This document shows, one piece after another, positions 1-64,000 of a DNA stretch of 64,000 nt; position 1 is the first letter of the stretch, and each line of letters opens with the position of its first letter. The DNA comes from a virus. The position numbers and the translations under genes were made by a program. The stretch is from positions 9,509 through 73,508 of the IMG/VR virus record IMGVR_UViG_3300043427_002369. One strand, given 5' to 3'. The notes under the pieces were generated by a model. That model was given only the letters and a program-made list of their open reading frames with translations, did no database searches and had not been told where the DNA came from.

Positions 1-2
1 TT

Positions 3-83
3 CACGAAAGAATTCGCAATGAAGAAGATTATGACGATTGGGAATATGGAACTGAACCGATCCCTCTCAGAGAATGGAAATAA
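3..83 (+). CDS. 3' end of a hypothetical protein (partial, runs off window start)
   Basis: Frame 3 reads HERIRNEEDYDDWEYGTEPIPLREWK* and stops (TAA 81-83) just before the late promoter for gp25. Confidence 0.6.
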   Translation, partial: HERIRNEEDYDDWEYGTEPIPLREWK

Positions 84-87
84 TGTG

Positions 88-95
88 AATAAATA
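88..95 (+). promoter_or_regulatory. T4-type late promoter (AATAAATA)
   Basis: Matches NATAAATA late consensus, intergenic, 23 nt before gp25 ATG. Confidence 0.7.
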
Positions 96-117
96 AGGTA
101 GATTATACTTTACCTTA
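94..117 (+). promoter_or_regulatory. Hairpin over the gp25 translation-initiation region
   Basis: TAAGGTA (94-100) / TACCTTA (111-117) inverted repeat ending 1 nt before the ATG; left arm overlaps the late promoter. Confidence 0.45.
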
Positions 118-118
118 G

Positions 119-520
119 ATGCCTGTAGAGAGAATTAGTAAGGAATTTAAAGATCTTAGTATGTCTCTACAGGTAAGCCCTTTGAATTATGATATTCTGG
201 CAATAAAAAATGAGACTGCGATTGCTCGCGCAGTTCGTAATCTTGTTTCAACAGTGCCAGGTGAAAGATTTTTTAATCCTAGAGTTGGATCTGATATTTC
301 TCAATCACTTTTTGAAAATATCGATCCAATTTCAGCATCTGTGATTAAGTCTCAGATTGAAGAAACGATTAAAAACTATGAACCAAGAGTTCAGTTGACC
401 GATGTTGAAGTGACTCCTTATTATGATGACAATGAATTCAATGTCACCATTCGTTATAACATCATCGGTATTGATGTTCAACCCCAGCAGTTAGTGTTCG
501 CATTACAGCCAACTCGATAA
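119..520 (+). CDS. gp25: Baseplate wedge subunit gp25
   Basis: 133 aa, motifs T.PGERFFNP..GS and I..YEPRV; directly upstream of gp6. Confidence 0.93.
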   Translation: MPVERISKEFKDLSMSLQVSPLNYDILAIKNETAIARAVRNLVSTVPGERFFNPRVGSDISQSLFENIDPISASVIKSQIEETIKNYEPRVQLTDVEVTPYYDDNEFNVTIRYNIIGIDVQPQQLVFALQPTR

Positions 521-2434
521 ATGGCAATTATAAATTTTACGGATTTAGATTTTGATCAAATAAGACTTTCTATTAAAGATTATCTTAGATCAAATTCAAA
601 TTTTACAGACTATGATTTTGAAGGATCGAATATGTCGGTCCTGGTAGATATTCTTGCATATAATACTTACATATCTTCTTACAATGCCAATATGGTAAGT
701 AATGAGATATTCATTGACAGTGCAACTCTTAGAGAGAACATTGTATCTCTTGCAAGAAATATTGGATATGTTCCTCGTTCAAGAACTGCGGCAAGAGCAA
801 ATATATCTTTCTTTATAGATGTATCAAATTATTCATCAATACCTAGAATTGTAACTTTAAATAAGGGTATTGTATGCATAACAAGCTCAAATTTTGGAGG
901 AGAAAGTTATACCTTTGCGACTCTTGAGGATATAACCGTTCCTGTTGTAAATGGAATCGCAAGTTTTAACAATATTGATGTTTATGAAGGGACATTCTTA
1001 ACAACTAATTTTACTGTAAATCCAAATGTCCCAAGCCCACCACAAAGATTTATTATTGAAAATCCAAATGTTGATACTAGTCTGATTAATGTTGTTGTAT
1101 CGAAGACAGTTTTTAGTAATATTTCTAGTAAATATACGTTAACTAATGATATTTTTGATGTTGATGGCGATTCAAAGATTTTCTTTATACAAGAAGTTGA
1201 TGATCAAAAGTATGAATTAATTTTTGGTGATGGTATTTTCGGTAAAAAACTCGAAGAAAATAATTATATTTCGGTCAATTACATAGTATCAAATGGAGAA
1301 TTGGGTAATGGATTATCCCAGTTTAATTTTGCTGGTAGATTGAACTCCAATATTGGACTTATATCTCGTGGAATATCTTTAATTACTACCAATCAAGTAT
1401 CAGATGGTGGAAGGGAAATTGAATCTGTCCAATCCATTCGTAATTATGCTCCCAAAAATTATGCAGCACAAAATAGAGCAGTAACTGCAGGTGATTTTAA
1501 GGCAATTATACCTTTGATCTATCCCGAATTGGAATCAGTTTCTGTATTTGGAGGGGAAGACTTATCTCCACCACAGTATGGAAAAGTTTTTGTTGCTGTC
1601 AAACCACAAAATGGTTCTTTTTTACCATCAAGTGCTGCTCAAAATTTAAAGAATAAATTAAAGAAATATTCTGTTGCGGGAATTGTAACAGAAGTCATTG
1701 ATTTAAAATATTTGTATATTGAATTAGATGTGAGTATCTACTACAATACAAATATGGTGTCAAATTCAGAACTTGCTGCCAATAAAGTGATCTCAAATCT
1801 GAGCAAATATTCAAAATCTATTGAAATTAATAAGTATGGTTCTAGATTTAAATATAGTAAGGTCCTTAAGTTAATTGATGATAGTGATGAGGCAATTACT
1901 TCTAACATTACAAGAGTTTCTTTAAGAAGAGACTTTAGAGCTTCTATTAATCAATTTGCAGAATATGAAATTTGCTTTGGTAATGAATTTCATATTAATA
2001 ATTCAAATGGATATAATATTAAAACTTCTGGATTTAAAGTTAATGGGATTAATGATACCGTTTATTTTTCAGATAAACCAAACTCAGATATGAAAAAAGG
2101 ATCACTATTCCTATTCAAGATTGTTCCAGAATCTGTTGATCCTGTTGAGGTTAGACAAAATATTGGGACAATAGATTATGAAAAAGGTGAAATTCTTTTA
2201 AATCCAATCAAGATCATTTCAACCAGTATAGATAAAGGTGAATCTATTGTTGAAGTTTCAGCAACACCAAAATCGAACGATGTTATAGGTTTACATGATC
2301 TGTATTTACAATTAGATACTAATAATATTACAGTCACTCCTGTTCCTGATAATATTTCATCTGGAAATGATATTTCTGGATCGAACTATATTACAACCTC
2401 AAGTTATACGAATGGAAAATTAATCAGAGAATAA
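521..2434 (+). CDS. gp6: Baseplate wedge subunit gp6
   Basis: LDFDQI...FTDYDFEGS...LAYNTY...DSATLRENIVSLARNIGY and AQNRAVTAGD motifs; 637 aa. Confidence 0.95.
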   Translation: MAIINFTDLDFDQIRLSIKDYLRSNSNFTDYDFEGSNMSVLVDILAYNTYISSYNANMVSNEIFIDSATLRENIVSLARNIGYVPRSRTAARANISFFIDVSNYSSIPRIVTLNKGIVCITSSNFGGESYTFATLEDITVPVVNGIASFNNIDVYEGTFLTTNFTVNPNVPSPPQRFIIENPNVDTSLINVVVSKTVFSNISSKYTLTNDIFDVDGDSKIFFIQEVDDQKYELIFGDGIFGKKLEENNYISVNYIVSNGELGNGLSQFNFAGRLNSNIGLISRGISLITTNQVSDGGREIESVQSIRNYAPKNYAAQNRAVTAGDFKAIIPLIYPELESVSVFGGEDLSPPQYGKVFVAVKPQNGSFLPSSAAQNLKNKLKKYSVAGIVTEVIDLKYLYIELDVSIYYNTNMVSNSELAANKVISNLSKYSKSIEINKYGSRFKYSKVLKLIDDSDEAITSNITRVSLRRDFRASINQFAEYEICFGNEFHINNSNGYNIKTSGFKVNGINDTVYFSDKPNSDMKKGSLFLFKIVPESVDPVEVRQNIGTIDYEKGEILLNPIKIISTSIDKGESIVEVSATPKSNDVIGLHDLYLQLDTNNITVTPVPDNISSGNDISGSNYITTSSYTNGKLIRE

Positions 2435-2438
2435 TAAA

Positions 2439-5400
2439 ATGAAGAAAGCAAGGATTAACATTAGTAACATACTAAAAAACCAACTTCCTAATTTTGTAAA
2501 GGAAGAATATCCTTTGGTTGAAGAGTTATTCTCTGAATATTATAAAGGTCAAGAATATCAAGGTGGAATTTTAGACATACTTCAAAATATTGATCAGTAT
2601 ATCAAATTAGACAATAATACTAATTTGACTGAAAGCACTAATATTGTATCAGATATTAGTTTTGCAGATGCTGTAATACCTGTTACTAACACCAGTGGAT
2701 TTCCAGATCGCTATGGTTTGATTGAGATTGATTCTGAAGTTATTCTTTATAAGTCAAAAACACAGAATTCATTCGTTGATTGTGTAAGAGGTTTTAGTGG
2801 AATTACTTCTTATGATAATTCTTTAAATTTTGAACAAACTATTGCTGAAAATCATGTAGATGGATCTGTTGTTAAAAATTTAAATATTTTATTTCTGAAT
2901 GAGTTTTTCAACAAAGTTAAAAAGCAATTCGCACCTGGATTTGAGAATAGAAATTTCTTTAAAGATACATCTTCTAAAATTGACCTTAATGAAAATGTTT
3001 TCATTAAACAACTGAAAGATTTCTATTCATCTAAGGGAACTGATGATTCGTTTAAAATATTATTCAAATCACTTTTTAATGACAATGTTGAAATTATCAG
3101 ACCTAGAGATTTTTTAATTCGTCCATCAGATGCTCAGTATAGAGTTAATAAGGAATTAATTATTGAAGCAATAGAAGGAGATCCTTTGGATCTTGTAGAT
3201 ACTACAATCTTCCAAAATCCTTTAACTATAAATGGTGAAGACTTTATTTCATATGCTTATGGAACGGTAAATAAGGTTGAAACTATTTCTAGAAAAGACA
3301 AGACTTATTATGCAGTCAGTCTAGATTTTGATTATAATAAGGATATTAACCTAAAGGGTTCTGTTTATGGTGAATTTGTAATTGGAGCAAAAACATTTAT
3401 CACCGATAAAGTTTCTGAGCAGTCTACAGTAATCACAGTAGACTCAACGTATGGATTTCCAGAAACTAATGGAGTTTTAAGAGTCACATTTGATGATGGT
3501 CTAATCTCTACTATCTCGTATCAAAGAAAAAATCTTAATCAATTTATAGGTTGTTCCGAAATTAATAGAGAAATTCCCCAAGGAAATTCTATTTACTTGA
3601 ATTATTATTGTGAAGGTGGAAATACTGTAGGGAATGATGAAAATCCTATTAAATTTAGAATTACAGGAGTATTATCAGAAGCAACAACATCTGATGATTC
3701 TCACTATATTGTAGAAGGTAATAGAATTAATCTAAGAACTTTAGGAAAGGATATTCGAGAACCTTCTTTTAATAATTGGAAATTTAATATTGCTCCAAAA
3801 TATAATGTTAAAAGTATTATTAAAAATAATACTATCAATAACACTTATTTAATTGAAGTATATGATGAGCATATATTTTATAAAGGAGACAGTGTAAAAC
3901 TTATTTCATCAAGACCTCAATTAGTTCCCGGAACTGATGATCTAGGATTTTCTGAATTTTTTGGCGATGTTCAATCTGTAGATGGAAAGTTCTCTTTTAC
4001 TTGTGCCATTAATTTTGATTTAGATACTACTTTAGTATATGAAGTTGAAAGAGAAATTAATAAATTTAATTTTAGTTATAATTCTTCTATATCAGATTCA
4101 AATAATAATTACGTAACAGATGTTCAAAATGTTTATAGAGACTCTGAAGGATCTCTATATGTCGCTTCTCAGTCATTGCCAACATATACTAATGATGTTT
4201 TACCAATTACTGATGACACTATTGTATTATCATCGAGTGTTTATATAAGCGAAGAACTTAATCAGAACGATCCAGAAAAAATTGATAAGATTTTAAACAT
4301 TGGAAGGCATACCTTTAAGACAGGCGATGCGGTTTATTATCAATCCGGAGATAATAATAATAAATTAAATTTATCTGAAGGAATTTATTATGTTAAAGTA
4401 GTTGGATCTCTTAATAACCCAACTCAAATTAAGTTATCTAGTAGCAGAACTAACATTGATAATAACATTTTCTTAGATGTTAGTTTAAAAAATCCATCTT
4501 TGACAGGTAGTGATAATAAATTATATAAGTCTACAAATGAAATAATTTATTTCCAAAATAGTCTTAAAAATAGTTTAACTTCTTCAAAATTTGAGAAATT
4601 TATTTCTCCAAAGAATTTAATAAAAAAAATTAATAATCCATTAGAAACCAAAGAAAAACAACTGACTTCTCCTGGACAGACTGGAATTTTAGTGAATGGT
4701 GTTGAAATTGTAAACTATAAATCAAATGATTTTATTTACTATGGATCAATTGAAGATATTAAAATTAAATCTCCAGGAAGCGACTATGATATTATAACCC
4801 CTCCGCAATTAAACATTGTTGATAAAAATGGGTCAGGTGCGTCTGCAATTTGTCACATTAGTGGATCTCTCACTAGAATTGATATTTTAAATGGTGGATT
4901 TGATTATGAAAAAACTCCTACCATTGAGATTAGTGGTGGTAATGGTATTGATGCTGAAGTAAGTCCAAATATGAGCACATTTGAGCATTCCATGGCATTT
5001 AGTGCCAAAGAAGGAACCTCTCAAATTAATTTTTCCTCAGATACTATCACATTTAATGTAAGACATAAATTTTATGATGGTGAGGAAATTAAATATGATT
5101 ACACTCAAGTTCCTCTTGAAGGTCTTAGGAAAGAAATTACTTACTATGTTGGAACTGAAGATGATTATTCTGTAAAATTATATGCAACATATCAGGATTC
5201 TATTAAAAAGATCAACCAAATTGATTTAAACTTACCCAATGTATTGGGGACGCATTATCTGATAAGTGTTCAAAAGAAATCTACAATAGGATCTATCAAT
5301 ATTGTAAGGGCGGGAACTGGATATTCAAATAGAAAAACAGTTACTCTAAGTCAAAATATTAATATTTTTTCTAATGTAGTCAATATTAAAAATCATGGGT

Positions 5401-8400
5401 ATCAAACTGGAGAAAAACTAGTATATTCAACAACAGGATCTCCTATTGTTGGTTTAGCAACAACATCCGAATACTTAGCTTATAAAGTCAATGAAGATCA
5501 ATTTAAACTTTGCGAAATTAATAACCAGTCTGAAGATAAAAACTTCTATTTGAGAACAGAACAATTTGTTAATTTTACTGAAACCGGATCTGGAAATCAT
5601 ATTTTTAATTATCCTCCAATTTCAGTTAAAGTTATTGGATCATTTAAAAATAAAAATTTAAGCCCATCATTACTGGAAGCGCAAATTGTACCAGCATTTC
5701 GAGGATCTATAACTTCAGTTTTTGTTGAAAGTGGTGGAGTTGGTTATGGTTCTTCTGACATTATTAACTACAATAGGCAGCCAGATTTTGTTCTAGAAAA
5801 TGGAACTGGTGCCGAATTAAGACCTATTATTTCTCAAGGAAAAATAAGTGAAGTTTTAATTGTAAATGGTGGATCTCAATACACTGCGCTTCCGATAATT
5901 GAAGTTGTTGGATCGGGAACTGGAGCTAAATTACTGCCAATTATATCAAATGGAAGTATAGTTGATATTGAAATAGTTTCTTCCGGTATCAATTATGACT
6001 CCGATGCAACAATTTTAAATGTCAATTCTGCTGGATCTGGGGCTAATTTTGAATTTTCTATTCAATCTTGGAATGTTAATTCTGTCGAAAGGTCAATTCA
6101 GAATGGTAATATTTTAACCAGTGATATTTTCCTTTATGACACTAAGAATGAGTATGATGAGAGAATGACTCAAATCACTCATTTATACGCACCTAGAAAA
6201 CTTCGTGAAAATCTTATTGTTTCCAAGGAAGAAGGTGGTCAAATTTTCTACAGAAAGGATATTGAAAATGATACTAGATTGGATGATTATTATCACTCTC
6301 CTATAATTGGTTGGGCATATGATGGAAATCCAATTTATGGACCATTTGGATATGAAAATCCAGATGGATCTGGATTGACTAAGAAGATGAAGACTGGATA
6401 TGGTTTAAATATCAGTAAACCAAATAGACCAAGTATAAACCTTTTCCCTGCTGGATTTTTTGTTGAAGACTATGATTATATTGGTAATGGAGATCTAGAC
6501 GAATATAATGGAAGATTTTGCGCTACTCCAGAATTTCCAAATGGAACTTATGCATACTTTGCAACACTTGGAGAATTTGATAATGTATTCAGTAGAGATT
6601 ATTTGCGCCCAACCTTCCCATATTTAATAGGAAACTATTATAAATCAACTCCGATTGAATTTAATTTTGATGCTGATAATACTCAAAACACGTTAGTATT
6701 TGAAAATATTAATTTAATTAGAAATACTACACCATATGGGATAATTTCTAAAAACAGTTCTTACAGTTATGCCTTTAATCCAATAGATTATGAGGAACAA
6801 CTTAATAAAATAACTAGAGTTGGTAATGGAAAAATTGATAATATTAATATTATTTCAGGTGGAGAAAATTATAAAGTAGGAGATAAAATCACACTTTCTG
6901 AGGATGAATTTGGAAACAAATCTTATGCTGAAATTACAAAGATTAAGGGTGTCGGAATATCTTCAATTTCAGTAACCTTTAATGAAATTCCATATGTTGA
7001 ATTTGGATCTTCTAGAGACTTTAAAACTATTGTTGGGGTAGCTTCAACTCCACATCAATTAAAAGATCAGGATGTTATTAATATTATAGGATTAAATGAG
7101 ATATTTACAAATAGACAAAAAAATGTAACATCAAGAATAAATGTTTTTACAAATCAATTGTCTATAACAAAAAATGTTGAGCCAAGTTCTGTTACTGGTA
7201 TAATAACAACATTTCAAGTTAGTGGTAATCTGAATGATTATGCTATTAAGCCAAATGACATTTATATTTCTCAAGAAGGAGAAGAGATTAAAATACTGAA
7301 TATTGACCTATCCTCATCTTCTATAAGAGTTAAAAGAGGAGTTGGATTATCAACATATTATTCTGGATCAACTTTAACAGAAAAACCAAGAAGATTTGAA
7401 GTTAGCGCCGTGGAAGCTTCATCTTCAGATAATTTAAATGGTAAAATTTATCCCACTAATAGGGAACTATATTTTAATCCATCAAACTCTGTTGGTCTTG
7501 GAACAGTTGGATTAAGCACTACCATTTTCCTTAATATAGTTCCTTTAAATTATCAAGTTTCAATTGACACCGAAGCAGAAGTTATTATTGGTGTTACTAC
7601 AGTTTTAAGAACGGGATTGATTTTCAATAACCCATTGAATGCTGGACAATTTAAAATTGGCGATTATATCAATTTGGTTGGATCTTCTGACCTTAGTTTT
7701 AATGCAGTTCAAAAGGCAAAAGTTCTTAATGTAGGCATTGGATCGATTGTTGTTGATTATGATTCAACCGCACTATCTGGAATTGGAGTAACTTCTTTTG
7801 TTACTAAATGGGAAGTTAGTGAAATTGGAATACAATCATTGTATCTACCAAATCACAACTTAAAAACTGGTGAAAAAATTACCTATTATGCAAATTCAGG
7901 AACACCCTTAGGAGTTTCTACAGATAAAATATCTTCTTCTTCATTATCTGATGGTAATGAGTTTTATGTTTCTAGTCTTGATCATGATCACATTGGAATT
8001 TCCACAGTAATAGTCGGATTGACGACATCTGGAGAATATTTAAATCCACTTAGTGGGCAAGGATTGCTATATTTTACTTCTTTGGGAAGTGGTTCTTATC
8101 ATAGCTTTAAAACAAATTATAATGTCCAAAGTGGTAAAGTTATTAAAAATGTTGCAAGATTAGCAACTACTAAATCCCCATCATTATTCTTTAATGAAAA
8201 TATTGAAGTTTCTAATGTACCAAAAACAAATAGAACCATTGGTGTAAAGTATAATAAAGAAAATAGAAGATTAGTTGTAAATCCAAAGTCCTTTACCGTT
8301 ATTGATGTAGATACAAATTCTAGTTCTATTTTTATCCCAGATCACAGATATTCTACTGGTGATAAAATTATCCATACGACTGAAGATTTATCTTCTTTAT

Positions 8401-11400
8401 TAGTAAATAATCAAATATACTACGTTGTCGTTGTTGATATTAATAATATTAAATTATCCGAAACATATTATGAAGCAATTTCATTAAATCCAAATATAGT
8501 AAGTATTAATACTGCTTCATATGGACAGTTTTCTTTAGTCAACCCTTCTATAAAATTATATAGAAATGAGACTATTAGATTTGATTTAACCGACAAATCA
8601 TTGTCATTCATTAATGACGAAATCACTTACTCTGCATTTAGATTTAATCTATATAAAGATTCTAATTTTACAGAAAGATTTACTAAAACTGAAGAGGATA
8701 CTTTCTTTAGTGTGAGGAAGATAGGGGATGTGGGAATTACAAATAATGCTGCTGTGGAATTGAGGATTAGTGATAAGACACCTTCTAGATTGTATTATAG
8801 ATTTGAATTAGATAATATTAACTATAATGTACCAAATAATCAGTTAGAATATATTATAGACGATGAAAATATTACCAATAGTAGCACTCTTCTAATCGAA
8901 GATAGTGTTTATAGTGGAAATTATAATGTTTATAATGTTGGTAATAATTTTATAGAATATATTCTTGAAGAAAGACCTGAAAAAAGCGTATACTCTAATT
9001 TAGAATCATCTATCTCATATATTACAGATTCTTATTCTACTCTAGGTGAGATAGATGATGTTAAGGTTTTATCAAAAGATAGGAAATATAGAGTTCTTCC
9101 AGGAATTACTTCAGTTTCGACTAAAACTGGATCGGGTGCTATATTATTCCCATATAGTAAGGATATTGGATCTGCTAAAAAGGTAAAAATTGAAAATATT
9201 GGATTTGACTACAGTTCCGACTATAGTTTGAGACCTACTGGAAACCTCCCTCAAATTATTCAAGTAGAGCCATTAAGTATCTTTAAAGATATCAAGGTTA
9301 CTTCTATTGGTAAAAATTACACAATTATTCCGACAATAATTGTTTTGGATGGATTAACTAAAGTTCAAGACAAACAGGCGGAGTTGAAGTTTTCCCCTGA
9401 AGAATCTTTGATTGAAATAATCCAAAATAGTTCAGGTCTTTATAATAAAACACCATATCTGATTCCTATTAATAATTCCAACGGATTTACTGTAAGTCCA
9501 GGATCGGTATCCTTTAACGAGGAAACCAAACTATTGACATTAACATTTAACACTTCTTTCAATAGCTTGGTAGATTTTCCTTTTTCTATTGGCAGTAAAG
9601 TTTTACTCGAAAACTTTAAAGTTAGCTCTACTTTCTTGAACGAATCTGGAGATCTTGAAGAGGCAACTAATGTCAGAGGACTTAATTCTGAAGATTATGG
9701 ATATGCATTATTTGAAATTTATCTATCTTCTGCAGCAGTAGGTGGAAGTGGTGCATCTATTACAATTGATATGACACCATATTTAAATGATGATGAAATT
9801 CCCGGAATATACTCTCCAGTTAATTCTCTTGGATATGTTGTCCCTGAGAGTTATTTCCCAACTTTTGAAATTACCCTACAAAAAAATAATTTTATTTTGG
9901 GAGAAGAAGTTATTACGACAAGTGGATATACTGGTATTGTAGAATACTGGGATAATGAAAATGAATTTGTAAGTGTTCTTTCGGATGATAAGTTTGTAAG
10001 CGGCGATAAAATTACGGGTAAAACATCAAACTTGAGTGGAATTGTCGGAAAAGTCGAATTTTTTGATGCAGAGTATAGCACCAATTCTTTCTCTGTAGTT
10101 CAAAGAGGTTGGGATACTAATATTGGATTTTTAAACGATAGTATTCAAAGAATACACGATAGTGATTATTATCAATATTTCTCTTATGTTCTTAAATCTA
10201 AAACTCAATTTTCTGAGTGGAATGATCCTGTAAGTAGCCTTAATCATACCGTAGGATTCAAAAAATTTGGGACATTATCTATAGAATCTTTAACACCATC
10301 TGTTGGTGCTGCCACCACGGTTTCTTATTCTGAGTTAAATTCTGTTTCCGATTTATTTGAAGTTATTGATCTTAATTCATATCACGATTTTGATATGGTT
10401 TCCGAAAATGCGTATAATCTGGGTGGAAGAATAGTATCTGACCAAATAATATTCAATACCCGCGAAATACAAGACTATTCAGAATCTATTGGAAATAGAG
10501 TACTGATGATAGATGATTTTAGTAATCAATTTAACAATATTCCAAGAGCAGAAAGATTTTCAATCGTTGACAAATTCCCAATTTATCAAAATAGGCATAG
10601 AAAATACTTTGCTTATGTTAAAGATAAACTCTTCTTTAATGAAAGGCAATTCTCCATAATTTCTTTAATACACGATGATTTGAATGGATTTGTAAATCAA
10701 TATGGAAGATTGGAAACTTACAATGAACTTGGAACGTTTGATTTTGTAATTAATGGTGACGAGGGTCAAGTTCAATTTAAACCTTTTGACTATGAATTCA
10801 ATGATTTTGATATAGATTTAGTTTCTTATACTCTATTTGATACTTTTGTTGGTCTGGGAAGCACAACAGTTACAAACTACAATATTGGAACTATTGCTAA
10901 TCTTTCCAATAATGTTGGTGTTCTTCCTGAAAATTCAACAAATGCCGTTACTGTTGCAACTATTCCCATTTCATATAGATCTTCTAAAATTATTTTAACT
11001 TCTAATAGTTTAAATGGGTCATATAGAGAGTCTACTGAATTAAATATTATTCACGACGGAACCAACGTATATATTACTGAATATGGAAAGTTATTTACTA
11101 AGAATATTAACCCCCCAGTTGGATTAGCAACATATTCTGCGTATATACAAGGTTCAAATATAATTTTAGATCTTGTTCCATATGTTGGATATGGGTCTAC
11201 AGTAGAAGTTAATGTTTTTAAACTATCAGTAAGGGATGAAAATGCAACATCTGGAGGTGTTTTATCTGAAAATAATGCCAGATTAGAAACTGGATTTATT
11301 AATATTCCTTCCGGAAATGTTGGGGTTGCGATTACTTTCCACAATTATTCCTATGAGTATGGTGGTGGATATTATTATATGTCAATTCAAGACAACTCTA

Positions 11401-14400
11401 CCTTTAGATACCAATCCCTAGAACTTTCTACATTAAATAATCAAACTGATGTTTATCATACACAATTTGGATCTATAATTACCGACGATTCTTTAGTTGG
11501 ACTGGGAACTTTTTCCACACAAATAATCGGAAGACGAGTTTATCTATCGTTTATACCTTCAGTAAATGCAAATATTTCTATAAGATTCTATTATAATGGA
11601 ATTAAAACAATTACTGAAACAGATATTCCGCCAAATGAGGTTGTTCTTGATTTAAATGAAGCTCAAATTGTAAGTTTTAATTCTGATTATATTGGAACTG
11701 AAAATTCTATAAAGAGATCTTTTGATTTGTTCCATAAAAAACTTCCTATTATGAAGAGAACCTTCAGAGGAAATAATTCTTCTGGAGTTAATTTATCTGC
11801 CGACAGGGTAAACATTCCAAATCACTATTTTTCAACTGGCGAAGAAGTTGTGTATGATTTTGGTGCAGATGAACCTATTGGAATAGCAACAACAACTATT
11901 GCTGGTATTGGTATTACTGATCAATTGCCATCTAATCTTTACATTATAAAAGTTAATGATCTTTCAGTAAGAGTTGCTGCATCAGCATCGGAAGCTTTAA
12001 AAGCAAATCCAGAATATTTAAAATTAACATCTTATGGAGTAGGTTCCCAGCATTCATTCACTGGAAAGAAAGGGAATAGTAGATCATTGATTACGATTGA
12101 TAATATGATCCAGTCTCCTATCGTATCAGCAGGAAAAACTACATCCTTAAGCGCAAATGTTGCTTTAAAGGAAATAAGAGTGAAAGTTAATGACCCAAGT
12201 ATTTTTATTGCTGGTGATATATTTAAAGTTGATGATGAGATTATGAGAGTTAAATCCGTGGGATTTGGTTCTACTAACACTTTACTTGTTAATAGATTTT
12301 GGATGGGAACTCTTCCAGGTATTCATAGCACTGGGGCTATATGCGAAAGACTGAAGGGAGATTATAATATTATAGGTAATAAGATTAATTTCTATGATGC
12401 TCCTTATGGAAAAGTTCCAGTAGTTGCAGAAAATCCAAGATATGATGAGGTTGATTATATTGGAATTCAAACCAGTTCTTCTTTCTCAGGTAGAATATTT
12501 AATAAATCAGGAACAACAAATAGCTCTTCAGTGACTTATAGTGATAATATTTTATTAGATGATTTATCAAATGAGTTTACTGGAATAGCAACAATATTTA
12601 CCCTTAATGAAAATGGAACTCCAGTTAGTGGAATTTCAACATCCAATTTATTTGTCTTGATTAAAGATATCCTACAGATTCCAAATAATGAACTTAGGAC
12701 AAATAATGGTGCATTTGAACTAGGATCAAATCTAAGTGGTCAAACTACAATCGTTTTCAATAAAGATCCCGAAAAAGATTTTTCTAATATAGATGATATC
12801 AATACTACAAATATTCCTTCAGGTGGTATTATACTGAGTGTTGGATCCACATTTGGTGGAGGATATCAACCAATAAAAACTGCTGGAGGTATAGCACAGG
12901 TTAATAATAGTGGCCAAATTTCTTCGATCTCAATAGGATTTTCTGGATCAGGATATAGAGTATCCGGTGAAAAGGAAATAATAGTATCCAGTGCATCAAC
13001 AGTTTCTATTGGAACTAATATTATTCCAGTTGTTGAAGAGCGAGGATTATTCTCGAAGTTTGCATATTCTGGAGAACCAACTTGTAATGTAGGAATTGGA
13101 ACATCTTTATATTCAGTTTCTATTAGTTCTTATAATTCAGTTTTATCGACAATTACAATATCTAGAAATACTGAGGTTGAAATTCCAAAATCTACACCAA
13201 TTTCTATCAAATTGAACGAATTGACTGCAGAATTAGTTGATATTGGAGTTAGGACTGAAAGTAATGAAAATTATGAAAAACATTATATTGGATTTACAAC
13301 TGTTGTTGAAGGGCATATTTCAGGTTCATTGAATCTTATAAATCCCGGCATTGCATTTACAAGTTTTTATGATAAGTTCAACACTAATACATCAATATCA
13401 GTTTCATCTGGATCTACAATATTCTATTTGAATTCTATAAATGATATTTTCGTTGATGACTATATTTCCATCAATTCTTCAGCGTTGTTAAAAATTGTTG
13501 GAATTGGAAATACCTTTGTTTATTCAGAAACTCCTTTTGGTTCCGCAGTTTCTTCAGGAACTAATGTTCTTATTAGAAGATATTCCCCTCCAGAAGTTGT
13601 ATTTGATTCTCCAGTTGGATATTCCAATATCCCATTAGTTTATAGCTCTTTATCGGGTTCTAGTGGAATTGGAACTGGTGCTAAGATAAAAATTAGTGTA
13701 GGTGAGGATGGGGAAGTAATTGATTTTGATATTCAAAATTCTGGATATGGATACAAAAAATCAGATATACTTACAGTTCCAGTAGGAGGATTGAGTGGAA
13801 TACCTGCAGATCCTTCACTTACATTTGCTGAATTTAAAATCTTCGTTGACAGTATCTACAACACTAAGTTTTCTGCTTGGTCTATTGGAGATTTACTTGT
13901 TATTGATAATTTTGATGATTTATTTGATGGAAATAGAAGAGTATTTCCAATTAAAATAAATGGAATACCTAGATCAATTAGAGCAAAAAGAGGATCTACG
14001 CTTGATATTCAGGCAACGTTGATCGTTCTGTATAACGACATACTTCAAGTTCCTGGAGAAGGATATACTTTTAAAGGTGGAAGTATTATTACCTTCCCAG
14101 AAGCTCCTAAGTATGAAGATAGGGTCTCTATAATCTTCTATAGAGGAAATGAAGAAGTTGATGTTATTGATGTTGATCTTCTAGAGACAGTTAAAGTTGG
14201 TGATGGATTGAGAATTGTAAATGATCAAAAGAAATTTAACGAAGATCAGAGAATAGTATCTGATGTTGTTTCTTCCGACTATGCAAATACAAATCCATAT
14301 TTGGGTAGAGGTATTTCGCAGAATATTGATTTCTTAAGACCAGTAGTATTCTCAAAACAGAATATTGATTTAGTTATTGATGGAGTTAATATCGGTAAAG

Positions 14401-16004
14401 ATAGAAATTGGTATGAAACGACCATTTATCCATCTACAACTGTTATACAGGATATTGGGATTGGTAGTAGCGAAATATACGTTGAGTCTTTAAAGACATT
14501 CTTTGATAATGATGCTGAAAATATTGTTGATAAAGATAAATTCGTAATTAAAATTATTGATCAAACTCCACTTAAGGGCGCAATAGCAACTTGCCAGGTT
14601 TCTTCTGGAAATATTTCATCCATTGATTTAATTGATGGTGGATATGGATACTCTGAGGCACCAAAGGTATTAATTGAAAATTCTCCAGTTTCTTCTGGAA
14701 TTGCATATACAATGTCCCTAACTTCAATAATTGATCAATCTGGCATCTCAACAACTGGAGTGACAAGTTCTATTTTAGGGGAAACTATCATTGGGGTTGA
14801 AAGTGATACTATAGCAATTCTTTCCGGAATATCAACTATTGATCCTATTATTTCGTATGTTCCTATTACTCCAACAACATTTATTGTTAGTGAAGAGATT
14901 AGATTTGAAGAATCTGGTTTAAACGCTGAGATTCAATCACTATCAACAAACTCAAGCAATGCAGTTGGTGTTGCAACCATCACTGATGGTGTTGTAACTG
15001 GCATTGATATAGTAAATGCTGGATATGGATATACTTATGGACCTATTAAAAACCTAGAAGTTATTAGTAATGGTTCTGGTTATCCGGAAACTTTAAACCC
15101 ATCAAATAGTTCATTCTATAATGCAAGACTTAAAACATCAACCGGAATTGGTTTTGGTGGAATTGTAGATGTTATTATTGAAAAAGATCTTATTACTCTA
15201 TTACCAGTTCTTGACTTTAATAGTGATAATATTAAAAACGGTGGTTCTAACTATAAAGTTGGAGATATTTTAGAAGTAAAAACATTTGATAATATTGGAG
15301 TTGGACTGACATATAGAAATAAGGTTCTTGATACTCCTATACAATTTAAAGTTACTGAAATAAAAGCACCTTTGGTTATTATCGATGAACCGTCACCTGA
15401 AGTTGAAGTAATTAAAAATGTATCTTTTACTGGAGATTTTGGTGAAGTTGTTGGTATTGGAACAACAGTAGTTGGTATTTCAAGTAATGCATTGATCTTT
15501 GATCTTTATATTCCTAATGACTCTTATCTAAGAAATTCTATTGTTATTGGAGATACTATAGTTGGTTCTGCTATTACTATAAGCCAATTAAGTTTTGGTG
15601 ATTATTTTGTAATTAGTAATTCAAATATTGGATCTGGAGTTATTTCACTAAGAAATGATGGTTCAGTTATTGGGATTTCCACATCCGGTGATAATATAAA
15701 CAATGTTTATCAGGTATATTCTAGTGAAATTTTAGAATTAGACATTGCAACTAGTGGAATAAGAACTTCATATATTAATAGAGTAACATCTTTTGTTCAA
15801 TCTTTTGATAGTGATATTATTAACATTTCTTCTTATGACCAAATATATGCAAATTATAGTTGGGGTAAGATAGGAAATCTTATCGATAGAACAAATCCTA
15901 AAGAATTCAAAACATATCAAGATCAAATTTCTGGAATTGGATCAAATCCAATAATTCAGAGGTTTAAAAACTTAAAATATGTTGGATATAGCACAGTATT
16001 ATAA
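2439..16004 (+). CDS. gp7: Very large baseplate wedge initiator gp7-like protein (4521 aa)
   Basis: Position between gp6 and gp8; IKQLKDFYSSKGT..SFKILF and DSDYYQYFSY...HTVGFKKF motifs; internal HSPIIGWAYDGNPIYGP...DLDEYNGR (YHYH-like) segment; many G.GY repeats. Confidence 0.85.
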   Translation: MKKARINISNILKNQLPNFVKEEYPLVEELFSEYYKGQEYQGGILDILQNIDQYIKLDNNTNLTESTNIVSDISFADAVIPVTNTSGFPDRYGLIEIDSEVILYKSKTQNSFVDCVRGFSGITSYDNSLNFEQTIAENHVDGSVVKNLNILFLNEFFNKVKKQFAPGFENRNFFKDTSSKIDLNENVFIKQLKDFYSSKGTDDSFKILFKSLFNDNVEIIRPRDFLIRPSDAQYRVNKELIIEAIEGDPLDLVDTTIFQNPLTINGEDFISYAYGTVNKVETISRKDKTYYAVSLDFDYNKDINLKGSVYGEFVIGAKTFITDKVSEQSTVITVDSTYGFPETNGVLRVTFDDGLISTISYQRKNLNQFIGCSEINREIPQGNSIYLNYYCEGGNTVGNDENPIKFRITGVLSEATTSDDSHYIVEGNRINLRTLGKDIREPSFNNWKFNIAPKYNVKSIIKNNTINNTYLIEVYDEHIFYKGDSVKLISSRPQLVPGTDDLGFSEFFGDVQSVDGKFSFTCAINFDLDTTLVYEVEREINKFNFSYNSSISDSNNNYVTDVQNVYRDSEGSLYVASQSLPTYTNDVLPITDDTIVLSSSVYISEELNQNDPEKIDKILNIGRHTFKTGDAVYYQSGDNNNKLNLSEGIYYVKVVGSLNNPTQIKLSSSRTNIDNNIFLDVSLKNPSLTGSDNKLYKSTNEIIYFQNSLKNSLTSSKFEKFISPKNLIKKINNPLETKEKQLTSPGQTGILVNGVEIVNYKSNDFIYYGSIEDIKIKSPGSDYDIITPPQLNIVDKNGSGASAICHISGSLTRIDILNGGFDYEKTPTIEISGGNGIDAEVSPNMSTFEHSMAFSAKEGTSQINFSSDTITFNVRHKFYDGEEIKYDYTQVPLEGLRKEITYYVGTEDDYSVKLYATYQDSIKKINQIDLNLPNVLGTHYLISVQKKSTIGSINIVRAGTGYSNRKTVTLSQNINIFSNVVNIKNHGYQTGEKLVYSTTGSPIVGLATTSEYLAYKVNEDQFKLCEINNQSEDKNFYLRTEQFVNFTETGSGNHIFNYPPISVKVIGSFKNKNLSPSLLEAQIVPAFRGSITSVFVESGGVGYGSSDIINYNRQPDFVLENGTGAELRPIISQGKISEVLIVNGGSQYTALPIIEVVGSGTGAKLLPIISNGSIVDIEIVSSGINYDSDATILNVNSAGSGANFEFSIQSWNVNSVERSIQNGNILTSDIFLYDTKNEYDERMTQITHLYAPRKLRENLIVSKEEGGQIFYRKDIENDTRLDDYYHSPIIGWAYDGNPIYGPFGYENPDGSGLTKKMKTGYGLNISKPNRPSINLFPAGFFVEDYDYIGNGDLDEYNGRFCATPEFPNGTYAYFATLGEFDNVFSRDYLRPTFPYLIGNYYKSTPIEFNFDADNTQNTLVFENINLIRNTTPYGIISKNSSYSYAFNPIDYEEQLNKITRVGNGKIDNINIISGGENYKVGDKITLSEDEFGNKSYAEITKIKGVGISSISVTFNEIPYVEFGSSRDFKTIVGVASTPHQLKDQDVINIIGLNEIFTNRQKNVTSRINVFTNQLSITKNVEPSSVTGIITTFQVSGNLNDYAIKPNDIYISQEGEEIKILNIDLSSSSIRVKRGVGLSTYYSGSTLTEKPRRFEVSAVEASSSDNLNGKIYPTNRELYFNPSNSVGLGTVGLSTTIFLNIVPLNYQVSIDTEAEVIIGVTTVLRTGLIFNNPLNAGQFKIGDYINLVGSSDLSFNAVQKAKVLNVGIGSIVVDYDSTALSGIGVTSFVTKWEVSEIGIQSLYLPNHNLKTGEKITYYANSGTPLGVSTDKISSSSLSDGNEFYVSSLDHDHIGISTVIVGLTTSGEYLNPLSGQGLLYFTSLGSGSYHSFKTNYNVQSGKVIKNVARLATTKSPSLFFNENIEVSNVPKTNRTIGVKYNKENRRLVVNPKSFTVIDVDTNSSSIFIPDHRYSTGDKIIHTTEDLSSLLVNNQIYYVVVVDINNIKLSETYYEAISLNPNIVSINTASYGQFSLVNPSIKLYRNETIRFDLTDKSLSFINDEITYSAFRFNLYKDSNFTERFTKTEEDTFFSVRKIGDVGITNNAAVELRISDKTPSRLYYRFELDNINYNVPNNQLEYIIDDENITNSSTLLIEDSVYSGNYNVYNVGNNFIEYILEERPEKSVYSNLESSISYITDSYSTLGEIDDVKVLSKDRKYRVLPGITSVSTKTGSGAILFPYSKDIGSAKKVKIENIGFDYSSDYSLRPTGNLPQIIQVEPLSIFKDIKVTSIGKNYTIIPTIIVLDGLTKVQDKQAELKFSPEESLIEIIQNSSGLYNKTPYLIPINNSNGFTVSPGSVSFNEETKLLTLTFNTSFNSLVDFPFSIGSKVLLENFKVSSTFLNESGDLEEATNVRGLNSEDYGYALFEIYLSSAAVGGSGASITIDMTPYLNDDEIPGIYSPVNSLGYVVPESYFPTFEITLQKNNFILGEEVITTSGYTGIVEYWDNENEFVSVLSDDKFVSGDKITGKTSNLSGIVGKVEFFDAEYSTNSFSVVQRGWDTNIGFLNDSIQRIHDSDYYQYFSYVLKSKTQFSEWNDPVSSLNHTVGFKKFGTLSIESLTPSVGAATTVSYSELNSVSDLFEVIDLNSYHDFDMVSENAYNLGGRIVSDQIIFNTREIQDYSESIGNRVLMIDDFSNQFNNIPRAERFSIVDKFPIYQNRHRKYFAYVKDKLFFNERQFSIISLIHDDLNGFVNQYGRLETYNELGTFDFVINGDEGQVQFKPFDYEFNDFDIDLVSYTLFDTFVGLGSTTVTNYNIGTIANLSNNVGVLPENSTNAVTVATIPISYRSSKIILTSNSLNGSYRESTELNIIHDGTNVYITEYGKLFTKNINPPVGLATYSAYIQGSNIILDLVPYVGYGSTVEVNVFKLSVRDENATSGGVLSENNARLETGFINIPSGNVGVAITFHNYSYEYGGGYYYMSIQDNSTFRYQSLELSTLNNQTDVYHTQFGSIITDDSLVGLGTFSTQIIGRRVYLSFIPSVNANISIRFYYNGIKTITETDIPPNEVVLDLNEAQIVSFNSDYIGTENSIKRSFDLFHKKLPIMKRTFRGNNSSGVNLSADRVNIPNHYFSTGEEVVYDFGADEPIGIATTTIAGIGITDQLPSNLYIIKVNDLSVRVAASASEALKANPEYLKLTSYGVGSQHSFTGKKGNSRSLITIDNMIQSPIVSAGKTTSLSANVALKEIRVKVNDPSIFIAGDIFKVDDEIMRVKSVGFGSTNTLLVNRFWMGTLPGIHSTGAICERLKGDYNIIGNKINFYDAPYGKVPVVAENPRYDEVDYIGIQTSSSFSGRIFNKSGTTNSSSVTYSDNILLDDLSNEFTGIATIFTLNENGTPVSGISTSNLFVLIKDILQIPNNELRTNNGAFELGSNLSGQTTIVFNKDPEKDFSNIDDINTTNIPSGGIILSVGSTFGGGYQPIKTAGGIAQVNNSGQISSISIGFSGSGYRVSGEKEIIVSSASTVSIGTNIIPVVEERGLFSKFAYSGEPTCNVGIGTSLYSVSISSYNSVLSTITISRNTEVEIPKSTPISIKLNELTAELVDIGVRTESNENYEKHYIGFTTVVEGHISGSLNLINPGIAFTSFYDKFNTNTSISVSSGSTIFYLNSINDIFVDDYISINSSALLKIVGIGNTFVYSETPFGSAVSSGTNVLIRRYSPPEVVFDSPVGYSNIPLVYSSLSGSSGIGTGAKIKISVGEDGEVIDFDIQNSGYGYKKSDILTVPVGGLSGIPADPSLTFAEFKIFVDSIYNTKFSAWSIGDLLVIDNFDDLFDGNRRVFPIKINGIPRSIRAKRGSTLDIQATLIVLYNDILQVPGEGYTFKGGSIITFPEAPKYEDRVSIIFYRGNEEVDVIDVDLLETVKVGDGLRIVNDQKKFNEDQRIVSDVVSSDYANTNPYLGRGISQNIDFLRPVVFSKQNIDLVIDGVNIGKDRNWYETTIYPSTTVIQDIGIGSSEIYVESLKTFFDNDAENIVDKDKFVIKIIDQTPLKGAIATCQVSSGNISSIDLIDGGYGYSEAPKVLIENSPVSSGIAYTMSLTSIIDQSGISTTGVTSSILGETIIGVESDTIAILSGISTIDPIISYVPITPTTFIVSEEIRFEESGLNAEIQSLSTNSSNAVGVATITDGVVTGIDIVNAGYGYTYGPIKNLEVISNGSGYPETLNPSNSSFYNARLKTSTGIGFGGIVDVIIEKDLITLLPVLDFNSDNIKNGGSNYKVGDILEVKTFDNIGVGLTYRNKVLDTPIQFKVTEIKAPLVIIDEPSPEVEVIKNVSFTGDFGEVVGIGTTVVGISSNALIFDLYIPNDSYLRNSIVIGDTIVGSAITISQLSFGDYFVISNSNIGSGVISLRNDGSVIGISTSGDNINNVYQVYSSEILELDIATSGIRTSYINRVTSFVQSFDSDIINISSYDQIYANYSWGKIGNLIDRTNPKEFKTYQDQISGIGSNPIIQRFKNLKYVGYSTVL

Positions 16005-16012
16005 ATTCACAG

Positions 16013-16020
16013 TATAAATA
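16013..16020 (+). promoter_or_regulatory. T4-type late promoter (TATAAATA)
   Basis: Exact T4 late consensus in the 32-nt gap upstream of gp8. Confidence 0.8.
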
Positions 16021-16036
16021 ATCAAAAAAATAAAAA

Positions 16037-17560
16037 ATGTCAGCAATTATAACTGATCAACTTAGAATATCCAATGCTTTGAGTTTTTTGGATAAAATTA
16101 ACAATTCATTAAATTCATATTATGTGTTTTTAGGATTGTCAAATCCAACAGAATACCTTAGCACTTGGGAATCTCTTCCACCATTTCAGCGTGATAATTT
16201 TGATGAAGAGAATAAGTGTTGGGATACTATGTTTTCTTTGAAAAAAATTTCTCCCAGTGATGTTTCTCCAGTTGTTCGAAGAATAAATTGGGAATCTGGA
16301 AGAATATATGATATGTATCGTCATGATATTAGTATTGACAAAAGATCTAACCAAACTCAGGCAACATCTTTATATTCTTCCGATTACTATGTGGTAACAA
16401 AAGATTATAAAGTTTATATTTGCCTTCAAAATGGAACATCACCAGAATCTTTAACTGGAAATCCTTCCTTGGATGAACCAACTTTTACTGATCTTGAACC
16501 AAGAGCAGCGGGGACTAGTGGTGATGGGTATATTTGGAAATATCTTTATACAATTAGACCAAATGAAATTGTTAAATTTGATAGCACAAATTTTATTCCC
16601 TTACCTAAAAATTGGACAACTAATCAGGAAAATGCTGCAGTAAGATTGAACGCATCTTCAAGTGGACAAATAAAGATCATTAATATACTTGAAAGGGGTG
16701 CCAATTTAGGAGCACCTGGTCTTTATCAAAATGTTCCCATAAGAGGAGATGGACAAGGAGCAACAGCGACAATTGTTGTTGGTAGTGATAATACTGTAGA
16801 TAAAATATTTGTATCAAATGGAGGATCTGGATATACTTTTGGAACTGTCGATCTCGAAAATTCAGGTCTATTTCTTGTAGATCCTCCAAAATTTGATGTC
16901 ATAATTCCACCAAAAGGTGGTCATGGAGCAAATATTTACAGAGAACTTGGATCTACTAATATTTTATTATATTCTAGAATTGAAAATGATATTGGAGATC
17001 CTGACTTTATTGTTGGTAATAAAATTGCAAGAATTGGGATTATTGAAAATCCAGAGGCATTTGATTCCACATCAGTTCTATCGATACAAAAAGCAAGTTC
17101 TTTGTATGCATTAAAATTAAAAGAGCCTGGCGCAAGTTCTGCAGTAATTCCTGCAAATATAACGTTCACCCAAACAATAACAGGAGTTGGAACCGCTGTA
17201 GGAAGAGCAGTTTCTTATGATAATGAAACCGGTGTATTAAAATATTGGCAGGATAGATCTTTGTATGGGTATACAAAGGCTGGTGTTTCAACTAATGCTC
17301 CCTATGGATTAGTTCAAAATGCATTTACTGGAGGGACTATTAACGTAGACGCAAATACTATTGAAATTGATGGTGGATTTAGTGGTATATCTACAGTAAT
17401 AAATAATGGTACAGTTTATCTCGGGCAAAATTTTACTAATGGTCTATCAAACCCTGAGGTAAAAAAATATACCGGAAATATAATTTATGTTGATAATAGA
17501 CCATCCATAACCAGGTCTGCAAATCAGAAAGAAGATATCAAAGTCATTTTGCAATTCTAA
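16037..17560 (+). CDS. gp8: Baseplate wedge subunit gp8
   Basis: MSAIITDQLRI start, YKVYICL.NG, DGYIWKYLYTI, and C-terminal IIYVDNR..R..NQKEDIK.ILQF. Confidence 0.92.
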   Translation: MSAIITDQLRISNALSFLDKINNSLNSYYVFLGLSNPTEYLSTWESLPPFQRDNFDEENKCWDTMFSLKKISPSDVSPVVRRINWESGRIYDMYRHDISIDKRSNQTQATSLYSSDYYVVTKDYKVYICLQNGTSPESLTGNPSLDEPTFTDLEPRAAGTSGDGYIWKYLYTIRPNEIVKFDSTNFIPLPKNWTTNQENAAVRLNASSSGQIKIINILERGANLGAPGLYQNVPIRGDGQGATATIVVGSDNTVDKIFVSNGGSGYTFGTVDLENSGLFLVDPPKFDVIIPPKGGHGANIYRELGSTNILLYSRIENDIGDPDFIVGNKIARIGIIENPEAFDSTSVLSIQKASSLYALKLKEPGASSAVIPANITFTQTITGVGTAVGRAVSYDNETGVLKYWQDRSLYGYTKAGVSTNAPYGLVQNAFTGGTINVDANTIEIDGGFSGISTVINNGTVYLGQNFTNGLSNPEVKKYTGNIIYVDNRPSITRSANQKEDIKVILQF

Positions 17561-17566
17561 TCTATC

Positions 17567-20500
17567 ATGCCACAAGAAACCAATCTTAACGTATCTCCTT
17601 ATTTTGACGATTTTGATGATAAAAAGAATTTTTATAAGGTTTTATTTAAGCCAGGATATCCCGTCCAAGCAAGAGAACTGACAACTTTACAGTCAATTCT
17701 CCAAAATCAAATTGAAAAGTTTGGATCTCATATTTTTAAAGAAGGATCTCCTGTTCTTGGTGGTAATGTTGTTTATGATAATTATTATGAAGGTATCCAA
17801 GTTGAACCAACCTATCTTGGTCTTTCTGTAGATTCATATCTGGGAGATCTTGTAGGTAAATATGTTATAGGGCAGGATTCTAAAGTTAAAGCAAGAGTTG
17901 AATATATTTTATCTTCTAATGATTCCCCTACTAAAAATACAATAGTTTATGTTTCTTATAGAGATTCCAGTGTTGATAATAATAGGCAATTTAGAGACGG
18001 AGAAATAATCACCACAGAAGAAGATGTTCCTTTTGTTGCAGGAGGAGTGACTAGTATTCAGGCAGGACAAGGTGTTTGTAAAACAATCTCACAAAACTCA
18101 TCTGTTACTGGATCATCTATTCATATTTCATCTGGAGTTTATTTTATTAGGGGATATTTTGTAAATGTTGATGAAGAAACTCTATTATTGGACCCAACTT
18201 CTAATAATGTAACTTATAGTGTAGGATTAAAAATTTTTGAAGATGTTGTAACTTTTGATGATGATGAAACTCTTGCAGATAATTCTCAAGGATTTTCTAA
18301 CTATGCTGCTCCAGGAGCAGATAGATTTTCTATTAAAGTAAGATTAGCAAAATATTCAATTAATGAAAATCAAGATGAAGGATATTTAGAATTATTTAAG
18401 GTTAGGGACGGAATTCCAGATAAAGTTCAAAAAGATGCAGAATATAATCTTCTAGCTAATGAATTTGCTAGGAGAACTTATGATGAATCTGGAGATTATT
18501 ATGTAACTCCATTCAAACTTACTGTCAACGAATCATTAGATAATTTAAAAGGTAATAAAGGTATATTTAAAGAAGGGCAGCAAACTTATGGTAATAGAAC
18601 TGCAAGTGAGTCTTTAGGTGTTTACAAATTATCTCCTGGAAAAGCTTATATTAGAGGATTTGAAGTTAATGTCCCAAATCCATCTTTTATTGATTTTAAT
18701 AAACCAAGAGTAACAAAAACTTTATCCAATCAAAGTCTTGTTTATAATACTGGATCTACATTTACACTGAATAGAGTCCACGGAACCCCACCTATTGGAA
18801 TTTCAACAACTTATACTTTAAGTTTTAGATCGGAAAGAATAGGATCTGATAATAACACTGCTCCAGGAAAAGAAATTGGTATTGCTAGAGTTTATGATTT
18901 TGCCTTAGAATCTGGATCATATAATCCATTAAGCCAAAATATAAATGAATGGGATATTACATTATTTGATGTTCAAGCATATACTGAAATTACACTTAAT
19001 GATGCAATTAGTTTAGAGTTTCCTACTTTTATTAAAGGTAGTTCTAGTGGAGCAACTGCATTTCTTAAAGATAATGTAGTTAATTCAGGAATTCTTACCG
19101 CATATAACGTAAATGGTAGGTTCCTAAAAGGAGAAAGATTAAGCTTTGATAGTATCCAGAACAATAGAATTATTACCTCATTTAAAACATATGATATTGG
19201 AGATTTTAAATCTGTTTATGGAATAGTCGGAACCGGATCGACATTTACTGCCGATATTGTCCAGAAGCAAAAATCTTTTGTCGGTCCAGTAAGTATATCA
19301 GGTTATACATCAGGAATTAGCACTGTCACTAGTTCTAGTTTTATTTTTAATAAAGTTGCTTTAGAGAATGATATAGTTTCATTTTCTAGTCCTGAGCAAG
19401 AAGAACCAACTTATGCAAAAATTGTTAGTGTCAGTGAAAAAAGTATTACAATTACTCAAGTCACTCCAGTATCAGACGTATGTGTTAGCACATTGTCACT
19501 ATCACCTATAAATGTTTCTGATTTTAAAATCTTAACATCATCATTACAATCATCAACTGATAATACATTATATACCATCTTCCCACATAACAAAATTTCT
19601 TCAACTAATCTAGAAAATTCTGAAATTATTATTAGAAGACAAAGGCAAATTGATATTTTAGATAATACTTCTGATGTTATTATTTTAGAAGATGATGAAA
19701 GATTTATGCCTTATGATGAAGAAAGATATTCAGTGATTTATTCCAATGGGGATACTGAGCCTTTAAGAGAAGATCAGTTCTCAATTACTCTTGGAGGTCA
19801 AAGTCTTAGAATTAATGGTCTATCTTTGACAGGTGTCGCTGCTACACTAACATACACAATTAAAAAACTTAATGTAAGTGCAAAAGTTAAAACTAGAAAT
19901 AGAGTTAATAATATTATTGTAGATAAATCAAAATATAATTTCTCTGGAGTTGGGCAAACAACAATTAATGATGGATTAACATTTGGAAATTATCCATATG
20001 GAACAAGAGTTCATGATGAAGATATATGTTTAAACTATCCAGATATTGTAAAATTATTGGGAGTATTTGAAACTAATAGTGCTACTGATACACCTTCACT
20101 CCCATCAGTTACAATGAGCTTATCTGATGTAACAACATCAAGTATGATTTTGGGTGAAGAATTTATTGGGGAAAGAAGTAATTGTGTTGCGATATTAGTA
20201 GAAAAAATTAATAATAATACAATTAGTTACATCACTCTAAATTCTTCGAGTTTTTCTGAAAATGAAACATTAAAATTCAAGGAATCTGGAATAGTTGCAT
20301 CTATCAATTCTTTGAATTCTGGAAACTGTAAAAATATAACAGATAGTTATGTTTTAGATAACGGTCAAAGAGATACTTTTTATGACTATGGTAGAATTGT
20401 TAGAAAATCTACTGCAAGAGAACCACGCAAAAAATTAAAAATTGTTTTTGAATCTACTGATTTTTCACCTTCAGATCCTGGAAGTTTTGTAACGGTCGAT

Positions 20501-23500
20501 TCTTATAAGCAGTTTGATTATTGCGATATCCCTTCTTTAAACAACCTTAGAAATTATAATATTTTAGACTTAAGACCTAGAGTATCTAATTACACGGTTT
20601 CTTTAAATGCAAGATCACCATTCGAATCCTTATCCAATAATTTCACAAACGTTTATAATCAAAATTTACCCATTTTAGCGTCTGATGAGGATATTATTCT
20701 CGACTATTCTTATTATTTACCTAGAATTGATAAAATTATCTTATCTAAAGAAGGTAATTTCCAACTACTGATTGGAGACCCTTCTGAAACTCCACAGGCA
20801 CCTCTTAATTTAACTGATTCTTTAGACATTGCTACTATTACACTTCCTGCATATTTGTGCTCATATGAAAGTGTAGGTATTGATTTATCGCAACATAAGC
20901 GTTATAAAATGAGTGATATTAAAAAACTTGAGGATAGAATTAAAAATCTTGAGTTTTATACCACATTATCTTTACTTGAAACTGAAACTGCAAACTTTAC
21001 AATTAAAGATGCAAATGGTTTAGATAGATTTAAATCTGGTTTCTTTGTAGATAATTTTACAACACTAATATCTCAAAAAACAACTCAGATTACTAAGAAC
21101 TCAATTGATATTGAAAATTCACAATTAAGACCATCTGTTTATACAACTTCTATTGATTTAATTCTTGGACACACTGATGCTGCGGGTAACATTAATTTCA
21201 ATAATGATGATTTTGACTATAAGTCAAATCAATCTATTATCGGAAATAATGTTAGAAAATCTGTTGGAACCGTTGGTAAAGGAGTTCTGACTTTAGATTA
21301 TTCTGAGACTGAAGAAATTATACAACCATATGCGACGAGAGTTGAAAATGTAACGCCATATCTAGTAACATTTTATGGTGGTATTGCGGATATTAACCCA
21401 TCTTCCGATATTTGGTTAGATCCCATCGTTCTAGATCCTATTAATCTGGGAGTTAGAGAAGAAATAAAAACTATTGATGTTGAATTGGAATCCGTTCCAG
21501 ATAACAATAGTGGATGGGCTCCAATGATTTTTGGTGCTTGGGAAACTTCTTGGACCAACACTTCTGCACCTAGAGAAGTATCTAGAGGGCAAAAATATGA
21601 ATTAGACGGGAAGTGGTATCAAGATGTTGTCTATGCGACTGATAAAAACGGAACTTCTACCAGAACTGGGTCTTCAAATAGAATTACTTTCACTGATACT
21701 TCAGTATCTTATGGATCTAATGTTGTAACAGTAGATATTGCAACATATTGTCGTGCAAGAAATCTTGAAATAATTTCAAGGAAGTTAAAGCCATATACAG
21801 AAATGTATGCTTTCTTTGATGGGCAAGACGTAAGCCGCTTTATGGTTCCAAAACTCATTGAAATCCAAATGGAGTCTGGAGTATTCAGAATTGGTGAAAC
21901 AGTTGAAACAGATACTAGTTCTTCATCTTCAACTGATGCGTTCATTAGATTTAGGTTGTGTCAACCAAATCATAAACAAGGTAGATACGATTCTCCAACA
22001 TCAATTTATGGATTAAATCCATATGATAGAACTAACAATGTTCCTTCTACGTATTCTTCATCATCTACCGTTTTAAATATCGATACTTTCCTTCTTGCCG
22101 AACAGGGAATTGGTAATTTTTATGGATATGTATCATCTGGTATGAGACTTATTGGAAAAACTAGTGGGGCAGTTGCAATAGTTCAAGAAGTCAGGTTGAT
22201 AACTGATAATATTGGAACTTTGATGTCTTCATTCTTTATTCCAAATAATAATATACCAAGCAATCCAAGATTTACTACAGGATCTAAACTTTTTAGACTT
22301 TCCAGTCTACAATCAAATTCAACCGTTCCAGGTCTTTTAAACAGTTTAGCAGAAGCAGCTTTTTATGCTCAAGGAACTATTACAACAACTCAAGAAACTA
22401 TCGGAACACTCAGGAATAGTTTGAGAGAGTTAGGAACTTTAACACAAACCATTCCAGCTTCAACAACCGATTTTTCACAACCAGTAAGAGTCGAAGTTCC
22501 TGCACCCCCAACACCAAAGCCTTCTGAACCATACCCCACTCCTTCCCCAGAACCTACTCCAGAACCTTCTCCTTCCCCATCCCCAAGTCCTTCTCCTGGA
22601 CCAAGTCCTTCTCCTGGACCAAGTCCTTCCCCAGGACCAAGTCCCTCTCCATCCCCAAGTCGTTCTCCTGGACCAAGTCCCTCCCCAGGACCAAGTCCTT
22701 CACCTAGCCCTTCTTCGGATAAGATAGAGCAATTTAAGTTATACACAACACCAGGAACTTATACATTTACTGTTCCAAAGGGAGTCACTTCGGTTCAAGC
22801 ATCTGGTGTCGGTGGCGGTGGCGGTGGTGGATTTGGAAGATCTAATAAGTCCGGTGGCGGTGGTGCTGGTGCTGGAGTTTGTTCTAGAAATATTCCGGTT
22901 ACTCCTGGTGAAGTTCTTACTGTTATAGTTGGTTCAGGTGGAAGAGGATCTACAACAGATGTTAAAGCAGAAGATGGACAGCCAAGTTATATTGTAAATA
23001 AAAATATTATCGCTAAAGGTGGTGCCGCCGGATCTAGCACCTCAAAAGGATCTGGTGGAGAAACTAGCGGTGGTGGTGGAAAGGGTGAAGATGGAAAATA
23101 TGATTCCTCTGATACTCAAAGAGGTGGTTATGGTGGAGGATCTGGTAGAGAAGGTGGTGGAAACTGCGGTCACTCTAAAGATAAAGAAGGGTGCGGAAGT
23201 CCAACTGCAGGTCCTGGTGGAAATGGTATTAAATTTGCCGGTGCTGGAGGAAATCCTGGTCAAACTCCAGATTGTGGAACTAGAACAGGTGGAACCGGTG
23301 GAACATATGGTGGTGGCGGTGGTGGAGGTGTTAATGGAGGTTCTGGAGGTAATGGAGCTTCTGGCGCTTTCCTCTTAAAATGGAAAGAATCTACATCTAC
23401 TGCATCTTCCAATATGATTCCGCCAGTAGGACTTGATCCACTAGCACAATCATTTACTATTACTGCACCTGAAGGAAGATTTGTAACAGCAGTAGACCTA

Positions 23501-25906
23501 TTCTTACAATCTAAAGACGATACTCTTCCATTAATTGTTGAGTTAAGACCAATGTCACTTGGCCTTCCAACTGGTGAAATATATCCATTCAGTCAGATTG
23601 TTGTTAATCCTGAAGATATTCAAGTTTCTGAAGATGGATCTGTTGCGACAAGAGTTCAATTTGAAGCACCAGTATATCTCAAAGGAAATACTGAGCACGC
23701 TCTTGTCCTGAAATCAGATTCCACTAATTATTATGCTTGGATTTCTAGACTTGGTGAAGTAGATATTACGACAGCATCTTTACCAGAGTCTGGTAGAGTT
23801 ATTATTGCTAATCAACCAGATATCAGTAAAGTAGGTGTTTTATTCAAATCTCAGAATGCATCGACTTGGTCACCAAGTCAATTTGAAGATCTCAAATTCA
23901 CCTTATATTCTGCAGTTTTTGTACAGACTGGAAATGTAAGTTTCTTCAATCCAGATCTAACTGAAAACAATCAACAACTTTCAACTCTCACTAACAATCC
24001 ACTTGAAATTTCTTCCAAGAGAATTAAAGTAAGTATTTCTAGCACTTTGAGTGATCCTGATTTTGCATTAGGAAATACTATTGTTCAAAGGGTAACTGGA
24101 GCAACTGGAAATTACGTTGGTGCAGCAGGTTCGATTGCAAGCATATCCATTACCAATTCCGGAATTGGATACACCCCTTCAAATGGAACTTCATTTGTAT
24201 ATCAAAATGTTATACTTGCAAATTCCACTTCTAGTGGAAAAAATGCAACTGCTGATATTACAATAGGAACAGATATTGCTGGTAATAACGGAGTTGCTAT
24301 TGCCGCAACAATTAGAACAGGTGGTTATGGATATCAGAAGGGTGATGTTCTTTCTGTAGATCAACTTGGTGATCAAACTTTAGGTAGAAATTTACTTCTC
24401 ACAGTAGATAATATCACAGCATATAATCAACTCATTATTGATAATGTTGAAGGAGATTTCTTGACAGGAATTGGATATACATTGAGATATACTAAAAATA
24501 CTGGAATTAATACAGACTTGAACTTTAGTTATACTCCCGCAATCTACATTAATGATATTGAAGTTGAAACTGATGGATTGCATATTAAAGTAAATCATCC
24601 AAATCATGGAATGCATTCTGAAATTAACACAGTAACCATTTCAAATGTTCAATCTGATATTCTTCCTGTAAAATTAAGCTCTAATCTTGCAGCAACTTCA
24701 GAGGTAACTTCATCAATTCCTTTAAATTCTTCAGTTGGATTTGGAACATTTGAAAATGTATCTGTAGGGGCAACTACTCCTGGATATATCCTTATTAATA
24801 ATGAAATAATTAGATATACCGGAGTTTCTGGAAATGAACTAACTGGTATTACTAGAAACTTTGATAATACTCCTTCTCAATCATATTTTGCAAACACTAA
24901 TGTTTATAAGTATGAGTTGAATGGGGTTTCTTTAAGGAGAATTAATAAGTCTCACGAACTACAGGATGCTAGTGTTTTAAATCCTATTGGTCTAGATTAC
25001 TATCACTTAAAAATTAATACTTCAGATAGAGATCCATCTTTGGGAAGTTTGTATTTTTATGATTCCAAGTCTGCAGGTGGATCAAACGTTAAAGCGTCTA
25101 AGAATATCCAATTTGAAATTATTAAACCAAATATTCAAATTATGACCCTGCCACAAACAAGTGTTGCTTCCGATATGAGAACTATCTCTGCAACAAGTGT
25201 GAGTGGAGTTGAACCTTCATTCGTTGATCAAGGATATGAGAGAGTTGATTTTAATGTTGACAATTACCCAACTACCAGTCGTTTGATTTGCTCTAAGATT
25301 AATGAATTAACTAAATTATCTGCTCAACCAGCAAATAAGTCTTTAGAAATTAGAGCTTTCTTAACAACTGAAAATGATAGATTGAGTCCAGTTATAGACC
25401 TTGATAGAGTAGGTGCAATTCTAGTAACAAATAGAATTAATAGTCCAATTGTAGATTATGTAAATGATTCACGCCCATCAACTCTGAATAAAGATCCTAT
25501 CGCATTCTCTTATGCAACTAAACCAATTAGTTTAGAGGTTGCTGCAACTTCAATGAGAGTATATGTTGCAGGGTATATCAATAGAAACTCAGATCTAAGA
25601 GCATTTTATGCAGTTCTGAAAGATCCTGCGGAATCTCCCATTTATTATCCATTCCCTGGATATGCTAATAGAATTATCTCTGGAGAAGTTATTGATATTA
25701 ATAATAGTAATGGATCTCCAGATAAATTTGTAGCAAATAATGATATTTTTGGAAATGGCAATTCTCAAAATTATTTCAAGGACTATGAATTTAGTATAGA
25801 TAATCTTGCAGCATTTAGATATTTCAGCATTAAACTTGTTGCAACATCAAATATCCAAGTATATCCTCCAAAATTAAGAGATCTTAGAGTCATTGCATTG
25901 GCATAA
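17567..25906 (+). CDS. Large virion structural protein, VrlC/DUF4815-like, with inserted Pro-Ser repeat and Gly-rich domain
   Basis: MPQETNLNVSPYFDDF...LFKPG.PVQARELT.LQSILQNQ N-terminus; GLDRFKSGFFVDNF; DPLAQSF; LFKSQNASTW; typical position after gp8 in cyanomyoviruses. Confidence 0.85.
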   Translation: MPQETNLNVSPYFDDFDDKKNFYKVLFKPGYPVQARELTTLQSILQNQIEKFGSHIFKEGSPVLGGNVVYDNYYEGIQVEPTYLGLSVDSYLGDLVGKYVIGQDSKVKARVEYILSSNDSPTKNTIVYVSYRDSSVDNNRQFRDGEIITTEEDVPFVAGGVTSIQAGQGVCKTISQNSSVTGSSIHISSGVYFIRGYFVNVDEETLLLDPTSNNVTYSVGLKIFEDVVTFDDDETLADNSQGFSNYAAPGADRFSIKVRLAKYSINENQDEGYLELFKVRDGIPDKVQKDAEYNLLANEFARRTYDESGDYYVTPFKLTVNESLDNLKGNKGIFKEGQQTYGNRTASESLGVYKLSPGKAYIRGFEVNVPNPSFIDFNKPRVTKTLSNQSLVYNTGSTFTLNRVHGTPPIGISTTYTLSFRSERIGSDNNTAPGKEIGIARVYDFALESGSYNPLSQNINEWDITLFDVQAYTEITLNDAISLEFPTFIKGSSSGATAFLKDNVVNSGILTAYNVNGRFLKGERLSFDSIQNNRIITSFKTYDIGDFKSVYGIVGTGSTFTADIVQKQKSFVGPVSISGYTSGISTVTSSSFIFNKVALENDIVSFSSPEQEEPTYAKIVSVSEKSITITQVTPVSDVCVSTLSLSPINVSDFKILTSSLQSSTDNTLYTIFPHNKISSTNLENSEIIIRRQRQIDILDNTSDVIILEDDERFMPYDEERYSVIYSNGDTEPLREDQFSITLGGQSLRINGLSLTGVAATLTYTIKKLNVSAKVKTRNRVNNIIVDKSKYNFSGVGQTTINDGLTFGNYPYGTRVHDEDICLNYPDIVKLLGVFETNSATDTPSLPSVTMSLSDVTTSSMILGEEFIGERSNCVAILVEKINNNTISYITLNSSSFSENETLKFKESGIVASINSLNSGNCKNITDSYVLDNGQRDTFYDYGRIVRKSTAREPRKKLKIVFESTDFSPSDPGSFVTVDSYKQFDYCDIPSLNNLRNYNILDLRPRVSNYTVSLNARSPFESLSNNFTNVYNQNLPILASDEDIILDYSYYLPRIDKIILSKEGNFQLLIGDPSETPQAPLNLTDSLDIATITLPAYLCSYESVGIDLSQHKRYKMSDIKKLEDRIKNLEFYTTLSLLETETANFTIKDANGLDRFKSGFFVDNFTTLISQKTTQITKNSIDIENSQLRPSVYTTSIDLILGHTDAAGNINFNNDDFDYKSNQSIIGNNVRKSVGTVGKGVLTLDYSETEEIIQPYATRVENVTPYLVTFYGGIADINPSSDIWLDPIVLDPINLGVREEIKTIDVELESVPDNNSGWAPMIFGAWETSWTNTSAPREVSRGQKYELDGKWYQDVVYATDKNGTSTRTGSSNRITFTDTSVSYGSNVVTVDIATYCRARNLEIISRKLKPYTEMYAFFDGQDVSRFMVPKLIEIQMESGVFRIGETVETDTSSSSSTDAFIRFRLCQPNHKQGRYDSPTSIYGLNPYDRTNNVPSTYSSSSTVLNIDTFLLAEQGIGNFYGYVSSGMRLIGKTSGAVAIVQEVRLITDNIGTLMSSFFIPNNNIPSNPRFTTGSKLFRLSSLQSNSTVPGLLNSLAEAAFYAQGTITTTQETIGTLRNSLRELGTLTQTIPASTTDFSQPVRVEVPAPPTPKPSEPYPTPSPEPTPEPSPSPSPSPSPGPSPSPGPSPSPGPSPSPSPSRSPGPSPSPGPSPSPSPSSDKIEQFKLYTTPGTYTFTVPKGVTSVQASGVGGGGGGGFGRSNKSGGGGAGAGVCSRNIPVTPGEVLTVIVGSGGRGSTTDVKAEDGQPSYIVNKNIIAKGGAAGSSTSKGSGGETSGGGGKGEDGKYDSSDTQRGGYGGGSGREGGGNCGHSKDKEGCGSPTAGPGGNGIKFAGAGGNPGQTPDCGTRTGGTGGTYGGGGGGGVNGGSGGNGASGAFLLKWKESTSTASSNMIPPVGLDPLAQSFTITAPEGRFVTAVDLFLQSKDDTLPLIVELRPMSLGLPTGEIYPFSQIVVNPEDIQVSEDGSVATRVQFEAPVYLKGNTEHALVLKSDSTNYYAWISRLGEVDITTASLPESGRVIIANQPDISKVGVLFKSQNASTWSPSQFEDLKFTLYSAVFVQTGNVSFFNPDLTENNQQLSTLTNNPLEISSKRIKVSISSTLSDPDFALGNTIVQRVTGATGNYVGAAGSIASISITNSGIGYTPSNGTSFVYQNVILANSTSSGKNATADITIGTDIAGNNGVAIAATIRTGGYGYQKGDVLSVDQLGDQTLGRNLLLTVDNITAYNQLIIDNVEGDFLTGIGYTLRYTKNTGINTDLNFSYTPAIYINDIEVETDGLHIKVNHPNHGMHSEINTVTISNVQSDILPVKLSSNLAATSEVTSSIPLNSSVGFGTFENVSVGATTPGYILINNEIIRYTGVSGNELTGITRNFDNTPSQSYFANTNVYKYELNGVSLRRINKSHELQDASVLNPIGLDYYHLKINTSDRDPSLGSLYFYDSKSAGGSNVKASKNIQFEIIKPNIQIMTLPQTSVASDMRTISATSVSGVEPSFVDQGYERVDFNVDNYPTTSRLICSKINELTKLSAQPANKSLEIRAFLTTENDRLSPVIDLDRVGAILVTNRINSPIVDYVNDSRPSTLNKDPIAFSYATKPISLEVAATSMRVYVAGYINRNSDLRAFYAVLKDPAESPIYYPFPGYANRIISGEVIDINNSNGSPDKFVANNDIFGNGNSQNYFKDYEFSIDNLAAFRYFSIKLVATSNIQVYPPKLRDLRVIALA
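22499..22714 (+). repeat. Pro-Ser-rich tandem repeat (PSPSPG)n
   Basis: Degenerate 18-bp units such as CCAAGTCCTTCTCCTGGA; ~70 aa of P/S/G/E/T. Confidence 0.9.
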
Positions 25907-25909
25907 ATT

Positions 25910-26131
25910 ATGAAATACAGTAGAGTTCAAGGACACGATCATCTTTTAAGAGATGAATCTACAAAGTCTATTATAAACACAAATGTTTCTGAATATGAAA
26001 ATTATATCAAAATGAAACAGATTAAAGAAAGTGAAGTTGAAAGAATTAAAAGAATTGAAACTGATTTAACTTCTCTAAAGGGTGATATTGATGAGATTAA
26101 ATTTTTACTGAGGAAATTATCTAATGATTAA
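25910..26131 (+). CDS. Small hypothetical protein with coiled-coil C-terminus
   Basis: 73 aa; L.RD..TKSIINTN motif then heptad-like helix; tightly packed in operon. Confidence 0.8.
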   Translation: MKYSRVQGHDHLLRDESTKSIINTNVSEYENYIKMKQIKESEVERIKRIETDLTSLKGDIDEIKFLLRKLSND

Positions 26132-26291
26132 TCCTAATGAGATTGAATTGGAAAATATGAGCAAACTTTTTGAATATGAAAAAATCTCTAGAGATATAGA
26201 TAGTATAGATGATATTGAACTAGTTAAAAATTTTGCAAAAGCATATGTTAGATTATATTTAAAACAGCAAGAAGTTGTATCTAAACTATAA
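26124..26291 (+). CDS. 55-aa helical protein, possibly NblA-like (absent from ORF track)
   Basis: MINPNEIELENMSKLFEYEKISRDIDSIDDIELVKNFAKAYVRLYLKQQEVVSKL*; AGGA upstream (26111); fills the gap exactly and couples to gp13 via TAATG. Confidence 0.75.
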   Translation: MINPNEIELENMSKLFEYEKISRDIDSIDDIELVKNFAKAYVRLYLKQQEVVSKL

Positions 26292-27124
26292 TGGCACAAC
26301 CATCCTCAAGGCAAGAACTAATAGACTATTGTTTAAGAAAATTGGGAGCACCAGTTTTAGAAATAAATGTTGCTCAAGAGCAAGTTGAAGATCTTGTTGA
26401 TGATGCCATTCAGTTCTTTCAAGAAAGGCACTTTGATGGCGTAATTCAAAATTACCTTAAATATCAAATAACTCAAGAAGATATTGATAGAGGTAGGGGA
26501 AATGTTGGAATTACTACAACAACAGTAAGTAATACTATTAATGCCGTAACAACTCAGTATGATTACAAAGAGAATAGTAATTACTTACCTGTTCCATCAA
26601 ATGTAATTGGAGTAAATAAAATTTACCAATTTGAAGGTACTAACTCGATTTCGAATAGTATGTTCAGTATTAAATATCAATTATTCTTAAATGATGTTTA
26701 TTACTGGGGTTCATTAGAACTATTGACTTATTCTATGGTTAAGAGATATCTTGAGGATATTGACTGGTTATTAAATACGCAAAAACAAATAAGATTTAAC
26801 AAGAGACAAGATCGTTTGTATATGGACATCGATTGGTCCAGTTTAATTCCCGGACAATGGTTGATTATTGATTGTTATCAAGTTATGAATCCAACCGATT
26901 TTACTCAGGTTTGGAACGATTCTTTCTTGAAACCATATTTGACTGCTCTTATTAAGAGGCAATGGGGGTATAATATTTCAAATAAATTTAGAGGATTGAA
27001 ACTTCCAGGTGGTGTTGAGTTGGATGGAAGAACTCTTGTTGAAGATGCTCAGAGAGAAATTGATACTCTGATGGACAAGATGTCATCTACTTATGAACTC
27101 CCACCTCTAGATATGATCGGATAA
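26291..27124 (+). CDS. gp13: Neck protein gp13
   Basis: SRQELIDYCLRKLGAPVLEINV...Q.EDL.DDAIQFFQERHFDG; LPGGVELDG. Confidence 0.93.
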   Translation: MAQPSSRQELIDYCLRKLGAPVLEINVAQEQVEDLVDDAIQFFQERHFDGVIQNYLKYQITQEDIDRGRGNVGITTTTVSNTINAVTTQYDYKENSNYLPVPSNVIGVNKIYQFEGTNSISNSMFSIKYQLFLNDVYYWGSLELLTYSMVKRYLEDIDWLLNTQKQIRFNKRQDRLYMDIDWSSLIPGQWLIIDCYQVMNPTDFTQVWNDSFLKPYLTALIKRQWGYNISNKFRGLKLPGGVELDGRTLVEDAQREIDTLMDKMSSTYELPPLDMIG

Positions 27125-27128
27125 AAAT

Positions 27129-28535
27129 ATGTTAAATCCATTCTTTTTAAACGGTTCTAAGGCAGAACAGGGATTGATGCAAGACCTGATTAATGAATCT
27201 ATTAGAATGTATGGTATTGACGTATATTATTTACCTAGACAATATGTAACAGAAAGAACAGTCATAAAAGAGGTTATAGAATCTGAATTTAATTTTGCAT
27301 ATCCAATTGAGGCATATGTCGATTCATATGACGGATATGGTGGTCAAGGAACTATTCTATCCAAATTTGGTATTCAAGAACTAGATGATTTAAAAATAAT
27401 AATTTCCCAAGAGAGGTTTAGTAATTATATTACACCTTTGATGGAAAAATTACCTGATGTTAAACTTGCAACTCGTCCTAAAGAGGGTGATTTAATTTAT
27501 TTTCCTTTAGGTGATCGTTTGTTTGAAATAAAATACGTTGAGCACGAAAAACCCTTCTACCAACTTCAAAAAAACTATGTTTATGAATTAACTTGCGAAC
27601 TCTTTAGATATGAAGATGAAGTTATTGATACTGATATGGGATTCATCAATGATAATATTGAAAACGAAGGATATATACAAACTATTCAAATGATTGGTAT
27701 TGGATCTACAGCATCTGCTATAGCATCTGTTGTTAATGGTGGTGTAAGATATATTACTATAACCAATAGAGGTTCTGGATATACTGATCCACCCAAGGTT
27801 GTATTTTCTTCAGCTCCTCCCGGAGGAGTGACTGCTACCGGAGTTGCAGTTATGATTAGTGGAATAGTTGATTTATGCGAATCTGATCCAAATCTGTTAC
27901 GAGTTCAAGCAATTCAACTCACAAATGCCGGATCAGGTTACACAGTTGCTCCAAAAATATCTTTTGTTGGTGGTGGCGGATCCGGTGCTAAAGCAGAAGC
28001 AGTTATTGGAGATGGAATTGTGGGTGTTATTACAGTCACAAATCCTGGATCTGGATATAGTTCTCCACCTTCAATTTCATTTACTGGCATTTCAAGTGTT
28101 GGAGCAGCAGCTACAGCAATTCTTTCAGCATCAGGTTCTGTAAGTTCCATTAGAATTACAAATTCTGGATTAGGATATACTTCCACTTCAGTTCAAATAG
28201 GTTCACCAAATACTATGGTAGGTTTTGGAACCTACATTTATAATGAAAAATTAACCGGAAGTGTTAGTAATGTTAAGGCTAGAGTTAAGTCTTGGAATTC
28301 TCAATCTAAAATACTTGAAGTATCAAATATTACTGGAAACTTTAAACCTGGGGAAAATATAGTCGGATCTCAATCTGGAGCAGTTTATGCTATTGGAAGT
28401 ATAAATACTAACAATCTAGCAGATCCTTTAGATAAATTGAATGTGAGGGGTAAATTTGCCCAAAACGATATTATTGAAGAAGAAGCGGATGAAATTTTAG
28501 ATTTTAGTGAAAAAAATCCTTTTGGAACTCCATAA
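27129..28535 (+). CDS. gp14: Neck protein gp14 with inserted G.GY repeats
   Basis: EQGLMQDLINESIRMYG.DVYYLPR, RPKEGDLIYFPL, FYQL...YEL.CELF, C-terminal DFSEKNPFG. Confidence 0.93.
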   Translation: MLNPFFLNGSKAEQGLMQDLINESIRMYGIDVYYLPRQYVTERTVIKEVIESEFNFAYPIEAYVDSYDGYGGQGTILSKFGIQELDDLKIIISQERFSNYITPLMEKLPDVKLATRPKEGDLIYFPLGDRLFEIKYVEHEKPFYQLQKNYVYELTCELFRYEDEVIDTDMGFINDNIENEGYIQTIQMIGIGSTASAIASVVNGGVRYITITNRGSGYTDPPKVVFSSAPPGGVTATGVAVMISGIVDLCESDPNLLRVQAIQLTNAGSGYTVAPKISFVGGGGSGAKAEAVIGDGIVGVITVTNPGSGYSSPPSISFTGISSVGAAATAILSASGSVSSIRITNSGLGYTSTSVQIGSPNTMVGFGTYIYNEKLTGSVSNVKARVKSWNSQSKILEVSNITGNFKPGENIVGSQSGAVYAIGSINTNNLADPLDKLNVRGKFAQNDIIEEEADEILDFSEKNPFGTP

Positions 28536-28549
28536 ATTAAGAGGTTACG

Positions 28550-29551
28550 ATGTTTGAATATTACTATCACGAAATATTTCGAAGAACTATAGTTTCATTC
28601 GGAACATTATTTAATAACATATCAATTAAGCATTTTAATGATGCGGGAAATGTAACCTCAGTAATTAAAGTTCCTCTAGCATATGGTCCCACACAGAAAT
28701 TTCTAGCAAGGTTAGAACAACAACCTAATCTGAATGCACCTGTTCAAATGTCTCTTCCAAGAATGTCATTTGAATTTGTTGGACTTTCTTATGATGCCGG
28801 TAGAAAATTAACAACTACTCAAACATTTTTAACTTCCTCCACTGAAGATAAAACAGATATTAAAAAAGCATATATGCCAGTTCCATATAATATGGATTTT
28901 GAACTGAGTATAATGTGCAAAATAAATGATGATATGCTGCAGATAATTGAGCAGATTTTACCATATTTTCAACCATCATATAATCTAACAGTTGATCTAG
29001 TTAAAACAATTGGAGAAAAAAGAGATATTCCAATTGTTTTAGAAAATATTAGTATGGATGATACCTACGAAGGTGATTTTAATACTAGAAGAGCATTAAT
29101 TTATACTCTTAGATTTACTGCAAAAACTTACCTGTTTGGTCCTATTGTTTCTGGCGTATCCAAAGATATCATCAAAAAGGTTACTGTTGGTCTTGTTGCT
29201 GGAGATTCTCGCTCAACCGCAAGAGATCTTACATATTCAGTTGAACCAGTTGCTACAACTAGTTATAGTGATAGTTCAATTACTACATTATCTCAAAATA
29301 TTGGACCAACAGATTCTTCAATAACTGTAGACAATTCATCTTCAATTCCAGCACAATCTCACATTGTTCTAAATGATGAAACAATGCAGGTAACTAAAAA
29401 GGTTGGAAATGTTTTGACCGTGGTTAGAGGTTCTTACGGAACCCCAATATTAGATCACGTTTCTGGAACCCCAATTAAATTAATTACAGAAACTGATAAT
29501 TCACTCATCGAATTTGGAGATGATTTTGGATTTAGTGGATCTTCATTTTGA
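28550..29551 (+). CDS. gp15: Tail sheath stabiliser/terminator gp15 with C-terminal extension
   Basis: YYYHEIFRRTIVSFGTLFN, VPLAYGP.QKFLAR, LPRMSFE, QIIEQILPYFQP. Confidence 0.93.
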   Translation: MFEYYYHEIFRRTIVSFGTLFNNISIKHFNDAGNVTSVIKVPLAYGPTQKFLARLEQQPNLNAPVQMSLPRMSFEFVGLSYDAGRKLTTTQTFLTSSTEDKTDIKKAYMPVPYNMDFELSIMCKINDDMLQIIEQILPYFQPSYNLTVDLVKTIGEKRDIPIVLENISMDDTYEGDFNTRRALIYTLRFTAKTYLFGPIVSGVSKDIIKKVTVGLVAGDSRSTARDLTYSVEPVATTSYSDSSITTLSQNIGPTDSSITVDNSSSIPAQSHIVLNDETMQVTKKVGNVLTVVRGSYGTPILDHVSGTPIKLITETDNSLIEFGDDFGFSGSSF

Positions 29552-29557
29552 TTTTTT

Positions 29558-30004
29558 ATGGATAAAGACTATAATAAGTTAGATGATATTTTTAATGTAT
29601 CTGGAGAAATAATTCATAAAACCTCAGAAGAAGACTCTTCGATCATCCCTAAGGTGGTTGAAGGTAACTCCGATCAAAGAAATATTGACTTAAAAAATGA
29701 TTATGAATATACAAGAGGAACGATATATTCTCTGGTAGAAAAGGGTCAGGAATTGATCAATGGAATACTTGAAGTTGCACAAGAAACAGAATCTGCAAGA
29801 GCATATGAAGTTGCGGGGCAGTTGATTAAAAGTGTATCTGATGCTACAGATAAATTAATCAATCTCCACAAGAACTTGAAAGATATTGAAGAGGTTAAGC
29901 AGGCTGGTCCTACAAATGTTACTAATGCTCTTTTCGTAGGTTCGACAGCAGAATTGTCAAAACTTTTAAAATCTCAAAGGAAAGAAAATTCAGAAGATAA
30001 ATAG
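29558..30004 (+). CDS. gp16: Terminase small subunit gp16
   Basis: DYEYTR...RAYEVAGQLIK...NALFVGSTAEL.K. Confidence 0.92.
   Translation: MDKDYNKLDDIFNVSGEIIHKTSEEDSSIIPKVVEGNSDQRNIDLKNDYEYTRGTIYSLVEKGQELINGILEVAQETESARAYEVAGQLIKSVSDATDKLINLHKNLKDIEEVKQAGPTNVTNALFVGSTAELSKLLKSQRKENSEDK
29996..30003 (+). promoter_or_regulatory. Late promoter (GATAAATA) overlapping gp16 stop
   Basis: NATAAATA 20 nt before next ATG. Confidence 0.6.
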
Positions 30005-30023
30005 TTAAAAATATTTTATTCCA

Positions 30024-30365
30024 ATGGCAGTTGCTGAAATTAACAGTTTAACTATCGAAAGAGGGACTGATTTTGAAGCGACTTTTAAAATTTTAGAAGC
30101 AGATTCATCTCCAGTAACTCTTTCTTATTATACTGGGATTTCTAAAATAAGAAAATATCCCTCCTCACCCACATATCATTCCTTTACGGTCGGTATTACA
30201 ACTGCAACTGGTGAGGTAAATATTTCTATGGGGCAAACTACTACCCGTCTATTAACTCCTGGTAGAAATTACTTTGATATTATCATTATTAGTCCAGATA
30301 TTTCTGATAATATGACGACAAAAGTAGTTGAAGGGACAATTATTGTTTCGGAGAGTAGTTACTAA
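30024..30365 (+). CDS. Small beta-rich putative virion/fibre-adaptor protein
   Basis: LTIERGTDF...GRNYFDI...KVVEG.I.V pattern; 113 aa; TAATG-coupled to next gene. Confidence 0.7.
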   Translation: MAVAEINSLTIERGTDFEATFKILEADSSPVTLSYYTGISKIRKYPSSPTYHSFTVGITTATGEVNISMGQTTTRLLTPGRNYFDIIIISPDISDNMTTKVVEGTIIVSESSY

Positions 30366-30676
30366 TGGCAGAATTTAATATAAAACTTAGTTCAAAGCCA
30401 AAATTCAAAGTCGTTGCTACTACTGGGGGTGTTCAAGTGCCAGCAAGATTTCAGGATCTAATAGATTTTGACCCTACTGATAAAAATGACAAATACGTTA
30501 TAATGTATAATGGAGCAACTGGAAAATATCATTTAGTTAATCCAGATGAAGTTCTAAATGCTGCTGCATCTACAGAAACATTGCAACCGGGATTGGTTGG
30601 ATTTGCAACTGCGTTCTTAGACAGGGTAGATATTGATTTAGATAATAGAATTGATGTTGATGCCGGAAGTTTCTAA
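30365..30676 (+). CDS. Hypothetical virion protein
   Basis: 103 aa; ends DAGSF, like the neighbouring ORFs ending DGGSFT and DAGDFV. Confidence 0.7.
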   Translation: MAEFNIKLSSKPKFKVVATTGGVQVPARFQDLIDFDPTDKNDKYVIMYNGATGKYHLVNPDEVLNAAASTETLQPGLVGFATAFLDRVDIDLDNRIDVDAGSF

Positions 30677-30681
30677 ATTTT

Positions 30682-30689
30682 TATAAATA
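30682..30689 (+). promoter_or_regulatory. T4-type late promoter (TATAAATA)
   Basis: Exact consensus, intergenic. Confidence 0.75.
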
Positions 30690-30783
30690 AATACATATGG
30701 TGTTAAATTTATATAATATTAATAATATTTTTGGTGTGGGTTTGACTTGATTATCAAGTTTGTATCTTTACATAGAGGAAAAA

Positions 30784-32343
30784 ATGCCAGCACCCGCACC
30801 TACAATTCAACTTAAAAGAGGTCTTTTCGTAGATCTACCTGGTCTTAAGGCAGGTGAACCAGGATTTACTACGGATACCAATGATCTGTATATTGGTATC
30901 AATAGCACAACTCAGGATAATAAGTTCTTTGGCAGTTCTAGATACTGGGAAAGAGAGAACAATTCAAACAATACTTCTGCTGTTTTAAAACTATATAACC
31001 CAGCTGGTAGCGGAAGTATTAATTTAAATGCACCAGTGGGCCATTCTGGTGTCACAACTTATACTCTCCCTTCAGTTGCTCCTGTAGGAACAGGACACTT
31101 TTTAACTGCTGATGCCAACGGCGTTCTTTCTTGGGAAAGTGTTAGCGCATCGGCAACATTTAGTAATGCCAATTTAACTGGAATTACTACAATTGCATAT
31201 ATTGATGGAACAGATGCTACTTTCACTGGAATTGTAACTTCATCTTCTTTCTATGTTGATACCACCAAGGTTCTTTCAACAGAAGGTGGTCTAGTTACTC
31301 TTTCTGGAATTGCAACAATTGATTCTACAACTAAGTCAACTTTAGAGTCTATTCTAAGTCTTGACCCCAATGATTTCGATACTCTTAATGTAACTGGTAT
31401 TGGAACATTTGGTGGTCTTCTTGATGCTAATGCTGGTTTAGATGTTACTGGTCACACTGAACTCGGTGACCTAAATGTAACTGGAGTTGCAACATTCACT
31501 AGCGCAATTAATGCAGATCTCTCAGGAAATGCTGGAACTGCAACTTCCCTTGCTAATGCTAGAGATTTTGACATTAGCGGATCTTTTGTAACTGCAACTG
31601 CGGTTTCTTTTGACGGAACAGGTAATGTTTCATTAGCGGCAACAATCGCTCCAAACTCAATTACACTTGGAACTTACACTTCAGGTGATTATGTTGCATC
31701 ATTCACCGCAGGTGATGGTTTAACAGGAGATGCTTCAGGAGCAGGTTCAACTCCAACACTTTCAGTTAATGTTGGTGCTGGTATCACTATTGCATCTGAC
31801 AATGTTGCTTTCAAAAATGCTAGTTCTTTATCAGATAATACACTCCAAAAGTGGGATGACACTAATGAGCAATTAGTCAATTCCATCATTAGTGATAATG
31901 GAACTACTGCTACTGTTACTGGTGGATTAACTGTTACTGGTGATTTAACAATCAACGGAACAACAACTCAAGTTAATACTACTGAGTTGACTGTTTATGA
32001 CAGAACTATTACCCTCGGTATTCAGACTGGATCAACTCCAGTTGATACAAGCTGGGATCTTGGAGTTCTGATGAATTATGGTGATGCAGGAGTTGCTAAG
32101 ACTGCTGGTTTTGTTTGGGATTTTGGAACTAAGAGATTCCAATTTGCTTCTAATGCAGACAATCCTGCGGTCGGTGTTAATACAACAACTCCAGATATTA
32201 CAGTTTCTGATTTTGCTTCTATTGAAGTTGGGGGTCTTTGGATTAACAATGGCTGTTCAAGTGGCACTAAAGAGATTATTGGATGCACCAACTCAGAATT
32301 GCATCTAATGAATATAATTGTTGATGGTGGAAGTTTCACCTGA
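30784..32343 (+). CDS. Fibre-like structural protein
   Basis: ATG 30784 with AGAGGA RBS preferred over TTG 30760; N-terminal IQLKRG...L.AGEP.FTTDT..LYIG (Mtd-N-like) then Thr/Gly-rich beta repeats. Confidence 0.8.
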   Translation: MPAPAPTIQLKRGLFVDLPGLKAGEPGFTTDTNDLYIGINSTTQDNKFFGSSRYWERENNSNNTSAVLKLYNPAGSGSINLNAPVGHSGVTTYTLPSVAPVGTGHFLTADANGVLSWESVSASATFSNANLTGITTIAYIDGTDATFTGIVTSSSFYVDTTKVLSTEGGLVTLSGIATIDSTTKSTLESILSLDPNDFDTLNVTGIGTFGGLLDANAGLDVTGHTELGDLNVTGVATFTSAINADLSGNAGTATSLANARDFDISGSFVTATAVSFDGTGNVSLAATIAPNSITLGTYTSGDYVASFTAGDGLTGDASGAGSTPTLSVNVGAGITIASDNVAFKNASSLSDNTLQKWDDTNEQLVNSIISDNGTTATVTGGLTVTGDLTINGTTTQVNTTELTVYDRTITLGIQTGSTPVDTSWDLGVLMNYGDAGVAKTAGFVWDFGTKRFQFASNADNPAVGVNTTTPDITVSDFASIEVGGLWINNGCSSGTKEIIGCTNSELHLMNIIVDGGSFT

Positions 32344-32363
32344 TAATTAAATAATACATTTCT

Positions 32364-32395
32364 AAATAGGGGGGTATATACCCCCCTATTTTTTT
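32364..32395 (+). terminator. Rho-independent terminator (perfect 28-bp palindrome plus T-tract)
   Basis: AAATAGGGGGGTATATACCCCCCTATTT followed by further Ts. Confidence 0.85.
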
Positions 32396-32587
32396 ATGAA
32401 TGAAGAAGATTATAAAGCAGTAATTGCTTCATACCAACAAAAAGCATTTGAATTGTTCAATCAAAATATTGTTTTAGAAACTCAGATTAGTAGTTTGAGA
32501 AAAACTGTTGAAACTTTGACGATTGAAAATGAAAAATTAAAAAAAGTTAAAAAACCCACTAAGCAAGATGCCGGAGACTTTGTTTGA
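32396..32587 (+). CDS. Small coiled-coil protein (possible fibre assembly chaperone)
   Basis: 63 aa, heptad pattern, follows a fibre gene. Confidence 0.7.
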   Translation: MNEEDYKAVIASYQQKAFELFNQNIVLETQISSLRKTVETLTIENEKLKKVKKPTKQDAGDFV

Positions 32588-32611
32588 TTATTACTTTGCA
32601 TTTAAATAATA

Positions 32612-32619
32612 CATAAATA
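32612..32619 (+). promoter_or_regulatory. Late promoter (CATAAATA)
   Basis: NATAAATA, intergenic. Confidence 0.65.
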
Positions 32620-32623
32620 ATAA

Positions 32624-32647
32624 AAAACCTTTTATATAAAAGGTTTT
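32624..32647. repeat. Perfect 24-bp palindrome
   Basis: AAAACCTTTTATATAAAAGGTTTT directly after the late promoter. Confidence 0.85.
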
Positions 32648-32676
32648 ACGGTAAATACCATTTATGGGGTTAGTGA

Positions 32677-35031
32677 ATGGCAGCACCTATAATTAGGATT
32701 AAAAGATCTTCAGTTCCCGGAAAACGCCCTTCAGTAGAGCAACTTCCATCGGGGGAACTCGCTTTAAATACTTATGATGCTGAATTATTTGTAAGAAGAG
32801 AGCGTTCTGGAATAGGCACTGATGTTGTAAGAGTCGGTGCTGGAGCAACAGTAACAAATATTTTATATGTCACAAAAGATGGAAGCGATACAAACACAGG
32901 AAAAAAACTTGGAGACGCAAAGGCAACCATCAAAGGAGCGATCTCAGCAGCAACAGAAGGAACAGTTATTAAAGTTTCTGCTGGATCTTATGTAGAAAAT
33001 AATCCCATTGAGCTGCTGCCTCAGGTTAGTATAGTTGGAGATAGTTTAAGAGAAGTATCAGTTTCTCCTTTAAATTCTGGACAAGACTTATTTCATGTTG
33101 CTCCGGGAAATTATATTACTGATATGTCCTTTACTGGGACTATGAACTCCGGTTCAGCAATTTGTGCATTTAACCCAAATACAGTTAGATATTTTGATCA
33201 ATCACCTTACATAAGAAACTGTACCAATTTCATTCATAATAGCACTGGTCTAAAAATAGACGGTCAGCACGCTATTGGTAAACTTAAAAGTATAGTAATT
33301 GACTCATTTACTCAATATAATCAAGGTGGTATTGGCGTTTCCATTACAAATGAAGGATATGCTCAGTTAGTTTCTTTATTCACGATTTGTAATGATGTTG
33401 CAGTTTTTTGTGGAAGTGGGGGTGCTTGTGATTTAACAAACTCAAACTCCTCTTTTGGTAACTATGCATTAGTTGCCGATGGAGTAGGTCCAAAAAAATA
33501 TACTGGAATTGTTACTAGTTCTCAATCTGTGAATAGTGACACTTTTGTGATTGATTTAAATGTACCGACATTAAATATAACTTCAGCATTTTATAATAAT
33601 ACAACTGGAATATTAACAGCATATACTTCTTCTGCACATAAGTTTTCTGTTGGGATGGGAGTATCTATTGCTGGTCTTGGATTTACTTGCCAATCTGGGC
33701 CAGGAATTGTTACGTATCCTTCAGGAAATCAGGGGGGTTATGTTTTTAGAGTAAATACTGTTGCTCCTGGTAGATATATTGATTCTTATAACTTAATACA
33801 AGCAAATAGACAAGAAATTATTGATACAGCATATGCGCAAATTGCAATATCACATCCGTTTTTTACAAATCCAAATCCCAATAAATGTAAAAGAGATATA
33901 GGGTATTTGGTCGATGCAGTTTCTTTAGATGTTAGAGACTATACCGATGAGCAAACAATTAAATTTGTAAAAGCATATTTTGACAAATCTGGATTTTTAA
34001 TCGTAAATGGACTTGATGGAGAGACGCAAGAATCAATTACTGCATTTAATAAAGCTAGAGATTTAATGAAACTTGCGATTACTAATAATTTAACAGTAAA
34101 AGATCTTAGTATTACCGCAGACCCAGCAACCGGATCAAATACAAGTCAATCATCTTGCTCAGATGTTAGAACATTTATTGACAATTTAGTTTCTATTGTA
34201 ACAACTCCGATAGGTGAAGGTGATACGAGTTCTTTACCAGCAAATGTTTCTATGGCAAGCACTATTTTTAGTGCATATGTAGGAACTTCTACTTTACCCC
34301 ACACTTATAATTCTGGAGGAACTGTAAAAATTGATGTTGTTAGACCTTTCGATGGGCAAGTAGTTTATTTTGGAGATCTTTATTATACTGTTGGCAGTAT
34401 TTCAGTTTCTGCAGGGGGAACTGGTTATACTGGAAATGCAGATGTTACAATCTCACCACCAGATACTAATTGGGGAGTTCCTGCATCTGCTGTAGCGGAA
34501 GTTAAAAATGGATCAATTGTTGGAATTGAAATGGTTTCTAGTGGTAGGGGATATAGTTATCCCCCATCAGTTTCAATAAGCTCACCTAATGTGGGAATAA
34601 ATACAGCAACAGCTACTGTTAATTTAGTTCCAACTTATTATGTAATTACTTCTTCTACTCCCATTTCCGCTGGTATATGCACTATTACATTGAGTGATAA
34701 TGTTCCTTATGAGGTTGGAGTTGGTACTGCAGTTCCATTTTTTAAACAAAGTAGATTATTAGCTTCTGGACATTCTTTGGAGTATATTGGATCTGGAACT
34801 AATATTGATACGGCCCTTCCTTCAACGGGTGGAGTTCCCATTCAAGACCAGGAAGTTGATATGAGAAATGGTGGTCTTGTTGTTTTTACTTCGACAGATC
34901 AGTCTGGTAATTTTAGAATTGGTGATGGTGTTGTTGTTAATCAGCAAACTGGAACCATTTCTGGAACATTCTATTCTAAGAGTTTGTTTTCATCATTAAC
35001 ACCATTTATTCTAGCATTAGGAGGAGAATAA
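32677..35031 (+). CDS. Structural protein: Mtd-N-like head, beta-helix/pectin-lyase-like scaffold, nested phycobiliprotein-like insert
   Basis: IRIKRS...L.SGELALNTYD; LYVTKDGSD.NTG...ATIKGA...G.YVENNP...VSIVGDSLR; SPYIRNCT; KCKRDIGY insert. Confidence 0.8.
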   Translation: MAAPIIRIKRSSVPGKRPSVEQLPSGELALNTYDAELFVRRERSGIGTDVVRVGAGATVTNILYVTKDGSDTNTGKKLGDAKATIKGAISAATEGTVIKVSAGSYVENNPIELLPQVSIVGDSLREVSVSPLNSGQDLFHVAPGNYITDMSFTGTMNSGSAICAFNPNTVRYFDQSPYIRNCTNFIHNSTGLKIDGQHAIGKLKSIVIDSFTQYNQGGIGVSITNEGYAQLVSLFTICNDVAVFCGSGGACDLTNSNSSFGNYALVADGVGPKKYTGIVTSSQSVNSDTFVIDLNVPTLNITSAFYNNTTGILTAYTSSAHKFSVGMGVSIAGLGFTCQSGPGIVTYPSGNQGGYVFRVNTVAPGRYIDSYNLIQANRQEIIDTAYAQIAISHPFFTNPNPNKCKRDIGYLVDAVSLDVRDYTDEQTIKFVKAYFDKSGFLIVNGLDGETQESITAFNKARDLMKLAITNNLTVKDLSITADPATGSNTSQSSCSDVRTFIDNLVSIVTTPIGEGDTSSLPANVSMASTIFSAYVGTSTLPHTYNSGGTVKIDVVRPFDGQVVYFGDLYYTVGSISVSAGGTGYTGNADVTISPPDTNWGVPASAVAEVKNGSIVGIEMVSSGRGYSYPPSVSISSPNVGINTATATVNLVPTYYVITSSTPISAGICTITLSDNVPYEVGVGTAVPFFKQSRLLASGHSLEYIGSGTNIDTALPSTGGVPIQDQEVDMRNGGLVVFTSTDQSGNFRIGDGVVVNQQTGTISGTFYSKSLFSSLTPFILALGGE

Positions 35032-35035
35032 TAAA

Positions 35036-35377
35036 ATGGCATTAGCACTTAATGTATTCCAGACTGTTACCTCAGTTATCACAACTAATCCAGTTGGAAT
35101 TTATACTGCTCCAGTTGGATATACTGGAGTTATCCTCCTAGCACAAGTTGCAAATATTGGTGGAAATTCTGAAGATATTTCTTTATCACATCAAAGATCA
35201 GTTGCTGGAATAGCAGTAACTACGGAAATGTTAAAGCAATATCCCATTTCGGCAAATGATACTGTTAATTTACTTTCCGGAAAATTAGTTCTTGAAAGTG
35301 GCGATACTTTAGTTCTTTATGGTAGCAATGGATCTAATTTAAAATTTGTTGCAAGTATTTTAGAAACACTTAACTAA
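35036..35377 (+). CDS. Small beta-sandwich putative virion protein
   Basis: 113 aa, AGGAG RBS; IYTAP.G...GKLVLESGD...SILET pattern. Confidence 0.8.
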   Translation: MALALNVFQTVTSVITTNPVGIYTAPVGYTGVILLAQVANIGGNSEDISLSHQRSVAGIAVTTEMLKQYPISANDTVNLLSGKLVLESGDTLVLYGSNGSNLKFVASILETLN

Positions 35378-43669
<8,292 letters not shown>

Positions 43670-43670
43670 T

Positions 43671-44102
43671 ATGAGAGAAAATTATACTTACAATTGGGAA
43701 ATACTTTCTATTACCAAAATGAATCTTGAAGATAACAATAATGTAATCTTCAAGATTATATGGAGATTGATTGGAATAGATCCAAATGGTGTAGAGGGAG
43801 TATTTAAGGGATCCACCGAACTAACACTACCAGATCAATTTGATGATAATTTTATCGAATATGAAAATATAACCCAAGAAAATATTATTAACTGGATTCA
43901 GCAGATTTTAAATATGGATGATGTTTATTCTGCTATAGATGATGATATGGAAAAAAATAAAAAGCAGATAGAAATTGTTTTTAATGGACAATATCCTTGG
44001 CAACAAATTACTATAGATCCGACTCCAGTAGATCCATCCACAATATTACATGATGCTACGGGTTTACTCACAATATCACCAGAACAAAGTTTCTCTAATT
44101 AA
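43671..44102 (+). CDS. Hypothetical protein, possible tail-fibre assembly factor
   Basis: ATG 43671 right after the fibre stop; Y.W.I...W...G...FIEYENITQENII.W pattern. Confidence 0.7.
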   Translation: MRENYTYNWEILSITKMNLEDNNNVIFKIIWRLIGIDPNGVEGVFKGSTELTLPDQFDDNFIEYENITQENIINWIQQILNMDDVYSAIDDDMEKNKKQIEIVFNGQYPWQQITIDPTPVDPSTILHDATGLLTISPEQSFSN

Positions 44103-44104
44103 AT

Positions 44105-46144
44105 ATGGTATTACAAAGCAGCGGCGCTATTAGCTTATCTAATATTCAAACGGAATTTGGAGGAACTAATCCGATTTCAATCAGTGAATATTATGCTGCA
44201 GCTGCAGGTGTTCCTTCTAGTGGGGCTATAGATTTTAGTGATTTTTATGGGAAGTCTTCGACTCCAGCTCCAGCAACAGGAAGAGGTCTTTTTGCAGGAG
44301 GTTATAATACACCAACACCTACTACGTCTATAACTTATAATATAATAGATTATGTCACAATATCAACAGCAGGAAACGCAACTGATTTTGGTGATTTAAC
44401 TGTAGGACGCAGATATATTTCAGGATGTTCCTCAAGCACTCGTGCAGTTTTTGGTGGTGGTCAGGCGACTACCGTAGTTATCAATAACATAGACTATGTC
44501 ACAATAGCAACCACAGGAAATGCTATTGATTTTGGGGATTTAACCGGCGCAACTCGCTATGGATACGGATCATTTTCCAATAGCACTCGTGGAGTTTTTG
44601 GTAGCGGTCAGTCGGTCACGCCGGCGGTGGTGGTGTTAAACGTAATAGACTATGTCACAATAGCAACTACAGGAAATGCTACTGATTTTGGGGATTTAAC
44701 TTTGGCACGTTCAGCTGCTTCAGGTTGTTCTTCACCAACTCGTGGAGTTTTTAGTGGTGGATTTGTTTCTCCAATTGCATATAATATAATAGACTATGTT
44801 ACAATAGCAACCACAGGAAATGCTATTGATTTTGGGGATTTAACTGCAGCACGCAGTATTATTAGTTCATGTTCTTCAAGCACTCGTGGAGTTTTTGGTG
44901 GGGGTGGATATTTAAACATAATAGACTATGTCACAATAGCAACCACAGGAAATGCTACAGATTTTGGTGATTTAAGCGGAGATCGGGTGGGTGCGGCCGC
45001 ACCTTCCAATAGTACTCGCGGAGTTTTTGGTGGTGGAGCTACATTTATAACGCCAGCAATAATATACATTAACACAATAGAATACATTACAATAGCAACC
45101 ACAGGAAATGCTATTGATTTTGGTGATCTAAGTATAACGAGAGGGGATCTTGCAGGATGTTCAGACTCTCACGGCGGTCTCGATGGCGGCGGTGGTGGTG
45201 GCGGCGGGATTGGAAGAGGTGTCTTTGCTGGTGGCGGCATACTTCCTTCCACAGTTCTAAACACTATAGAATACATTACAATAGCAACAACAGGTAATTC
45301 TACCGATTTTGGTGATTTAACCGTAGCACGGAATGTGGCAGCATGTTCCTCAAGCACTCGTGGTGCATTTGCTGGTGGAGCAGTTGGCGCAGCACCAACA
45401 ACAACATATTATAATAATATAGACTATATCACAATAGCAACGACTGGTAATGCTATTGATTTTGGTGATTTAACCGTGACAAGAAGCGGTTCTAGGGCTT
45501 GCTCTTCAAGCACTCGTGGTGTATTTGGTGGTGGTTTCTCTCCAACATTATATTTAAACACTATAGACTACATCACAATAGCAACAACAGGTAATACTAT
45601 TGATTTTGGTGATTTAACCGCGGCTCGAACAGGTCTATCGGCATGTTCTTCAAGCACTCGCGGGATATTTAGTGGAGGCAACGCTGCTGCACCTGCTATA
45701 ACACCAGCAACATTCTATAATACTATAGAATATATAACTATAGCAACAACAGGTAATGCTACTGATTTTGGAGATATGCTCACAAGACGCACATCCCTAT
45801 CGGCATGTTCTTCAAGCACTCGTGGATTATTTGCAGGAGGTACATCACCATCGCCAATAGCAAATGTATATTATAACATTATAGAATATATAACAATAGC
45901 AACGACTGGTAATGCTACTGATTTTGGTGATTTAACTGTCCCGCGTGGATATTTTGGTGCATGTTCCTCAAGCACTCGTGGAGTTTTTGCTGGTGGATAT
46001 GATATTCTTTCACCTGTTGTAACTTATAATACGATAGACTACATCACAATAGCAACAACAGGTAATGCTACTGATTTTGGTGATTTATCAGCATTAATTT
46101 ATTCATTGGACGGATGTTCAGACTCTCACGGGGGTCTAGCATAA
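44105..46144 (+). CDS. Putative fibre-tip adhesin: small N-terminal anchor plus two 6-blade Kelch-like beta-propellers
   Basis: N-term LQSSGAISLSNIQTEFGG.NPISISEYY...I.FSDFYGK; 12 repeats of RGVFGGG-(var)-N.IDY.TIATTGNA.DFGDLT-(var)-CSSST. Confidence 0.8.
   Translation: MVLQSSGAISLSNIQTEFGGTNPISISEYYAAAAGVPSSGAIDFSDFYGKSSTPAPATGRGLFAGGYNTPTPTTSITYNIIDYVTISTAGNATDFGDLTVGRRYISGCSSSTRAVFGGGQATTVVINNIDYVTIATTGNAIDFGDLTGATRYGYGSFSNSTRGVFGSGQSVTPAVVVLNVIDYVTIATTGNATDFGDLTLARSAASGCSSPTRGVFSGGFVSPIAYNIIDYVTIATTGNAIDFGDLTAARSIISSCSSSTRGVFGGGGYLNIIDYVTIATTGNATDFGDLSGDRVGAAAPSNSTRGVFGGGATFITPAIIYINTIEYITIATTGNAIDFGDLSITRGDLAGCSDSHGGLDGGGGGGGGIGRGVFAGGGILPSTVLNTIEYITIATTGNSTDFGDLTVARNVAACSSSTRGAFAGGAVGAAPTTTYYNNIDYITIATTGNAIDFGDLTVTRSGSRACSSSTRGVFGGGFSPTLYLNTIDYITIATTGNTIDFGDLTAARTGLSACSSSTRGIFSGGNAAAPAITPATFYNTIEYITIATTGNATDFGDMLTRRTSLSACSSSTRGLFAGGTSPSPIANVYYNIIEYITIATTGNATDFGDLTVPRGYFGACSSSTRGVFAGGYDILSPVVTYNTIDYITIATTGNATDFGDLSALIYSLDGCSDSHGGLA
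44279..46138 (+). repeat. 12 coding repeats (2 x 6) with constant scaffold and variable loops
   Basis: Near-constant ~55-bp core ATAGACTATGTCACAATAGCAACCACAGGAAATGCTATTGATTTTGGGGATTTAAC; both sets end CSDSHGGL; poly-Gly linker 45182-45211. Confidence 0.92.
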
Positions 46145-46147
46145 ATA
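46140..46147 (+). promoter_or_regulatory. Late promoter (CATAAATA) overlapping stop codon
   Basis: NATAAATA 24 nt before ATG 46172. Confidence 0.6.
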
Positions 46148-46171
46148 TCATTAGACAATGATTTGAATTAT

Positions 46172-47020
46172 ATGTCATCAGAACTTAGTATTAATATTTC
46201 ATCAATACATAAGGACCTTTCAACACTTCCACAAGAATACACTGGAATGTTGAGTCATATTAGAGAAGGTCTACCAGCAGTCGAAAGAGTCACAGAAAAC
46301 TTTTACAAGTCTGGTTCTCAGTTTAAAAATGTAACTCTGGATATTACTGATTTAACACCAATCAGTAGTGTTAAGCATATTCTTGCGTCTATTAATAAAA
46401 CCAAGATGGCACTTACTGAAGCTCAACTTGGAAGAAAAAAAACAGAGATCAATCTAAAAAAGAAACAAAAAGAACTCGAAACAATCGAAGATGAATTCGA
46501 TAGAGAACTTTGTCAAATTGAAATTATTGAAATGATGAGTGGGTTAAAGACCTCAGAAGATGTTATGAAAGGTGCGATCAGAAAACTTTCATTTCTGATG
46601 ACACAATATCAATCGGTTATGGATCATCTTGGAAAAGATCATTTAACCGAAGAAGATTACGAAAGAGAAGAAAGACGATATCATATTATGACTGCATTTA
46701 AGCAAGCATTGAACTCATCTCGCCCAAGACAAGGTGTTATGGATGAAGGAAATTCAATTTATATGTTTGAACTTGGTATCAATGTTGGTCACGCTCAAGC
46801 AGAAATTCTCAATTACCTTCGGATGGAACATCAGTTGTTCCAAGAAGGAAAGGTTCCAACTCACGAAATGACAATAAAGTGGTTAGAGGCTTGTGCGGAT
46901 TTATTTGAAAATTGTCCAGAAAAATTTGCAGAAAGTCGTGGATTTAAAGTTTTAGATCAAAAATCATTAGCAGCACCAGAACCTTATAAATCAATCGAAG
47001 CATCAAAAACTGAGGAATAA
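46172..47020 (+). CDS. Hypothetical helical/coiled-coil protein
   Basis: ~282 aa from ATG 46172 (track starts at TTG 46163); central charged coiled coil; no catalytic motif recognised. Confidence 0.75.
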   Translation: MSSELSINISSIHKDLSTLPQEYTGMLSHIREGLPAVERVTENFYKSGSQFKNVTLDITDLTPISSVKHILASINKTKMALTEAQLGRKKTEINLKKKQKELETIEDEFDRELCQIEIIEMMSGLKTSEDVMKGAIRKLSFLMTQYQSVMDHLGKDHLTEEDYEREERRYHIMTAFKQALNSSRPRQGVMDEGNSIYMFELGINVGHAQAEILNYLRMEHQLFQEGKVPTHEMTIKWLEACADLFENCPEKFAESRGFKVLDQKSLAAPEPYKSIEASKTEE

Positions 47021-47023
47021 ATT

Positions 47024-47788
47024 ATGTTTCATCTTGCTATTGGAACTCCAATGTATGGAGGTCAGTGTACTAGTGAATATACACAATCCGTTTTAAATTT
47101 AACAGAAGCAATTAACACAAGCGGCAATAGAGTAACTTCAATTTTTCTTGGAAATGAGTCATTAATTCAAAGAGGAAGAAATACAATTGCTCACCATTTC
47201 TTAAATACAGATGCCACACATCTGATCTTTATTGATGCTGATATTAAATTCAGACCTGGCGACATCGCTAAAATGATCAAGGCAGATAAAGAATTAATCA
47301 TTGGCCCAGTTCCACTAAAAGGTATTGACTGGGAAAACGTAAGAATGTGTGCTCTTGAGGGAAAGGAAAATCTTTGGAAACAGGGTGGTGTGTTTAACAT
47401 TAATCATCTTGATGGGCATTTTATGCAAGATGAAGAAGAACCTTTTGAAATTAAGCACGGTGGTGGTGCAATGATGCTCATCAAAAGAGAAGTATTTGAA
47501 AGTCTAATTCCACATACGGACACTTACATTAATGGTGGAGTGACAATTCCACAAGGAAAAGAGATTTATAACTTCTTTAGAGTTGAGATTAACGAAGAAA
47601 AACAACTTTTATCTGAAGATTATTTCTTCTGCGAATCTTATAGGAAAATTGGTGGAAAAGTTTGGTGTGCTCCTTGGTTTGATGTGGGGCATTTTGGATC
47701 TTACCTATTCTCAGGTAAGTATTCTGAAACTTTTAAACCAGAAATCACCAAGCCCAAGTCACCGCAGAATATCTTTTCCCAACTGTAA
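47024..47788 (+). CDS. GT-A fold (GT2-like) glycosyltransferase
   Basis: IGTPMYGG, ESLIQRGRN, LIFIDADI (DxD), G.MMLIKREVFE, LSEDYFFC, GHFG; GAGGA RBS. Confidence 0.8.
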   Translation: MFHLAIGTPMYGGQCTSEYTQSVLNLTEAINTSGNRVTSIFLGNESLIQRGRNTIAHHFLNTDATHLIFIDADIKFRPGDIAKMIKADKELIIGPVPLKGIDWENVRMCALEGKENLWKQGGVFNINHLDGHFMQDEEEPFEIKHGGGAMMLIKREVFESLIPHTDTYINGGVTIPQGKEIYNFFRVEINEEKQLLSEDYFFCESYRKIGGKVWCAPWFDVGHFGSYLFSGKYSETFKPEITKPKSPQNIFSQL

Positions 47789-48326
47789 CTTCTTTAACTT
47801 GATGTGGATACATAAAATTACTCGGGAACATAATAATGTCTCCACATCCAAGTTTTACTGCCTGATCTCCCCAGAATACTAACTCACCACCAGTATAATC
47901 ATCATTAAAATTTAAAATGAAACTGAGAACTGGAATTCCTTTTTCGTTACCATCAAATATTGAATGAATATGGTCAAAGTGTTCTCTCATTATTTGACCT
48001 TTTGAATAACGATTAAACCGAATATTGCAAAATTTATTCATAATTTGGCACATTCTTGGAATATCCAAATAAGCAAACTTTGAATTATAAATTGCTCCCG
48101 CTTGAATGACATATGGAGTAAGAACTTGATTCAACTCTGGAGATGCAGTTTGTACATCCAATTCCATCGTTTCTTCGCTACTAGCATTGTTACTAATAGG
48201 ACTATGCCATTGATGGGGGGACCATTGATTTTCCTCTATTTGTTGAATAATATCAACGCATAAATCTTTTGGAATAAATTCTTTTTCCAAATGAACATAA
48301 TCTTTAATATTTTCGTATCTAATCAT
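47745..48326 (-). CDS. 2OG-Fe(II) oxygenase, prolyl-4-hydroxylase-like
   Basis: RY..GQ.MREHFD (HxD), LNDDYTGGEL-like, FPSNFMYPHQV (distal His), GKRYS (RxS). Confidence 0.88.
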   Translation of the reverse strand: MIRYENIKDYVHLEKEFIPKDLCVDIIQQIEENQWSPHQWHSPISNNASSEETMELDVQTASPELNQVLTPYVIQAGAIYNSKFAYLDIPRMCQIMNKFCNIRFNRYSKGQIMREHFDHIHSIFDGNEKGIPVLSFILNFNDDYTGGELVFWGDQAVKLGCGDIIMFPSNFMYPHQVKEVTVGKRYSAVTWAW

Positions 48327-48943
48327 TTTAGTGGAAGGTAAGTTAAGGATTCAATTTTACCAAGAGACTCTGTTTCAAATGTATTAAATGCAAGGCTAAT
48401 TCTTGGAGTTGTAGATACATTTTCAGGGACACCATGATAAAGTGTTGATGGAAATAAAATAAGTTCTCCAGTTTCTAACGGGAGTAAAAATGTTTCTGCA
48501 TTAAAATTATTATGATTTTTAATGGTGAATGAATACATTTCATTATTTTTGTTTCTAAATTCAATGGGTGGAAGAGTTTTGTTTATTTGAAAATAAAATA
48601 CTCCACTAACAATACTATTAGGATGCCGATGTTCGTGATGTTTTTTTCCATTGTCAGTAATATTTGCCCAAGATTGTGTAATTTTTAATTTATTTGAGCA
48701 TTCGAGGACATCATTAACGTAAAAATTAATTTGAGAATCAATAAATTCTCTGATATTTTTTAGTTGAGGGTTATCTAATAAAAAAGTATCAGAAGATTGT
48801 TTGCTATATATTTTTTGCGTTTCTGGAGTATTTAAATTATATTCTAAACTCTTTACATATTCCAATTCTTCAGACAAATCTTTTTCATATTTTGAAATAA
48901 GAACCGGAATTGGAAATAATTGTAGAAGTTCTCTATTTGACAT
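48323..48943 (-). CDS. Putative 2OG-Fe(II) oxygenase (TIGR02466-like)
   Basis: LFPIPV start, SWAN, HEHRHPNS.VSGVFY, G.LILFPS.LYH.V, RISLAFN; ATG 48943 preferred; ATGA-coupled to next gene. Confidence 0.85.
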   Translation of the reverse strand: MSNRELLQLFPIPVLISKYEKDLSEELEYVKSLEYNLNTPETQKIYSKQSSDTFLLDNPQLKNIREFIDSQINFYVNDVLECSNKLKITQSWANITDNGKKHHEHRHPNSIVSGVFYFQINKTLPPIEFRNKNNEMYSFTIKNHNNFNAETFLLPLETGELILFPSTLYHGVPENVSTTPRISLAFNTFETESLGKIESLTYLPLK

Positions 48944-48965
48944 ATATTTAAAGATACATATAGAA

Positions 48966-48994
48966 ATTATACAATATTCATATTGAATATGCAA
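48966..48994 (-). promoter_or_regulatory. Sigma70-type (early) promoter for the two oxygenases
   Basis: Minus strand TTGCAT-N17-TATAAT, -10 box ending 22 nt upstream of ATG 48943. Confidence 0.6.
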
Positions 48995-49024
48995 ATTTTG
49001 AGGTTTAATTCATTATAAATCAAT

Positions 49025-49032
49025 GATAAATA
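49025..49032 (+). promoter_or_regulatory. Late promoter (GATAAATA)
   Basis: NATAAATA upstream of the second collagen fibre gene. Confidence 0.6.
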
Positions 49033-49087
49033 ACTAAAGCATTTTTTAAATTATATTAGTGAGTAAATATCCTAGGAACCGAAGAAC

Positions 49088-52000
49088 GTGGCATATTTAA
49101 GTACTTTACTTGGGGCTAATTTCACTGGAGCACAAGGTACTCAAGGTGTCCAGGGAAGGCAGGGAACTACTGGCACTCAAGGAGCAGCAGGAACACAAGG
49201 ACTTCAGGGAATTCAGGGATCTTTAGGTCCTCAAGGAATTCAGGGAATTACAGGATCTCAGGGAGCAACAGGAACCCAAGGTCTTCAGGGAATTCAGGGA
49301 ACTATAGGTCCTCAGGGTATTCAGGGAACTATAGGATCTCAAGGTATTCAAGGACGTCAGGGTATTCAGGGAACTATAGGTCCTCAGGGTATTCAGGGAA
49401 CTATAGGATCTCAAGGTATTCAAGGACGTCAGGGTATTCAGGGAACTACAGGATCTCAGGGAACTACAGGTGCAACTGGTGCGACTGGATCTCAAGGAAC
49501 TACAGGAACTACTGGAACTACTGGTGCGACTGGATCTCAAGGAACTATAGGATCTCAAGGAACTGCAGGCGCGACTGGCGCGACTGGATCTCAGGGAACT
49601 GCAGGATCTCAAGGAACTATAGGATCTCAGGGTATTCAAGGTGTTCAAGGTATTCAAGGACGTCAGGGTATTCAGGGAACCACAGGAACTACAGGTTCTC
49701 AAGGAACTACAGGAACCACAGGAACTACAGGTTCTCAAGGAACTACAGGAACCCAAGGAACTACAGGAACCACAGGAACTACAGGTTCTCAAGGAACAAC
49801 TGGATCTCAAGGAACAACTGGATCTCAAGGTGTTCAGGGTCGTCAAGGGACTACAGGTGCATCAGGAGAAACTGGTGCTACTGGTGCTCAAGGAACTACA
49901 GGTTCTCAAGGAATCCAAGGAATTACAGGTCCAGTAGCAGGTTCCGCAAATCAAGTTGTATATAAAGACGGATCTAATAACCCAACAGGTTCTAGTAATT
50001 TAACTTTTAATGGAACTGCACTTTATGCAAATCAAATTACTGGTCCAGCGGAACTTGTAATTGATCCAACGTCTATTGGAGATAATACTGGAGCAGTAAG
50101 AATTAAAGGTGATTTATATGTTGATGGTTCAAACTTCATAGTCAATTCATCAACAATTGAGTTGGCAGATTTTGTGGTTGGTATTGCATCTACAGTAGCA
50201 ACAAATGCACTTCTTGATGGAGCTGGTATTGGTATTGGATCCGTAGGAATTCGCAAGACAATTACTTGGAATAATACTGCAACCGCATTAACATCGAGCG
50301 AAGATTGGAATCTTGCTTCAGGTAAGCAATATAAGATTAATGGAACTTCGGTATTAACTTCAACAACACTAGGTTCTGGAGTTGTCAATTCATCTTTAAC
50401 TTCCGTTGGAACATTAGGTCTATTAAATGTTACTGGTATTGTTACTGCATCTAGATTTGTTTCTAATGTGGCAACAGGAACTGCACCATTCACAGTCTCT
50501 TCAACGACTCTTGTATCTAATTTAAATGCCGATTTACTTGATGGGTTAAATTCCGCATCGACAAACACAGCATCAACTATTGTAGCAAGAGATGCTTCAG
50601 GTAACTTTAGTGCTGGCACTATTAGTGCTTCGTTGACAGGTTCTGCTTCAAACAACGTGTTGAAAGCAGGCGACACGATGACAGGTCAATTGATTTCAAC
50701 TCTTGCAAATAATACTGCAACTGGTGGTGGTCAAATATACCTGAATGGGGCAAATGGAAATAGAATTGATTTTAATACAAATGGTGTTGCTGCTCCGACA
50801 ACTACAACAAGAAGTGCTGGAACTAAGTTAGTTTTATGGCCAGGACTAAGTGCAACTAATGTTGATTATGCACTTGGTATTGATAGTTCTACTATGTGGT
50901 ATTCTGTTGATACTACTTCAGCACAATTTAAGTGGTTTGCAGGAACTAGTAATGTCGCCACTTTAACTGGCGCCGGAAACTTCAGTGCGACTGGAAGTAT
51001 TACTGGAAATACAATCGTAAAATCTGGAGGAACTTCGTCTCAGTTCTTAAAAGCAGATGGATCTGTAGATACTAATACCTATATTACTTCTGCTTCTGTA
51101 GGCAATGGAACTCTGTCTTTAGCAGTTTCCGGAACTGGTCTTTCTGGTTCAGCATCATTTACTGCAAACCAAAGTGGAAATACAACTTTTACAGTAACAT
51201 CTAATGCAACTTCAGCAAACACAGCATCTGCAATAGTTGCTAGAGATGCTTCGGGTAACTTTACTGCGGGAACAATTACTGCAAATTTAACAGGAAATAT
51301 AACAAATACAGTTACAGGAACTAATTCAACTGCACTAGTTTATGGTAATATGGCAGATAACGACCAATTTAGAATTTTAATTGGCGGAACTGCTTCTAAT
51401 GCTGGATATGTTGAAATTGCAACAGCAGATGACGGAACTGAACCAATTTATGTAAGACAATATACGGGCGTATTTACAACACTTGCAAGAACTGCCACAC
51501 TACTTGATGGAAGTGGAAATACTAGTTTTCCTGGCAGTGTTACAGGAAATACAATCGTAAAATCTGGAGGAACTTCTTCTCAGTTCCTAAAAGCAGATGG
51601 ATCCGTTGATTCTAATACTTATATTACTTCAGCTTCTGTAGGTAACGGAACTCTTACTTTAGGAGTTTCTGGAACTGGTCTTTCTGGTTCCGCATCATTT
51701 ACCGCAAACCAAAGTGGTGCTACCACATTCACTGTAACTTCGAACGCGACTTCAGCAAACACAGCATCTGCAATAGTTGCTAGAGATGCTTCTGGAAACT
51801 TTACTGCTGGAACTATTACTGCTACAAGTTTCTCAGGTTCCTTAGCAAACACATTAACTTTAAATACCTCAGGAACTGGATTATCTGGATCCACAACATT
51901 TAATAACTCTGGTGCAGCAACATTTACCGTAACATCTAACGCGACTTCTGCAAACACAGCATCTGCAATAGTTGCTAGAGATGCTTCCGGAAACTTTACT

Positions 52001-54358
52001 GCTGGAACTATTACTGCTGCAACTTCATTTGTAAAATCTGGAGGAACTTCATCTCAGTTCTTAAAAGCAGATGGTTCTGTTGACTCCAATGCTTACATTA
52101 CTTCTGCTTCTGTAGGCAATGGAACTCTGACTTTAGCAGTTTCCGGAACTGGATTATCTGGATCTGCATCATTTACGGCAAACCAAAGTGGTGCGACAAC
52201 ATTCACAGTAACCTCTAATGCAACTAATGCAAATACAGCATCTGCAATAGTTGCTCGTGATGCTTCGGGTAACTTTAGTGCTGGCACAATATCAGCAGGA
52301 TTATCCGCTTCTGCAGACGCGGCAATTGTCAATCAAAACAACGGAAACTCTGCTGCTTGGTATGGTAGAATTCTTTCTAAAAACTCAACCAGTGATAAAG
52401 CATCATTCTTAGGAACTTATGGTAGTATTGCTGGAGTTTTTGCACATAATAATGCTCTAAGTGCTTGGACGGATTTATATGTGAATACCGTTGATGGTGG
52501 AAGCAATGGTGGTACAGTAAGAATGCCCCCCTCCGTCTTAGTCAATGGAAGCCAAGTTTGGCACGCTGGTAATGATGGTGCAGGTAGTGGATTAGATGCC
52601 GATTTAATTGATGGTATTAATTCCACTGGTTTATTCAATAATATGGGAGCTCTTCACTCTACAAGAAGTAGTTTTGATGCCACAACACCTTCTTATGATT
52701 TTGGTTTTAGATTTGTTCAAGGAAGCACCAATGGTCCAGGAACTTCTGGATCTCAATTCTATTCTTGGTATATTGGTCTAGGTTCTGAATATGCAGCGAC
52801 TGGTGCTGGTTCTTATGGAGCAATGTTTGCTGTTGATAGAAATGTCACCAACCCATATTTAACAGTTAGATATAATGAAGGAAATTCTTTCACTTCCTGG
52901 TATAAGATCAGAGCAGGTGCTGCGGACCAAGTAATAAATTCAGTTACCTTTAATAACGGTGGTGCTGGTGGTGCATCTGGTAGCACATTTAATGGAAGTG
53001 GTGCTTTAACAGTTTCTTATAACACAATCGGTGCATCTCCGTTAGCAGGTTCCACTAGTTTAACCACCACTGGTACTGTAACTACTGGTACTTGGTCTGG
53101 TTCTTTTGGTGCTGTATCTGGTGCTAACTTAACTAGTCTTACTGCAGGAAACTTAAGTGGAACAATACCTTCAGCAGTATTAGGTAACTCAGTTCACTTC
53201 ATTGGCACTACTTCTATTGCACTAAACAGAGCATCTGCTGCTCAAACTTTAACTGGAGTAAATATTGATGGCAGTTCTGGTTCTTGTACTGGTAATGCTG
53301 CCACAGCAACTAGTGCCGACCAAATAGACGGAATTGCATTTAGAAATTCAAATAGCACATCAGCGATTAGTGCTCCAGATACATTAGATAGCAATGGAAT
53401 TGGATATGTAACTAATATATCACTTTATAGCCAAACTGACGGTGCTTTATATGCACAAGCATATAGTGCAGCTTGGCAACATCAGATATATGGAGATTAT
53501 AGAACTGGTCAAATAGCAATAAGAGGTAAAAATAATGGAACTTGGCAGGCTTGGCGTAATGTTCTCGATAGCACTAATTACACTACATATGCTGCTGCAA
53601 GTAACCATACACACGGTAATATTACCAATGCTGGTGCTATTGGTTCTGTAGCAAACCTACCAATTATTACAACAACAAGTGGTGTATTAACTACTGGTTC
53701 ATTTGGTTCAGCAGCAAATACTTTCTGTCAAGGTAATGATTCTCGTCTAAGTGATACTAGAAACACAACTAATAGCATTACGTTTAACAATGCTGGTGCT
53801 GGGGATGCCAGCGGAACAACTTTCAATGGATCCACCGCAAGAACAATTTCATACAACACAATCGGCGCATCTCCGTTAGCAGGTTCCACTAGTTTAACTA
53901 CAACTGGCACCGTAACTAATGGTACTTGGTCTGGTACTTTTGGTGTCGTATCTGGTGCTAACTTAACTAATTTGACTGCAGGAAACTTAAGTGGAACAAT
54001 ACCTTCAGCAGTATTAGGTAACTCAGTTCACTTCATTGGTACTACTTCTATTGCACTCAATAGAGCATCTGCTTCACAAAGTTTAACTGGCGTAAGCATT
54101 GATGGTTCTTCAGGTTCTTGTACTGGCAACTCTTCTACTGCAACAACCTTACAAACAACAAGAACTATTTGGGGTCAAAACTTTAATGGTAGTGCCAATG
54201 TTTCTGGTGCATTGACTGGAGTAACTAATATAACTGCTACTGGCAACATTGCTGCCGATGGTGCATTCCGTGCAGAGTCTTCAGACTCTACACAAAGATT
54301 TGATATTTACTATAATGAGACTACTGATAGTCTTGATTTTGATTATCTCACCGCATAA
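49088..54358 (+). CDS. Second collagen-like tail fibre with repeated shaft modules and knob-like domains
   Basis: GTG start; 90 Gly-X-Y triplets; IVARDASGNF.AGTI, QFLKADGSVD, WHAGNDGAGSGLDADL.DG and W..W knob-like segments. Confidence 0.88.
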   Translation: MAYLSTLLGANFTGAQGTQGVQGRQGTTGTQGAAGTQGLQGIQGSLGPQGIQGITGSQGATGTQGLQGIQGTIGPQGIQGTIGSQGIQGRQGIQGTIGPQGIQGTIGSQGIQGRQGIQGTTGSQGTTGATGATGSQGTTGTTGTTGATGSQGTIGSQGTAGATGATGSQGTAGSQGTIGSQGIQGVQGIQGRQGIQGTTGTTGSQGTTGTTGTTGSQGTTGTQGTTGTTGTTGSQGTTGSQGTTGSQGVQGRQGTTGASGETGATGAQGTTGSQGIQGITGPVAGSANQVVYKDGSNNPTGSSNLTFNGTALYANQITGPAELVIDPTSIGDNTGAVRIKGDLYVDGSNFIVNSSTIELADFVVGIASTVATNALLDGAGIGIGSVGIRKTITWNNTATALTSSEDWNLASGKQYKINGTSVLTSTTLGSGVVNSSLTSVGTLGLLNVTGIVTASRFVSNVATGTAPFTVSSTTLVSNLNADLLDGLNSASTNTASTIVARDASGNFSAGTISASLTGSASNNVLKAGDTMTGQLISTLANNTATGGGQIYLNGANGNRIDFNTNGVAAPTTTTRSAGTKLVLWPGLSATNVDYALGIDSSTMWYSVDTTSAQFKWFAGTSNVATLTGAGNFSATGSITGNTIVKSGGTSSQFLKADGSVDTNTYITSASVGNGTLSLAVSGTGLSGSASFTANQSGNTTFTVTSNATSANTASAIVARDASGNFTAGTITANLTGNITNTVTGTNSTALVYGNMADNDQFRILIGGTASNAGYVEIATADDGTEPIYVRQYTGVFTTLARTATLLDGSGNTSFPGSVTGNTIVKSGGTSSQFLKADGSVDSNTYITSASVGNGTLTLGVSGTGLSGSASFTANQSGATTFTVTSNATSANTASAIVARDASGNFTAGTITATSFSGSLANTLTLNTSGTGLSGSTTFNNSGAATFTVTSNATSANTASAIVARDASGNFTAGTITAATSFVKSGGTSSQFLKADGSVDSNAYITSASVGNGTLTLAVSGTGLSGSASFTANQSGATTFTVTSNATNANTASAIVARDASGNFSAGTISAGLSASADAAIVNQNNGNSAAWYGRILSKNSTSDKASFLGTYGSIAGVFAHNNALSAWTDLYVNTVDGGSNGGTVRMPPSVLVNGSQVWHAGNDGAGSGLDADLIDGINSTGLFNNMGALHSTRSSFDATTPSYDFGFRFVQGSTNGPGTSGSQFYSWYIGLGSEYAATGAGSYGAMFAVDRNVTNPYLTVRYNEGNSFTSWYKIRAGAADQVINSVTFNNGGAGGASGSTFNGSGALTVSYNTIGASPLAGSTSLTTTGTVTTGTWSGSFGAVSGANLTSLTAGNLSGTIPSAVLGNSVHFIGTTSIALNRASAAQTLTGVNIDGSSGSCTGNAATATSADQIDGIAFRNSNSTSAISAPDTLDSNGIGYVTNISLYSQTDGALYAQAYSAAWQHQIYGDYRTGQIAIRGKNNGTWQAWRNVLDSTNYTTYAAASNHTHGNITNAGAIGSVANLPIITTTSGVLTTGSFGSAANTFCQGNDSRLSDTRNTTNSITFNNAGAGDASGTTFNGSTARTISYNTIGASPLAGSTSLTTTGTVTNGTWSGTFGVVSGANLTNLTAGNLSGTIPSAVLGNSVHFIGTTSIALNRASASQSLTGVSIDGSSGSCTGNSSTATTLQTTRTIWGQNFNGSANVSGALTGVTNITATGNIAADGAFRAESSDSTQRFDIYYNETTDSLDFDYLTA
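49127..49936 (+). repeat. Collagen Gly-X-Y block (90 triplets)
   Basis: Includes an exact 72-bp tandem duplication 49298-49369 / 49370-49441. Confidence 0.93.
51002..52290 (+). repeat. Three dispersed ~90-aa direct repeats (VKSGGTSSQFLKADGSVD...IVARDASGNF.AGTI) plus a partial copy
   Basis: Copies start near 51002, 51542 and 52028; partial copy near 51855. Confidence 0.88.
52937..54130 (+). repeat. Two ~120-aa direct repeats, 834 bp apart
   Basis: 52937-53296 and 53771-54130; 65 bp identical (53141-53205 = 53975-54039). Confidence 0.9.
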
Positions 54359-54372
54359 TATAAATATAAATA
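54359..54372 (+). promoter_or_regulatory. Two overlapping TATAAATA late promoters
   Basis: TATAAATATAAATA immediately after the fibre stop codon. Confidence 0.75.
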
Positions 54373-54392
54373 AATTTTTACTATTCTAAAAA

Positions 54393-54605
54393 ATGACTGA
54401 CCAACAACAAGATCTAAAAAATATTATTGAGACACAAAAAACTTTGATCAACGAAATCAATGAACTCAATAATTCCATTGCCGTGAAAAAGGAATTAGCA
54501 CTAAAGTATCAAGGAATTATTGAGTATCTGACTGCTTCAGGTGTTACTTTGCCTGAACCAGAAACAGAAGAACAGGCCATTGAAATTCAATCTGAGGGAG
54601 AATAA
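54393..54605 (+). CDS. Small coiled-coil protein (possible fibre chaperone)
   Basis: 70 aa; heptads then QGIIEYL and an acidic tail. Confidence 0.75.
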   Translation: MTDQQQDLKNIIETQKTLINEINELNNSIAVKKELALKYQGIIEYLTASGVTLPEPETEEQAIEIQSEGE

Positions 54606-54610
54606 ATGCA

Positions 54611-54925
54611 ATGACGGAAGAAATGCAACCTGGTATATCATACCCAGTTATTACATATACTGTTGGTGATTATGTTGAAGGTGATAATTCTGTAGAAGTC
54701 ACCTACACGAATAGTCAAGGATTTATCTACAAGAGAATGGTCAATATTCCATATCTAGAAATTGGACAATATGAAGAAGGTGAAAGTTCTATTGACCAAC
54801 CATACTTTCAAGAAATTCTTGAAGGGCAATTGATGGGAGTTATTAATAAAGCAAGAATGGGTCTTATTACTTTTATAGATCCAAATGCACCAACAGAACC
54901 AGTAGGAATAGGAACGACTTCATAA
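54611..54925 (+). CDS. Hypothetical acidic protein
   Basis: 104 aa; GAGGGAG RBS; ends EPVGIGTTS. Confidence 0.75.
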   Translation: MTEEMQPGISYPVITYTVGDYVEGDNSVEVTYTNSQGFIYKRMVNIPYLEIGQYEEGESSIDQPYFQEILEGQLMGVINKARMGLITFIDPNAPTEPVGIGTTS

Positions 54926-54934
54926 TCTTAACCT

Positions 54935-56701
54935 ATGACTATAGCAGCAAGACTCACCAGTATCGGCACCTTTTTCGCATATGATTATGACGAAACTGTG
55001 GTGACCAAATTTAGAATAGGTAGTGATGGAACTGCTTATTCTAATGAGTTTGATGAAAATACTTCAACAACACTAAGTGGCACTAAAAGAATGAGTGTCA
55101 CTTCTCTTGGGAATTTGATTGTTTTAGATTCAATTAATGAGATTGATCCATTTATAACCACAGTTCCAACAACTGGACTTCAACTTAATATTGATCCAGC
55201 ACAACCACCTGCATCTGAAACTCTTCCAGTAGGTCAGCAAGCATATACAACAGCACAAACTACAACTTTCACTGTTCCCAATGGTTGTACTTCAATTTCT
55301 GCAGTCTGTATCGGTGGTGGTGGAGGAGGTGGTGGATCTGATTCCAGAAGTGAAGGAACTCAAGGTGGCGCTGGTGGGGCATTATGCTATGGAACGATAG
55401 CAGTAACACCAGGAGAACAACTTACAATAGTTGTTGGTTCTGGTGGAAATGGAGGTGGTTCTGGAAATGATGGTAGTAATGGCGGAAATACCTCAATATC
55501 AAGAGGTGCCACAGCATTATTGACTGCAAATGGAGGAAGCGGAGGAAATGAAAGGAGCACTGGTGCTGTAGGCGCAGCAACATATACAGTCAATACTACA
55601 TTTGTTACCAGTAGTGGTGGTGGCAATGGTGGTGGTTGTAATGGTAGTTCTAATAGCGGTGGCGCTGGCGGTGGCGGTGCTGGTGGATATTCTGGCAATG
55701 GTGGAACTGGTGGTGGAGGAACAACAGGTGCTAGTGCTGGGCAAGGAGGAGGATCTGGTGGTGGTGGCCACACGACTTCAGGTTTAGGCGCAGGCGGTGG
55801 TGGAACTGGAATTTTAGGTTCTGGTTCAAATGGAGCTGCTGGAACTTCTGGCGCAACACCAACTGGAGGTGGAAGAGGTTCTTACATATCAGGTTCTTTC
55901 CCAACTTCTGGAACAAGAGCTGCCGGTGGAGCATATGGCGGTGGTGGTGGTGGATATGCTGCAAATGCTAATGGTTCTGGTGGCAATGGTGGTGTTGGTG
56001 CTGTAAGAATTATTTGGGGAACTGGTAGATCTTATCCTTCAACCAGTGTTGCTGATGCTACTGTGGTTAATTATGCATTCACTTTATCAGACTTAAGTGG
56101 CAATTCAAGAACCGCAAGTGCTGTAAATGGAGCAAGTCGCAATGCTTCACTTAATGGTGGTGTTGTAGTTTATGATGGAACAAACGATTATATGACTGTT
56201 ACCTCATATAAAGGTGTGACAGGAACTGGTGCAAGAACTTCTATTGTGTGGTTCAAAGCAAGTGTTCCAAACACTTTTGATCGAATTATGGGTTGGGGGG
56301 CAACAACGGCAGCAGGAAATAAATGGGGAATGGAACCCGATTCCACAACATTTAAACTTCATCTATCAACTTCAAACGGAGCATATGCTGTTGGTGGTTC
56401 AACAACTCCTAATATTATGGATGGAAAATGGCATATGATTGCAGCATCAGTTGGTGCAAGTCAAACTGTAAATGATATTAAGTTATATGTGGATGGAAAT
56501 TTATTGACTGATGTAACCCGTGCTCTTGGGGCAACAGCAATTAATACATCTTCAAGTGCTGATGTGTCTTTTGGTGCATCACTTGCCGATGCTTCTCCAG
56601 AATATTTAAATGGTCACACTTCCCAAGTTTTAATTTATAATGTTCAGTTAAGTGATCTAGAAATAAAACAAGTTCATAGAACGATTCTTAATCGTTTTTA
56701 A
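54935..56701 (+). CDS. LamG/concanavalin-A-like protein with inserted glycine-rich domain
   Basis: GLQLNIDPA...[Gly-rich]...DLSGN...YDGTNDY...WFK...DGKWHMI...KLYVDG...IYNVQLS..EI.Q. Confidence 0.82.
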   Translation: MTIAARLTSIGTFFAYDYDETVVTKFRIGSDGTAYSNEFDENTSTTLSGTKRMSVTSLGNLIVLDSINEIDPFITTVPTTGLQLNIDPAQPPASETLPVGQQAYTTAQTTTFTVPNGCTSISAVCIGGGGGGGGSDSRSEGTQGGAGGALCYGTIAVTPGEQLTIVVGSGGNGGGSGNDGSNGGNTSISRGATALLTANGGSGGNERSTGAVGAATYTVNTTFVTSSGGGNGGGCNGSSNSGGAGGGGAGGYSGNGGTGGGGTTGASAGQGGGSGGGGHTTSGLGAGGGGTGILGSGSNGAAGTSGATPTGGGRGSYISGSFPTSGTRAAGGAYGGGGGGYAANANGSGGNGGVGAVRIIWGTGRSYPSTSVADATVVNYAFTLSDLSGNSRTASAVNGASRNASLNGGVVVYDGTNDYMTVTSYKGVTGTGARTSIVWFKASVPNTFDRIMGWGATTAAGNKWGMEPDSTTFKLHLSTSNGAYAVGGSTTPNIMDGKWHMIAASVGASQTVNDIKLYVDGNLLTDVTRALGATAINTSSSADVSFGASLADASPEYLNGHTSQVLIYNVQLSDLEIKQVHRTILNRF

Positions 56702-56702
56702 T

Positions 56703-56710
56703 CATAAATA
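56703..56710 (+). promoter_or_regulatory. Late promoter (CATAAATA)
   Basis: NATAAATA in a 31-nt intergenic gap. Confidence 0.7.
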
Positions 56711-56732
56711 TTAAAAAAACGATAGTTGCAAT

Positions 56733-57386
56733 ATGGCAAAACTTAAAAGTGGAACTAGAGTTTATGGTAATTTGCTAGTAGATGGTGTAGTTGATTTGAC
56801 TGCATCAGCTTTAGCAACTGCGGTTTCTGGTGAAGTTCAATTTGATGGAACTGCATTTTATGGATCTCCTGCTGCGAGCACAAGAGGAGTAATTCCAACA
56901 GAACATTTAATTGTTTTATCTTCCACAAACACATTAACTTCTCAAACTGGTGTTCAACCACTCTTTGATGGTGGTGGTGGTCCTGCAGGTGGAGCAATTA
57001 CTTTACCAGTAGGTACATATAAATTTGAGTGCTTTTATGCTCTTGCATCAATGTCTACTTCTAGTGGTTCTTTTGGATTTGCTCTTGGTGGGACGGCAAC
57101 AAAAACTGAAGGTTGGCACGCTTCTGCTACAAAATCTGCATTTACAACTGCCAGTACTCTTCAGGGAACTTGGAATACTGGTGCCAATACTTCTTTAGTT
57201 ACTGCTAATACTACTGCTACTGGACATGCTTTCATTAGAGGTCATTTTCGTATTACTGTAACCGGAACTATTATTCCTCAAGTATCCTTAGGTGTTGGGG
57301 CAGCAGCAGTAGTTCAAACAAATAGTCACTTTATTTGCAATCCAGTTGGTAGTGCAACAGTCGTCAGTGTAGGAAACTGGGCGTAA
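56733..57386 (+). CDS. Putative virion protein, beta-sandwich C-terminus
   Basis: 217 aa, Thr/Gly/Ala-rich, MAKLKSGTRVYG start. Confidence 0.75.
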   Translation: MAKLKSGTRVYGNLLVDGVVDLTASALATAVSGEVQFDGTAFYGSPAASTRGVIPTEHLIVLSSTNTLTSQTGVQPLFDGGGGPAGGAITLPVGTYKFECFYALASMSTSSGSFGFALGGTATKTEGWHASATKSAFTTASTLQGTWNTGANTSLVTANTTATGHAFIRGHFRITVTGTIIPQVSLGVGAAAVVQTNSHFICNPVGSATVVSVGNWA

Positions 57387-57411
57387 TATTAATATTGCAT
57401 TCATAATATCG

Positions 57412-57419
57412 AATAAATA
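57412..57419 (+). promoter_or_regulatory. Late promoter (AATAAATA)
   Basis: NATAAATA, intergenic, upstream of the enzyme pair. Confidence 0.65.
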
Positions 57420-57452
57420 AAACAAATTAAAGTATTTTGCTTTGAAATCATA

Positions 57453-58439
57453 ATGACAAATTTTGTTAAACTTGCATTAGATAATGGTGGATCTATTAAA
57501 CCCCTACTCATTAATTCTAAAGATCTTTTAGGACCATCCCTCACAAATCCGTCAGTTCTTGTAGTTGATGATAAGATTTTAGTAAATATCAGAAACGTAA
57601 ATTATACACTATATCATTCGGAATTAAGCAAGTTTGAGCATTTGTGGGGTCCTCTATCATACATTCACCCCGAGAATGATATGCATTTGAGGACTACAAA
57701 TTATATTGCAGAGTTGGATGAAAATTTAGATACAATTTATTACACAAAAATAGATACTTCTAAATTTGATACTTATCCACCACAATGGGATTTTGTTGGT
57801 CTTGAAGATTGTAGATTAATCAATTGGGAAGACAAGATCTATGTTTGTGGCGTAAGAAGAGATCTAGATACAATCGGAACTGGGAGAATGGAACTCTCAG
57901 AACTCGAATTTGATGCGGGCGCAGTAAAAGAGGTTCTGAGGTATAGAATACCTGGGCCTCCACCAGATGATGAATATTGTATGAAGAATTGCACTCCAAT
58001 CGAAGATATGCCATTTCATTTGATGAAGTGGACAAATCCAACTGCTTTGATGAAATTTAATATTGATGGAAGTCAAACAGAAGTCTTTGAAGTCAATTCT
58101 CGCGTCCCGATGCCAAAGGATATGAGAGGTGGATCTCAAGTAATCAAATATAATGGCGGTTATTTAACTCTAATTCACGAAACTGATTTATACAATTCAG
58201 AGCAAGGAAGAAAGGACGCAACTTATCGTCATAGATTTGTTTGTTGGGATGGAAACTTTAAAAATCAAAGATTTTCTAAAGTATTCTCATTTTTAAATAT
58301 GAAGATTGAGTTCTGCTGTGGACTTGCAGAATATAAAGATAGTTTTCTTATTACATTTGGCGCTTCAGATAATGCTGCTTATATCTTAAAAATTTCTAAA
58401 TCATTTGTGGAGGATTTTATCAATGAAGGAAGTAATTGA
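57453..58439 (+). CDS. Five-blade beta-propeller, GH130/DUF377-like glycosidase/phosphorylase-related protein
   Basis: NPSV, GLEDCRL, KNC.P, RGGSQ, IEFCCGL, ITFG..D motifs. Confidence 0.65.
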   Translation: MTNFVKLALDNGGSIKPLLINSKDLLGPSLTNPSVLVVDDKILVNIRNVNYTLYHSELSKFEHLWGPLSYIHPENDMHLRTTNYIAELDENLDTIYYTKIDTSKFDTYPPQWDFVGLEDCRLINWEDKIYVCGVRRDLDTIGTGRMELSELEFDAGAVKEVLRYRIPGPPPDDEYCMKNCTPIEDMPFHLMKWTNPTALMKFNIDGSQTEVFEVNSRVPMPKDMRGGSQVIKYNGGYLTLIHETDLYNSEQGRKDATYRHRFVCWDGNFKNQRFSKVFSFLNMKIEFCCGLAEYKDSFLITFGASDNAAYILKISKSFVEDFINEGSN

Positions 58440-60891
58440 TTTTTCATTAGATACTGAGAATGGAGAAAAAAATTATACTCTTGCTCAATGGTATGAGAAG
58501 CAAGGACATACTGCGCCGGCACATACTTATTATTTGAGAGCAGCAGAAAGAACTGATGATAAAATTCTTGCTTACAAAGCATTATTAAGGGCATCTTTCT
58601 GTTATAAATCTCAAGGTTCTAGAGATGGAACTGAAAAGATTTTACTAGAAAATGCTCTGAATTTTATTCCAGAAAGACCTGAAGCATATTATTTTCTTTC
58701 ATTGCTGTATGAAAGAAAGGCAGAATGGCAGAACTGCTACATTTATTCAAACTTAGGATTGCAGTGCTATTCTCCGGATATTGAAGATATTAATCTTCCA
58801 GAATATCCTGGAATGTATTCACTCATTTTCCAAAAAGCAGTTGCTGGATGGTGGTGGGGTAAAGGACCAGAGTCTAGAAAATTATTGTGGAAACTGGTCG
58901 ATGAATATTGGAATGTTATGGACGAAAGATTTAAATATAGTGTTGAAAATAACATTTCAAGAATAGGTTCTGGTCCAAAGTCCCAAGATGCTGTTTTTTA
59001 TTCAAAGGCAAATTATAATAACCTAAGACATAAATTTAACGGATCTGAAAGTATTTCAGTAAATCACGCTCAAGCATTTCAAGACATTTTTGTCTTAACT
59101 ATGCTAAACGGAAAGAGAAATGGAACATTTCTTGAAATAGGAGCATCTAAACCATTTGAAAGAAATAACACTGCTCTTCTAGAGAATACTTTTGGTTGGT
59201 CTGGTGTTGCAGTTGAACTTGATAAAGAATTTGCTACCTCATATGAATTGTTAAGACCTAATATAAAGGTCTTATGCCAAAATGCACTGCAGATTGATTA
59301 TTCTGAATTATTAGAAGAAAATTATACTAAAAATGTAATCGATTATCTTCAATTAGATATTGAGCCTGCAAGGAATACTTATGAATGTATGCTCAAAATT
59401 CCGTTTGATAAGTATAAATTTGCGGTCATTACTTATGAGCACGATGATTACATTGACATAACTCGCTCGTGTAAAAAGAAATCCAGAGAATTTTTAGAAG
59501 AAAGAGGATATGTTTTAGTCGTAAATGACGTATCAGTTGATGGCATTTCAACGTTTGAAGATTGGTGGGTGCATCCAGATTTAGTTGATCAGAATACCAT
59601 TAACATTATGAGATCTGATTTCAATAAGATTACAAATATCGGAGAATATTTTTACTCTAAGAGATACTACGGTGAGTTTGATACTGACAAGTATATTAGA
59701 GAACATTATTTTCCAGATATGAATTATACTGGAGTTTTTGTTGACGTTGGGGCAGGTCCACCGACATTTATAAGTAACTCAAAGCACTTCAGGGATAGTG
59801 GATGGAGAACTATATGCGTAGAACCAAATCCAAAATTTGCAAAACAGCATAAAGATGCTGGTAGTGAAGTATATGAATATGCTTGCTCAAATAAAGAAGG
59901 TAAGAGTAGTTTTATTATTAACTACAATAATGATAATTGGTATTCAAAAGAAAATGATGGGGTTAGTTTTTCTTCTTTAGGTATTAGGTATAAAGGAGTT
60001 CCCGCTCACAATACACAAGAAACTATTGAAGTTGAGACTATAAAGTTGAATACTTTACTGGAAAAAATTGATATAAATCGAGTAGATGTTCTTTCTATTG
60101 ATACTGAGGGGTGGGAACTGGATGTATTAGATGGATTTGATCATATTAAGTATAATCCAAAAGTTGTTGTCCTAGAAAATTTTGAAAAAGTTTCAAAATA
60201 TGAACAGTATATGAATAGTATCGGATATAAAAAAGATTTTTCTTTGGGACATAATGAAATATATTCGAAGGAAAAATCTACCTCTACAATATCTGCAATA
60301 TATACACCAACTTTCACAAAGGCTAAAGGAACTTCTTGGATCGTAGATAACTTTTACGAAAATCCAGACGAAGTCCGAAAATTTGCTCTGAATATAGATT
60401 ATTTTGAAGGAGGTATTGGTAGAGGATTTATCGGCAGACGATCAAAAGAACAATATCTATTTTCAGGTCTTAAAGAAAGATTTGAGGAGATAATGGGTAA
60501 GAAAATTACCGGATGGGAAGAATATGAGATGAATGGTAGATTTCAGGTTGCTTGGGCAGGAGAACCTTTAGTATGGCATTGTGATAGTCAGCAATGGGGT
60601 GGAATGCTCTATCTAACTCCAGAAGCACCATACCAATGTGGAACAACTTTGTATGCACATAAGAAGACTAGAGCAAGAACTTATTATGATCAAGGATGGG
60701 ATGCTGCGTGGACAAATGTTCCCGGAGATTGCCACCTCGACGGAACACCATTTGAACCTGTTGATGTTCTTGGGAATGTTTATAATCGTCTTGTAATTTT
60801 TGATGCAAGTTGTATTCATTCTGCTTCAGAATACTTTGGAACAGTAATGGAAAATGCAAGAATGTGGCAAATGTTCTTCTTTGATACTTGA
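58423..60891 (+). CDS. Fusion protein: TPR + two FkbM-like methyltransferases + 2OG-Fe(II) oxygenase-like domain
   Basis: GGAGGA RBS at 58409; P.RPEAYYFLS (TPR); FLEIGA...IDYLQLDIE; FVDVGAG...VEPNP...VDVLSIDTEG.E; IVDNFY.NPD...HCD...YNRLVIFD...HSA. Confidence 0.8.
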   Translation: MKEVIDFSLDTENGEKNYTLAQWYEKQGHTAPAHTYYLRAAERTDDKILAYKALLRASFCYKSQGSRDGTEKILLENALNFIPERPEAYYFLSLLYERKAEWQNCYIYSNLGLQCYSPDIEDINLPEYPGMYSLIFQKAVAGWWWGKGPESRKLLWKLVDEYWNVMDERFKYSVENNISRIGSGPKSQDAVFYSKANYNNLRHKFNGSESISVNHAQAFQDIFVLTMLNGKRNGTFLEIGASKPFERNNTALLENTFGWSGVAVELDKEFATSYELLRPNIKVLCQNALQIDYSELLEENYTKNVIDYLQLDIEPARNTYECMLKIPFDKYKFAVITYEHDDYIDITRSCKKKSREFLEERGYVLVVNDVSVDGISTFEDWWVHPDLVDQNTINIMRSDFNKITNIGEYFYSKRYYGEFDTDKYIREHYFPDMNYTGVFVDVGAGPPTFISNSKHFRDSGWRTICVEPNPKFAKQHKDAGSEVYEYACSNKEGKSSFIINYNNDNWYSKENDGVSFSSLGIRYKGVPAHNTQETIEVETIKLNTLLEKIDINRVDVLSIDTEGWELDVLDGFDHIKYNPKVVVLENFEKVSKYEQYMNSIGYKKDFSLGHNEIYSKEKSTSTISAIYTPTFTKAKGTSWIVDNFYENPDEVRKFALNIDYFEGGIGRGFIGRRSKEQYLFSGLKERFEEIMGKKITGWEEYEMNGRFQVAWAGEPLVWHCDSQQWGGMLYLTPEAPYQCGTTLYAHKKTRARTYYDQGWDAAWTNVPGDCHLDGTPFEPVDVLGNVYNRLVIFDASCIHSASEYFGTVMENARMWQMFFFDT

Positions 60892-60902
60892 GGTCGTTAA
60901 AT

Positions 60903-60910
60903 AATAAATA
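60903..60910 (+). promoter_or_regulatory. Late promoter (AATAAATA)
   Basis: NATAAATA, intergenic. Confidence 0.65.
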
Positions 60911-60934
60911 ACTTTAACCACCACTGACTATTCT

Positions 60935-62221
60935 ATGGCAAAGATTAAATCACATAAATCAGTTGAACAAATTGCCAAAAAGCATAAGGTTAGTGTATCT
61001 GATATTGAAAAGCAACTCAAGATTGGTGTTCCTATTGAGCACGAACATACAAAAGATAAAGATCTAGCAAAAGATATTGCCCTTCAGCATTTAGGTGAAT
61101 TTCCCGACTATTATACCAGACTTTCTAAAATGGAAAAATCAGCAAAGAAACTCAAAGAAGCACACGAAGAGTCAAGGTTCTGCCCTCTCTGCGATAAGAG
61201 GGAAAAGAGATCTGAGTGTGGTTATGGTGAGCAGGCGTGGGACAAGGTCTCAGTGAAAGACGAAGAATATTCAATGGCACGTTCTGAACTGAAGACCATT
61301 GATGATGCTGTTCAGAAGTTGATGATGAAAGTTGGAAAAGGTGAGGGTAATCTAGAAGCGTGGGTTCAATCCAAGATCACTAAGGCAGCAGATTATATTG
61401 ATACTGCTGCAGATTATGTTGCAGGTGGAGAAATGGAAGAGTCCAAGTCTCCTCTTGTATCTAAGATTATTGGTGAAGAGAAGAAGAAAATGAAAGGTAA
61501 GGATCCTTGCTGGAAAGGATATGAAATGGTTGGAACAAAGAAAAAAGGTGGAAAGGAAGTTCCCAATTGTGTTCCTAAAGAGTCAGTAACTATTCAAGAT
61601 GCTGATGGAAATGATTATGTTGAGTTTATTGATATAGTTAAACCAGAACCTATCAAATCAATTGCAGAAGCAACTACTCGTCTTCAGGCACAGACTGGTA
61701 ATTTGATTGCCGTTATTCTTTCTTGGAAGGGAAAGACTTATTCATTAACAATGTTCTTCCCACAAGTGAAGATGCCTTCAAGAAAGGATGTGGAAGATGA
61801 AATTCAAAAAGTATATCCAGGTTCAAGAGTTCTCCAATTTAACGTCACAAGTGTAAGAGGAGACCAACCAATTCTTCAAGTTCAGAATAGTAGATCAAAA
61901 AATTATCTTCTGAATAATAAAACTATTGGAGAAGAGGTTGAAATATCAGAAGCAAAAAAGTCTGAGATGCCTTGTAATAAACCCAAGGCAGAAGCACACG
62001 GTTCAGGAGAAACTGGCAAGTCTCACGTCGTAAAAGCGTGTGAAGGTGGAAAAGAAAAACTTATTCGTTTTGGGCAACTGGGTGTCAAAGGTTCTCCTAA
62101 GAAAAAAGGAGAGTCCGAAGCATATGCAAGTCGTCGTCATAGGTTCCAAACCAGACACGCTAAGAATATTGCAAAAGGAAAAATGTCTGCTGCCTTCTGG
62201 GCCAATAAAGTAAAATGGTGA
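60935..62221 (+). CDS. Lys/Glu-rich multi-module protein, probable internal head protein
   Basis: Short modules (IEHEHT...HL.EFPDYYTRL; EAWVQSKIT.A.DY; PCWKGY...VPNCVP; IRFG...F..RH...SAAFWA...W) separated by [ILM]-X-E sites. Confidence 0.7.
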   Translation: MAKIKSHKSVEQIAKKHKVSVSDIEKQLKIGVPIEHEHTKDKDLAKDIALQHLGEFPDYYTRLSKMEKSAKKLKEAHEESRFCPLCDKREKRSECGYGEQAWDKVSVKDEEYSMARSELKTIDDAVQKLMMKVGKGEGNLEAWVQSKITKAADYIDTAADYVAGGEMEESKSPLVSKIIGEEKKKMKGKDPCWKGYEMVGTKKKGGKEVPNCVPKESVTIQDADGNDYVEFIDIVKPEPIKSIAEATTRLQAQTGNLIAVILSWKGKTYSLTMFFPQVKMPSRKDVEDEIQKVYPGSRVLQFNVTSVRGDQPILQVQNSRSKNYLLNNKTIGEEVEISEAKKSEMPCNKPKAEAHGSGETGKSHVVKACEGGKEKLIRFGQLGVKGSPKKKGESEAYASRRHRFQTRHAKNIAKGKMSAAFWANKVKW

Positions 62222-62229
62222 GATAATTT

Positions 62230-63879
62230 ATGCCAGCTGATCATTATCTTGGTAATCCGCTTCTTAAAAAAGCGAATACCGTTGTTGAATTTACTGAAGA
62301 TCAAGTTTTAGAATTTGCACAGTGTCAGGAAGATCCCTTATACTTTACTAAAAAATATATTCAGATTGTTACTCTTGACCACGGATTACAACCAATTAAA
62401 ATGTATCCGTTTCAGGAGAGAATGGTTAAACGATTTCATAACAATCGTTTTAATATATGTAAGCTTCCTCGCCAGTCAGGTAAGTCTACGATTGTTGTAT
62501 CTTATCTTCTACATTATGCGATCTTTAATGACAACGTAAATATAGCAATCCTTGCAAACAAGGCATCAACCGCAAAGGATCTGTTAGATCGACTTCAAAC
62601 TGCATACGAGAACCTTCCTAAGTGGTTGCAGCAAGGCGTTCTGATATGGAATAAAGGGTCATTGGAACTAGAGAATGGTTCTAAGATTATTGCGGCATCT
62701 ACGAGCGCCTCAGCGGTTCGTGGTGGTTCTTATAATATCATCTTCTTGGACGAATTTGCGTTCATTCCAAATCATATTGCAGACCAATTCTTTAGTTCTG
62801 TATATCCAACGATTTCTTCTGGTAAATCAACCAAAGTTATTATTGTTTCAACTCCTCACGGAATGAACCATTTTTATAAACTTTGGCACGATGCTGAAAG
62901 GGGGAAGAATGAATATATTCCAACGGATGTTCATTGGAGTGAGGTTCCAGGAAGAGATCAAAAATGGAAAGAACAGACGATTGCCAACACTTCAGAACAG
63001 CAATTCCGAGTTGAGTTTGAATGTGAATTCTTAGGTTCTGTCGATACTTTAATTGCTCCGAGTAAGTTGCGTTCTTTGGCATATGATAGTCCAAAGAGAA
63101 AGAATGCTGGATTAGATGTTTATCAAGATGTTCAAGAAGAGCACGATTATGTGATGACGGTGGACGTTGCTAGAGGAGTTGGAATTGACTATTCAGCATT
63201 TGTAGTGGTTGATATTACAACCTATCCACACCAAGTAGTTGCAAAATACAGGAACAATGAAATTAAACCGATGTTGTTTCCTAGTATCATACACGAAGTC
63301 GCAAAGAATTACAATAATGCCTTTGTGTTGTGTGAAGTCAACGATATTGGAGATCAAGTAGCTTCAATTCTAAATTATGATCTAGAGTATCAAAATGTAT
63401 TGATGTGCTCTATGAGAGGTAGAGCAGGTCAAGTTGTCGGACAAGGATTTTCAGGAAAGAAAACTCAACTTGGTGTAAAGATGTCCAAGGGAGTCAAAAA
63501 GGTCGGATGTATGAACCTCAAGACTCTTATTGAGGGGGATAAGTTAATATTCAACGACTATGAAATCATAAGTGAATTGACAACCTTCATTCAAAAGTCT
63601 AATTCTTTTGAAGCAGAAGAGGGGTGTAATGATGACTTGGCAATGTGTTTGGTCATTTATTCCTGGTTAGTTTGTCAGGATTATTTTAAAGAACTGACCG
63701 ATCAAGACATTAGAAAAAGATTATATGATGATCAAAAAAATCAAATAGAACAGGATATGTCACCTTTTGGTTTTATTGTGGATGGTATTAATGATGAGTC
63801 TTCTTTTGTTGATAGCAATGGTGATAGGTGGCACACGGATGAATACGGGGATATGTCATATATGTGGGATTATCAATAA
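62230..63879 (+). CDS. gp17: Terminase large subunit gp17
   Basis: YLGNPLLK, Walker A RQSGKST, Walker B IIFLDEFAF, STP.G.NHFY, nuclease VDVARG and NDDLAM. Confidence 0.97.
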   Translation: MPADHYLGNPLLKKANTVVEFTEDQVLEFAQCQEDPLYFTKKYIQIVTLDHGLQPIKMYPFQERMVKRFHNNRFNICKLPRQSGKSTIVVSYLLHYAIFNDNVNIAILANKASTAKDLLDRLQTAYENLPKWLQQGVLIWNKGSLELENGSKIIAASTSASAVRGGSYNIIFLDEFAFIPNHIADQFFSSVYPTISSGKSTKVIIVSTPHGMNHFYKLWHDAERGKNEYIPTDVHWSEVPGRDQKWKEQTIANTSEQQFRVEFECEFLGSVDTLIAPSKLRSLAYDSPKRKNAGLDVYQDVQEEHDYVMTVDVARGVGIDYSAFVVVDITTYPHQVVAKYRNNEIKPMLFPSIIHEVAKNYNNAFVLCEVNDIGDQVASILNYDLEYQNVLMCSMRGRAGQVVGQGFSGKKTQLGVKMSKGVKKVGCMNLKTLIEGDKLIFNDYEIISELTTFIQKSNSFEAEEGCNDDLAMCLVIYSWLVCQDYFKELTDQDIRKRLYDDQKNQIEQDMSPFGFIVDGINDESSFVDSNGDRWHTDEYGDMSYMWDYQ

Positions 63880-64000
63880 TGGATATAGATGATGATATTG
63901 ATGTTCAGATACGCTTAGGTCATTTACTTCTCAATGATAGAAAGTGTAGATCTTGTGGAAAAACAAAAAATTTAATAGATGGTTATTATAGAACAAGAAA
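63879..64000 (+). CDS. 5' part of a Zn-ribbon (CxxC) protein (partial)
   Basis: TAATG-coupled to gp17; MDIDDDIDVQIRLGHLLLNDRKCRSCGKTKNLIDGYYRTR. Confidence 0.7.
   Translation, partial: MDIDDDIDVQIRLGHLLLNDRKCRSCGKTKNLIDGYYRTR

Follow-up and report, generated by a model that had tools for sequence, protein, structure and literature searches.

A VGIGT-type word in the virion proteins of a T4-like cyanomyovirus resembles a repeated component of fibre-like proteins more than a sugar-attachment or docking tag

In the T-even adhesins gp37 and gp38, glycine-rich motifs and "His boxes" are brief conserved stretches at the borders of variable segments, and these words are thought to double as recombination linkers at the DNA level. 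Within the T4 baseplate, gp7 serves as a hub for gp6, gp8, and gp10. Mimivirus R699 is said to be a collagen glucosyltransferase, virion glycosylation in mycobacteriophages was reportedly described by Freeman in 2023, and the fibre proteins of Bdellovibrio with solved structures were reportedly produced in E. coli. For the latter fibres, passages of Caulton et al. (2024; PMC10769870) describe trimeric β-helices with capping loops of the consensus V-G-G/N-pi-X-X-P-X-X-X-L, the conserved V-G...P...L loop motif capping the edges of the β-helix. An excerpt of a review states that A197 of STIV "possibly glycosylates" the capsid protein B345 (PMC10551542).

The 64-kb window, i.e., the whole stretch of DNA analysed here, is the structural module of a T4-like cyanomyovirus. 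A VGIGT-type word, for which we use the strict motif [VIST]G[IVL][GAS][ST], is real and far above chance in its gp7. We document the excess, conservation, and lineage limits of this word as well as its memberships of repeats and modules; it looks less like a sugar-attachment or docking tag than like a building block that recurs in fibre-like proteins.

Occurrence, enrichment, and lineage distribution of the word

The original prediction had the word scattered across most virion proteins, and the instances that it quoted are in place: VGLGTVGLSTT (aa 1685-1695), IGIATTTIAGIGIT (aa 3147), VGIGTTVVGISS (aa 4338), and the terminal VGYST (aa 4515) in gp7, TGVGT, AGVST, and SGIST (aa 382, 415, and 449) in gp8, VGITT in gp13, IGIGS and VGFGT in gp14, and EPVGIGTTS at the end of the 54611 protein. 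"Most virion proteins" was overstated, as strict matches are confined to 9 of 32 ORFs examined, and the 35036 protein, named as a carrier, contains neither a strict nor a relaxed instance. Of the 45 strict hits, 24 fall in the lineage-specific extension (aa ~1000-4521) of one gp7 family, and these 24 all lie between aa 1004 and 4498 (Table 1).

Table 1. Features discussed, with window positions of strict sites (each gp7 site spans the position given to +14)
Feature	Coordinates	Strand	Strict sites	Remarks
gp7 "baseplate wedge initiator"	2439..16004	+	5448, 6951, 7032, 7341, 7491, 7506, 7731, 7992, 10848, 11118, 11496, 11877 (sites 1-12); 12579, 12627, 13089, 13662, 14454, 14739, 14823, 14964, 15450, 15471, 15669, 15930 (sites 13-24)	4521 aa; phrog_2885, Pfam YHYH
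gp8 baseplate wedge	16037..17560	+	17180, 17381	2 vs. 0.13 expected
VrlC-like giant structural protein	17567..25906	+	18794, 19310	2 vs. 0.84 expected, alone not significant
gp14 neck protein	27129..28535	+	27693, 28083	
Fibre-like protein	30760..32343	+	31303, 31393, 31480	
Tail-fibre protein	32677..35031	+	32806, 34714	phrog_17885
Collagen-like fibre, C-terminal Peptidase_S74 chaperone	35390..43669	+	6 sites	not above composition
Island glycosyltransferase	47024..47788	+		phrog_1574, weak GT2 match
Second collagen-like fibre	49088..54358	+	3 sites	3 vs. 2.0 expected, not above composition
104-aa protein ending EPVGIGTTS	54611..54925	+		tail missing from its only homologue found
Conserved GT-like gene	G000 7685-8482, upstream of window			phrog_1574; just upstream of gp25-gp6-gp7

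In the proposed comparison with composition-shuffled proteins (1000 within-protein shuffles per ORF), the 24 copies of gp7 (1.21 expected) and the 12 copies of 17 other non-collagen virion ORFs pooled (2.24 expected) were each reached in 0 of 1000 shuffles. Five Gly/Thr-rich fibre ORFs (9 copies vs. 7.58 expected) are not enriched, because 345 of 1000 shuffles reach their count. Nine enzyme or non-virion ORFs hold no copy, as had been claimed, but with only 0.19 expected this absence has no power and is uninformative. The gp7 excess survives first-order (2.7 expected, maximum 9 among 300) and second-order (7.8 expected, maximum 15 among 300) Markov nulls. Among 120 class-order permutations of gp7 the true order ranks first (24 vs. 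a median of 3), and for the other 31 ORFs pooled the true order gives 21, the permutations having a median of 8 and reaching at most 26. When reduced-alphabet 5-mers were scanned without bias, hGhGo came out as the top word of gp7. The idea that proteins with much G, S, T, V, and I yield such words without selection holds for the Gly/Thr-rich fibres and for isolated hits, e.g., the 54611 tail, and a second-order model already gives 7.8 copies in gp7, but as a general account it is very improbable in view of the shuffles, the rank of the true class order, the conservation of sites among 119 orthologous gp7 homologues, and the near absence of the word from sister-clade proteins of like composition. 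For gp7, a chance origin is refuted by the shuffles, the Markov nulls, and orthologous conservation.

The word is abundant in S-SM2, S-CAM9, ACG-2014f, Sf-CH5, and S-TIM5 but almost absent from P-SSM3, S-RSM4, ACG-2014d, and T4. Whole-record counts for a DNA pattern encoding [VIM]G[LFIMV]GT (forward+reverse, control in parentheses) are 25+0 (2+1), 17+0 (0+0), 12+5 (4+1), 15+1 (0+1), and 15+1 (1+1) in the former five, which possess a conserved glycosyltransferase (GT)-like gene, and 1+0 (3+0), 0+0 (0+1), 3+0 (0+1), and 0+0 (1+0) in the latter four, which do not. The supposed lineage specificity is upheld: the word is not a property of all T4-like orthologues, T4 itself having 0 pattern matches. 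Giant proteins of sister clades, although equally β-rich, carry 0-2 copies vs. 0.8-1.6 expected, and the word is therefore not generic to such proteins. The giant protein of P-SSM3, from a sister clade, over-represents another word, HTFVSA[ST], in plainly homologous tandem repeats, and family-specific words are therefore normal for such proteins.

Conservation, shared modules, and predicted structure

All 120 gp7 homologues examined have 10-33 copies compared to about 1-1.9 expected. Of the 24 gp7 sites, 17 retain Gly2 in at least 80% of 119 homologues, against 65% for all gp7 glycines and 42% for all residues. In the cells formed by these 17 sites and 119 homologues, Gly2 is retained in 93%, a hydrophobic position 3 in ~92%, and a Ser/Thr position 5 in 85%. 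Positions 2 and 4 are tiny residues. This conservation bears out the proposed selection on the word and, since codons vary between sites, the signal acts at the protein level. Flanks are unconserved save for Thr at +5 (458 sites, 20 proteins), and the word turns up again in newly gained, lineage-specific insertions of gp7 (aa 1690, 1765, and 4129) and gp8 (alignment column 589). Columns 589 and 636 of the gp8 alignment hold it in five GT-positive relatives, being replaced or deleted in three GT-negative ones; column 418 shows the reverse pattern, against the distribution of the GT-like gene.

When profiles of ±45 aa, built from up to 120 homologues, were compared by hhalign for 268 gp7 site pairs, three non-overlapping pairs matched in or near register with a probability of at least 80% (2894/3020, 98.4%; 1004/3147, 97.3%; and, roughly, 3742/4338, 82.5%). 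Most gp7 site pairs have nothing detectable in common beyond the word, and none of the 24 sites matches the fibre-repeat profile beyond it (probability ≤17%). An HxFxTG(D/E) module is present in gp7 in six copies, three with the word at the identical place.

The argument that these proteins have unrelated folds, so that shared ancestry does not explain the word, is not supported: modules of ~70-110 aa are common to gp7, gp8, gp14, the VrlC-like protein, and the fibre at 32677. Residues 181-357 of gp14 hit PHROGs of gp7, gp8, and a fibre, the gp14 PHROG in turn has matches at gp7 747-843 and gp8 205-268, and cross-hits are also obtained by blastp and phmmer. The C-terminal extension of gp14 is built of "GxGY" modules, each strict site opening one module copy, and a module of this type is also found in the 32677 tail fibre. 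Fibre instances lie in homologous repeats, embedded in the longer units VGIGTxxPxxxLxV and LNV[ST]G[IV][GA]TF. In the 35390 fibre, the sites at aa 762 and 1593 belong to a long repeat GxVG[IV]GTTxPxxxLD[LV]xG, the copy at aa 32 being without the repeat's Pro, and this repeat aligns to the solved Bdellovibrio chains 8OML (E 0.0016), 8ON4, and 8OL4. Sites of the 30760 protein are spaced 29-30 aa apart in a tandem unit L-x-V-[ST]-G-[IV]-[GA]-T-F which recurs in S-TIM5 gp127. Among the 17 strict sites of S-TIM5 gp126-gp129, 13 lie in a unit ...G-x-VG[IL]GT..., with Pro at +3 of the Thr in 11 of these, and the remaining four (gp127) in LNV[ST]G[IL][SA]T. In this lineage the word has three sources, i.e., the lineage-specific extension of one gp7 family (aa ~1000-4521), fibre repeats of the types G-x-VGIGT-x-x-P-x-x-x-L-x-V (also in Bdellovibrio) and L-N-V-[ST]-G-[IV]-[GA]-T-F, and the "GxGY" and "HxFxTG(D/E)" modules, which have been shuffled between, or repeated within, gp7, gp8, gp14, and one fibre.

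A placement in exposed loops is not what the AlphaFold model of gp7 aa 3700-4521 (moderate, mean pLDDT 70.3) suggests, where 11 strict or relaxed sites are heterogeneous, comprising strand starts, mid-strand positions, a hairpin turn, loops, and one helix turn, and lie mostly in confidently folded parts (pLDDT blocks of 66-87 for 10 of 11). Foldseek returned no PDB match at E ≤ 0.001 for this model. Selection and lineage specificity are the parts of the original interpretation that stand.

Possible roles of the word

With somewhat less than even confidence, we favour the explanation that the word serves lineage-specific β modules as a structural element, a strand or turn, and is not one signal common to unrelated proteins. 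The compact element x-G-(I/L/V/F)-(G/S/A)-(T/S), often followed by T, would be part of β-rich virion modules, in which the invariant Gly might permit a backbone turn or bulge or form a flat face that packs closely, the hydrophobic position 3 would be buried, and Thr/Ser at position 5 would start or cap a strand. Judged by its residues, the pattern fits a strand with one buried and one tight face, and the same structural role may extend to the many gp7 sites outside any detectable repeat. Against this explanation speak the few hhalign matches, the lack of gp7 matches to the fibre-repeat profile, the unconserved flanks, the heterogeneous structure in a moderate model, the low counts in equally β-rich sister-clade proteins, the insertions, and the co-occurrence with the GT-like gene, all of which a short recognition motif would show as well.

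Such a motif might be a putative O-glycosylation (or other modification) site read by the phrog_1574 GT-A enzyme or its island paralogue, and gp7 and some fibres would then carry sugar on the Thr/Ser of the word. We consider this unlikely, although a short, position-conserved word with a largely retained Ser/Thr, in non-homologous contexts and with whole-record counts that follow the GT-like gene, is what it would predict. This gene is far better conserved among relatives than gp7 (72-85% vs. 27-35% identity), and in the phage collection 102 records contain it and 94 this gp7 type, with matching name tallies (Synechococcus 84 and 84, Prochlorococcus 6 and 6). Its start is preceded, at a distance of 43 nt, by CTAAATA; words of the xTAAATA type, putative late promoters, are depleted in the window, and their + strand copies are situated just upstream of late genes. 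The product is modelled with a GT-A fold and a D-S-D motif (pLDDT 92.4), TPR repeats are fused to 2 of 12 homologues scanned, and the nearest structures are protein-modifying enzymes, namely COLGALT1, the GT domain of LH3, mimivirus R699, GalNAc-Ts, and STIV A197, the possible glycosyltransferase of the STIV capsid protein. The genome-wide co-occurrence of word and conserved late GT-A gene is, however, phylogenetically almost unreplicated (essentially one clade plus S-TIM5): because gp8 identity shows the T4-like phages with the GT to be the closest relatives, it amounts to about one evolutionary event plus S-TIM5, whose words occupy ordinary S74-type fibre repeats. The same repeat is also present in solved Bdellovibrio fibres, and the word is not in excess in a jumbo phage whose GT is 34% identical. 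Furthermore, the folds nearest to the conserved GT-like model are collagen hydroxylysine glycosyltransferases, which points to hydroxylysine of collagen as the acceptor. The island paralogue (23-27% identity) sits between collagen-like fibres, beside two 2OG oxygenases, and this setting together with the collagen-GT fold of its paralogue makes for a candidate substrate more obvious than VGIGT. The genomes with long collagen runs (S-CAM9, ACG-2014f, LR756503, and the window) are all GT-positive, but other GT-positive genomes lack such runs. If the word forms a strand, Thr5 would lie on the same side as the buried position 3, and the modelled sites are in folded, not disordered, regions.

It is likewise improbable that the word is a putative docking or assembly strand, its flat Gly face engaging in β-augmentation with a virion protein or an assembly chaperone. 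Fibres with N-terminal words, e.g., the 35390 protein with two copies (aa 14 and 32), might in this way attach to gp7. The invariant Gly opposite the face of the hydrophobic residue, the fact that a lineage has the word in both gp7 and its fibres or, as in the sister lineages, in neither, and the hub role of T4 gp7 are consistent with docking, but the AlphaFold monomer model puts several words inside intramolecular hairpins and the terminal "tags" are unconserved, most gp7 homologues ending in ...NY instead of VGYST and the sole homologue found for the 54611 protein missing the EPVGIGTTS tail.

Comparison with known systems

Like the words of the T-even gp37/gp38 adhesins, the cyanophage word is short, Gly-containing, lineage-specific, and placed between variable stretches of receptor-side virion proteins, although the sequences are unrelated and codon differences from site to site make a DNA-level role unlikely. 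The resemblance to virus-encoded virion glycosylation consists in a small viral GT-A enzyme encoded with structural genes, the cyanophage GT-like family profile matches STIV A197 (E 7e-8), and Foldseek groups the enzyme with COLGALT1, A197, R699, and LH3; the characterised enzymes nearest to the cyanophage GT act on collagen hydroxylysine, not on Thr in V-G-I-G-T. With regard to the Bdellovibrio fibres, gp7 sites differ from the published loops in being without Pro and Leu, and the consensus, likened by sequence alone, has one residue fewer from VG to P than VGIGTxxP. 8OML and 8ON4 are like the window fibre (aa 734-794) over "...NG(N/S)VG(I/V)G..P...(L/M)D(L/V).G", S-TIM5 fibres bear the Bdellovibrio-type unit at most of their strict sites, and the window fibre shares a C-terminal Peptidase_S74 chaperone with the S74/"MAT" fibres of Bdellovibrio (Bd3182, Bd2133, and Bd1334; 8OML, 8ON4, 8OL4, and 8OND).

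The VGIGT word in gp7 and other virion proteins

Judging by its ORF map and by Pfam and PHROGs matches, the window corresponds to the structural module of a cyanomyovirus of the T4-like type. By gp8, the named phages closest to it are S-SM2 (57%), S-B43, S-CAM9, Sf-CH5, and ACG-2014f, and similarity at the DNA level is limited to two records covering 3% of an 8-kb query. The word [VIST]G[IVL][GAS][ST], i.e., VGIGT and close variants (strict motif, positions 1-5; near variants are called relaxed), had been reported from most virion proteins. The individual words quoted are found in their proteins with the exception of the 35036 protein, which has none, but the spread was overstated, since 9 of 32 examined ORFs contain the strict motif. 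The excess itself is real. The giant baseplate wedge protein gp7 contains 24 copies against 1.21 expected, a number reached in none of 1000 shuffles, and Markov nulls provide 2.7 (order 1) and 7.8 (order 2) copies. Among 120 permutations of the residue-class order, the true one comes first, and hGhGo is the top reduced-alphabet 5-mer in gp7. For the 17 other non-collagen virion ORFs, pooled, the observation is modestly real (12 copies versus 2.24; 0 of 1000 shuffles), and five Gly/Thr-rich fibre ORFs stay at the level of their composition (9 versus 7.58; 345 of 1000 shuffles). A composition artefact is thus accepted for the Gly/Thr-rich fibres and ruled out, by shuffles and Markov nulls, for gp7 and the pooled non-collagen virion proteins. 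None of nine enzyme ORFs contains the word, as originally stated, but with 0.19 copies expected this contrast is uninformative. Codons at the 24 gp7 sites are varied (Gly2: GGA 13, GGT 6, GGG 3, GGC 2, near overall usage) and no conserved nucleotide word lies beneath the peptide word, so that a DNA-level signal such as a recombination linker or promoter was rejected and the signal is placed at the protein level. A literature search for the word in a phage context found no mention of it.

Features of the window and of the GT-like gene upstream of it (fibre proteins are named by their start coordinates)
Feature	Coordinates	Strand	Remarks
GT-like gene	7685-8482 (G000)		265 aa; phrog_1574; just upstream of the window
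gp25, gp6			ahead of gp7
gp7	2439-16004		4521 aa; phrog_2885 'baseplate wedge subunit'; YHYH domain at aa 1284-1377
gp8			after gp7
VrlC-like protein	17567-25906		2779 aa; after gp8
gp13, gp14, gp15, gp16			after the VrlC-like protein, in this order
Fibre island	30760, 32677, 35390, 49088 (starts)		35390 collagen-like, S74-chaperoned
ORF inside collagen-like fibre gene	37835-39181	-	448 aa; other frame
ORF inside collagen-like fibre gene	41226-42899	+	557 aa; other frame
Modification genes	46163-48994		within 35390-54358, flanked by the collagen-like fibres 35390 and 49088
Island glycosyltransferase	47024-47788		beside the 2OG-Fe(II) oxygenases
2OG-Fe(II) oxygenase	47745-48326	-
2OG-Fe(II) oxygenase	48323-48994	-
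FkbM methyltransferase protein, gp17			after the island glycosyltransferase, in this order
588-aa protein	54935-56701		Gly_rich_2 domain at aa 88-304
828-aa protein	58405-60891		FkbM methyltransferase domain and C-terminal DUF6445
xTAAATA words	16013, 28400, 30682, 32362, 54359, 54365	+	shortly upstream of gp8, gp15, 30760, 32396, and 54393 (two copies)

A Gly_rich_2 domain is common to the VrlC-like protein (aa 1711-1934) and the 588-aa protein (phmmer, 2e-17). The two long out-of-frame ORFs in the collagen-like fibre gene are most likely by-products of its GGN-rich repeat and not genes.

The word is limited to certain lineages. Giant gp7 proteins rich in it are encoded by S-SM2 (29 copies versus 1.6 expected), S-CAM9 (19 versus 1.4), ACG-2014f (15 versus 1.1), and Sf-CH5 (26 versus 1.8), whereas the gp7-like giants of P-SSM3 (2 versus 1.6; 4788 aa covered), S-RSM4 (0 versus 0.8), and ACG-2014d (0 versus 1.5) are poor in it and align with window gp7 only where no conserved word occurs. 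Whole records were scanned with a DNA pattern for [VIM]G[LFIMV]GT, using the reversed pattern as control. With no match in T4 and 0-3 in S-RSM4, P-SSM3, and ACG-2014d, the word is not an ordinary turn conserved in all T4-like orthologues. Almost half of the S-SM2 matches (12 of 25) lie in a separate fibre island encoding fiber, tail fiber-like, and hypothetical proteins and adjoining a 2OG oxygenase. The idea that other clades employ a different word did not hold, as S-RSM4 lacks any word of at least six copies. In the P-SSM3 gp7-like protein, HTFVSA[ST] occurs in 6 copies versus 0.05 expected, at aa 2468-3153 of the stretch covered; it sits in plainly homologous tandem repeats and is therefore no equivalent of the gp7 word.

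Matches in whole records (forward + reverse)
Record	Pattern	Control
S-SM2	25+0	2+1
S-CAM9	17+0	0+0
ACG-2014f	12+5	4+1
Sf-CH5	15+1	0+1
S-TIM5	15+1	1+1
P-SSM3	1+0	3+0
S-RSM4	0+0	0+1
ACG-2014d	3+0	0+1
T4	0+0	1+0
LR756503 (735-kb uncultured phage)	2+5	1+1

Conservation, repeats, and predicted structure of the gp7 sites

A whole-length gp7 search scored 1502 candidates, of which 811 proteins passed E ≤ 1e-10, and the 120 listed were examined. All 120 contain strict copies (10-33, median 23.5, versus a median expectation of 1.6). In their MAFFT alignment, 17 of the 24 window sites retain Gly2 in 80% or more of the remaining 119 homologues, to be compared with averages of 65% for all glycines and 42% for all positions. 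Across these 17 sites and 119 homologues, Gly2 reaches 93%, I/L/V/F/Y/M at position 3 about 92%, and G/S/A/T at position 4 84%. A possible acceptor hydroxyl at position 5 is present in 85% (Thr 63%, Ser 22%), which fits a structural role and a sequon equally well. Seven of the 24 sites occur in the window lineage alone, and three of them (aa 1690, 1765, and 4129) fall within insertions, which again bear the word. Among 458 sites in 20 proteins of the gp7 family, the flanks are unconserved except for Thr at +5 (38%), and neither Pro nor Leu is enriched downstream. The terminal words, considered as C-terminal tags, are not conserved among homologues. Retention of the word at about 17 sites despite deep divergence (27-35% identity) marks residues important for fold or partner and provides concrete targets for mutagenesis, cryo-EM interpretation, and glycoproteomics in giant baseplate proteins that probably shape host recognition by marine cyanomyoviruses.

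Several internal repeat families exist in gp7 (phmmer on gp7 chunks). In the HxFxTG(D/E) family, three of six copies bear the word at an equivalent place (aa 1004, 1824 relaxed, and 3147). The six-copy module, at aa 624, 876, 986, 1806, 1969, and 3129, starts with H-x-[FYL]-x-[TD]-G-[DE]-x-[IV]-x-[YH], ends near ...YYV...KL..., and has no Pfam match. When profiles of ±45 aa around all 24 sites were compared by hhalign for pairs at least 60 aa apart, 3 of 268 pairs were in or near register at a probability of at least 80%, namely 2894/3020 (98.4%), 1004/3147 (97.3%), and, roughly, 3742/4338 (82.5%). Three further pairs show homology without being in register, and the remainder match in the word only, although highly diverged small beta domains could be missed. 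High scores for 4345/4411, 4338/4411, 1690/1765, 1685/1765, and 4101/4176 come from overlapping windows, and these pairs were rejected as repeats. As only a minority of sites is matched, detectable internal repeats do not account for all gp7 words. Nor do degenerate fibre repeats, since the 24 site profiles align with a fibre-repeat profile at no more than 17% probability and then in the word alone.

An AlphaFold model of the multi-domain region at aa 3700-4521 of gp7 (822 aa; 29-row alignment; mean pLDDT 70.3) includes 11 strict or relaxed sites, 10 of which lie in blocks of pLDDT 66-87. Their predicted secondary structure (DSSP) is mixed: 3742 and 4176 are situated just before or at the start of a strand, 4338 and 4345 in mid-strand and in the turn of one long hairpin, 4129 at a strand end, 4411 in a short strand, 4006, 4101, and 4106 in loops, 4498 in a helical turn, and 4515 at the disordered end. 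As one query, the 822-aa model finds nothing in the PDB at E ≤ 0.001 (Foldseek). Considering the few pairs in register, the lack of a match to the fibre profile, and the varied states in the model, most gp7 sites are unexplained by detectable homology, and no one common local structure is seen among the 11 modelled sites.

A GT-like gene upstream of the window and the collagen-like fibres

The conserved GT-like gene has a paralogue in the island glycosyltransferase (23-27% identity). Its copies in S-SM2, S-CAM9, and ACG-2014f are 72-85% identical, and the whole records of P-SSM3, S-RSM4, and ACG-2014d lack the gene (one search found it in two of five records). In the phage collection, 102 records possess the gene and 94 this gp7 type, name tallies match, and the surplus consists mainly of S-TIM5-like phages. 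Across over 600 IMG/VR stretches and the 102 phage records, its identity amounts to 72-93%, versus 27-35% for the neighbouring gp7. The gene is located upstream of gp25 in most relatives and about 100 kb from gp7 in S-CAM7. CTAAATA occurs 43 nt upstream of its start (7642). In the window, xTAAATA words are depleted (TATAAATA 5 versus 9 expected; CTAAATA 3 versus 19), and all six plus-strand copies precede virion genes; the words upstream of the GT-like and virion genes are thus placed like T4-type late promoters and may act as such.

The family has 2193 representatives at E ≤ 1e-3. The enzyme is predicted to adopt a GT-A fold with a D-S-D motif, in which D108 never varies over 65 sequences and conservation reaches at least 90% at S109 and D110. 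Its AlphaFold model (pLDDT 92.4) has 137 PDB matches at E ≤ 0.001 (Foldseek), and the matches listed are glycosyltransferases; the best are human COLGALT1, A197, mimivirus R699, the LH3 glycosyltransferase domain, and GalNAc-transferases. A phmmer search of PDB sequences with the single protein gave no matches, and the family profile matches STIV A197 (E 7e-8). A review states that A197 "possibly glycosylates" the capsid protein of STIV and gives its acceptor as unknown (PMC10551542), and the title of PMC9546862 names R699 as a collagen glucosyltransferase. Among 12 homologues scanned, two carry a fusion to TPR repeats and one, P0154 (857 aa), a fusion to an FkbM methyltransferase domain. This last fusion hints that FkbM methyltransferases and phrog_1574-type glycosyltransferases may act in one pathway.

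The nearest folds of the modelled enzyme, those of the collagen hydroxylysine glycosyltransferases COLGALT1, LH3, and R699, suggest that its acceptor might be hydroxylysine of collagen. The modification genes are flanked by two collagen-like fibres, 49088 and 35390, the latter with a Pfam Collagen match (E 1e-203) and an S74 chaperone. The position of the island glycosyltransferase between them and beside two 2OG oxygenases, together with the folds of its paralogue, suggests a candidate cassette that would hydroxylate and glycosylate phage collagen fibres. In mimivirus, hydroxylation and glycosylation of collagen have been described. All genomes with runs of at least eight G-X-Y triplets are GT-positive (S-CAM9, ACG-2014f, LR756503, and the window). 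S-SM2 and Sf-CH5 have none and S-TIM5 one reverse-strand match, so that collagen cannot account for the conserved GT copy everywhere. LR756503.1 has about 3100 overlapping windows of eight G-X-Y triplets (342 forward, 2757 reverse), indicating very large collagen-like genes, and a 34%-identical phrog_1574-type glycosyltransferase, without an excess of the VGIGT word. A conserved and presumably late viral GT-A family (phrog_1574) with collagen-glycosyltransferase-like folds, near collagen-like fibres and 2OG oxygenases, makes a testable case for collagen-type fibre modification.

Possible roles of the word

If the word were a sequon, the conserved GT-A enzyme encoded beside gp25 would O-glycosylate gp7 at about 17 or more x-G-h-s-T sites, as well as the fibres, and one marine cyanomyovirus clade plus S-TIM5-like phages, which infect the ocean's dominant phototrophs, would possess virion O-glycosylation with a defined sequon. 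We consider this unlikely. The co-occurrence is striking, as pattern matches on both strands number 15-25 in each of the five genomes that possess a close GT-like gene and 0-3 in the four that lack one. But the GT-positive T4-like phages are each other's nearest relatives, so that the roughly two independent lineages concerned amount to about one event and S-TIM5, whose words sit in ordinary S74-type fibre repeats. Two gp8 alignment columns carry the word only in the five GT-positive phages; a third has it in two GT-negative phages and S-CAM9 and not in the window, and total strict counts in gp8 show no difference between GT-positive and GT-negative phages. The nearest folds of the enzyme point to collagen hydroxylysine. 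None of the papers listed in a literature search reports cyanophage virion glycosylation. Alternatively, the word might serve as a docking strand, a role that we regard as improbable. Unconserved flanks, non-homologous contexts, and lineage-wide co-variation would be compatible with recognition of either kind.

The best-supported reading, to which we assign somewhat less than an even chance, is that the word is a structural strand or turn element of lineage-specific beta modules and fibre repeats. The original prediction held that shared ancestry does not explain its spread, which is wrong for those instances outside gp7 that belong to a "GxGY" module (...G-x-G-[AST]-x-A-x-A...N-x-G-x-G-Y...) or to fibre repeats. 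Both gp14 words and gp7 sites 3742 and 4176 mark the start of this module. PHROG matches run both ways, with residues 181-357 of gp14 matching those of gp7, gp8, and fibres, and with gp7 747-843 and gp8 205-268 matching that of gp14, and cross-matches connect gp7, gp14, gp8, the 32677 fibre, and the VrlC-like protein (blastp, phmmer). Much of the spread thus stems from shared modules and known fibre repeats, which corrects the notion of a single signal across unrelated virion proteins.

As to the fibres, the 30760 protein has its three words at intervals of 29-30 aa in a tandem unit, L-N-V-[ST]-G-[IV]-[GA]-T-F, which is present four times in S-TIM5 gp127; a phmmer search of PDB sequences with the 30760 protein gave no matches. 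In the 35390 collagen/S74 fibre, which ends in a Peptidase_S74 chaperone (Pfam, aa 2664-2718, E 8.1e-15), the words at aa 762 and 1593 lie in G-x-VG[IV]GT-T-x-P-x-x-x-L-D-[LV]-x-G, and a copy at aa 32 lacks the Pro. Within this fibre only, aa 762 and 1593 agree with the S74/MAT-type trimeric fibre unit G-x-V-G-h-G-T-x-x-P-x-x-x-L-x-V. Similarly, 13 of 17 strict sites in S-TIM5 gp126-gp129 belong to a ...G-x-VG[IL]GT... unit, with Pro in 11 of the 13. HMMER relates the 35390 unit to Bdellovibrio fibre chains of solved structure (8OML, E 0.0016; 8ON4, 0.0036; 8OL4, 0.13). The Bdellovibrio fibres are described as trimeric beta-helices with edges capped by loops of the consensus V-G-G/N-pi-X-X-P-X-X-X-L (PMC10769870). 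Compared at the sequence level, this capping-loop consensus, as given there, is similar to the fibre unit of the window but one residue shorter.
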